From: Candidatus Thorarchaeota archaeon
GTDB lineage: Archaea > Asgardarchaeota > Thorarchaeia > Thorarchaeales > Thorarchaeaceae
DNA: 32,716 nucleotides
Assembly: GCA_003345595.1 (NCBI GenBank)
Contig: PRDI01000042.1
Span: 1 to 32,716 of the forward strand
Reading direction: 5' to 3'
Shown here: positions 1-32,716 of the stretch, piece after piece
How the letters are laid out: each line of letters begins with the position of its first letter
Position numbering within the stretch: the stretch's first letter is position 1
The notes under the pieces: generated by a model
Seen by the model: the letters and a program-made list of their open reading frames with translations, nothing else
Database searches by the model: none
What the model was told of the DNA's origin: nothing
Translations under genes and position numbers: made by a program

Positions 1-263
1 CTAAACAATGAGGATTTCGTTGAGCCCTGCTCACCATAACTACCGGTATAGGATGAGGTACATTAGGGGCTAGAGAGAATACCATTAGAACAAGGAAGAG
101 CAGTTCGTATTCAGGGTCGTAGTTCGATTAGAATGTCTGCGTCTAGTCCATGATTCTTGCTCTTTGACGGTTCTCAATGAGCTGCATAAAGGTGCTAATT
201 GCATTTTGCCCCCGGAGAAGCCCGTCCGAAGCTCGAAGAAATGCTAACATTCAAAGTCCAAGT

Positions 264-866
<603 letters not shown>

Positions 867-1035
867 CCTGAGTTTTTGAATTCATCTATGCAGGGTGACA
901 CAAAAGGGCGGACATGGGTGCGCGCCGCACGAGACATCTATCATCTGCACACAATTCCTTACACGGAAAGAATGAGGAACGTGTCGGTGAGAGCTGGATT
1001 CGTTCTGCGTCGTGGCTCTGCATAACAGAAAGAGA

Positions 1036-1071
1036 TGGTAGCGGGGTCGATTTGAACGACCGGTCTCAGGG
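1036..1071 (-). repeat. tRNA-iMet 3' fragment repeat, truncated at anticodon stem
   Basis: tggtagcggggtcgatttgaacgaccggtctcaggg. Confidence 0.9.
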
Positions 1072-1188
1072 CGTTTCAGACATCTGTCATCGAAACCAAA
1101 GAGACAACATGACAGGGTGCGAGGGAGCGTCTGATGGACAGCGAATCTTCATATCTCTCAGAACACAATACGTTTTGAGGGAAGCATA

Positions 1189-1719
1189 TTGAGGCAAGGG
1201 GAGCGGTCGGATAACATCTACGTCGTCGTGGACTCATCCAAAATAGCTCGATGTGCTTGGTGCGGCACTATGGAGAGCAAGAACTGGAGGGTCTCCCGCT
1301 ATGGTCTCTACTGCTCGCATGCGTGTTCTTTTGCAGCCGGTGCGCCGGTCTTAATCTGTACGAGTGTTTTCTTTCTAGCCCTGGGTTTCGGTATAGTAAT
1401 GACGGTTGGCTGGGGGGCCGTCGGTATCTTTTCTTGTTTCCTGATGTTGGCGTTGCCTCCACTCTGCTGCGGCCTACAGGGGCAGAGCCACAGACGATCA
1501 GTGCCGAGGAATTCAATGGCAGACGAAGTCTCCCTTCATACTGCATTGCTCGCAACAGTGGCAACTTCCGTAGTGTGTCCTAGGTGTGATGCAGAACTAG
1601 ACCTGCGGAGCATCGGCAAGGACAGGGTCTATGCGTGTGGTTACTGTGGGACCACAGGTACCATCGCAGTCATCGACAAGAGCAAACAGAGAGGAAGTAG
1701 TGGCGGTCAGTCGGACTGA
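1189..1719 (+). CDS. Zn-finger/Zn-ribbon membrane protein (paralog of 28216-28743)
   Basis: CxxC...CxxxC, two TM segments, C-terminal CPRC...CGYC; TTG start and upstream gaatcttcatat shared with the paralog. Confidence 0.8.
   Translation: MRQGERSDNIYVVVDSSKIARCAWCGTMESKNWRVSRYGLYCSHACSFAAGAPVLICTSVFFLALGFGIVMTVGWGAVGIFSCFLMLALPPLCCGLQGQSHRRSVPRNSMADEVSLHTALLATVATSVVCPRCDAELDLRSIGKDRVYACGYCGTTGTIAVIDKSKQRGSSGGQSD
1697..1719 (-). repeat. Highly degenerate repeat copy at the 3' end of the Zn-ribbon gene
   Basis: gtagtggcggtcagtcggac lies at the position homologous to the copies at 26616 and 28722 (same gacaagagcaaacagagaggaagt context). Confidence 0.6.
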
Positions 1720-1722
1720 TAT

Positions 1723-2244
1723 CTACACCTTGGCTTCATCCTGCTTCTCAACACCCGGGAGTGCCAACCAGACAAGCCTACCGAGCACTCCATTTGGAAT
1801 CGATGTGATCAGGACTGATAGCCCAAACAATGCAATCGAGGCCTCTAGATTGCTGGCAAAATGCCCGCCGGGTTGGATCCCTGCCAGTAGCGCCATAAAG
1901 AGAATTACCGGCAGCTGCATGATGCAGAGGAGCGCGAACAGGGCTGCTCCATCTCTGAGAGCCACTTCGGTTTCTTGCCGTGTCTGTTTAGTCTGAGTAG
2001 ACCACAGGCGTGCGGCTATTGCAGAGTTGACTGCCCCCAGAACAATAAACCCTCCTAGGAAGCCATACACAGTCGCAATCAGGGCCAAGATCGGCTCATA
2101 GGTGAGCGGACGAGGTTCGTAGCTCAATATCCAATCAGCGGAAAAAGCAAGGGGCCAGAGTCCGGCCAACAGTACCGAGAAGAGAATCCCGTGCAGGAAG
2201 TGTCTGCCTACGGACAATGCGCCGAACATGCCTCTCTCACTCAT
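1723..2244 (-). CDS. Hypothetical membrane protein
   Basis: 173 aa, about 4 hydrophobic segments, ggtga RBS upstream. Confidence 0.7.
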   Translation of the reverse strand: MSERGMFGALSVGRHFLHGILFSVLLAGLWPLAFSADWILSYEPRPLTYEPILALIATVYGFLGGFIVLGAVNSAIAARLWSTQTKQTRQETEVALRDGAALFALLCIMQLPVILFMALLAGIQPGGHFASNLEASIALFGLSVLITSIPNGVLGRLVWLALPGVEKQDEAKV

Positions 2245-2409
2245 CGTATATCACCATGCGAATAGATGAAATACGCCCAGTACCGGAGATCGCTGTATTC
2301 CTATGAACTTTCCGTAGCAAAGGCAGGCCGTAATGACACTTCGGAAACGCTCCGTTTCCGGAAGGGACAAAGATGGGTCTTGACGGGACAGGATCCGAAA
2401 TCAGAGCCG

Positions 2410-2416
2410 TTTAATA
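2410..2416 (+). promoter_or_regulatory. Archaeal TATA box, probably for a leaderless transcript
   Basis: tttaata about 22-28 nt upstream of ATG 2438. Confidence 0.5.
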
Positions 2417-2437
2417 CCTGTAGTCCAAGGTCAACAT

Positions 2438-2641
2438 ATGCCAAGTGTTGACGTCAAGGTGTGGAAAGGCCTGTCAGAAGACGCTGCAGAGCATATCATC
2501 TCGGGGATCACCAAGGTCTTTGTTGAGTTAGGAATCCCCGAGCGAGCCGTCGAAGTCATCATTCATGAGATCCCAAAGACGCACTGGGGTGTCGGGGGGA
2601 GGCCCGCCTCCAAAGCGATGGCAGACGCACGGCCTCCCTAA
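2438..2641 (+). CDS. 4-oxalocrotonate tautomerase family protein
   Basis: 67 aa, catalytic Pro after Met, VEVIIHEIPKTHWGVGG motif. Confidence 0.9.
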   Translation: MPSVDVKVWKGLSEDAAEHIISGITKVFVELGIPERAVEVIIHEIPKTHWGVGGRPASKAMADARPP

Positions 2642-2932
2642 GCACTCCCTCAGTAGTCACCCCGGCTTGCTCACAGTTAGCAGTAGGTTGCATCCGGTGT
2701 GAAGTTCCTGTAGGCTGCTGCAAGAGGAATGGAGAGAGAGGTCCACGCTTTCCAGTTCACTTCCAGCGAAACACAATTCCTAGTGGCTGGTGCAGGAAGA
2801 CGGCGGCGTGAGGTCCATTCTCTTAATACCACTCCCCAGCAGGTTACGCTCTTGGACAGTGTACGAAATCGAGAGGTTTCTTCTATGCTCTCGATGACAG
2901 ATGGCCGTAAGGAGGAGCAGTTGGAAAGGAGA

Positions 2933-2974
2933 TTGCAGCGGGCCCTCGATTTGAACGACCGGTCTCAGGGTATG
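2933..2974 (-). repeat. tRNA-iMet 3' fragment repeat, T-arm/acceptor half of a split copy
   Basis: ttgcagcgggccctcgatttgaacgaccggtctcagggtatg; the other arm resumes at 3191. Confidence 0.85.
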
Positions 2975-2988
2975 CAACAGCTGCGTAG

Positions 2989-3147
2989 AAGTTGGACAAT
3001 CTTGGACATTTTCGAGTAGGGGCTTGAATAGCTCGAATCAGACGTCTCTTTGAGGCTGGCTCGACACAATCCAGCCTCAAGGAGTACGACCCCAGTGCCG
3101 TTTCTGGGAGGACAAAGACTCCTGTGTCCAACTCTGTCCAACTTACA
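2989..3147. mobile_element. Non-coding palindromic MITE-like element inside the split repeat
   Basis: Inverted repeats aagttggacaatcttggaca (2989-3008) and tgtccaactctgtccaactt (3125-3144), 17/20 match; central 14-bp stem 3046-3059/3071-3084. Confidence 0.55.
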
Positions 3148-3190
3148 ATGAACGGCTCTACTCATCCAGCTCCGATTGAGCTCTAGAAGC

Positions 3191-3204
3191 GAGCCCTGCG
3201 GGAT
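3191..3204 (-). repeat. Detached anticodon-stem arm of the split repeat
   Basis: gagccctgcgggat followed by the usual tatatgat flank. Confidence 0.75.
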
Positions 3205-3292
3205 TATATGATGGTTGCAGAAGATACTCTGTCTGCACTGCTGTCTCACCTTCTGCACCATGATTGTCATCCTTTGCCATTCGTGGCGGCAG

Positions 3293-4162
3293 CTATTCGC
3301 GCAAGAAATCGACCATTACCCTGTTGACCTCCTCCGGGTAGTCACGCTGAGTCCAGTGCCCGGCTCCCTCGATGATGTGCAGCTTGGCATTCGGGATACG
3401 CCCCGCTGCTTCTCTGGCATACTTCACGGGCACACCGATGTCCGCCGTTCCGTGCACGATTAGCGTCGGTACCTTAATCTCGCCCAAGCGCGGCACGTAG
3501 CAAGTCTTCACCCCTGTCCAGCGCGCCTCGTCCCTCTGGAACTGCGCGAACATCTTCCCGGCATTTGGATTCCTGAGCGCCACCACTGCCTCATCGATCA
3601 GCGCTTCAGTCAATGAAGCCGGGTCGCGGATAATTGTCTTCATCGTTTCTCTGATCATCCAGCGCGAAGAGCGGACCATCGCATAGAAGAGATTGTTGAC
3701 CAGCGGCAGCTTGACTAGTAGAACGCTGAAGAAGTGAGCCGATGTCTTGTCCTGCAAGCCGTAGGTCCCAATCAAGATGAGCTTTTCAACACGCTCCGGG
3801 TGCGCCAGCGTGAAACCCAACGCTGCCCCCCCGCCCATCGAGATGCCTGCCAGCGACGCCTCTTTCAACCCCCAAGCCTCCAGCAGACCTGTAGTGACCT
3901 CTATCAGCAGTTCCTGTGTGAATGGCTTTGGAGGAGGGGGACTGCTGCCATAGCCCGGCCAGTCCGGCAGGTACACTTGGAACCCTGCCTCGACCAGCGC
4001 CGGGACGGTATCCCGCCAAGACAGCATGGCCGAGTCCACTCCGCCACCGTGCAGCAACACCACTGGCTTGCCTTTCTTTCCACCGAAGAGATAGGTATTG
4101 ACCTCATATCCCCCCGGGAGGGATACGGTTTCCTGCTGTCCCTGCGGCACGGATATTATCAT
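3293..4162 (-). CDS. Alpha/beta fold hydrolase
   Basis: LLHGGG, DWPGYGSS, nucleophile GISMGG, HGTAD, catalytic GAGHW. Confidence 0.95.
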   Translation of the reverse strand: MIISVPQGQQETVSLPGGYEVNTYLFGGKKGKPVVLLHGGGVDSAMLSWRDTVPALVEAGFQVYLPDWPGYGSSPPPPKPFTQELLIEVTTGLLEAWGLKEASLAGISMGGGAALGFTLAHPERVEKLILIGTYGLQDKTSAHFFSVLLVKLPLVNNLFYAMVRSSRWMIRETMKTIIRDPASLTEALIDEAVVALRNPNAGKMFAQFQRDEARWTGVKTCYVPRLGEIKVPTLIVHGTADIGVPVKYAREAAGRIPNAKLHIIEGAGHWTQRDYPEEVNRVMVDFLRE

Positions 4163-4321
4163 TTGGTTCTCCTACCTTGGTATGTTTTCGCGTCTTGCGT
4201 CCTCTCTTCTCTCCAGTCTTCATGCATTCACTGGTGCACGGGAGTCGCTACCTTTTCTGTATTGTCGTTCGGTGAGAATCGGGACGGTGATTGTTTCGTC
4301 CACGAGATGATGAGAATGATA

Positions 4322-4376
4322 TGGTAGCGGGGGTCGATTTGAAAGACTGATCTCAGGGTCATGAGTCCTGCGGGAT
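4322..4376 (-). repeat. tRNA-iMet 3' fragment repeat, full length
   Basis: tggtagcgggggtcgatttgaaagactgatctcagggtcatgagtcctgcgggat. Confidence 0.95.
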
Positions 4377-4492
4377 GATATGAGCTTGTAAGCGGCAGCT
4401 GCGATTGCACCATGAATTCGTGGTTTCTTGGTTGCGTGTTTCACGGGGATTTATACAGCAGAAGAACGATCCGAAGACTGAGGGGTTCCCGA

Positions 4493-4612
4493 ATGGAATC
4501 AGAAGAAATCATGAAGACTGTAGATGATGTAATCGAGCTAGTGAAGGACGTACCTGAGCCGTGCCGTCTGACAGATTTCCCGACCAGACCCCCAGAAGAC
4601 ACAGGAGGATAA
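4493..4612 (+). CDS. Possible small protein (39 aa, MESEEIMKTVDD...)
   Basis: tttata box near 4450 and gagggg RBS-like sequence; no recognisable family. Confidence 0.3.
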   Translation: MESEEIMKTVDDVIELVKDVPEPCRLTDFPTRPPEDTGG

Positions 4613-4725
4613 CAGTCTGCTTGCTGATTTTCACATTGACCCTACCAAGGATCCGGCTCATGATTTCCGAGAGAACTGGATATATCGGGCTTCGCGGCGC
4701 TGAAACATGCTGGAGGAACAGGTCT

Positions 4726-5574
4726 ATGAGGTATGGCATCTCAATAGAGAACTTCGGATGGTTTGGGGACATCAACCTCATGCTCAAGTTCGCGGTCGAA
4801 GCAGAGAAGGCAGGCTGGGATGGTTTCTTTCTTTGGGACCATCTTCAGATATTCCCGCCAAGCGAGGCCATGCCCTTCATAGATTCTTGGATGGCCCTCG
4901 CTTCGATAGCCGTGAAGACGAAGAAGATGCGACTTGGGCCAATGGTGACACCGCTTCCCAGAAGAAGACCGTGGAAGCTCGCGAGGGAGGCAGCGACACT
5001 GGATCATCTGTCTAATGGTCGGTTAACACTAGGTGTCGGTATTGGTGCGCCGCCTAATCCTGAGTTCGCGTCCTTCGGGGAAGACACGAATCCGCGCACA
5101 CGAGCAGAGAAGCTTGACGAAGGTCTTGATGTGATCACTGGACTATGGTCTGGTGAAGCGTTCTCCTATGAGGGCAAGCACTACCATGTGCATGAGGCTC
5201 GATTCCTGCCCAAGCCCAAGCAACAGCCGCGAGTTCCCATATGGATCGGCGGAGGGTGGCCGAAGACAAGCCCTTTCAGACGGGCGGCCAAGTACGATGG
5301 TGTAGTACCTGTTCACACAGACTGGCCCAAGAGAATAACCACTGCCAATCTTGAAGAGATACTCCGACTAATTGAGTCTGAGAGAGGAAATCTTCGTGAC
5401 TATGATGTTGCAGTATCAGGTCACACTGCCGGCAACGATTCCACGGAAGACCGCGAACTCATGCAGTCTTGGATTGATGCTGGCGCGACTTGGTGGCTGG
5501 AGGAAATCGAGAGTCTGCGTGGCGGCCTCGAAGAGCTGAGAGAGAGGGTCGAAAGAGGTCCTCCTCAAGCTTGA
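4726..5574 (+). CDS. LLM-class (luciferase-like) flavin-dependent oxidoreductase
   Basis: AEKAGWDGFFLWDH, LDHLSNGRLTLGVG, PKPKQQPRVPIWIGG; start moved to ATG 4726 after a ggagga RBS. Confidence 0.93.
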   Translation: MRYGISIENFGWFGDINLMLKFAVEAEKAGWDGFFLWDHLQIFPPSEAMPFIDSWMALASIAVKTKKMRLGPMVTPLPRRRPWKLAREAATLDHLSNGRLTLGVGIGAPPNPEFASFGEDTNPRTRAEKLDEGLDVITGLWSGEAFSYEGKHYHVHEARFLPKPKQQPRVPIWIGGGWPKTSPFRRAAKYDGVVPVHTDWPKRITTANLEEILRLIESERGNLRDYDVAVSGHTAGNDSTEDRELMQSWIDAGATWWLEEIESLRGGLEELRERVERGPPQA

Positions 5575-5642
5575 GAGCAAACACGCTGGGCTCTGCCATA
5601 ACTATGGAAACCCTTTCGAACCATGACCAATCAGTTGAGAAG

Positions 5643-5697
5643 TGGTATCGGCGGTCGATCTGAACGACCGATTTCAGGGTCATGAGCTCTGCGGGAT
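5643..5697 (-). repeat. tRNA-iMet 3' fragment repeat, full length
   Basis: tggtatcggcggtcgatctgaacgaccgatttcagggtcatgagctctgcgggat. Confidence 0.95.
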
Positions 5698-5717
5698 TGT
5701 ATAATCTGGACGGCCCG

Positions 5718-6437
5718 CTATGCTGGTATCTGTCCTTGCTCCATGGTCCTAACGTATCTACGCCTCGAGAAGTACGTGAAAAGACCGAGTTGGAGGAGGC
5801 CTAAGGCAGCGGAAGCCAATAGAAACACGCTTGACAGTCGGGCAAGATTGATGTAGCCCACGAGCGCTAGGTCCCCGAAGATGAGCAGGTACGCAACGCG
5901 CTGAGCCAATACCCAGACGACGATGGTCAAGACGAGCACGGAATAGGAGGAGTTCGTTATCGTATTATTACGGATTGTTCTACCCACCCGAAGGAATGGA
6001 ATCGCAACGGTACAGTAGAAACCCGCCACGAATGACGAGCTCGCGAGTAGGGACTGAGTGATACTCTCATAGATGCCCAGCATTAGCACGATGGTGAGCA
6101 CTCCTCCAATAAGCAGTGTCACGAACCATGCATGGTCCCACAGTTTCCAGTAGAAAGGTTCCTGGAGTTCCCGCGCATTGGCGCCGGCAGTTTCAGGACT
6201 TGCTCTCCCTGGCACTTGAGTAGAGGGTGACTGCCTGACCCCCCTCTCGCGAAGAATCTCGCCCACTTCGGTGTAGAGGCCAAAGAGAATCAGGCCAAAG
6301 AACAAGATCTGAACGGTGATCATTCCGTCTACGTCGAATCCGAAGCGGAACAAGTCTGGCGAGAAGATTCCGCCGAGTACGCCCGCGGCCAGTGTGGTCG
6401 CAGCGAGCAGCCACGATGACTTCGCTTCCTCATTCAC
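5718..6437 (-). CDS. Multi-pass membrane protein, cassette family A (1 of 3)
   Basis: Paralogous to 21057-21824 and 23237-23953 (TLAAG.LG..S..LF..G..VDG.I, AQR.AYL); probable GTG start at 6437 after gggagg. Confidence 0.8.
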   Translation of the reverse strand: MNEEAKSSWLLAATTLAAGVLGGIFSPDLFRFGFDVDGMITVQILFFGLILFGLYTEVGEILRERGVRQSPSTQVPGRASPETAGANARELQEPFYWKLWDHAWFVTLLIGGVLTIVLMLGIYESITQSLLASSSFVAGFYCTVAIPFLRVGRTIRNNTITNSSYSVLVLTIVVWVLAQRVAYLLIFGDLALVGYINLARLSSVFLLASAALGLLQLGLFTYFSRRRYVRTMEQGQIPA

Positions 6438-6564
6438 GTCCTGCGTCCTCCCTCGTTTCCAATCTTCATGCATCTGCTGGTCTGAGGGACCAATTGGCTT
6501 TTCTGCATTGTCTTTCGATGAGTCTGGAACGGGGTCACGCTGTCCTTGAGCTGAGGAAAAGAGA

Positions 6565-6615
6565 TGGTATCGGGCGGCCGATCTGAACGACCAATCTCAG
6601 GGTCATGAACCCTGC
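6565..6615 (-). repeat. tRNA-iMet 3' fragment repeat
   Basis: tggtatcgggcggccgatctgaacgaccaatctcagggtcatgaaccctgc. Confidence 0.93.
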
Positions 6616-6841
6616 AGACGCGATGAGATTTGCTAGCGCACTCGTCAGTGACACACGCGACCCGCGTCTGCGCGATAGACATGGGTAATGCATCATGGCA
6701 GACATAGTGCAACGGCAGGAGCAAGTTCCCTGGTAATGGGAAACCGTCCTGACTTCGAAGTCATCCAATGTGGATAACGAAGGAGCCATAATGGCTGCTC
6801 TGAGCCATTCTCTTTTACGTATCTCAGCCTCAACCAAAGAC

Positions 6842-7330
6842 ATGACACAGGTGGATACACGAGCTGATGAGCTCACCGAGTTGATCAGACAAATACGCGG
6901 TGCTCGGCCAAATCCAAAGAAGCTGAAAGCTCTGCTTGAGAAGTATGAGAGAGAGTTCGGGTTTGAGGCAGAGAAACAGGCTCTAGATATTATAGCGAAG
7001 ACAACCACAAGAGCATGGTCTAAACTCGCGGAGGAAAGAGAGAGTCGCGGCATTGATGACCTTCTTGATATGCTGTGGGGGTCTTTTGAACAAGCAGGGG
7101 GTGTCTTTACTGTTGAAAGAACTGAGGACTCTGCGCAGATTCACTGCACGAGATGCCCAATAGCAGATTCGTATCTCAGCATTGGTAAACCCAAGTACGG
7201 GCTAATATTCCACTGTAGTACGGATCCACACATTGTTGCAGGGTTCAATCCGGAGATAGAGTTCAGAGTAACGAAGAGGCTCATGAGTGGGGATGACTGC
7301 TGTGATCACTATTATCGCTTGAGAAGGTGA
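6842..7330 (+). CDS. L-2-amino-thiazoline-4-carboxylic acid hydrolase-like family protein
   Basis: CP.A....G....G..F.C..D......FNPEIEF...K.LM.GDDCCDH pattern; start uncertain (6770-6842). Confidence 0.8.
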   Translation: MTQVDTRADELTELIRQIRGARPNPKKLKALLEKYEREFGFEAEKQALDIIAKTTTRAWSKLAEERESRGIDDLLDMLWGSFEQAGGVFTVERTEDSAQIHCTRCPIADSYLSIGKPKYGLIFHCSTDPHIVAGFNPEIEFRVTKRLMSGDDCCDHYYRLRR

Positions 7331-7451
7331 ACTGCTCCAATTATCCGCGTTTTCAGAGAACCTCGGTGTATCAACAGGTTCACGAGTGGGAAGTTCTCCA
7401 CAAGACGACCGTATTCGAGTCTGACAATACTTAGAAAACCGAGAAAGGAAA

Positions 7452-7506
7452 TGGTAGCGGGGGTCGATCTGAACAACCGGTTTCAGGATCATGAGCCCTG
7501 CGGCAT
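7452..7506 (-). repeat. tRNA-iMet 3' fragment repeat, full length
   Basis: tggtagcgggggtcgatctgaacaaccggtttcaggatcatgagccctgcggcat. Confidence 0.93.
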
Positions 7507-7767
7507 TGTGTGTTGGAGGCCGGTGCCGTAGCTATTCACGTTGGGGTGAATCTGGAGCCCATGTTGAGTGATTACTATAGACTGCGTGGGTGGAACCTAG
7601 AAAACGGACTTCCCACGGACGATACATTGCGAAGACTATCTCTCAAGTGGACTCGTACCAGCTTCCTACGGAAGTAGCCAATCCCAGCCGACCGAATAGG
7701 ATATAGACAAATGCCCGTATCTGGAAATAGGCATTTTAAGCATGCCATCAGGGAGAGCTCTCAGATA

Positions 7768-9978
7768 ATGGTGAACAAGAACTTAGCAGTATCTCTATTC
7801 GTAGTCTTCTTGGTGTCTTCCTTCACGGCCTTTGCACAGACGACGCTCCCACAATCACAGAATGTCCCTCAAGTAACGCCTCAAATGACAATTAATCCAA
7901 CTGGTTACAGCATAAATTCGGACTTGCCCGGATCAAGTGTTTTGATACGGGAATACGTACTACCTGCGGGTAGTCCGGCCACAACCTATGTGCCATCGAC
8001 AGGTCCGAGTTTTCCCACAGACGTAACCTATGATGCTCTTGGATTCATATGGTTCACTGACATCTTCAACAACAGGATATATCGTCTGACGCCAGCGACG
8101 GAGATTAACCAAACCTCAACTACAGCATTGAAGTGGCAACTGCCTCTGACTTTGAACATGACGCGTGGTCCGGCCCACATCATTGTTGATGATGCTCATA
8201 CCTGCGTCTGGTTCACTGATTACGCAAGTATGCAAATCAGTCGTCTCGACTGGATAACCAATCTACTCACAGACTGGACTATCCCAAGGAACTTGAACAT
8301 TCACCCTTGGGATTTGATCATGGATACGGAAATTGGCAACATCTGGTTCACCGCATTCAACATGTCCAAGTTCTGCGAGCTTAACCCTGGCAGCGGCACC
8401 CTGTTCGTCTACAACTTGTTGGTGCCGGGTGCCACTGGGGGGTTCCTGCCTGCACGTCTTGCAGAAATGAAGCCGAGTGGGGATCATTTCTATATGACAG
8501 ACTTGGGTTTTGACTATCTCTACAAGGTCAAATTCGTCAATCCTATGGCGACAGGAGCTCTCGTTTACCCGCTCGTAGCTGATGGATCCAGCTTAGCACT
8601 AGCAGTAGACAGCAAGGAGAATGTGTGGGTCACTCAGCCCACGAATGACCTCGTGAATGAACAGGTCGTCGGAAGCACGAACAAGTACGTCGGAAACTTG
8701 ACTCTCATACAAACAACTCTGCCCGACGACAGGAATTACGTTAACCCTCAGATAATAGAAATCAGGATTCAGATAACTCCAGTTCGACCCGAGGAATACA
8801 ACATTCCTCCTCGAATAAAGGGTGACCCCTTGGCGATATGGACAGTCCCCTCATCACCGTCCGGACCTTGGGGGATTGATGTCGACACCAATGACAGCGC
8901 ATGGTACACTGAATTCTCCGGCAATCAAATCGGAGTAATCGTCCCGGCATCCAACAAGACAGTGGAGTACATGGTTCCGACAGCTAATTCGCATCCGTTA
9001 TACGTTACTGTGCCGCGGAGTACAATGCCACCTTTTGAAACTCACGTGTGGTTCACGGAGCTTACGGGCGGTAAGATTGGTGAGCTCTTCAGCGCCACCT
9101 ATGTCGATATCCGTGTGGCTCCATCTCTTCCGCCGCAGTATCCTCCACCAAACCCCGGTTCCATACGCTGGACTACCGAGCCTGGTGCGGAGATTTGGAT
9201 TGATGCACCCAGCAACGGGTACAGCTCTGCTCATCATGATGTGCCAGAGAGGGGGGTGGTGAACCATCTCTATGCTCAAGTGACGAACTTGGGCTTCTCG
9301 ACAGCTAGCAACGTTGAGGTCACATTCTACTACCACAACATGTCTGTGTCGTTTGCACAGTTGATTCCGTTGCCGCCCACTGCACCGTTGTCCTCATGCT
9401 GGATCCTAATAGGTAGCACGACAGTATCATCACTGGCACCCAGCCTCTCGATAGATGTGTACGTGAACTGGACAATCGCTTCCAGTGTGCCCGATCACTT
9501 CTGCATAGGTGTGCAAGCTGACGCCGCAGGCGACATTAACCTGTATGATAACGTTGCATACCGTAACTTCGAGATATACAGCATTCTTGCAGGGGTTCCC
9601 ACAACACTCTACTTACCAGTCTGGGCCACGAACTCCCTCAATGGTACAGGTTACATGAGTCTGTCATTATCTGGCGTTCCTGCAGGCTGGACGGCTGAAG
9701 TAAAGCCGAATGGCTTTGAACTTGGAAAAGGCAAGTCCAAGCTGCTGAACCTCACAATCCAGGTGCCCTCATCCACACGGGCTGGCATGCGTGCCGTGAT
9801 AAGACTCACTGGCATGATAAACGGAACCACGACTGGAGCGGTTTGGATTGAAGTGGACATCATTGCCGCAACCACGACGGGGCCATCCATACCCATAGTG
9901 GACATAGCTCTCTTGGGCGGTGGGTTTGTAGCAGGCATTGTGTTAATGCTAGCCATTGGATCTAGGCACAAAAAGTAG
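7768..9978 (+). CDS. Secreted, membrane-anchored Vgb-lyase-like beta-propeller protein with CARDB/NEW3-like Ig domains
   Basis: Signal peptide, repeated P..I..D..G.IWFT motifs, VTNLG...A.NVEVTFY, GVPAGWTA, C-terminal TM plus basic tail; ttttaag TATA at 7734. Confidence 0.8.
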   Translation: MVNKNLAVSLFVVFLVSSFTAFAQTTLPQSQNVPQVTPQMTINPTGYSINSDLPGSSVLIREYVLPAGSPATTYVPSTGPSFPTDVTYDALGFIWFTDIFNNRIYRLTPATEINQTSTTALKWQLPLTLNMTRGPAHIIVDDAHTCVWFTDYASMQISRLDWITNLLTDWTIPRNLNIHPWDLIMDTEIGNIWFTAFNMSKFCELNPGSGTLFVYNLLVPGATGGFLPARLAEMKPSGDHFYMTDLGFDYLYKVKFVNPMATGALVYPLVADGSSLALAVDSKENVWVTQPTNDLVNEQVVGSTNKYVGNLTLIQTTLPDDRNYVNPQIIEIRIQITPVRPEEYNIPPRIKGDPLAIWTVPSSPSGPWGIDVDTNDSAWYTEFSGNQIGVIVPASNKTVEYMVPTANSHPLYVTVPRSTMPPFETHVWFTELTGGKIGELFSATYVDIRVAPSLPPQYPPPNPGSIRWTTEPGAEIWIDAPSNGYSSAHHDVPERGVVNHLYAQVTNLGFSTASNVEVTFYYHNMSVSFAQLIPLPPTAPLSSCWILIGSTTVSSLAPSLSIDVYVNWTIASSVPDHFCIGVQADAAGDINLYDNVAYRNFEIYSILAGVPTTLYLPVWATNSLNGTGYMSLSLSGVPAGWTAEVKPNGFELGKGKSKLLNLTIQVPSSTRAGMRAVIRLTGMINGTTTGAVWIEVDIIAATTTGPSIPIVDIALLGGGFVAGIVLMLAIGSRHKK

Positions 9979-10167
9979 CATCTCTTGGGCTAGGACTTCG
10001 CGTTCCTAGCCTCACCTCTTTCTTCTTCTATGGACTGTATACAACTTCCAGATGTCTGGTCAATGCGTCGTGAATGAGAAGTCCGCCCGAATTTCTGAGT
10101 CTTGTGGCATCCTAGACATTCTGCAGACTTCAAGCGCAGGGAATTGCGGCGAAGCAGCAAGAGGAAG

Positions 10168-10201
10168 TGGGGGCGGGGGGTCGATTTGAACGACAGGTCT
10201 C
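10168..10201 (-). repeat. tRNA-iMet 3' fragment repeat, truncated
   Basis: tgggggcggggggtcgatttgaacgacaggtctc. Confidence 0.88.
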
Positions 10202-10443
10202 TGTGGTTAGCCTTTGACATCAGAGAGCTTAATATCTGAAGGGTCGCTATACAGAAATCTCACCCCGTGTGAAGCGTCTTACGGGCCCGCACTTTCTCCT
10301 CTGACTGCGCTATGTCATCTGCAGTGAATATGGCCGACGTGAGGAGCGGGAATGCAGGAGCCTCGGTTTCCCATGACACGTCTGGAAAGAACACCTTGCC
10401 TGCATTGAGGCAAGTGTCACAAATGCTTGGGGCGTGAAGATAG

Positions 10444-11412
10444 ATGGATTCGTGGCGTAAGCAACTCAGATTCAACCCAATCAAGCCTCTGCTGGATTCA
10501 GGAAATGAGGCTATTGTCTTCTTCACAAAGAGAGACCTATTGAATGAGGATGCGGGTGACATTGAACAGCTGTGGCATATGGAACAGCCACAGAAACTGC
10601 TTGAGAAGCAACAGAATGACGGTTCGTGGAAATACAGAGGAAAGAAGAGTCTGCAGCGTGAGTACAACAAGCTGGAAACATATAGGACGATCGGCTGGCT
10701 TGTTGAGAAATATGGCATGAATAGAGCGCACGTTTCAATTCAGAAGGCAGCGGAATTCCTGTTTAGCTTCCAGACAGACGAAGGTGACTTTCGTGGCATC
10801 TACGGGAATCAGTACAGCCCGAACTACTCCGCCGCCATAATGGAGCTGCTCATCAAGGCAGGGTATGAGAATGACCCCCACATAGACAGGGGTCTGAAAT
10901 GGCTAATTTCCATGCGCCAGAGTGACGGCGGCTGGGCAGGCCCGCTGCGCACACACAAAGTCGAATACAGTGTGATCAGGGATAAGGAAACGCTTCAACC
11001 CGACAGATCCAAGCCGTTCTCGCATTTGGCCACAGGAATAGTCCTCCGAGCATTTGCTGCTCATAAAGAATATAGGAAGAGGAGGGAGATAGTCCACGCA
11101 GCAGAACTGCTCGCATCCAGATTCTTTCAGAAGGACGCCTATCCTGACAGGGCGGACGTCAGCTACTGGACGAGATTCAGATATCCCTTCTGGTGGACGG
11201 ATATACTGTCATCACTTGACTCATTGTCTCTAATTGGCGTGACAGTTGGGAATCAGAACGTCAGAAAAGCACTGGACTGGTTTGTAGGGAAGCAGAACAA
11301 AAGCGGCATCTGGAAGGTGTACCTCCTTGCCAGCGCCAATGACAGGAGGTTTAATGACCTCTGGATCTCACTGGCTATCTGCCGGGTGTTCAAGAAGCTT
11401 TACGTGGGATGA
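10444..11412 (+). CDS. Prenyltransferase/squalene-oxidase repeat (QW-motif) protein
   Basis: QQNDGSW, QTDEGDF, RQSDGGW and KQNKSGIW repeats. Confidence 0.8.
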   Translation: MDSWRKQLRFNPIKPLLDSGNEAIVFFTKRDLLNEDAGDIEQLWHMEQPQKLLEKQQNDGSWKYRGKKSLQREYNKLETYRTIGWLVEKYGMNRAHVSIQKAAEFLFSFQTDEGDFRGIYGNQYSPNYSAAIMELLIKAGYENDPHIDRGLKWLISMRQSDGGWAGPLRTHKVEYSVIRDKETLQPDRSKPFSHLATGIVLRAFAAHKEYRKRREIVHAAELLASRFFQKDAYPDRADVSYWTRFRYPFWWTDILSSLDSLSLIGVTVGNQNVRKALDWFVGKQNKSGIWKVYLLASANDRRFNDLWISLAICRVFKKLYVG

Positions 11413-11549
11413 TTCTATGGTAAAGGACAATGGGGGTTCAATTGATTCTTATCTAGGATAGACTTGTTGCTCCAATGGTTGTGTTAGTCACAAGGCGCCC
11501 GCTGGTTGTGTCTTTGTAGCATCATAGGAAGCGCCAGAGAGTATCCAAG

Positions 11550-13037
11550 ATGACAGACCTTGAAAATCAGCCTAAGGAAGACCCCGATATTGACTTTGAC
11601 GAGCGTTTGCCGGTCAAGTCGAAGATAGCCTTTGGCACGTCTCAGGCTTCCATCAACCTGCTTCAGGTCATAGCTCTTGGTTCCGCAATCACTTTCTACT
11701 ACAATGTCAAGCTAGGCCTAAGCGAAGAATGGATATCCCTTGCCTGGCTCCTGTTCGGGGTTTGGAATGCTCTTAACGACCCCCTGTTTGGCATTCTCCA
11801 AGAGAGGATCAATACAGACATTGGCAGACGCATCCCAGTCCTGCGTTACGGTGCACCATTCTATGCTCTTACCTTCATCATTTGCTGGGTCCCGTTTCTG
11901 GGAAACTCTCAGATAGCCCTGTTCTGGAATCTTCTGCTGGTTCTCTTCTTGTTCGATTCCATGTTCACTATGGTCGGACTGGTACAGACAGCTTTGCCCG
12001 CCGAGATGTGCATTACTCAGAAGGCCAGGTCCAATCTCAACTTGTACAACGTGATTCTGGGCTCTATTGGTGGGCTATTGGCTATGGTACTACCATTGGT
12101 CTTGCTCACCAGTGAGTCATCGACCGAACTCAACCCTCTCTTCAAGCCCGCGATGGTGCTGGCAGGGGTATTTGCTGGAACAGTCCTGTTTCTTTCTAGC
12201 TACGCCTTGACCGAAAACGAGTATGCAAGGACTGAAGAGCCGCTGGGTTTCGTGGAATCGATGGTCAAGGCCCTCAAGAATAGGGAGTTCTTGGCATTTG
12301 AAGCTATGAACTTCCCTCACGAAATGGCTTTCACGATAGTGACTGGTTCCATGATATACTTTGCACAGTACGTCCTGAGATTTCAAGGTCTGATGGCTTC
12401 CATTCCGTTTGCTGCGGTCTTCGGACTCATTCTTCTGTTCAGTTACTTCGCTGACAGGACGGTGAGAAAGCGGGGGCTGAAGCGGGTCTATATTGATGGG
12501 CTATTGATAACGAGTGCCGGGCTCATACTACTGCTCTTCTCGGGGAGCTGGCTGATTGGTGTGGTGCTAAGTCTTGCGGTTGTCGGAATAGGTCTAGCTC
12601 CGGTCTTGTTGATATGGTCCCCGCTGCTGGCTGACGTAATCGACCATGATGAAGCATTGACTGGCAAGAGGCGGGAAACGACTTACGCTGGAATGAACGC
12701 ATTGATCACGAAACCTGCAATCTCCATTGCCAATGCATTGTTCTTGCTGGTCATTAGTGCATTCGGGTTTGACAGCACGCTGAATACGCAGCCAGAGCTG
12801 GCGATCTTTGGGATACGGGTAGGATTCGCGCTGATTCCCTCGATATGTTTCATAGTCAGTGCAGCCACGTTGTGGAAATGGTACAAGCTGGATGGCAAAG
12901 AGTGGGTTGCTAGGAAAGCCGAACTTGGAATGATACACCTGCAGAAAGAAAAGGAGTACATCAGGTTGCTCCAGAAGGAGGGAAAGATATCCAAGGTCTA
13001 TCAGAAGCTCTATAGAGAACCAGCAGAGGAGTCATGA
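11550..13037 (+). CDS. MFS transporter, GPH (MelB-like) family
   Basis: WNALNDPLFG, GRRIP, LADVIDHDE..TGKRRE; about 12 TM. Confidence 0.92.
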   Translation: MTDLENQPKEDPDIDFDERLPVKSKIAFGTSQASINLLQVIALGSAITFYYNVKLGLSEEWISLAWLLFGVWNALNDPLFGILQERINTDIGRRIPVLRYGAPFYALTFIICWVPFLGNSQIALFWNLLLVLFLFDSMFTMVGLVQTALPAEMCITQKARSNLNLYNVILGSIGGLLAMVLPLVLLTSESSTELNPLFKPAMVLAGVFAGTVLFLSSYALTENEYARTEEPLGFVESMVKALKNREFLAFEAMNFPHEMAFTIVTGSMIYFAQYVLRFQGLMASIPFAAVFGLILLFSYFADRTVRKRGLKRVYIDGLLITSAGLILLLFSGSWLIGVVLSLAVVGIGLAPVLLIWSPLLADVIDHDEALTGKRRETTYAGMNALITKPAISIANALFLLVISAFGFDSTLNTQPELAIFGIRVGFALIPSICFIVSAATLWKWYKLDGKEWVARKAELGMIHLQKEKEYIRLLQKEGKISKVYQKLYREPAEES

Positions 13038-13089
13038 TGGAAAAGGCAACCGGGACCCTGGTGAGATGAGAACGGATTCTATAGAACCG

Positions 13090-13191
13090 GTCATTCTGCC
13101 AATCATCGTCCTTTGGGTCCAGTTTCACTGCTTTTCTGAAGGCCCCTTCTGCTGATGTATGCTTGGAATCAGGTTTTGGATCGGGTGTCAT
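13090..13191 (-). pseudogene. TPR gene remnant
   Basis: Single TPR-like fragment SAEGAFRKAVKLDPKD resembling the intact TPR cassettes. Confidence 0.45.
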
Positions 13192-13354
13192 GTCCTCACA
13201 GCCTGAAATGCCTTACGAACCGTGACAGGCTTCACTCAACCTTCCTCTTGAGAAGGTACGCCGTCCTGTTTTGAGAGGGACATGTGACATACTGCGTTCT
13301 TAGTCTATGAACTTAGTTCATAAGCGGACGAAAGATGGAGTGATTAGAAAGAAG

Positions 13355-13406
13355 TGGTAGCGGGGGTCGATTTGAACGGCCGATCTCAGGGTCATGAGTC
13401 CTGCGG
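13355..13406 (-). repeat. tRNA-iMet 3' fragment repeat, full length
   Basis: tggtagcgggggtcgatttgaacggccgatctcagggtcatgagtcctgcgg. Confidence 0.95.
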
Positions 13407-13614
13407 AACGGAAGGGGAACCCCAGAGTCCTACAAGGGTATCCTTGCTGCCATTGTAGCTTCAATTCGCTCGTTGTCTACGCAACGATTCCTACCTGAAT
13501 GATGACCTAGGTGGTGAAAGCCTCATCTTATGCTGGGTTTCGAGTACACGCGAGAAGAGGAATAACCTCAATGTGGAACAGTAGGCCGCTCTGTCAGGTA
13601 CGCAACTGCGCCCA

Positions 13615-14025
13615 CTAGGTCAAGCACGGATCTATGACTTCTATGTTCGGCACATGTCTGAACGACTGATCATGAGTCATGATGCTCCTAATCGCTTCCT
13701 TATCCATCGTCGCCAGAAGCGAGGCATCACGACCCCCGATTCCCAGATGCACGAATTCACACAGCTTCGTTATTGTCAACATCAGTGTTGGCCTGTCCAA
13801 GGCGTACACCGGAATGTCATAGTCCATGAAGATTCGGGCTTTCTCTCCTCCCGCCAGCGGACCCAAGCGTTTCACGAGATAGTGCAAGGTCTCGACAGCC
13901 ACTGTAGCGTTTATCGATGCCTCATTTCGTTTCAGCACTTTCTCAAGAGGTTTCACAACCTGTGTGTGCTCGGGAAGAGTCGAGTCGAAGTAGTACGCCC
14001 AGATATTGGTGTCCACGAGAATCAA
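13615..14025 (-). CDS. vapC: PIN-domain toxin (VapC family)
   Basis: ILVDTNIW, E, GRDASLLA, IMTHDQSF; TTG start overlaps the antitoxin stop (TTGA). Confidence 0.9.
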   Translation of the reverse strand: MILVDTNIWAYYFDSTLPEHTQVVKPLEKVLKRNEASINATVAVETLHYLVKRLGPLAGGEKARIFMDYDIPVYALDRPTLMLTITKLCEFVHLGIGGRDASLLATMDKEAIRSIMTHDQSFRHVPNIEVIDPCLT

Positions 14026-14270
14026 GGCACTGTCCTCCAAATCTCCTTGAGACGCAATGGGTCCAAGTCGCTCTCCACGGTTATGCATCCTCGAAGCTCG
14101 GCAATGAATGTGTCAAGACTGACGACTCTCTCTATTGTCACACCGTCCTTCTTTGCAGATATCCGGACTCGGTCCCCAGTCTTGAGACCTGTCCTCTCGC
14201 GAATTTCCTTCGGAATGGTCACTCTACCCCGCTCGTCAATCTCGTTCGTTTCACCCATGAGTTCACCCAT
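14022..14270 (-). CDS. AbrB/MazE/SpoVT-family antitoxin
   Basis: IDERGRVTIPKEIRERTGLKTGD; ttaata box about 25 nt upstream; start 14270 or 14258. Confidence 0.9.
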   Translation of the reverse strand: MGELMGETNEIDERGRVTIPKEIRERTGLKTGDRVRISAKKDGVTIERVVSLDTFIAELRGCITVESDLDPLRLKEIWRTVP

Positions 14271-14405
14271 TCCCACAATCGTGCCCAAAGGTATTAACTG
14301 TATCGCACCCAAAGGTGATGGCTGTACCACATCTTCGGTGAGATCTCGTCCGAATTGGTGTGCGGTCAACAAAGAAGCACAAGAAGCCACGCAGAAGTTG
14401 AGAGA

Positions 14406-14461
14406 TGGTAGAGGGCGATTGGTTTGAACGACCGATCTCAAGGTCATGAGCCCCGCGGGAT
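14406..14461 (-). repeat. tRNA-iMet 3' fragment repeat, full length, diverged
   Basis: tggtagagggcgattggtttgaacgaccgatctcaaggtcatgagccccgcgggat. Confidence 0.9.
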
Positions 14462-14611
14462 ACGGTGAATCTTAATCATATAGTGCAAGGATACTCTTCG
14501 CCTACCACCCCTCGTCTCCAAAGGCTACTTGTCCTGCATGCCGTCTCCTCAGCGGTGGGAACAAGGACGCCACATTCAGGAGCACAGGCTGCTTCTCATA
14601 AGGACATTACA

Positions 14612-15202
14612 CTAGCGAACCCTACACTCTTGGATGAAGAGCAAGAACGCCAGAAGGCTCGACACACTGGCGATCAACCAGACGATTCGAAATGGTGCCG
14701 CTATCGCTATTCCTCCTACTATCAGACCAATTCCAGTGATTCCCATGAGCATTCTGTTTCTGGACCTTTCTCTTGTTTGCCTCAGTGCGTATCCTACCAT
14801 TGCAAGAGTGGTGACCGTCCCGACAGGTAAATAGCTAGATACGATCAGATACGGGTATACGGCAGTCTGGTCCACAATGGCAATAAACACTGACGGTAGC
14901 ACACTCTCAAGTATCTGAAGTGCTGCTGTTACGAGACCTAGCAGAGTGATCGATGATGGGCATGTCCGTCCATATCTTCGATGGAACCCCAAGAAACCGA
15001 GCCCCATCAGAGAGTACCAGAGCGCCCATAGGATCGTGTCAAGCCACAGATAGAAGGAAGTCTGCAGAATCTCCGGCTCATAGATCACGTAGCGACTGAT
15101 TGGTGCAATCACTCCAACTATGCTGCCCAAGGCTCCAATGATGAACAGCAGTCTGCTAACAATATCGTGTTGCTCTGTCGCTGCTAGCACTTCAACTCCC
15201 AC
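14612..15202 (-). CDS. Hypothetical multi-pass membrane protein
   Basis: 196 aa, about 6 TM, fills one inter-repeat interval. Confidence 0.7.
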   Translation of the reverse strand: MGVEVLAATEQHDIVSRLLFIIGALGSIVGVIAPISRYVIYEPEILQTSFYLWLDTILWALWYSLMGLGFLGFHRRYGRTCPSSITLLGLVTAALQILESVLPSVFIAIVDQTAVYPYLIVSSYLPVGTVTTLAMVGYALRQTRERSRNRMLMGITGIGLIVGGIAIAAPFRIVWLIASVSSLLAFLLFIQECRVR

Positions 15203-15313
15203 CGCAAGAGCTCAGATGCTACTGCCCTATTGCTGGTGAGCAGCATTTATGCTTGTCCCTGCACGCGTCGCATCTTAGTGGGCATATAGACAGTTCAAGC
15301 TCGGAAAGTGAAA

Positions 15314-15351
15314 TGGTAGCGGGCGGTCAATCTGAACGAGCAATCTCAGGG
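15314..15351 (-). repeat. tRNA-iMet 3' fragment repeat, truncated at anticodon stem
   Basis: tggtagcgggcggtcaatctgaacgagcaatctcaggg. Confidence 0.9.
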
Positions 15352-15372
15352 GCCTCCATCCGAGTATGGCAG

Positions 15373-16176
15373 CTATGTCTGGTCTTGATTCTGTTGGCCT
15401 GTAGTGTTCTCAACATCCTGCGACTGATTGCCCTTCTGAACAGGTGAAACGGACTTCTTCAGACCTGCAGAAAGCAGTGACAACCCCGTGTATTCCCAGA
15501 GAGTCAGAATGGCGGTCAATGGCCATGCATGAAATATGACGACTGCCTGCCTTACTCCGAAGTGTTCGTCCGCTATCACGGCCATGGAATTAGTGATGAA
15601 ACCATGGATGCTTTCATTCTGGCTTGGGTTGTAGAGGCCGATTGTCCAGTTCGCGACCACAAACGCGTAAGAGTACCGGTACGGAAGTCTGAGGTTCAAA
15701 ACGCAAGCATGAGAGCAGTTCCCTTGCTCGAACTTGTTCTGCGGGATGTTCTCGTCTACTATGTAGAATGTGACGTTGCCGGACCAATCAAAAAGCTCTA
15801 GATACAGATTCTCTACCGTATACCAGTTTGATAGCGACTTGCTATGATAGGTCCCCTCGGGCGGAAGGTCTACAGATTCCTCCCACCCGGTTCTATTGAT
15901 TTCACCTTGGTAGTAAGACTGGAGGTCATAGACAAGTCCTGCCTGTAGTACTAGAAGAGCCGAGGTGCATACAGTGAGCACAAGAGTGCGACTCCTCCTG
16001 TTTGCCGTCCAGCCAGTTCGCACGTTGAACAATGAGAGGACTGCAATCTCGGGGAAGATCAGGAGCACTGCAATCTCAAGTGGGAATAGCCTGATGCTGG
16101 TGATGATCAACATCACTATCAACGTCATCATGACGGTTCGAAGTTCATAACCATCCCTCTGCCAGCGCCCGGTCAT
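15373..16176 (-). CDS. Hypothetical membrane protein with extracellular domain
   Basis: 267 aa, 3 N-terminal TM, loop rich in N-glycosylation sequons, C-terminal TM. Confidence 0.7.
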   Translation of the reverse strand: MTGRWQRDGYELRTVMMTLIVMLIITSIRLFPLEIAVLLIFPEIAVLSLFNVRTGWTANRRSRTLVLTVCTSALLVLQAGLVYDLQSYYQGEINRTGWEESVDLPPEGTYHSKSLSNWYTVENLYLELFDWSGNVTFYIVDENIPQNKFEQGNCSHACVLNLRLPYRYSYAFVVANWTIGLYNPSQNESIHGFITNSMAVIADEHFGVRQAVVIFHAWPLTAILTLWEYTGLSLLSAGLKKSVSPVQKGNQSQDVENTTGQQNQDQT

Positions 16177-16384
16177 GTCACATCCCTCTGGGAAGGATCA
16201 CTTCCTGCAGCAATTGCCCTATACATAACAGGGTCCGAGAACATCCTGAGCCCTCTGACTGCACAATCTGCAGACCTGTAATATGAATTCTTCTCTCGCT
16301 ATCGAATCTTCCTCGCAAATGGACAAATGAGGCCGCGTGAGCACAGATGTGGCAAACCGGTTGGTCATGGCAGGTCAGAAGAAG

Positions 16385-16439
16385 TGGTAGCAGGGGTCGA
16401 TTTGAACGACCGATCTCAGGGTCATGAGTATCTTGGGAT
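16385..16439 (-). repeat. tRNA-iMet 3' fragment repeat, full length
   Basis: tggtagcaggggtcgatttgaacgaccgatctcagggtcatgagtatcttgggat. Confidence 0.93.
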
Positions 16440-16578
16440 TGTGCGATGGTCTGCAGAAGGATGATGGCCGGGAGCCATAAAGCAGTATCTACTCTATGAA
16501 TCACCGTGCTGGCATAACCATGCATATATCTAGCATGTGGTCGCCGCCGTGCGCCAAAGACAGTCCCTTCAGAGTGGG

Positions 16579-18012
16579 ATGACAAACATGCCTAGTGCGG
16601 ACAACGCCTCGAATTCTGCGGCGGAAACACCGGGCGCTGCAGAGAATGAACCGACCAGAATCACGTGGAGAATGTCGGTCAGGAAACTCTTCACCAATCG
16701 CAACTTCACCGTCTTCCTGATTACCAACTGGATATTCGCGAGCCTCCAGGTGGCTGGCCAGTATTTCAACCTCTACCTCAGAGACATAGGAATCCCGTAC
16801 ATAGGAATAGGGGCTCTCATGTCCGCGATGCTCATCATGGTGCTCATTGCCACGGCTATCGCGGGTTACTTGGCTGACAACTACAACAGGAGAAACCTCG
16901 CAATCATCACCATGGTGGTCAATGGTCTGGGGTTTCTGTTAATGTCGTTTGCAGTTAACTTCTGGACGGCGGGACTGGCACTCTTCGTGATAGCATCATC
17001 GAACTTCACGGGACAAGGAGGCACTGCATACATATACGAAACGATGGACCGGAAACACAGTGGCGTGGCCGTAAGCCTGTTCACATTGGGAACATTGTTC
17101 GGTCTCGGGCCTCTCTTCGTGATCGCACTTATGCTCAACAGTGGACTCACACTAGTGGAGGCCATGCGACCGATCTTCTTCTTCGGGGCTGTGGTCTACT
17201 TCGTATCTGCTGGAGTCAGAGTGGTATGGCTTGAATCGACGAAGATTCGGGAGAGGCAGAAGTCCGGCGGTATGCTCAGGGACTTTTTACACGAGAACGC
17301 GAGAGGTCTCAGGATGCTCGCTAGGGTCTTCCCAGTGTTTATCACCGTGATGATGCTCGATGCTCTGAGCGACAGTTTCTACAGTTTCTCGAACCTGTTC
17401 TATGTGAACGAAACGCTCGCGTTCGGCTTCGGCGAGATCAATCTCATGCTCCTGATAACGTTGGCAGTCTCTATCCCAATCACCCTCTATCTGGGCCAGG
17501 TGTTCGATAGACACGGAGGAAGGAGAATAACAGTCGCAGTCTATTCCGTGATGCCCTTCGCACTATCCCTCTTGATACTCGCGAGGGTCGTGCAGTATGT
17601 TGCACCCGCGACTTGGGTGAACTATCTCCACAGCCTCTACCCCGGACTGGAGGTGGTCTTCTCACTTGCATTCATTGCAGTAGCCACAAAGGCCACAAAC
17701 GACGTTCTCTGGGGTTCGGTAATATCGACGTACGTCCAGAAATCCCTCCCACGACAGGAGCTCGGAAAGATGCTTGGCCTCACAACTCTTTTGATTCTGG
17801 TTACAGGAATCTTCGGGCCCTTCATTTCAGGATACATCTACCAGACCTTTCTCGACGCCACGCCACTCTTAGTGATGGCGATAGTCCTGAATGTGATGAT
17901 TCTCATCGTGCTCGTGACGAAGAGCATTGAGCCAAGAGTCAAGGTCGAGGAATTAGAACAGGAAACCACTACTGGACCCAAGTTGCAGCCAGACGCCACT
18001 GCCAACAAATAG
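16579..18012 (+). CDS. MFS transporter
   Basis: Motif A GYLADNYNRR and GQVFDRHGGRR; about 12 TM; start uncertain. Confidence 0.9.
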   Translation: MTNMPSADNASNSAAETPGAAENEPTRITWRMSVRKLFTNRNFTVFLITNWIFASLQVAGQYFNLYLRDIGIPYIGIGALMSAMLIMVLIATAIAGYLADNYNRRNLAIITMVVNGLGFLLMSFAVNFWTAGLALFVIASSNFTGQGGTAYIYETMDRKHSGVAVSLFTLGTLFGLGPLFVIALMLNSGLTLVEAMRPIFFFGAVVYFVSAGVRVVWLESTKIRERQKSGGMLRDFLHENARGLRMLARVFPVFITVMMLDALSDSFYSFSNLFYVNETLAFGFGEINLMLLITLAVSIPITLYLGQVFDRHGGRRITVAVYSVMPFALSLLILARVVQYVAPATWVNYLHSLYPGLEVVFSLAFIAVATKATNDVLWGSVISTYVQKSLPRQELGKMLGLTTLLILVTGIFGPFISGYIYQTFLDATPLLVMAIVLNVMILIVLVTKSIEPRVKVEELEQETTTGPKLQPDATANK

Positions 18013-18226
18013 TGTGCCAAGTCTTCATGCGACGTGATGCAGTTGGCAGCTCTGAGTGGGCAACACTCGCAGTCATCGTCCGAGAGCTGTGTCGCCAGCG
18101 TTTCAGCTAGCTTCTCCTAGGTCGTGGGCCGTTACTTGGGGGAATGGGCCTCCCAACTCCCTGATAGAGGACCACAACGCTTGACATATATACAGAATAA
18201 CTATAGTTAGTCCGAGGCGTAAAGGC

Positions 18227-18502
18227 TTGTCTACGGAAACATTGGTAAGGGAAAGACGACATATCGTCACCCGTCAGATTGTCGGGTCCTTCATGGTCGG
18301 ATTCCTTCTGGGTGCCCTACTGACTTACCTCTATCCCAATCTGATACTGCCAGCAACTCAGCTATTGTTCGCTGGAACGAGTTCTCTCCAAGATCCAGCG
18401 GTATACATCACGAGAATCATCCTCAATGGTGCGGTCTATGGAGTGTTCACGGGTCTGGCGGCGTGGATTGTGACGAAGGGCAGGAAGACGCACGAGGACT
18501 GA
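18227..18502 (+). CDS. Small membrane protein
   Basis: 91 aa, 2 TM, catatata box upstream. Confidence 0.6.
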   Translation: MSTETLVRERRHIVTRQIVGSFMVGFLLGALLTYLYPNLILPATQLLFAGTSSLQDPAVYITRIILNGAVYGVFTGLAAWIVTKGRKTHED

Positions 18503-18619
18503 CCGGACCTGCCGAAGCGGCAGAAACCCTGCTCTTGGGTTGGCTGTGCGAGGAACACTTTTGTCGAACGCAAGAGTCCCGCACGCGCAATCACGGCTCG
18601 GGCCGCAGGCTTGGCCTCT

Positions 18620-18985
18620 CTACTTCGTGGGGTGCTCGAGCAGGTAATCGCGAAGAGCTGCAGCGTTGTTGAGCTCGGCATTCTTGGCCGCAAAGAGGAG
18701 GGTGACAGGACCGCGCTTCAGGGCCTCACGGATGGGATCCAAAGCCTTCGGATTGGCGTCGAGCTCCTTGAAGTATCGTTCTCGGAACTCGGTCCAGAGC
18801 TCCGCCTGGTGGTGGTAGCGGCGGCGAAGCTCATCACTGGGCGCCGCCTCCTTCAGCCAGGCATCCAGCCGGGCCCGCTCCTTGCTGATCCCCCGGGGCC
18901 ACAACCGGTCCACGAGGAACCGTACGCCGTCCGTTGAGGCCGGCTCGTCGTAGATCCGTTTCAGGAGAATCGTTGGTTTCACCAT
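18620..18985 (-). CDS. DUF488/YeaO family protein
   Basis: LKRIYD....DG.RFLVDRLWPRGISKE.A.LD.WLKE.APS..LR. Confidence 0.92.
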   Translation of the reverse strand: MVKPTILLKRIYDEPASTDGVRFLVDRLWPRGISKERARLDAWLKEAAPSDELRRRYHHQAELWTEFRERYFKELDANPKALDPIREALKRGPVTLLFAAKNAELNNAAALRDYLLEHPTK

Positions 18986-19125
18986 TCCATCACCCCAGTA
19001 AAGGTGCGGTCAGTCGAGTTTCGGCCGAAACATGTCCGGGATTGCCTGACAGGCGCAGTTGGAGTTTCAGCATTTCTCGCCTTTTCTCCATTGCTGTCAA
19101 GTAAGGCGATGCGGGACTGGAGAGA

Positions 19126-19156
19126 TGGTAGGGGGTCGATTTGAACGACCCCTCTC
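19126..19156 (-). repeat. tRNA-iMet 3' fragment repeat, truncated
   Basis: tggtagggggtcgatttgaacgacccctctc. Confidence 0.85.
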
Positions 19157-19300
19157 GGCTGCCATGGTTCTGGACTCTTCTTATGGCATGCCACATCCCA
19201 TGAGAATCAGCCTGCGACTGTTTCATGAAACTGGCGCGTCATGGTCCATGGAATGAGCTTAAATCCATACATGCACATACATACACAGAGTGTGAGAGGA

Positions 19301-19537
19301 ATGGGTTACAAGACAATCTCTCTCTCAGACGAGGCTTACGAGATTCTCAAGAAAGCGAAGAGAAACAGTGAGAGCTTCAGTCAGGTCGTCATCAGACTAG
19401 CCAGTAGACGGTCACTCGATGACTTCGTTGGATGCATCTCCAAGGAGTCCATCGAGAGGATGTCTGCCGCAATAGACGCCTTCCGGAAAGGGCGAGGTGA
19501 GGTCTGGTCCGAGAGTATGGAAGAGATGATGGGATGA
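19301..19537 (+). CDS. VapB-type antitoxin (DUF217-like)
   Basis: KTISLSDEAYEILKKAK...ESFSQVV.RL; cttaaat TATA at 19258; directly upstream of a PIN gene. Confidence 0.88.
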   Translation: MGYKTISLSDEAYEILKKAKRNSESFSQVVIRLASRRSLDDFVGCISKESIERMSAAIDAFRKGRGEVWSESMEEMMG

Positions 19538-19544
19538 GGCCCCA

Positions 19545-19937
19545 ATGATAGCTGACTCATCTTTCATCATTGACCTCATGCGCGAGAGCGAACCGGCTCT
19601 GAGGAAGCTGGCAGAGATCAGAGAGAGTGGCCAGCCGCAGTATGTCACATCTCCTACAGTCATGGAACTGGCAGTCGGTGTTGCACTGGCCAGTCTGCCC
19701 AAGGATGAACAGAAGAAGGTCGGCGATATCCTAGGAGGTTTCCAAGTCCTCCCACTGGACACGGTTTCCGCATGGCGCGCAGGGATTGAAGTAGGACGAC
19801 TGCGAAAGACGGGCAAGATAGTGGATCCGATAGATGGACAGATAGCAGGAATAGCTCTTCAACATGACGAGTCCATCGTGACACGGAATGCGGGGCACTT
19901 CCAGATGTTCAAGGGCCTAAAGATCGAGCCCTATTAG
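19545..19937 (+). CDS. vapC: PIN-domain toxin (VapC family)
   Basis: IADSSFIIDL, TVMEL..G, DGQIAGIAL, IVTRN..HF. Confidence 0.92.
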   Translation: MIADSSFIIDLMRESEPALRKLAEIRESGQPQYVTSPTVMELAVGVALASLPKDEQKKVGDILGGFQVLPLDTVSAWRAGIEVGRLRKTGKIVDPIDGQIAGIALQHDESIVTRNAGHFQMFKGLKIEPY

Positions 19938-20141
19938 CTCCCCACCACGAGATGACGGGAAATGCGGTACAGTCGATAGGTTACCCCGACGCCTAGCATG
20001 TAGATGCGGGAAACGCCATCAGTCATCGTCGCAGGATTCCCGGGTCTTGTACAGGTGCCCCAATCACGTGGATTGCTGACGGTTGCACGAAGAGTGAGCA
20101 GGCACGACCGACCGCGTGCATGATTCAGGTCGGAAGGGAAC

Positions 20142-20196
20142 CGGTGGCGGGCGGTCTATCTGAACGACCGATCTCAGGGTCATGAGCCCTGCGGAT
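20142..20196 (-). repeat. tRNA-iMet 3' fragment repeat, full length
   Basis: cggtggcgggcggtctatctgaacgaccgatctcagggtcatgagccctgcggat. Confidence 0.93.
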
Positions 20197-20413
20197 GGTT
20201 CTGTGACTACATCATCGGGGCGCCCAGACCACGGACCGGGTACGACTCGAGTCCGCGATAGATTCACTGACACCTACAAGACACGAAAGCGTGTCGCAGT
20301 TATCATGTCAAAGGCAGAGAACGAGAACGGTGGCGCCAAGCGTACTTATTAAGGAGTTCCGTTTCACGGACGCCGGCTGTTCTAAATCAGAAACGCTAGG
20401 AGGAGAATTGTGT

Positions 20414-20704
20414 ATGAGGAATGAGAAACCCAGTGAAGGCTTGGAAGGCGAACTGAAACCAGCGCCGACGCCTCAAGGTCGATGCATCACCCTTACCGTA
20501 TCGGCTTGCATGTTCATCCTTGGATTGGCAGGCATAATCTACGCTGTGATGGCCCTGACGAGGTTCACATCCCCCGGCCAGATCCTCCCCGTCTTCACGA
20601 TATTGCCCGGGTCGGAACTTCCGTTTGCATTGAACGCAGTGAATGCAATCTTGCTTGTCGTGGCCTCATGTCACATCTGGAGGAGCAGGACGCCTTCGAC
20701 ATGA
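20414..20704 (+). CDS. Small membrane protein
   Basis: ggagga RBS before ATG 20414; 2 TM. Confidence 0.6.
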   Translation: MRNEKPSEGLEGELKPAPTPQGRCITLTVSACMFILGLAGIIYAVMALTRFTSPGQILPVFTILPGSELPFALNAVNAILLVVASCHIWRSRTPST

Positions 20705-20741
20705 AAGGTGTATGGCAGCATTCGTTTCTTAGCGGACCGGA

Positions 20742-20960
20742 TTGAGGATTTGTGTGAGCAAAGAGTACATGTACACCCGAGCGTACCGGCTGTACCGCGA
20801 GGAAGATCCTCATGGTGCAGAAAAGGCATATCGTAGGGCTGTAGAACTTGACTCACATCTTGTGTTCGGTGCAAGTAGGAAGTTCGAAGATCTCAAACAA
20901 TGGCTAGTCGATATCACTGGTGAGGGACAGAACACTGAGAGCGCGGCAGACGATGTATGA
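20742..20960 (+). pseudogene. TPR gene remnant or single-TPR small protein
   Basis: AEKAYRRAVELDS resembles the TPR cassettes. Confidence 0.45.
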
Positions 20961-20981
20961 GGCACAATACAGGAAGAGAAA

Positions 20982-21036
20982 TGGTGGCGGCGGTCGATCT
21001 GAACGACCGATCTCAGGGTCATAAGCCCTGCGGGAT
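20982..21036 (-). repeat. tRNA-iMet 3' fragment repeat, full length
   Basis: tggtggcggcggtcgatctgaacgaccgatctcagggtcataagccctgcgggat. Confidence 0.95.
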
Positions 21037-21056
21037 TCTATGTTCTAAAGAGGCGT

Positions 21057-21824
21057 CTATACAGGATTCTGTGTTGGTTCCGCAGTCCCAAGACCCTTGG
21101 GTCTGAAGTAGTACATGACAAAGCCATTTGCGAGCGCACCTATGGCGGAAACAGCCAATAGATTCCTGCTTGACAATCCAGCCAGAGCAATGTGGTCCGG
21201 GATCTCTATGTAACCCAAGTACTCTAGGAGAATCACATATGCCGTCCGCTGTGCGAACGCCCACAAGAGGATAGTCAGGATTAGCAGGAGCGAAGACACC
21301 CTGACCATTGTGTGATGGCTGCCCATCCCAGCTCGAAGGCATGTCGCGATTCCGATGAGGAATGCGCCTGCCACAAATGATGTACTTGTGAGTAGGTCGA
21401 CAGCGTAATCAACGGTGTCTTCTGGGAATACAGAAAGCAGGCCATATGAAGCATACATGACTCCCACCCACATTAAGAAGACAACTACTATCATAGCAGT
21501 CCCTAGCAGGGCAGATAGGCTGTCCACCGAGTTTCGGTTGACGTTTGCTTGGGGCCCCTCAACACCGGCACTAGGAGTTTCGGTATTCGGGCTTCTTGGC
21601 ATTGGGACCGAAGGCGACTGCGTAGACCCCCAGTCTGGACGAATCTCGCCCAGTGTGATGCAGAAGCCCAAGAGAAACAGACCAATGAACAACGCTTGGA
21701 GAGCAATCACTCCGTCTACGCTGGCCCCATAACCAAATAGTGTTGAAGAGAGAAGTTCGCCAAGTGCACCTGCGATGAGTGCAGTCAAAGCAAGGAACAC
21801 CCGCGGCTTTGTTCTCTTGCTCAT
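21057..21824 (-). CDS. Multi-pass membrane protein, cassette family A (2 of 3)
   Basis: Paralog of 5718-6437 and 23237-23953; gggagg RBS. Confidence 0.82.
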   Translation of the reverse strand: MSKRTKPRVFLALTALIAGALGELLSSTLFGYGASVDGVIALQALFIGLFLLGFCITLGEIRPDWGSTQSPSVPMPRSPNTETPSAGVEGPQANVNRNSVDSLSALLGTAMIVVVFLMWVGVMYASYGLLSVFPEDTVDYAVDLLTSTSFVAGAFLIGIATCLRAGMGSHHTMVRVSSLLLILTILLWAFAQRTAYVILLEYLGYIEIPDHIALAGLSSRNLLAVSAIGALANGFVMYYFRPKGLGTAEPTQNPV

Positions 21825-22007
21825 GTCTTGTGTCCTCCCTCACGTCCAGTTTTCAAGCACGGGTCGGTATGCAGGCGTCCTGCCTTTTCTGTACTACTGT
21901 TCAATCAGGACCGGCACAGCAGCCGCCCCGACCACACTGCAGTGTTGGCTCAAACGTACTCGCACCCTGAATCACGGTGAGTCGCAGCAAAGCTGGAAGA
22001 TGAGAAG

Positions 22008-22046
22008 TGGAAGCGGAGGGTCGATCTGAACGACCGGTTTCAGGGT
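22008..22046 (-). repeat. tRNA-iMet 3' fragment repeat, truncated at anticodon loop
   Basis: tggaagcggagggtcgatctgaacgaccggtttcagggt. Confidence 0.9.
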
Positions 22047-22064
22047 TTTCCGAGCTTCTGTACA

Positions 22065-23057
22065 TCATTCTTCTATGGTTATCCGATGCGTTCTGAGAGC
22101 CTTGGGCCAATCAGCTCTGGGAGGTGCCTGTCTTGCGACAAGCTGTGATCCACTGGCATAGAGCTTCAAGAGACTGAAACTCTGGAACAGAGGAGAGATG
22201 TCTATTCTTCCGATGTCGTTCAGACTAATAGTTTCCAATCCGGGTATTGATGCCAGAGGGAGGAGGTTCAGGTCCTCCAGCTTGTTGTCACCCACGACTA
22301 GTGCGCGCAGTTCTTTGCACTGACTAAGAGGGCCCAAATCCAAGTATTGCAGGCGATTGCTGCCCAGACCGAGTGTCTCCAGTTTCGGACATGACCTGAG
22401 CGGGCTTAGGTCGATTGATCCAAGGCTATTGCCACTGAGGTCCAGGTATTCAAGAGCAGACAGCGCAGCGAGCGGGCTCAGGTCAATACTCCTGATTCTA
22501 TTCGAGTGCAATACTATCTCTTTCAGATTCATGAAACTCCTTAGTGGGGAAAGGTCAACCTCCCTCAGTTCGTTTGTATGCAGAACAAGCTCCTCGATTC
22601 CCGAGCAGGTGGCCAATGGCCGCAAGTCTATGGACTCCAGTTGGTTAAAGCTCAGGTCAACTTTCCTGAGCTGGATGTTGCCGCTCAGTGGGGACAGGTC
22701 GATACTGGTGAGCCTGCTATTCGAAGCAGTAAACTCTTCAATACCCGGTTCAATTGATAGATGCTCGAAGTCTGTCTGGCTCATTCTCCTGCTCGACAAA
22801 TCAAGCCTTGGCACGTATGTTGCAGCATCATGGTGTTTCTTCTTGTACATGAGCCATTTCAGGTCTAGATACATAATACCAAACCCGCATGACCCCCACG
22901 TTCCGATAAGAACCGCGAAAGTTAGGAGTATACCATCGGCAAGGCCTGAACCTACGTTGGACCAGAACCACCATCCGGCCAGTACTGACGGAATCAGCGA
23001 TAGAAGAGCCACGAAGGCGTCTCTCAAACTCCTGCCACCCGACGTCAAAGGTTTCAT
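22065..23057 (-). CDS. Membrane-anchored leucine-rich repeat protein
   Basis: 2 N-terminal TM, then ~24-aa LRRs of form L..L.L..N.L..IDLSPL. Confidence 0.92.
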   Translation of the reverse strand: MKPLTSGGRSLRDAFVALLSLIPSVLAGWWFWSNVGSGLADGILLTFAVLIGTWGSCGFGIMYLDLKWLMYKKKHHDAATYVPRLDLSSRRMSQTDFEHLSIEPGIEEFTASNSRLTSIDLSPLSGNIQLRKVDLSFNQLESIDLRPLATCSGIEELVLHTNELREVDLSPLRSFMNLKEIVLHSNRIRSIDLSPLAALSALEYLDLSGNSLGSIDLSPLRSCPKLETLGLGSNRLQYLDLGPLSQCKELRALVVGDNKLEDLNLLPLASIPGLETISLNDIGRIDISPLFQSFSLLKLYASGSQLVARQAPPRADWPKALRTHRITIEE

Positions 23058-23160
23058 TGTTCTGATGTGTTGCGCAGATATTAGCCTACCGACAGTCTGT
23101 GAATGAACTGAGTATGAACCTCACTGATTCTGGTGGCTCGAACGGACTCCTTGGTATGAG

Positions 23161-23216
23161 CGGTAGCGGGCGGTCGATCTGAACAACCGATCTCAGGGTC
23201 ATGAGCCGCGCGGGAT
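23161..23216 (-). repeat. tRNA-iMet 3' fragment repeat, full length
   Basis: cggtagcgggcggtcgatctgaacaaccgatctcagggtcatgagccgcgcgggat. Confidence 0.95.
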
Positions 23217-23236
23217 GGTATAATCTGGCCAGTAGT

Positions 23237-23953
23237 CTATGCCTGCTTCTGTGCGGGCTCCACAGTCCTAAGACCCTTAGGTCTAGAAAAGTAGATGACA
23301 AGACCCAATTCGAGCAGGCCTAAGGAGGCATAAGCCAATAGAGCCTCGCTTGACAATTGGGCCAGCGCAACGTAGCCCGAGGCCGCTAGGTCCCCTACGA
23401 GAGTCAGATACGCAAACCGCTGAGCGGCCACCCACAAGACGTTGGTCACGACCAGCACGAAAGAACAGAAGTTGACTATTGCATGATTATGGCTGATTAT
23501 CCCCATCCGAAGGATTGGAGTAGACACGGCACAGTAAAAACCTGTCACGAGTGACGAAACCTCGAGCAGGAAGATAGTGCTATCTGGCTCCGCCGAGAAT
23601 AGCAGGATGTAGAGCAATCCTCCTACAAGAATCGTAAAGAACCATATACGATCCAACACTTTTTGGTCGAGCCGTGTTTGGAGTTCCTCGGCACTGGCAC
23701 CGGGGGTTTCAGTGCTCACGTTCTCTGGCACTGGGACAGAGGGTGACTGCGCAAGCCGTCTTTTGCGAAGAATCTCTCCCGACGCAATGTAGAGGCCCAA
23801 CAGGATCAGGCCAAAGAACGAGATCTGAAGGACAATCACTCCGTCCACGCCGACTCCGTAGAGGAATAAATCCGGCGAAAGGAGTTCGCCAAGTGCGCCT
23901 GCAGCCAGTGTAGCCGCGGCGAGGCGCAGTCGTGACCCTGCTGATTCAATCAT
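23237..23953 (-). CDS. Multi-pass membrane protein, cassette family A (3 of 3)
   Basis: Paralog of 5718-6437 and 21057-21824 (shared YF.RPKGL.T.EP tail with the latter). Confidence 0.82.
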   Translation of the reverse strand: MIESAGSRLRLAAATLAAGALGELLSPDLFLYGVGVDGVIVLQISFFGLILLGLYIASGEILRKRRLAQSPSVPVPENVSTETPGASAEELQTRLDQKVLDRIWFFTILVGGLLYILLFSAEPDSTIFLLEVSSLVTGFYCAVSTPILRMGIISHNHAIVNFCSFVLVVTNVLWVAAQRFAYLTLVGDLAASGYVALAQLSSEALLAYASLGLLELGLVIYFSRPKGLRTVEPAQKQA

Positions 23954-24132
23954 GCTTCCTACCCTCCGTCATGTCCGGTTTTCGAGCACCTGTCAGTGCG
24001 TAGGTGCCATGCCTTTTCTCCATTATTGTTCAGAGAGAATCGTGACGGCAACTGCGCCCATGATATCACACATTCGGTTGACATAGTCTGCACCCTAGAC
24101 CACCGCGATCGCAGCGAAGCAGCAGAAGGAAC

Positions 24133-24188
24133 TGGTAGCGGGGGGTCGATCTGAACGACCGATCTCAGGGTCATTAGCCCTGCGGGAT
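24133..24188 (-). repeat. tRNA-iMet 3' fragment repeat, full length
   Basis: tggtagcggggggtcgatctgaacgaccgatctcagggtcattagccctgcgggat. Confidence 0.95.
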
Positions 24189-24413
24189 TGTATGAGAAGA
24201 TAAGGCCATCATTCGAATTGTTCGCATCGAGTTGAGGGGGTTTCTCAAGAGCACATTGGCGGGGACGCTGAGAAGGGTGCGGGGGCAGGAATCTGGTTCT
24301 CGGTGAAAGATGGTCTCTCAATGTTCGGGTGCCTCTGCCATTCCGAGGTCAAGCAACAGAAATAGGCATTCATATTACTGAACCGGCAATCCAGTGAGCG
24401 TTATCAACGCAAC

Positions 24414-24692
24414 TTGGAGGGTAATTCCTTGCCGGAAGACGCGATAATTGTCAAGAGCGATAGAGAAACAGCATCTCTCAGCTGGGACCACTATGTTCAT
24501 CTGCTCGGGTGGGCACTTGTATCTCTAGTGGCCTACTCGTTATGGGGAATTCTGGCCAGCTTCATCTCAATCTGGATCTCAGATTACTGGCTTTTGGGCT
24601 TCTTGAGCTCATTTGGTTTTATCATATTCTGTGCAGAAATCATTGTGCTGCTACTTGTAGCTATTGAATGCCTACAAGCAAGCTCAAGATGA
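24414..24692 (+). CDS. Small membrane protein
   Basis: 92 aa, 2 TM, only plausible gene in its interval; start uncertain. Confidence 0.55.
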   Translation: MEGNSLPEDAIIVKSDRETASLSWDHYVHLLGWALVSLVAYSLWGILASFISIWISDYWLLGFLSSFGFIIFCAEIIVLLLVAIECLQASSR

Positions 24693-24717
24693 CAACAAAG
24701 CAGGAATTGGAAGAAGA

Positions 24718-24752
24718 TGGTGGCGGGGGTCGATCTGAACGACCGATCTCAG
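24718..24752 (-). repeat. tRNA-iMet 3' fragment repeat, truncated
   Basis: tggtggcgggggtcgatctgaacgaccgatctcag. Confidence 0.93.
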
Positions 24753-24837
24753 CGGTCCTCCTTTGATATGACAAAACCTATTTTCGGAAAGGACAGCATA
24801 CAGATGGTAACCACACTATGTGTGAAGCGTGGAGGAA

Positions 24838-26511
24838 ATGTCGAGTTTCATCATAAAGGGAATGAGGACGTTTCTGCTGCTCGCCCTAGTCGTCATGCTC
24901 CAATTCTCAAGTGGCAATCTGGTCCCCCAAACCATTCAAACATCGAGCGTTGGAGCAGCAGAACTGGGATACCTACATCACGATCCGATATCAATCATGG
25001 AGAATCAGGACTTCCTATCTCAAGGATGGCCCGGCAACGGAACAATAGATGAACCATATCTATTGGAGAATCTTGAGATGGACTGCGATGATGAAACTGG
25101 CATCTTCGTAGCGAACACCACAGTCTTCTTCGAAATCAGCAGCTGCAGGTTTACTGCGACTGATGGGGGTCAGGGACTATGGCTTATTAACGTAACAAAC
25201 GGTGAAGTCATGAATTGCATATCTGAACGCTGCCATTGGGATGTCTGGAACTCTTCGCAGTGCAGAATAGAGTCAACTGATGCATCGAATCATGCAGACC
25301 TCACACTATGGGGGTGCACCAACTGCTCAGCTGTTGGCAACAGCTATACCGGGGGTGGCCTGATTTATGATACTTGCACGGACTGCAAGTTTATCGGAAA
25401 CACTGTAATAGGAAGTGGAGCCGAGGGAATCTATCTCATCAGAGCCGCCAACTGCTCAGTAATAGAGAACGAATTCGCAGAAAACGACGTAGGCATAGGT
25501 CTACTGGGATCAAATGGCACTCTGATTAGCCACAACAACATACATGATAATGTGCACTATGGAGTTGAGCTCTACTCCTGCGGAAGCACTAGATTGATCG
25601 AGAACTCATTCAAGAATGATGGAGTCGTCCTGCACTACTGGGGCTGGGGGTGGGACGGTCATGCAATCTCTGGGCAGGATTTCGTGAATGTTAATCACGT
25701 CTTTCAGGACAATGTCGTCAATGGAAAGCCGCTAGGCTTCTTTAAGAATGTGTGTGGAGATGCAATTGACGGAAGCCCATACGGGCAAGTCATTCTGGTG
25801 AACTGTAGCAGCCTAACTATTGACCATGGGGTAATCGCCAATACGTCCATTGGCGTTCAGATTCTCTTCAGTGACAACTGCACTGTGACGCACATGACTA
25901 TGGCTAATTGCAGTGTATCTGGGGTAGTGGTTGAGGAATCGAACTACACTAGTGTGTTGGATTGTATCGTTTCCAATAATGTGGACGATGGTATAATGTT
26001 TGAGCGCTCCTTCGACGCTCTAATTGCCAATTGCTCAGTATCTGGAAACCGCGCGGGCCTAAGGCTATTGTTTTCAGGGCGCTCTACTACCCTCAACAAT
26101 ACTCTGACCCTGAACACATGGGGAGCTGAGTTCTACTCCACCTCAGACTCTATGTTCGTGAACAATACAGTTCTGTACAATAAGGGTGGAGTACATCTAG
26201 CCGACGACTGCGACAATAACGTGATCTATGGTAACTCAATAGGATGGAACGAATGGTGCAATGCCCAGAGCGACAACTACGACAATCAATGGGATGACGG
26301 GATAAGCAGAGGTAATAGGTGGAGTGACTATGATGGCTCTGGCGTCTACGAAATCAATCATATAGAGGTGGACCGATTCCCTGAACTGCTGGGGGAACGT
26401 CTCCCGTCCATCGATTTGGGCCTGATTAGCATTGGCGTGTTTGCGGGGGTCATAATCGTGGCTGCTATTGTTCATGTAGGCAGGTCACGCAGAATCTCCC
26501 ATGAAGTGTGA
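24838..26511 (+). CDS. NosD/CASH-like right-handed beta-helix surface protein
   Basis: Signal peptide, GWPGNGT..EPY..ENL, PbH1-like repeats, N.WDDG..GN.WSDY.G.G.Y, C-terminal TM; ggagga RBS. Confidence 0.9.
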   Translation: MSSFIIKGMRTFLLLALVVMLQFSSGNLVPQTIQTSSVGAAELGYLHHDPISIMENQDFLSQGWPGNGTIDEPYLLENLEMDCDDETGIFVANTTVFFEISSCRFTATDGGQGLWLINVTNGEVMNCISERCHWDVWNSSQCRIESTDASNHADLTLWGCTNCSAVGNSYTGGGLIYDTCTDCKFIGNTVIGSGAEGIYLIRAANCSVIENEFAENDVGIGLLGSNGTLISHNNIHDNVHYGVELYSCGSTRLIENSFKNDGVVLHYWGWGWDGHAISGQDFVNVNHVFQDNVVNGKPLGFFKNVCGDAIDGSPYGQVILVNCSSLTIDHGVIANTSIGVQILFSDNCTVTHMTMANCSVSGVVVEESNYTSVLDCIVSNNVDDGIMFERSFDALIANCSVSGNRAGLRLLFSGRSTTLNNTLTLNTWGAEFYSTSDSMFVNNTVLYNKGGVHLADDCDNNVIYGNSIGWNEWCNAQSDNYDNQWDDGISRGNRWSDYDGSGVYEINHIEVDRFPELLGERLPSIDLGLISIGVFAGVIIVAAIVHVGRSRRISHEV

Positions 26512-26545
26512 TTCGACTTCATTCTGCGATTCAATTGCGCTCTGC

Positions 26546-26615
26546 TCTATGCGTGTGGTTGCTGTGGAGCCACCGCAACTATCACGGTCGTCGACAAGAG
26601 CAAACAGAGAGGAAG
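26546..26615 (+). pseudogene. 3' remnant of the Zn-ribbon membrane protein gene
   Basis: ctatgcgtgtggttgctgtggagccacc...gacaagagcaaacagagaggaag aligns with ~1629-1697 and ~28653-28721. Confidence 0.75.
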
Positions 26616-26696
26616 TGGTAGCGGGGGTCGATTTGAACGACCGGTTTCGGGGCTCTACTCTCCAGCTCCGATTGAGCTCGGGAACTGAGCCCTGCG
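26616..26696 (-). repeat. tRNA-iMet 3' fragment repeat split by a ~33-bp insert in the anticodon loop
   Basis: First half 26616-26652, insert 26653-26685, then tgagccctgcg 26686-26696. Confidence 0.88.
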
Positions 26697-26832
26697 ACAC
26701 GCAATGAGTGGGAATAGCACAGCTGTCACTGACGCGAGCCGCGTGCGTCTGCGTCAAAGGCATCGAAGATACGTCATCACACAACTGAGGGGCAACTTTC
26801 ATATCATGGAAAGCCCTCTGCTGAGTTCAGGA

Positions 26833-27912
26833 ATGAGGGATTCATTGGGCGTCATTCAGTCTCTTATGTTGGCTGGGCAGGAGTGCTTTGCACAAGGGAT
26901 GTTCAGAGAAGCAGAGGCTGCATACCGCCGTGTGACAGAGCTGGACCCCGCACATGCAGGAGCGTGGTCCAATCTCGGCACCATCCTTGGCCTTCAGAAC
27001 AGACCCATAGAGGCGGAGGCTGCATGCCGCCGTGCAACGGAGCTGAACCCCACAGACGCGGTGGCATGGTACAACCTTGGGACGGCATTAGGCCATCAGA
27101 ACAGATACCCGGAGGCCGAGGTTGCATCCCGCCGTGCTGTAGAGCTGAACCCCACGCACACAGGAGCATTGTTCAATCTGGGGACTTCCCTTGAACGCCA
27201 GAAGAGATACCCAGACGCCGAAACTGCCTGTCGCCGTGCGACCGAACTGAACCCCAAGTATGCAGAAGCATGGGCAGAACTCGGAACCGTTCTCTTCGAA
27301 CAGCACAAATTCCCTAGCGCCGAAGCTGCATTTCGCTGCGCAATCGAGCTCGACCCCACAGATGCAGATTCATGGTATAATCTCAGCACCCTCCTTAGTC
27401 GTCAGAGCAGACACCGAGAGGCTGAGGCTGCGGCTCGCCGCGCGACAGAGCTCAATCCCACACATGCAGGATCATGGTTCAGTCTCGGAGTCGCGCTTGG
27501 CGGTCAGAATAGAATCCCCGAAACCGAGGTTCCGTACCGCCGCGCAATTGAGCATGATCCCAAGTTGCCATTGGCATGGACCGGTCTCGGAAACGCTCTC
27601 GCCTTTCAGAATAGAATCTCTGAGGCCGAGGCTGCGTACCGCCGCGCAATCGAGATTGACCCCAGATTGACGGTGGCGTGGACTGGTCTCGGTAATTCGC
27701 TCTCCGACCAGAAGAGGCACTCGGAGGCTGAAACGGCGTTTCGTCGTGCGACCGAGCTAGACCCCCGTCATCCATTGGGCTGGTTAGGTCTAGGGGGCGC
27801 GCTGTTCTATCAGAATAGACGCTCGGAGGCAGAAGCTGCGTTCCGCCGCACAACAGATTTGGAACCTAGGCTGCGCGGGGTGGTTGAACGTTTCATGCGG
27901 ACGCCCAAGTAA
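26833..27912 (+). CDS. Tetratricopeptide repeat protein (1 of 2)
   Basis: About ten 34-aa repeats AW.NLG..L..Q.R..EAEAA.RRA.EL.P; start 26833 gives 1080 bp, the same as the paralog; tttcatat box at 26797. Confidence 0.93.
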   Translation: MRDSLGVIQSLMLAGQECFAQGMFREAEAAYRRVTELDPAHAGAWSNLGTILGLQNRPIEAEAACRRATELNPTDAVAWYNLGTALGHQNRYPEAEVASRRAVELNPTHTGALFNLGTSLERQKRYPDAETACRRATELNPKYAEAWAELGTVLFEQHKFPSAEAAFRCAIELDPTDADSWYNLSTLLSRQSRHREAEAAARRATELNPTHAGSWFSLGVALGGQNRIPETEVPYRRAIEHDPKLPLAWTGLGNALAFQNRISEAEAAYRRAIEIDPRLTVAWTGLGNSLSDQKRHSEAETAFRRATELDPRHPLGWLGLGGALFYQNRRSEAEAAFRRTTDLEPRLRGVVERFMRTPK

Positions 27913-28085
27913 GCAGTAAAGTCAGGCCAGTTCTATCTCTTCTGTGTATGAGAAAGCACACTGGTTTCTAGTAGTCCAGAAGTTGTGTCAAAAGGCCGTG
28001 GCGTACTATGGGGAGGTACTATGATTGGCGTTTGACATGACGTTGAATCCAATGGCCTGAATCTGCTGAACTCAGAAGACGAAGA

Positions 28086-28140
28086 TTGTAGGGGGGGTCG
28101 ATTTGAACGACCGATCTCAGGGTCATGAGCCTTGCGGGAT
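28086..28140 (-). repeat. tRNA-iMet 3' fragment repeat, full length
   Basis: ttgtagggggggtcgatttgaacgaccgatctcagggtcatgagccttgcgggat. Confidence 0.95.
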
Positions 28141-28215
28141 TAGTATGATTTAGAGAGGCCTCAGATAACGAATCTTCATATCCCTCCAAGTACAATAGGT
28201 CTTGAGGACTGTGTC

Positions 28216-28743
28216 TTGAGGGAAGGAGAGCCATCGGACAGAATCTATGTCGTCGTGGATTCATCTATGATATCTCGGTGCGAGTGGTGTGGCGTCATGG
28301 AGAGCGAGAGCCGGCGCTTCTGCTCAACTGAGTGTGCGTTTGCAGCTGGCGCACCGGGAATGATCCCAATCCTCATGGTCGGTGCTGTGCTGTCTTCTCT
28401 ACTTATCTTGAATGTAGGCCAACCCACGTACATGAGTACACCTGGCTACCTTAAACTCCTCTCGCTGGTGCTGCCGATACCACTACTTATTATGGCCATT
28501 CAGGGAATCGAGCACAGAAAATCAGTGCCAAGAAACTCAAGGAGAAACGACGCCCCTCTTGATACAGCCCTACTCAGAACTGTGTCTACATCTGTAGCCT
28601 GTCCCAGATGTGACGCCAACATGGACGTGAGGGGCATCGGCAAGGACGGGGTCTATGTGTGTGGCTACTGTGGAGCCACCGGGACAGTCGCTGTCATCGA
28701 CAAGAGTGAACAGAGAAGAAGTGGTAGCGGGGGGTCGATCTGA
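28216..28743 (+). CDS. Zn-finger/Zn-ribbon membrane protein (paralog of 1189-1719)
   Basis: Same Cys pattern; last codons and TGA stop lie inside the repeat. Confidence 0.82.
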   Translation: MREGEPSDRIYVVVDSSMISRCEWCGVMESESRRFCSTECAFAAGAPGMIPILMVGAVLSSLLILNVGQPTYMSTPGYLKLLSLVLPIPLLIMAIQGIEHRKSVPRNSRRNDAPLDTALLRTVSTSVACPRCDANMDVRGIGKDGVYVCGYCGATGTVAVIDKSEQRRSGSGGSI

Positions 28744-28762
28744 ACGACCGATCTCAGGGTCA
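28722..28762 (-). repeat. tRNA-iMet 3' fragment repeat, truncated in anticodon loop
   Basis: tggtagcggggggtcgatctgaacgaccgatctcagggtca. Confidence 0.95.
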
Positions 28763-28788
28763 GAAGATGGGGTACTCTTGGTAAGTTT

Positions 28789-29346
28789 GTGGCAGTTGTC
28801 GCCACAACATATCTGCTTCTGCTGGCTGCTGGGAACACAGAGGGGGCAAGCGGAGCGACATCCACAGGAACGCTGTTCTGTATGTCAGACTCACAGGGCC
28901 CTTCGTTCGACCTCAGCTGGATGCCCGGTTTCATGGATCTGGTTTCTGACACCGAACCCGTCAATCTGACTCTAAGGCTTTCCGTCGGGGTCACGGACCC
29001 AGATGGCGTGGATTCTGTCATTGGGAGTTATAGGAACAGCTCCCAAATAGAATGGACCAATGTGACCATGTCTGAGAATCTCTCGTACAATCAGTCAGGC
29101 ATCTACATAGCGGACGCTCTCAACTATACAACGCCCGCGGGCGGGTTCAATATAGTCTGGCAATATGTCTTCTATGCCAACGATAGCCTTGGCAATTGGA
29201 ACCAGTCCGCAATGGGAAACATGTCAGTGGCCAGACAGGTAGGACCAAGCATTTTCGATAATGTGACTGGAGTTGTTGTCGGTAGTGCGCTCATCCTAGC
29301 AGAGATAGCTGTGGCCGCGCTGTGCTATGTCCGCTACAGAGAATGA
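28789..29346 (+). CDS. Membrane-anchored surface protein with Ig-like domain
   Basis: Hydrophobic N-terminus, VTDPDGVDSV, YANDSLGNWN, C-terminal TM; the 5' end may be clipped. Confidence 0.7.
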   Translation: MAVVATTYLLLLAAGNTEGASGATSTGTLFCMSDSQGPSFDLSWMPGFMDLVSDTEPVNLTLRLSVGVTDPDGVDSVIGSYRNSSQIEWTNVTMSENLSYNQSGIYIADALNYTTPAGGFNIVWQYVFYANDSLGNWNQSAMGNMSVARQVGPSIFDNVTGVVVGSALILAEIAVAALCYVRYRE

Positions 29347-29543
29347 GAATGCCCTACTCACACGTGGTTTCAGGCTTCTCAACGAAGATGGGTTTTCAGA
29401 CTGCAGGCCTTGTTTGATGTCACATCGTCATCTCTCCACTACCGGCACTGCCTGCGTGGTTAGTTCTCGGAAACTAGCCACTCGATCAGAAAAGATACTC
29501 ACAGGCAGAGCCTGCGCTAGTCGTACGATAGGGGTTTTCGTCA

Positions 29544-29569
29544 ATCTCAGGGTCATGAGCCCTGGGGGA
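29544..29569 (-). repeat. Half repeat: anticodon arm only
   Basis: atctcagggtcatgagccctggggga; no T-arm or acceptor part. Confidence 0.8.
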
Positions 29570-29701
29570 CACAATGAGCCACACTAGCGCAGTTATGAGC
29601 GATGCGAACGATGCATGTCTGCGTCAAGGGCATCAACAATGCGTCATCACAGTATTAGGACACAAATTTCATATCATGGAGAGCCGGATATGTACGTAGG
29701 C

Positions 29702-30781
29702 ATGAGGAGTCCGTCGGGCAACAAAAGCTCTCTCATAGAGACTGCGGTGCTACTTTTCGAACAAGGGCAGTATGAACTGGCCGCGGCTGTGTTCCGCCGC
29801 TTGATTGAGCTCGACCCCAAAGATGCAGGAGCTTGGTCCTCCTTAGGAACCCTTCTCCTCCTTCTGGAAAGATACCCAGAGACTGAGGCTGCGTGCCGCC
29901 GCACAGTCGAGCTCAACCCCAGAGACGTAGCAGCATGGTCCAATCTCGGCATCGCGCTTGCCCGTCAGAGCAGAGACCCGGAGGCCGAAGCTGCCTTACG
30001 CCGCGCGATCGAGCTGGACTCCACAAATGAAGCAGCATGGTACAATCTAGGAATTATGCTTGGTGATCAGAACAGACCCTCAGAAGCCGAGGCTGCTCTT
30101 CGTCGTGTGGTCGAGCTCGACCCCAAGAATGCAAAAGCGTGGTTCCGCCTCGGAGCCGAGCTTGCCCGTCTGGGCAGACACCCGGAGTCTGATGCGGCAT
30201 GCCGCCGCGCAATCGAGCTCGATCCCAGGAATACAGACGCTTGGGTCAATTTAGGGACCGCACTTGTTCATCAGAACAGAAACCGAGAGGCTGAGGCTGC
30301 CTTTCGCCGCGCGGTAGAGTTAGACCCCGCAGACGCAAGAGTATGGTACAATCTGGGGACCGCACTTCTCAATCAGAACAGATACTCAGATGCCGAGGCT
30401 GCTCTTCGTCGTGCCATCGAGCTTGACCCCAAGAATACGAGAGCGTCGTCCAATCTCGGGGCCGCCCTTCTCGGCCAGAATAGACTTTCAGAGGCCGAGG
30501 CTGCGTGCCGCCGCGCAATCGAGCTCGATTCCACAGATGAGGGTGCGTGGTTCAATCTCGGCTACGCGCTTGTCCGTGAGGAGAAATGTCCAGAGGCTGA
30601 GGCTGCTCTTCGTCGTGCCATCGAGCTCAAACCCACAGATGCAGCAGCGTGGTTCAATCTCGGTGCCGCGCTTCTCGGTCAGAAAAGGCGCTCAGAGGCC
30701 GAAACTGCCCTGCGCCGTGCGACAGAATTGGATCCCGCCCGGCGTCAGGCAGCCGATTATCTCATGCGCGCAATCAATTAG
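29702..30781 (+). CDS. Tetratricopeptide repeat protein (2 of 2)
   Basis: Same TPR consensus, 1080 bp, tttcatat box at 29667. Confidence 0.93.
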   Translation: MRSPSGNKSSLIETAVLLFEQGQYELAAAVFRRLIELDPKDAGAWSSLGTLLLLLERYPETEAACRRTVELNPRDVAAWSNLGIALARQSRDPEAEAALRRAIELDSTNEAAWYNLGIMLGDQNRPSEAEAALRRVVELDPKNAKAWFRLGAELARLGRHPESDAACRRAIELDPRNTDAWVNLGTALVHQNRNREAEAAFRRAVELDPADARVWYNLGTALLNQNRYSDAEAALRRAIELDPKNTRASSNLGAALLGQNRLSEAEAACRRAIELDSTDEGAWFNLGYALVREEKCPEAEAALRRAIELKPTDAAAWFNLGAALLGQKRRSEAETALRRATELDPARRQAADYLMRAIN

Positions 30782-30807
30782 ACTGTAGAGTCTGTACAGG
30801 AAGGAGA

Positions 30808-30844
30808 TGGTAGCGGGCGGTCGATCTGAACGACCGATCTCAGG
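30808..30844 (-). repeat. tRNA-iMet 3' fragment repeat, truncated at anticodon stem
   Basis: tggtagcgggcggtcgatctgaacgaccgatctcagg. Confidence 0.95.
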
Positions 30845-30967
30845 ATGTTCTAGGCACTTGCCACCTAGGTCTGAGCGTTCATGCGATGAGAGAGCAGGAA
30901 CAGTTCTCTGGTATGAGGGATTCTGTGAATAGCGTGCAGAAGGCACAAGTCCGTGTGAATCGAGTGG

Positions 30968-31705
30968 CTAGTCTTGTTCTGCTTGGGAACGCGTCTTGAA
31001 CTCCTCGAGATTCTCGGGCGGCCAACCCCTAGGAGTCTGATATCCCCTTACGAATCTGAAATCGCACATTGGACTGCCACACGCGCGTGTCTGGGTGCGC
31101 ATGAAGCCAACTCCCAGCGCCCGCATTCTGATGAAGTCTCCTAAACAGGCGTAGGGGGCGGCCTCCTCAGCATGATGTTCTCCTATCAACTTGAGCCAGC
31201 CACACTCCACGAGATTCAGTCCCCAGTCGAACGATTTGCCATCTCCTTCAACGAACTCTCCAACCCAGTCCCCCGGATACTGGCGCCTCTGAGTTTCGGC
31301 CGCCCATCGCTTCCAGCCTTGTTTCATATGACCGGAAAACGCCATCCATCGAAACATCCGCTTCTTTATTCCTGAAAGTGAGTCATAATACGCTTCACCC
31401 ACTTCGTACATCAACTGGGCGAATTCCCTGACTTCCATCCCGACACTCTTGCAGGCTTTGTAGAACGCGAGGGTCTGAGCAGACTGGAGCATCAGCGCCC
31501 AGGAGAGGCTCTTTTTGCCGCCCAAGTAGGGCAGACTCGGAAGAAGTGCTTCAAGTTCCTCCCGCGATCTCCTAGTCAGGTTGCTCAGGGTTTCTTCACT
31601 CAAGTGATTCTGTCCGACCTCGGCTGCCACGAGCACCATTTTCTCAAACTGATCCATTATCTCATTTTTGTATCGAATGTAGTAGTCATGCGAGTCTTCG
31701 CTCAT
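30968..31705 (-). CDS. L-2-amino-thiazoline-4-carboxylic acid hydrolase-like family protein (long form)
   Basis: LPYLGG, YPGDWVGEFVEGDG..FDWG....ECG..K, RTQT.A.G...CDFRF; start 31705 or 31771. Confidence 0.82.
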   Translation of the reverse strand: MSEDSHDYYIRYKNEIMDQFEKMVLVAAEVGQNHLSEETLSNLTRRSREELEALLPSLPYLGGKKSLSWALMLQSAQTLAFYKACKSVGMEVREFAQLMYEVGEAYYDSLSGIKKRMFRWMAFSGHMKQGWKRWAAETQRRQYPGDWVGEFVEGDGKSFDWGLNLVECGWLKLIGEHHAEEAAPYACLGDFIRMRALGVGFMRTQTRACGSPMCDFRFVRGYQTPRGWPPENLEEFKTRSQAEQD

Positions 31706-31802
31706 CCCAGAACCACGAGCGCAATTCCGCGACTGTCTGCTCATAAGGCTGTTGAGAACAGCAACCGTCACTCCTCTTGGGTTTCCCGCCAGATTCCGCT
31801 AC

Positions 31803-31829
31803 GGGGTCGATTTGAACGACCGATCTCAG
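31803..31829 (-). repeat. tRNA-iMet fragment repeat, T-arm core only
   Basis: ggggtcgatttgaacgaccgatctcag. Confidence 0.88.
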
Positions 31830-31913
31830 TAGTCGGCCTTTGACATCATAGAGCTTATTTTCGGAAAGGACAGCATACAGATGGTGCCATATTATGTGTG
31901 AGGCGTGGTGGAT

Positions 31914-32716
31914 ATGTCGAGTTTCATCGTGAAGGGAATGGGGACGCTTCTGCTGTTCGCCCTACTCATCATGTTCCAATTCCTAAGCGGCAATCTGGTC
32001 TCTCAAACCATTCAAACATCGAGCGTTGGACCAGCAGAACTGGAACACCTACATCATAATCCGATATCAATCATGGAGAATCAGGACTTTCTAGCTCAAG
32101 GATGGCCAGGCAACGGAACGATGGACGAACCATATGTATTGGAGAATCTTGAGATAGACTGTGATGAGGGGACTGGCATCTTCGTAGCGAACACCACGGT
32201 CTTCTTCGAAATCAGCAATTGCAGGTTTACTGCAACTGATGCGGGTTGGGCACTTTGGCTTGTTAACACAACAAACTGTGAGGTCAGAAGTTGCATCTCT
32301 GAAAACTGCTATTGGAGCATCTTGAATTCTTCGCAGTGCAGCATAGAGTCAACCAATGTATCGGGTCATGGAAGCTTTGTACTATCGGGGTGCGCCGACT
32401 GCGAGTTTATCGGAAATGCCGTAGTAGGAAGTGGAACCGAGGGAATCTGGCTCATCAGAGCTGCCAACTGCTCAATAAAAGAGAACGAATTCGCAGAAAA
32501 CGGCGTAGGCATAGGTCTACTGGGATCAAATGACACTCTGATTAGTCACAACATTATCCATGATAATGTGTACTACGGAGTTGAGCTCTACTCTTGCGGA
32601 AGCACTCAACTGATTGAGAACACATTCCAGAATGATGGAGTTGTCCTGCACTACTGGGGCTGGGGGTGGGACGGTCATGAAGTTGATGAGCGGGATTTCT
32701 TGAGTTTTGATCACCT
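31914..32716 (+). CDS. NosD/CASH-like beta-helix protein, paralog of 24838-26511, runs off the window end
   Basis: Translated by hand: MSSFIVKGMGTLLLFALL...GWPGNGT...HYWGWGWDGH, open to the end; missing from the ORF track because it has no stop in the window. Confidence 0.88.
   Translation, partial: MSSFIVKGMGTLLLFALLIMFQFLSGNLVSQTIQTSSVGPAELEHLHHNPISIMENQDFLAQGWPGNGTMDEPYVLENLEIDCDEGTGIFVANTTVFFEISNCRFTATDAGWALWLVNTTNCEVRSCISENCYWSILNSSQCSIESTNVSGHGSFVLSGCADCEFIGNAVVGSGTEGIWLIRAANCSIKENEFAENGVGIGLLGSNDTLISHNIIHDNVYYGVELYSCGSTQLIENTFQNDGVVLHYWGWGWDGHEVDERDFLSFDH

Follow-up and report, generated by a model that had tools for sequence, protein, structure and literature searches.

A hypervariable array of small gene cassettes, each closed by a partial initiator-tRNA gene copy, in a Thorarchaeota archaeon

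Structure of the array

The window analysed here, the entire 32,716-nt contig PRDI01000042.1 of an uncultured wetland archaeon (contig C42 of genome G000), consists of a succession of about 24 small, exchangeable gene units, and a copy of the 3' part of the initiator-tRNA (tRNA-iMet) gene closes each unit. A profile search found 24 co-oriented repeat copies, to which one decayed remnant is added (Table 1), in agreement with the about 25 diverged, co-oriented copies of the initial annotation. A 24-nt core pattern, allowing at most three mismatches, matched 22 times, always on the plus strand, and had no match in 100 shuffles. The repeats are 45-75 nt long and 584-3187 bp apart (median 1053), and the units between them contain one to three unrelated genes on either strand; the earlier description of units of about 0.6-3.2 kb with one to three unrelated genes was thus accurate. 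The same is true of the Zn-ribbon genes, whose stop codon was said to lie inside a repeat and does so in 5/5 copies or remnants seen. Read in tRNA sense, a unit consists of a short pyrimidine-rich trailer, the cargo genes in either orientation and a copy of the tRNA 3' part.

Within G000 the repeats are confined to two of 129 contigs (C42 and C22), with a single orientation on each, so they are not dispersed genome-wide in both orientations, the alternative initially raised. The G000 assembly is 83% complete. Of this hypervariable gene-cassette array C42 holds only the body; the head with the tRNA gene and the far end are on other contigs or unassembled. The interval 1036-31829, originally given for the array, corresponds to this body, and both ends fall outside it.

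Table 1. Repeats and cassette genes on C42. The tRNA sense of the repeats is the minus strand. Short form: tRNA exon-3 part, CCA and trailer. Long form: intron-less, tRNA positions ~21-76, trailer and ~10-nt non-tRNA arm motif. CP, entry based on the core-pattern and profile searches; P, entry based on the profile search.
Position	Strand	Feature	Remarks
264..866	-	DUF4256 gene	
1028..1088	-	Repeat, short	CP
1189..2641	mixed	Three-gene cassette	
1189-1719	+	Two-Zn-ribbon membrane protein gene	In 1189..2641
1688..1719	-	Decayed repeat remnant, trailer/acceptor half only	3' end of Zn-ribbon gene 1189-1719; score at 99th percentile of background
1723-2244	-	Membrane protein gene	In 1189..2641
2438-2641	+	4-Oxalocrotonate tautomerase-like gene	In 1189..2641; 92.5% identical protein in G002 array
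2924..3214	-	Split repeat	Exon-3 part 2924-2968; intron-like segment and ~175-nt insertion; exon-2 part 3189-3214, arm motif included
3293..4162	-	Alpha/beta hydrolase gene	
4314..4386	-	Repeat, long	P
4561..5574	+	Luciferase-like monooxygenase gene	
5637..5706	-	Repeat, long	P
5718..6473	-	Multi-pass membrane protein gene	Family of three paralogous cassettes (others 21057-21824, 23237-23953)
6556..6625	-	Repeat, long	P
6770..7330	+	ATC-hydrolase-like gene	
7443..7513	-	Repeat, long	P
7711..9978	+	Beta-propeller (Vgb lyase/SGL) and CARDB surface protein gene	
10160..10231	-	Repeat, short	CP
10444..13037	+	Two-gene unit	Prenyltransferase/squalene-cyclase-like repeat protein; MFS_2 transporter
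13347..13409	-	Repeat, long	P; 13346-13684 93% identical to first 340 nt of C22
13615..14372	-	Toxin-antitoxin cassette	PIN toxin, MazE/AbrB-type antitoxin
14400..14471	-	Repeat, long	P
14612..16176	-	Two single-gene cassettes (14612-15202; 15373-16176)	Membrane/secreted proteins of no known function; C22 paralogues of each
15306..15365	-	Repeat, short	CP
16378..16444	-	Repeat, long, diverged past anticodon loop	Joined to 31804 instead in wetland runs X4, X6
16537..18985	.	Three-gene unit	MFS_1 transporter, 91-aa ORF, DUF488
19120..19183	-	Repeat, short	CP
19241..19937	+	Toxin-antitoxin cassette	VapB, PIN (VapC)
20133..20202	-	Repeat, long	P
20330..20960	+	Cassette of two small genes	124 aa, no known function; 72 aa, TPR
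20973..21046	-	Repeat, long	P
22000..22069	-	Repeat, short	CP
22065..23057	-	Leucine-rich-repeat protein gene	
23160..23225	-	Repeat, long	P
24125..24195	-	Repeat, long	P
24414..24692	+	92-aa gene, no known function	
24709..24776	-	Repeat, short	CP
24829..26511	+	NosD/right-handed beta-helix protein gene	Paralogue 31905-32714 cut by contig end
26607..26700	-	Repeat with the tRNA-iMet anticodon-loop intron of the genus retained	Zn-ribbon gene remnant (26545-26628) before it
26704..27912	+	TPR protein gene, 102-nt tandem repeats	Paralogue 29615-30781
28079..28147	-	Repeat, long	P
28216..28743	+	Single-gene cassette, two-Zn-ribbon membrane protein	Stop within repeat
28714..28769	-	Repeat, short	Provides last 8-9 codons and TGA stop of Zn-ribbon gene 28216-28743
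28789..29346	+	185-aa gene, no known function	56% identical paralogue on C114
29543..29577	-	Partial repeat, anticodon/exon-2 part alone	P
30799..30850	-	Repeat, short	CP
30968..31705	-	ATC-hydrolase-like gene	
31803..31858	-	Repeat, short, without CCA/acceptor part	CP

Origin of the repeat

The repeat corresponds in reverse complement to positions ~21/38-76 of the initiator tRNA of its own genus, with about 10 nt of the trailer. An alignment with intact, intron-bearing tRNA-iMet genes from the congener G003 and from sister genera bears out the derivation first suggested, and the repeat shows the marks of this tRNA: an A1:U72-type acceptor end, a CAT anticodon and an anticodon stem with three G:C pairs at its foot. 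Exon 3 (positions 38-76) is present in every repeat unit. Many copies reach back to position ~21 and continue into a non-tRNA arm of about 10 nt; the short forms start near position 37/38. The anticodon-loop intron of the genus's gene is absent from most long-form copies and retained in some, and wetland contigs carry a long-form copy version in which a 29-nt intron-like insert is present and which continues into the right flank of the copy at 24125..24195, from 24172. Conservation is at least 0.9 exactly across exon 3 and lower beyond, the 39-nt core being 90-99% conserved. No covariation was found in the repeat alignment.

Modularity and chromosomal locus

Arrays were found in all four genomes of the genus; other genera show a single copy, which was an intact tRNA gene at both loci read (G009 and G024). 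Congeners have their arrays immediately after the intact tRNA-iMet gene; in G003 this gene has two introns, and the far flank of the array is syntenic with contig C90 of G000. The array occupies a fixed place in the chromosome, behind the only initiator-tRNA gene.

Array units have a median length of 1.3 kb, with up to 24 units per 32 kb; cargo genes run along the tRNA sense in 186 cases and opposite to it in 244. In a set of related array DNA (804 kb, 345 repeats), repeat orientation was never mixed within a stretch. The units are modular: 105 of 228 interior homology ends (46%) fell inside the repeats, which make up 3.8% of this DNA (p = 2.5e-84). Between related genomes the differences comprise whole units and break at the repeats, in agreement with the shuffling first proposed. 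Cassettes of G000 recur in the related genome G002 in changed order, their orientation relative to the repeats being kept. The VapBC cassette (19131-20194) recurs from repeat to repeat at 97.8% identity with different neighbours in the stretches L071, L091 and L029, as does the ATC-hydrolase cassette (30805-31829) at 96% identity in L072. In wetland run X6, a 735-nt contig links 31632-31804 with 16395-16956 via the repeat, and run X4 has the same joint. The two-gene unit at 10444..13037 is divided by a further repeat between its genes in the metagenome stretch L034, and in G002 the DUF488 gene of the unit at 16537..18985 forms a cassette by itself. Not every multi-gene unit or unit difference ends at a recognisable repeat. 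Cleavage sites, circles and empty sites were not seen. Logan contigs contain 'goes back' joints, which are ambiguous.

The exchange junction

The junction between exchanged units maps to the final ~15-25 nt of the tRNA, in the acceptor 3' strand and CCA. It was mapped from copies that share only one neighbouring cassette (21 and 16 unique, non-independent pairs, with few informative columns in the conserved core). Where the upstream cassette (in tRNA sense) was shared, mismatch was 0.42 in the trailer, 0.10 in acceptor and CCA, 0.016 in the T arm and 0.04 from anticodon to arm; where the downstream cassette was shared, it was 0.05 in the trailer and 0.36 from anticodon to arm. The background values were 0.45, 0.13, 0.07 and 0.44 for trailer, acceptor/CCA, T arm and anticodon-to-arm, respectively. 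The T arm and all sequence 5' of it thus go with one cassette, the trailer goes with the other, and the tRNA fragment moves together with the unit upstream of it. The conserved tRNA-like block 5' of the exchange point is therefore not needed to restore the tRNA.

The head genes

In all 12 array heads recovered, a gene for a protein with a predicted LAGLIDADG fold and a gene for a tandem winged-helix protein lie just upstream of the tRNA gene. Both genes occur solely before the first repeat (12/12 heads), outside the array itself, and orthologues precede tRNA-iMet in two other genera. The top structural matches of the modelled larger protein (pLDDT 78) were all LAGLIDADG endonucleases, the best being I-Tsp061I (1.9e-5), followed by PI-PfuI, I-DmoI and PI-SceI, and both acidic motif residues are retained. 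WhiA was also among the structural matches; LAGLIDADG folds are also known in non-cutting DNA binders such as this protein. The array head is unassembled in G000 and no copy of the LAGLIDADG family was found in G000, G001 or G002, so that the link of the head module to C42 comes from congeners and metagenome contigs. One head stretch (L021) connects to C42 solely via a chain of shared cassettes. We infer that the two genes are candidates for the array machinery. They are the only conserved candidates at array heads, and a homing-endonuclease-like protein with a winged-helix partner points to break-and-repair rather than classical site-specific recombination.

Possible mechanisms

The best explanation, which we hold with moderate confidence, is that units are inserted, lost and exchanged singly by a site-specific event and break repair. 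Because the units contain no recombinase, the enzyme must act in trans, and the head pair is the best candidate. The candidate nuclease would cut the 3' end of the tRNA gene, and the broken end bearing tRNA sequence would invade a repeat copy in donor DNA, which might be another array, the sister chromosome or imported DNA. Repair would then copy trailer, cargo and next repeat, and close on the short homology of CCA plus trailer.

Less probably, a tyrosine (or serine) integrase encoded elsewhere, on a virus, a plasmid or an unassembled island, inserts small circular integrase-less elements at the tRNA 3' end. The units would be likened to cis-mobilisable elements, satellites or tycheposon remnants, and the head pair would be a mere conserved neighbour. 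The 3' end of a tRNA gene with a sharp junction is a known sublocation of tyrosine integrases, and the junction described above fits. The non-tRNA arm common to the long-form copies would be expected of copies of one attP, and the orientation kept despite changes of order also agrees. MAGs such as G000 are incomplete and often lose viruses and plasmids, hence a trans-acting integrase could be missing from the assemblies; G003 does encode one tyrosine and one serine recombinase, both away from the array. But G000 contains no homologue of the G003 integrase, and PF00589, PF16795, PF00239 and PF00078 had zero matches there: neither tyrosine nor serine recombinase nor reverse transcriptase was found, and the suggested check for a XerC/D-, SSV- or pNOB8-type integrase was negative at the array ends and anywhere in the genome. 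Both recombinase types were also absent from G002 (93% complete). Any tyrosine recombinase occurs in just 10 of 24 genomes of the family, and several that are 97-98% complete have none. A search model built locally from 20 tyrosine recombinases of related archaea detected no domain or remnant in the 804 kb of arrays (best E 2.2 versus 2.5e-51 at a control locus), and no long-form site was found on viral contigs. We consider this explanation unlikely. As for the initial proposal of integrase-less, gene-sized cassettes moved by a trans-acting recombinase, the gene size of the units, their lack of integrases and the tRNA-iMet-derived sites stand, but G000 yielded no recombinase candidate.

It is quite improbable that there is no dedicated enzyme and that homologous recombination between the 40-70-nt repeats, relics of ancient integrations, shuffles the units by unequal crossing-over, loop-out deletion or double crossovers with imported DNA. 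The common 39-nt core would serve such exchange, paralogous cassettes and duplications are common, and coexisting intron-bearing and intron-less copy versions suggest gene conversion with the tRNA gene. However, the exchange points do not scatter across the conserved core, and their position near the tRNA 3' end argues against general homologous recombination. The core is also much better preserved than its flanks across cassettes whose proteins have diverged to ~50% identity, pointing to selection acting on the site, and the origin of each new unit's own tRNA fragment would be left unexplained. An RNA-mediated origin, in which a reverse transcriptase uses mature, spliced tRNA-iMet as primer or template and the resulting cDNA is integrated along with adjacent sequence, would account for intron-less copies that end at CCA and for short forms beginning near position 37/38, but is disfavoured as very improbable, since the copies hold ~10 nt of the gene's 3' trailer that the mature tRNA lacks, some contain the intron, a sister-genus gene with an intron-less anticodon loop offers a DNA template, and no reverse transcriptase was found in the four genomes of the genus.

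Comparison with known systems

Tandem islands at tRNA or tmRNA genes, such as Prochlorococcus tycheposons (bioRxiv 10.1101/2020.12.28.424599), Islander-type islands (PMC4383910) and cis-mobilisable elements, likewise target the tRNA 3' part, leave a partial tRNA copy per insertion, push older elements outward and form hypervariable islands with scattered partial tRNAs. Theirs, however, are few and large and carry integrases or integrase remnants, unlike the short, numerous, integrase-free array units, which also have the tRNA-like block 5' of the exchange point. The yeast WHO homing elements and HO combine a LAGLIDADG-type nuclease with one essential host gene, and repeated events build a cluster of the gene's 3' fragments that are used as repair homology (eLife 2020, PMC7282813). 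The WHO nuclease gene is cargo between the fragments, whereas the nuclease-like gene of the arrays stays upstream of the anchor and the cargo consists of ordinary accessory genes. Moreover, each WHO fragment moves with the element on its downstream side, each array fragment with the unit on its upstream side.

A literature search found no published description of tRNA-iMet-anchored cassette arrays, in keeping with the first impression that the system is undescribed. The comparison with superintegrons made at the same time is supported by the toxin-antitoxin and paralogous cassettes. Integrons consist of IntI, attI and attC-bounded cassettes and include sedentary chromosomal arrays and CALINs; they have reportedly been described in archaea by Ghaly et al. 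in 2022. In both systems a fixed platform leads into a long array of recombinase-less cassettes, mostly with one gene, and every cassette is delimited by a copy of a common site, all copies having the same orientation. Both also have conserved flanks around a content that differs almost wholly between species, and in both a gene may end within the site. In contrast to integrons, neither IntI nor another tyrosine recombinase was found in the tRNA-iMet arrays, their site is a sequence-conserved tRNA gene 3' part with no covariation sign of a folded, structure-defined attC, their cargo faces both ways, and their platform genes encode the putative LAGLIDADG-fold and winged-helix proteins. The array thus behaves like an integron assembled from other parts.

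The repeat and its relation to the initiator tRNA gene

The window comprises the entire contig C42 of the source MAG. This MAG (2.73 Mb in 129 contigs, 83% complete) has a G+C content of 52% and the base composition of the window is that of the genome. A 24-nt core pattern of the repeat matched the window 22 times, always on the plus strand, with no match in shuffled sequences. A profile derived from the copies detected 24 in the window, 7-9 on a second contig of the same genome, C22 (all on the minus strand there), and no credible further copy in the rest of the genome. Together with a decayed half-copy (Table of features) these are the approximately 25 co-oriented repeats that the initial annotation had seen dividing the window, and the genome-wide dispersal in both orientations that it had named as the contrary finding did not occur. 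Distances between repeats in the window range from 584 to 3187 bp with a median of 1053 bp. When five internal unit boundaries were scored for decayed repeats, two reached the 99th percentile of the background and three were at background level.

Read on the minus strand of the window, the consensus starts with a non-tRNA arm of about 10 nt (TCATACAAT-like), followed by CCCG (3' strand of the D stem), CAGGG CTCATGA CCCTG (anticodon arm with anticodon CAT), AGATC (variable loop), GGTCG TTCAGAT CGACC (T arm), CCCCGCT A CCA (acceptor 3' strand, discriminator and CCA) and the trailer CTTCTTCTC. Roughly half are long copies that extend to position ~21, while the remaining short copies begin at 37-43. 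Conservation of at least 0.9 coincides exactly with exon 3 (positions 38-76; 0.9-0.99 over 39 nt) and is lower outside. Position 37 is polymorphic among the array copies (A or G). Substitutions in the stems are nearly all one-sided, with 3 compensatory cases among 279 distinct copies, and hence give no indication of a folded site; since covariation across the copies was absent, this idea was rejected.

The intact tRNA-iMet of the congener G003 has the identical CAGGG/CCCTG stem and differs from the repeat by one base in the T loop and one in the acceptor strand. Judged from this match to intact genes, and from the inclusion of about 10 nt of trailer that are absent from the mature tRNA, the repeat is a DNA copy of the end of the lineage's own initiator tRNA gene, as initially proposed. 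The organism is an archaeon by its tRNA features, namely an initiator of the A1:U72 type and archaeal-type introns in both canonical and non-canonical positions. The G003 gene has an intron in the D loop and a second at 37/38. In sister genera there is one intron in G009 and G024 and an anticodon loop without intron in G021. By genus, the initiator loci compared gave two introns here, one in g7 and no anticodon-loop intron in g4. ARAGORN detected tRNAs neither in the window nor at the array heads and missed even the intact intron-bearing genes, and Rfam matched neither the repeats nor the intact tRNA-iMet genes. The consequence for annotation is that standard tRNA finders overlook both the tRNA fragments of the arrays and intron-bearing tRNA genes.

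Two window copies retain an anticodon-loop intron, and one of them additionally contains an insert of about 175 nt. In the population, versions of two copies that are intron-less in the window carry a 29-nt intron-like insert, with a depth close to that of the main form, which suggests that intron presence is polymorphic in array copies. The intron-bearing versions in window and population also suggest gene conversion with the resident tRNA gene. An element of about 200 nt was found three times (85-89% identical), always beside or within a repeat copy; in the window it lies between the intron-like segment and exon 3. It could be either a small mobile insert or a large intron of the tRNA type. 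A further conserved segment of about 90 nt, found upstream of minus-strand genes and to the left of four repeats at a distance of 30-120 nt, may be a common promoter or leader or an additional arm of the site.

Features of the window and of related sequences
Feature	Sequence	Position	Remark
Decayed half-copy of the repeat	window	1688-1719	
Repeat copy with intron and ~175-nt insert	window	2924-3214	
Repeat copy with intron	window	26607-26700	
Copies with 29-nt insert in population versions	window	24172; 28123	wetland runs X1, X3, X6
~200-nt element	window	2964-3163	within copy 2924-3214
~200-nt element	C22 (L001)	3835-4096	
~200-nt element	C22 (L002)	about 16850-17041	
~90-nt conserved segment	window	4187-4276; 6433-6522; 21880-21917; 24009-24046	
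Initiator tRNA locus	L004 (G003)	4598-4740	two introns
Initiator tRNA loci	L007; L008		
Initiator tRNA locus	L133	5908-5974	
Repeat and end of PIN-toxin gene	window	13346-13684	93% identical to C22 1-340
PIN + MazE-type pair	window	13615-14372	
VapBC cassette	window	19131-20194	
PIN + VapB pair	window	19241-19937	
TPR genes	window	26911-27822; 29780-30793	paralogous
ATC-hydrolase cassette	window	30805-31829	
Segments linked via a repeat	window	31632-31804; 16395-16956	735-nt wetland-run contig
Joint that goes back	window	28760 to 28092	example
HNH_3 cassette	L049	2666-3682	tRNA direction
HNH_3 cassette	L004 (G003)	18455-19507	tRNA direction
PD-(D/E)XK (REase-ARP) cassette	L119	1460-2476	tRNA direction
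Arrays adjoining head-pair paralogues	L135; L131; L134	2784-12971; 10907-15667; 5216-8902	

Extent and distribution of the arrays

Arrays were present in all four genomes of the genus. Each of 28 other sampled genera had at most one repeat copy, and the two such loci that were read (G009 and G024) were intact tRNA genes. The G003 array (22 kb, 16 repeats) starts immediately 3' of the tRNA gene and extends to a flank that is syntenic with C90, a further contig of the source MAG. Proteins of this flank are 60-91% identical to those of C90; the array contents share only three protein families. From this synteny it follows that the array of the source MAG covers at least the window and C22, i.e. 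at least 60 kb with at least 33 repeats, and ends at C90. Its head, with the tRNA gene, is unassembled, while an intact tRNA gene stands at one array end in G003 and in 12 metagenome heads. A pattern scan of public metagenome contigs yielded 116 stretches (677 kb, 285 repeats), none of them of mixed orientation. The arrays break assemblies: two contigs of the MAG end within the array, and since the start of C22 duplicates a segment of the window, the assembly break falls inside a duplicated cassette.

Genetic content of the cassettes

The units of the window contain 1-3 unrelated genes each, with both strands used, and several cassettes are paralogous. The gene products comprise two MFS transporters, enzymes (a luciferase-like monooxygenase, an alpha/beta hydrolase, a tautomerase and two ATC-hydrolase-like proteins), surface or repeat proteins (LRR, two TPR, two NosD-like and CARDB/propeller), DUF4256 and DUF488 proteins and several uncharacterised membrane proteins. 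Two toxin-antitoxin pairs, PIN with a MazE-type partner and PIN with VapB, occupy one cassette each. Enterobacterial VapC toxins cleave initiator tRNA in the anticodon loop; that VapBC-type cassettes reside in an array anchored at an initiator tRNA gene is probably a coincidence. The two TPR genes, located in separate cassettes, consist of 7-9 tandem units of 102 nt (34 aa) each and their proteins are 52% identical. In related arrays the median unit size was 1.3 kb, half of the units had a single gene, and 186 genes ran along the tRNA and 244 in the opposite direction.

The gene for a membrane protein with two Zn ribbons always runs into a repeat, which supplies the final codons and the stop, in agreement with the initial reading of these genes. 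This protein was rejected as a recombinase because the Zn ribbons flank two membrane helices and family matches were at noise level only. Two recurrent families of 240 and 267 aa were rejected as mobility genes, being membrane- or surface-like without a family or PDB match. The commonest family of the metagenome arrays (337 aa) is a surface protein, and the first-cassette genes of G003 had no family match. Nuclease cassettes were sporadic (HNH_3 in five stretches, PD-(D/E)XK in one) and absent from the source MAG, the window included. The HNH_3 protein is highly conserved in its C-terminal half and has an acidic tail; its cassette is the first one in one population and lies mid-array in G003. 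Either type could possibly serve as an alternative nuclease.

Exchange of cassettes and position of the exchange point

The repeats are the breakpoints between related arrays. Of 228 interior ends of homology blocks (at least 88%), 105 lay in repeats, i.e. at most 15 nt from one, although repeats with this margin make up 3.8% of the DNA (p = 2.5e-84). On a contig of the congener G002 five cassettes of the source MAG were found in changed order and with unchanged orientation relative to the repeats; for three of the five, both genomes have a repeat at one cassette end or at both. The VapBC and ATC-hydrolase cassettes recur from repeat to repeat with 96-98% identity and other neighbours, and a 735-nt contig from a wetland run links two distant parts of the window via a repeat. 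Other joints in Logan contigs also end in repeats but are too ambiguous to count as evidence; several that go back could reflect circles, a tandem duplication or loci that are paralogous. Neither these nor the depth gaps were used.

The exchange point was mapped in pairs of stretches in which one repeat flank was at least 94% identical and the other different, the two copies of the repeat being compared at each alignment column. All of the tRNA fragment between its 5' edge and the end of the T arm goes with the upstream cassette, and the trailer goes with the downstream cassette. The switch point is in the zone of the acceptor 3' strand and CCA. Since the sample was small (21 and 16 unique pairs, which are non-independent), the junction window is taken as roughly 15-25 nt.

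Mismatch of repeat copies by part of the repeat (upstream and downstream in tRNA sense)
Part	Upstream cassette shared	Downstream cassette shared	Random pairs (background)
Anticodon loop to arm	0.04	0.36	0.44
Variable loop and 3' anticodon stem	0.05	0.12	0.15
T arm	0.016	0.04	0.07
CCA and acceptor	0.10	0.06	0.13
Trailer	0.42	0.05	0.45

Search for recombinases

An integrase acting in trans, with its crossover at the tRNA 3' end, would match this junction position as well as the nuclease-based scheme presented below. We disfavour it on the sole ground that none was detected. In the source MAG the models for PF00589, the archaeal SSV-type PF16795, resolvases and reverse transcriptases were all without match, as was PF00589 in G001 and G002; G002, which is 93% complete, lacks both tyrosine and serine recombinases. 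G003 has one of each on contigs unlinked to the array, and the tyrosine recombinase was rejected as the array enzyme since it has no homologue in the source MAG and no repeat nearby. When all 804 kb of array DNA were searched in six-frame translation with a local model derived from 20 related archaeal tyrosine recombinases, the best E value was 2.2, against 2.5e-51 for a control locus. Viral contigs did not match the long form of the site. XerA-like recombinases are strongly represented (E around 1e-40) in most other families of the phylum. In the family that includes the array-bearing genus, matches are weak and sporadic, a tyrosine recombinase of any sort being found in 10 of 24 genomes, and several genomes of 97-98% completeness have none; most of the genomes searched in this family are therefore without one. 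A known recombinase does not appear to be the array enzyme. Of the integrase-less, shuffled cassettes initially proposed, the nature and behaviour of the array held up largely, while the recombinase supposed to act on them is unproven; the XerC/D-like or SSV-type integrase that was to be looked for at the array ends was found neither in the source MAG nor in the 804 kb.

General homologous recombination between the repeats would likewise place breakpoints there, but crossovers would be expected to scatter across the 39-nt core, and the confinement of the switch to the acceptor/CCA zone argues against it. An RNA step behind the intron-less copies is not needed, since intron-less tRNA alleles are already present in a sister genus.

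The gene pair at the array heads

In all 12 stretches that reach an array head, the tRNA gene is immediately preceded by two genes on the same strand. The product of the first is up to 806 aa long, has no sequence match in Pfam or PDB and shows two LAGLIDADG-like motifs (IIESDGS and MIAQDGC) in the last 340 residues. LAGLIDADG homing endonucleases have a double alpha-beta-beta-alpha-beta-beta-alpha fold and two LAGLIDADG helices with acidic ends. The top structural matches of the predicted model (pLDDT 78) are all LAGLIDADG proteins, I-Tsp061I being the best (E 1.9e-5), followed by PI-PfuI, the Tli VMA intein endonuclease, I-WcaI, PI-SceI and I-DmoI; WhiA, a DNA binder that does not cut, is also among the matches. 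The model has the double fold with two helices ending in acidic residues, and the protein is a putative site-specific nuclease. The product of the second gene, 217 aa in length, is a tandem winged-helix protein whose C terminus forms a long helix.

Neither gene was found inside any array, the LAGLIDADG-fold gene occurring only upstream of the first repeat, and the window is without it. An orthologous pair lies upstream of tRNA-iMet in two further genera. In one (G021) a second copy of the tRNA 3' part follows 902 bp onward; in the other (G017) the tRNA-iMet-like sequence detected was limited to a 3' part. Multiple copies of the pair exist across the family (15 of 24 genomes, at most 7 in a genome), and several paralogues adjoin other repeat arrays. 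The repeats of such arrays are a 25-nt sequence resembling an acceptor end (six copies), the 3' end of the partner gene itself (three copies) and a tRNA promoter with 5' end (two copies).

Proposed mechanism of cassette exchange

The arrays have a fixed platform followed by units that are each made up of a trailer, cargo and a tRNA fragment. The junction is narrow and lies at the 3' end of the tRNA, no recombinase was detected, and every head encodes a LAGLIDADG-fold protein together with a DNA-binding partner. As the likeliest course of events, we propose that the head proteins would cut the tRNA 3' end. The broken end bearing the tRNA could then invade a donor repeat, with the exon-3 block as homology, and DNA synthesis would copy the donor trailer, the cargo and the following repeat, before repair closes the gap on the microhomology of CCA plus trailer. 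Such break repair would explain the retention of exon 3 and of the pyrimidine-rich trailer, the fixed orientation, and the persistence in every unit of a tRNA block 5' of the junction that restoring the tRNA does not require.

The chance that the machinery represents a new type is considerable. Rather more tentatively, and with the balance somewhat against it, Thorarchaeota-like archaea may possess a nuclease-based analogue of the integron, in which a LAGLIDADG and winged-helix pair upstream of an anchor, here tRNA-iMet, cuts the 3' end of the anchor, repair copies in small cargo units that bring the anchor end as a homology handle, and paralogous pairs run arrays of their own at different anchors of the same genomes.

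Comparison with known systems

Integrons are the textbook bacterial device for stockpiling and swapping single genes and rely on one recombinase family and folded attC sites. These sites are imperfect palindromes recognised as folded single strands, with the structure conserved rather than the sequence, and cassette ORFs are mostly co-oriented and read from a platform promoter. The likeness to a superintegron drawn in the initial annotation holds for recombinase-less cassettes that are exchanged as units at one site in one orientation. It fails for the enzyme, as no IntI-type tyrosine recombinase was found beside the array and the only PF00589 match in the genus is the unlinked one of G003; for the sites, which in contrast to attC are conserved in sequence; and for the ORFs, which face both ways.

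Tandem islands that target tRNA genes, such as tycheposons (bioRxiv 10.1101/2020.12.28.424599), Islander islands (PMC4383910) and CIMEs, share with the arrays direct repeats of the 3' part of the target tRNA, leftover partial tRNAs and an intact gene at one end. However, the array units are about 10 times smaller and far more numerous, and no tyrosine or serine integrase or remnant of one was found in them. WHO/HO elements (PMC7282813) also pair a LAGLIDADG protein with fragments of the anchor gene, but the WHO nuclease gene rides in each mobile unit whereas its array counterpart belongs to the platform, and the WHO 3' fragment moves together with the downstream element, the 3' end being replaced in each homing event, whereas the array fragment co-varies with the upstream unit. 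The initial annotation did not recognise the arrangement as described, and our search likewise retrieved no paper on such arrays in Asgard or other archaea.

In these Asgard archaea the outcome is that of an integron, reached with different parts: the platform is fixed, it is followed by dozens of one-gene cassettes with toxin-antitoxin pairs as stabilisers, and the content turns over almost completely between species. If the head pair is the engine, homing-type cutting and repair would be a new route to cassette arrays and a natural system for targeted insertion beside a tRNA gene. If the nuclease-based reading is true, it would represent a general, recombinase-free system by which the closest prokaryotic relatives of eukaryotes capture and exchange genes, and the arrays offer a handle on the movement of accessory genes in a lineage whose gene flow bears on the origin of eukaryotes.

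Follow-up and report, generated by a model that had tools for sequence, protein, structure and literature searches.

Initiator tRNA-Met fragments as chimeric joints of a probable gene-cassette stack in a genus of Thorarchaeota

The locus at positions 4322–4376 of a Candidatus Thorarchaeota contig raises the question of why the 3' half of a single tRNA gene should recur many times on one strand of the DNA, and whether its copies are still tRNA sequences or have become something else. The window analysed here, 32,716 nucleotides, is the entire contig C42 of the metagenome-assembled genome (MAG) G000 (2.73 Mb in 129 contigs, 83% complete). Read on the minus strand, 4322–4376 is composed of the 3' strand of the D stem (ATCCCG), an anticodon arm with the CAT anticodon (CAGGA-CTCATGA-CCCTG), the variable region (AGATC), the T arm (AGTCT-TTCAAAT-CGACC), the 3' strand of the acceptor stem (CCCGCT) and A73-CCA. 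The T-arm core, GGTCGTTCARATCGACC, is found 23 times in the 32.7 kb and always on the minus strand (23/23), with a spacing of 0.6–3.2 kb and mostly one gene per unit, while the anticodon-arm 17-mer gives 12 matches at two mismatches or fewer where 0.02 would be expected. The window holds 23 co-oriented copies of the tRNA-iMet 3' part plus one stump reduced to the anticodon arm, and contig C22 of the same genome carries a further six to eight copies on a single strand. The repeat consensus put forward in the original prediction coincides with that of 76 distinct long copies.

Archaeal initiator tRNAs are distinguished by the CAT anticodon, three consecutive G-C pairs in the anticodon stem and U72, which pairs with A1. 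The copies show T72 and a CAGGG/CCCTG (GGG/CCC) anticodon stem, and A1 is present in the intact genes that head the arrays of relatives (see below). The A1:U72 pair and the three G:C pairs (29–31:39–41) are in the repeat a sign of descent and not of function. Homology extends about 10 nt past the CCA into a pyrimidine-rich trailer that also lies behind the real tRNA-iMet genes of the family; since it runs into the 3' flank of the gene, the copies derive from gene DNA and not from RNA. The sequence thus supports the view that the copies descend from an initiator tRNA-Met gene, as had been proposed for 4322–4376. A cloverleaf with a 5' acceptor strand and a D arm is absent from all the window copies, no tRNA was called in the window by ARAGORN or Rfam, and no tRNA-iMet 5' half was seen beside any copy nor elsewhere in the G000 genome.

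The extent of the copies was surveyed in 175 distinct examples, taken from MAGs and from 68 metagenome loci, which fall into four classes: intronless long copies starting around position 21, copies in which the 3' part of the anticodon-loop intron forms the left side, copies from position 39 and copies from near position 44. Positions 44–76 and the trailer are common to all four. In the window, where every copy lies on the minus strand, the long intronless class is represented by the copy at 4313..4376, with the D-stem 3' strand, the CTCATGA loop, a T arm of AGTCT/CGACC, the 6-nt acceptor strand CCCGCT, ACCA and the trailer. The long copies at 5633..5697 (acceptor of 6 nt, GCCGAT) and 7442..7506 (6 nt) combine G37 with G58, as does that at 23159..23216; 6555..6620 has the loop TTCATGA, G58 and the acceptor GCCCGAT; 20972..21036 has CTTATGA, G58 and a 6-nt acceptor; and 24124..24188 has CTAATGA, G58 and CCCCGCT. 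G37 is found in the long copies at 13345..13409 (6-nt acceptor), 14399..14461, where the 3' strand of the T stem is decayed, and 28078..28140, with the 6-nt acceptor CCCCCT and a CCA decayed to CAA. At 16377..16430 the CTCATGA loop is kept next to a decayed 5' stem and a 6-nt acceptor (CCTGCT), and the copy at 26605..26680 (6-nt acceptor) has a left side similar to the anticodon-loop intron (3' part) of the real genes.

The short copies comprise 1027..1073, which begins at position 39 and has a 5-nt acceptor (CCGCT) with its T arm at 1045; 2922..2972, with GCCCGCT and a CCA decayed to CAA; 15305..15353, with G58 and GCCCGCT; 21999..22047, with G58; and 24707..24753, with G58 and a 6-nt acceptor. 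Two further short copies carry G58, at 28711..28761, whose T loop contains the stop codon of an opposite-strand zinc-ribbon gene (28216–28743), and at 30797..30846 (GCCCGCT), which is also present in the metagenome contig L183 (96% identity) with a different right flank. The shortest class is seen at 10159..10203, which starts around position 44 and has a left flank in common with the copies at 24728 and 31805, at 19120..19157 and at 31803..31829, which ends after two or three acceptor bases. The stump at 29548..29572 retains the anticodon arm (CAGGG-CTCATGA-CCCTG) and GAGATT, without a T arm.

Several letters of these copies are unlike those of a working tRNA. G37 is present in each of the 12 window copies that retain the anticodon loop (nine with CTCATGA, one each with TTCATGA, CTTATGA and CTAATGA), as predicted from the reading CTCATGA in place of CTCATAA. 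G58, in the T loop TTCAGAT, was found in 12 of the 23 copies; A58 is nearly invariant in tRNAs. The acceptor strand measures 6 nt in nine copies (T arms at 4332, 5653, 7462, 13365, 16395, 20992, 24728, 26626 and 28096), exactly the nine named beforehand, and 7 nt in 11 of the 23, several of them with base changes; it is 5 nt long at 1045, 4 nt at 19134 and cut off at 31805, so that strands of 4–6 nt make up 11 of the 23. In 76 distinct long copies, changes in the ten stem pairs broke the pairing in 41 cases and turned it into a wobble in 24, with no compensatory double change. Such one-sided changes match those expected of unselected point changes, with no sign of selection for the fold. Variation in this set is greatest at positions 37 and 58, the rest of the 45-mer being at least 90% conserved. 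The lack of a 5' half, together with G37, G58 (12/23) and the 4–6-nt acceptors (11/23), supports the view that the copies are not under tRNA constraint, a point on which the original prediction and the stem counts agree. G37 and A37 alternate in three cases between copies that otherwise share one left flank; the overall 83:19 G:A ratio at position 37 in the metagenome set is biased, because that set was retrieved with a pattern bearing G37.

The state of the real gene was then sought in relatives, as no intact tRNA-iMet was found in G000 (ARAGORN with and without introns, and a pattern search, in an assembly that is 83% complete). A candidate in G002 proved to be coding sequence and was rejected. 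Among 60 relatives searched, genomes of other genera gave one match each and multiple matches were restricted to the genus of the window (6 in G001, 2 in G002 and 11 in G003). The T arm is common to the iMet genes of many archaea, and among the matches listed only a Thorarchaeota MAG had it in multiple copies (genome contigs). In G003, a Ca. Thorarchaeota MAG of the same genus, an intact tRNA-iMet with one D-loop and one anticodon-loop intron heads the array on contig C10 (L013 4598–4739); 14 co-oriented copies follow up to 26674, and then conserved chromosome syntenic with contigs C90 and C49 of G000. Three metagenome loci (L152, L155 and L208) contain an intact head tRNA-iMet preceded by the same upstream genes as in G003. 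Wherever the start of an array is assembled, the array starts at an intact tRNA-iMet gene. The description of the copies as a self-standing family was in this respect too strong.

The four intact head genes have A37 (the 5' exon ends in CTCATA), A58 and a 7-bp acceptor stem, in which pair 7:66 is C7:G66 or G7:C66. In L152, L155 and L208 a canonical bulge-helix-bulge sets the intron at 37/38, the T loop reads TTCAAAT and the acceptor stem is AGCGGGG/CCCCGCT; in G003 the splice junction is not fixable by the fold or a bulge-helix-bulge, and A37 is there taken from the intron-bearing copies and from the motifs of the other three. In eight genomes that belong to other genera of the family, the real gene reads GGGCTCATAACCC / CTCATAA (A37) and has a 7-bp acceptor stem AGCGGGT/ACCCGCT, and every real gene of the family with a contiguous T loop has A58 (four head genes and eight real genes examined). 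Depending on the genus, introns interrupt the D loop, the anticodon loop or the T loop of the family's real iMet genes. G37 is not the host state in these relatives, where the head genes have A37 and not the G37 that would have spoken against the prediction, and A37 is likewise the probable letter in the window genome, judging from its congener and the metagenome relatives. In intron-bearing array copies the base that precedes A38 is G, A or C, as an intron base would be, and those copies that reach the 5' exon retain CATA. Plain duplication of the resident gene, which bears introns, cannot have produced the long intronless form.

Four conserved genes with no annotated function are always placed just upstream of the head (L013 2228–4562; L152 3–2181; L155 11989–13549; L208 12021–14259). 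They have no Pfam, PHROG or PDB match and are, as far as sequence comparison goes, apparently restricted to Thorarchaeota. A tRNA-iMet pseudogene with a decayed 5' half (AACGGCT...) was observed in L016 (G001 C60, 6183–6510) and L176 (2923–3250), with about 290 nt inserted at the site of the D-loop intron and then an intact-looking 3' part; the two orthologues differ at position 37 (A vs G), at 58 and at 72. Many of the about 20 tRNA genes predicted by ARAGORN in G000 carry introns.

Comparison of the contexts in which the copies occur showed that they act as joints. Cassettes are shuffled among G000, G002 and G003, and metagenome contigs 96–99% identical to the window contain the same cassettes with other neighbours, which agrees with the earlier suggestion of recombination sites; the two halves of a site travel with different neighbours. 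The cassette at 19131–20194 is found in four other contigs at 97.6–97.8% identity, with different neighbours. At its joint on the tRNA-5' side the contexts differ through the 3' strand of the T stem (A37 vs G37, TGGTC vs AGACC) and are identical from position 66. The window copy at this joint, 20132..20197 (long, with G37 and G58), has its right part from position 66 in common with L182, L163, L194 and L213, and the left parts of these counterparts are different (A37, T-stem TGGTC). At the 3' joint the sequences are identical through CGACC and the C run, beyond which they split into three right halves. Their acceptors measure 4, 6 and 7 nt, and every one of the three right halves occurs in two or more independent assemblies. 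The window copy here, 19120..19157, has the 4-nt acceptor CCCT (T arm at 19134) and is identical in the independent assembly L179; its left part occurs with two other right parts, one in L182 and L194 and the other in L213 and L190. A further case is that of 13345..13409, whose right flank is found in the metagenome contig L168 behind a different left part and a 7-nt acceptor.

The same division was apparent when pairs of copies were compared. Of 23 pairs with only the left flank in common, 5 have unlike T loops, 12 of 18 have unlike acceptors and 20 have unlike trailers; of 16 pairs with only the right flank in common, 8 have unlike T loops, 6 of 12 have unlike acceptors and 2 have unlike trailers. 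Thus the T loop travels with the left flank, the trailer follows the right flank, and the acceptor strand goes with neither. Paralogous cassettes within the window lose homology 2–3 nt 3' of the T arm (families D6, D9 and D14), and that between the cassettes at 24707..24753 and 31805 begins 2 nt 3' of the T arm. These marker tallies, the cassette at 19131–20194 and the break points of the paralogues place the switch between the T arm and the CCA. Exchange is shown, by sequence comparison, to lie in or next to the acceptor strand (around positions 65–72), the same stretch whose length varies, although informative sites are scarce in the conserved core, all but a handful of pairs resolve the exchange no further than 'between T loop and trailer', and two right-homologous pairs differ as far as position 72–73. 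Each copy can on these grounds be described as a chimera, with a left part from the cassette on its tRNA-5' side and a right part from the other cassette. The left half covers position 21, 39 or 44 up to the end of the T arm (position 65), and the right half comprises the remainder of the acceptor, ACCA and the pyrimidine trailer of about 10 nt that is the gene's own 3' flank.

About 90 pairs with both flanks in common are letter-identical, C run included, and the odd joints, those of 4 and 7 nt among them, are letter-identical in independent metagenome assemblies. The acceptor lengths are therefore not assembly noise, and the concern about homopolymer errors raised with the original prediction is answered. 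Slippage in the C run after recombination could be another source of length variants. No fragments with both flanks conserved were found below about 99% identity; that no pair retains both flanks beyond about 1% divergence indicates a fast turnover, time and recombination being confounded in this comparison because the pairs with unchanged context all come from nearly identical strains. A circular or excised form was not seen. Not all differences arise at joints: relative to the window at 11427/11428, the 96%-identical contig L168 has a 589-nt insertion (7401–7989) with a small ORF and one tRNA copy, and this indel has no recognisable copy on the window side and is not bounded by two copies.

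The search for an enzyme covered the arrays, their heads and the rest of the genus genomes. PF00589 had no match in G000, G001 or G002, and its sole match in the genus was on a G003 contig other than the array; PF16795 had no match in the four genus genomes and PF00239 none in G000 or G002. G003 encodes a tyrosine recombinase and a serine recombinase, neither of them on the array contig, and G001 has one serine-recombinase match on a contig outside the assembled arrays. A jackhmmer search with the G003 integrase recovered nothing in about 560 kb of arrays, and no recombinase family recurred among the matches listed for 107 cassette protein clusters (Pfam, representatives, 25 commonest families). 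No tyrosine or serine recombinase was found in or beside any array, and no IntI-type integrase beside an array head. In the four genus genomes, matches to LAGLIDADG_3 and GIY-YIG all lie elsewhere, none in arrays or at the head, and a pattern scan of a viral contig set found no contig with the repeat site. A 283-aa protein adjacent to the head, the product of one of the four upstream genes, was considered as a LAGLIDADG candidate and rejected, the stretch having been seen by eye only, with no profile match and an AF2 model of mean pLDDT 55. It has no match in Pfam, PHROGs, a PDB profile search or the ESM Atlas, and five homologues among 5.8 billion proteins, all unnamed, the sole labelled one being from Thorarchaeota; the 268-aa protein next to it has no match in Pfam or PHROGs.

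Taken together, we consider it rather probable that the repeat is the joint of a gene-cassette stack built behind the initiator tRNA-Met gene in this genus, with chimeric sites formed by exchange in the acceptor strand. A new cassette would enter at the real gene, which would keep its own positions 1–65 and receive positions 66–76 and the trailer. The left half, with position 37 and the T loop, would then never serve as tRNA, and for this reason the changes A37 to G and A58 to G could persist; the acceptor length, which varies between 4 and 8 nt, would do so because the acceptor strand is the joint itself. A 6-nt right half at the head would break the gene, so that joints of this kind must come about, or be maintained, inside the array. 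The copies would in this way be tRNA-derived recombination sites still anchored to the gene, and not spare parts for a tRNA. This modifies the earlier reading. The copies were said to be unable to rebuild a canonical tRNA, and G37 and the short acceptors are indeed un-tRNA-like, but the half with G37 and G58 would never be passed to the real gene, and its drift would call for no separate account; the 6-nt strands, which lie at the point of exchange, are better read as variants of the joint than as general decay. With G37 and G58 in a half never used as tRNA and the length variation at the exchange point, the model becomes testable, and placing the reaction within about 8 nt provides a basis for an enzyme search, for junction PCRs and for a search for excision in long-read data. 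If true, dense one-gene stacks of this kind behind tRNA genes, with no recognisable integrase, would give Asgard archaea a means of collecting genes that differs from both integrons and integrase-borne islands.

As to the chemistry behind such a stack, breakage and repair is slightly favoured over a conservative integrase acting in trans. This lean comes from the joints, which gain and lose bases, and would make the process comparable to the WHO elements of yeasts (PMC7282813). A more specific version, which we regard as possible but speculative, is an integrase-free gene collector in which a candidate nuclease cuts the tRNA-iMet at the border of T stem and acceptor and repair from another site copies a cassette in. 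Bases gained or lost in the acceptor (4–8 nt) would be scars of the repair and would protect old joints from being cut again, and an arms race over the cut site would explain why pair 7:66 is swapped between species (C:G, G:C, U:A). It would amount to an integron-like system with different chemistry in the archaeal group closest to eukaryotes.

Other explanations were weighed against the stack of active joints. The intact tRNA at the head with co-oriented 3' fragments behind it (G003 C10, L152, L155 and L208) is the classic picture for tRNA-targeting integrases and tycheposon islands (bioRxiv 10.1101/2020.12.28.424599), and the copies could accordingly be inert, decaying attR/attL leftovers of ordinary integrase elements that inserted serially in tRNA-iMet and then lost their mobility genes, the alternative already named with the original prediction. 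The one-sided stem decay would fit, and the several classes of 5' extent suggest several attP lineages. We nevertheless find this unlikely, because neither a recombinase nor a remnant was found in the array units, the units are only 0.6–3.2 kb long and mostly of a single gene, identical cassettes lie in different neighbourhoods at about 98% identity, and conservation of the left halves is 90% or more between unrelated cassettes. General homologous recombination between the 40–70-nt repeats, shuffling, duplicating and deleting genes with no dedicated enzyme, would agree with copies that are all direct repeats with a nearly invariant core of 30–40 nt, with the paralogous cassettes inside the window and with the failure to find a recombinase. 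It would however spread crossovers over the identical core, whereas the T loop here keeps to the left flank and the trailer keeps to the right one; it would leave the length of the joint unchanged and would be unable to bring in new cassettes with unrelated genes, all of which makes it an unlikely account.

Split tRNA genes occur in some archaea, such as Nanoarchaeum and Caldivirga, and C runs are error-prone on some sequencing platforms, G003 being apparently a long-read MAG. That the copies are working 3' halves of split genes, or that the 6-nt strands and G37 are sequencing or assembly errors, is nonetheless highly improbable: there are no 5' halves in the genome, homology past the CCA into the 3' flank speaks for copying at the DNA level, G58 and short acceptors are incompatible with function, and the joints of 4 and 7 nt are letter-identical in independent metagenome assemblies. 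The copies do resemble split or permuted archaeal tRNA genes in being stand-alone 3' halves in a host genome rich in tRNA introns; they differ from them in the lack of matching 5' halves or leader complementarity and in changes that would be lethal for a tRNA.

Among the systems to which the stack of joints can be compared, the accretion islands of the Prochlorococcus tycheposons (bioRxiv 10.1101/2020.12.28.424599) and of the Dehalococcoides ssrA locus (PMC3146451) likewise begin proximally with an intact tRNA or tmRNA gene, behind which co-oriented partial 3' copies divide blocks of flexible genes; the repeat includes the 3' flank of the gene, and the newest material is expected beside the gene. 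Those islands have few partial copies, kilobases to tens of kilobases apart, and integrases or their remnants, whereas the Thorarchaeota array packs 23 copies into 32.7 kb, most of its units hold a single gene, no recombinase was found in the arrays, and many of its copies carry an intronless tRNA part reaching position 21 that is not contiguous in the host gene. Integron arrays (attI, attC and IntI), including the integrons of archaea (Ghaly et al. 2022, PMC9668308, as cited in PMC11529989), are similar in their mostly one-gene units bounded by a repeated site, in an exchange inside the site that makes each site a chimera of two cassettes, and in cassettes anchored at one fixed site and shuffled among close relatives. 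Unlike them, the array has no IntI, a tRNA 3' part in place of the attC palindrome, joints of variable length and genes in both directions, its largest ORFs being split about evenly between the strands.

The WHO homing elements behind FBA1 in Torulaspora and Lachancea yeasts (PMC7282813) share another aspect, as an essential gene repeatedly receives a new 3' end and the displaced 3' ends accumulate behind it, co-oriented and with other genes between them, and a cut-and-repair mechanism would account for joints that gain or lose bases. Every WHO unit has an endonuclease gene, however, and none was found in the cassettes or at the head here; moreover, only about 11 nt and the trailer of the tRNA would be replaced. 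The array fails the defining tests of accretion islands, integrons and WHO elements, no integrase, attC or nuclease having been found. Its logic of stacking is shared with accretion islands and WHO elements and the behaviour of its cassettes with integrons. The Aloposons and the mobile elements of Atabeyarchaeia were considered and are unrelated. A literature search found no description of dense, one-gene, tRNA-anchored cassette stacks without a recognisable integrase. New here are the anatomy of the chimeric site and the location of its exchange point within the acceptor strand, along with the observations that real head genes carry A37 and A58 and that G58 occurs in the copies.

The cassettes themselves contain several recurrent gene families. 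Three paralogues of 238–255 aa on the minus strand (5718–6473, 21057–21824 and 23237–23953) have no Pfam or PHROG match. Each ends about 13–20 nt before a long-class copy (the 251-aa family member about 13–20 nt upstream of 5633..5697, the 255-aa one just upstream of 20972..21036 and the 238-aa one just upstream of 23159..23216), so that gene and left half form one repeated unit. A 175-aa family with two zinc ribbons flanking two predicted membrane helices is encoded on the plus strand at 1189–1719 and 28216–28743 and around 22750–23450 of G003 C10; its stop codon falls within the T loop of the next tRNA copy, and its cassette is the most widely shared among the genus genomes. These zinc-ribbon membrane proteins, whose stop lies in the repeat, were considered and discarded as not recombinase-like. 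TPR proteins of 402 and 388 aa, with eight to ten 102-nt (34-aa) units that are 60–70% alike, are encoded at 26911–27822 and 29780–30793 in neighbouring, paralogous cassettes (26686–27866 vs 29556–30735, 67%). In an array on L174, a 184-kb metagenome contig, a frame of 3125 codons stays open (1841–11215, minus strand) among the tRNA copies.
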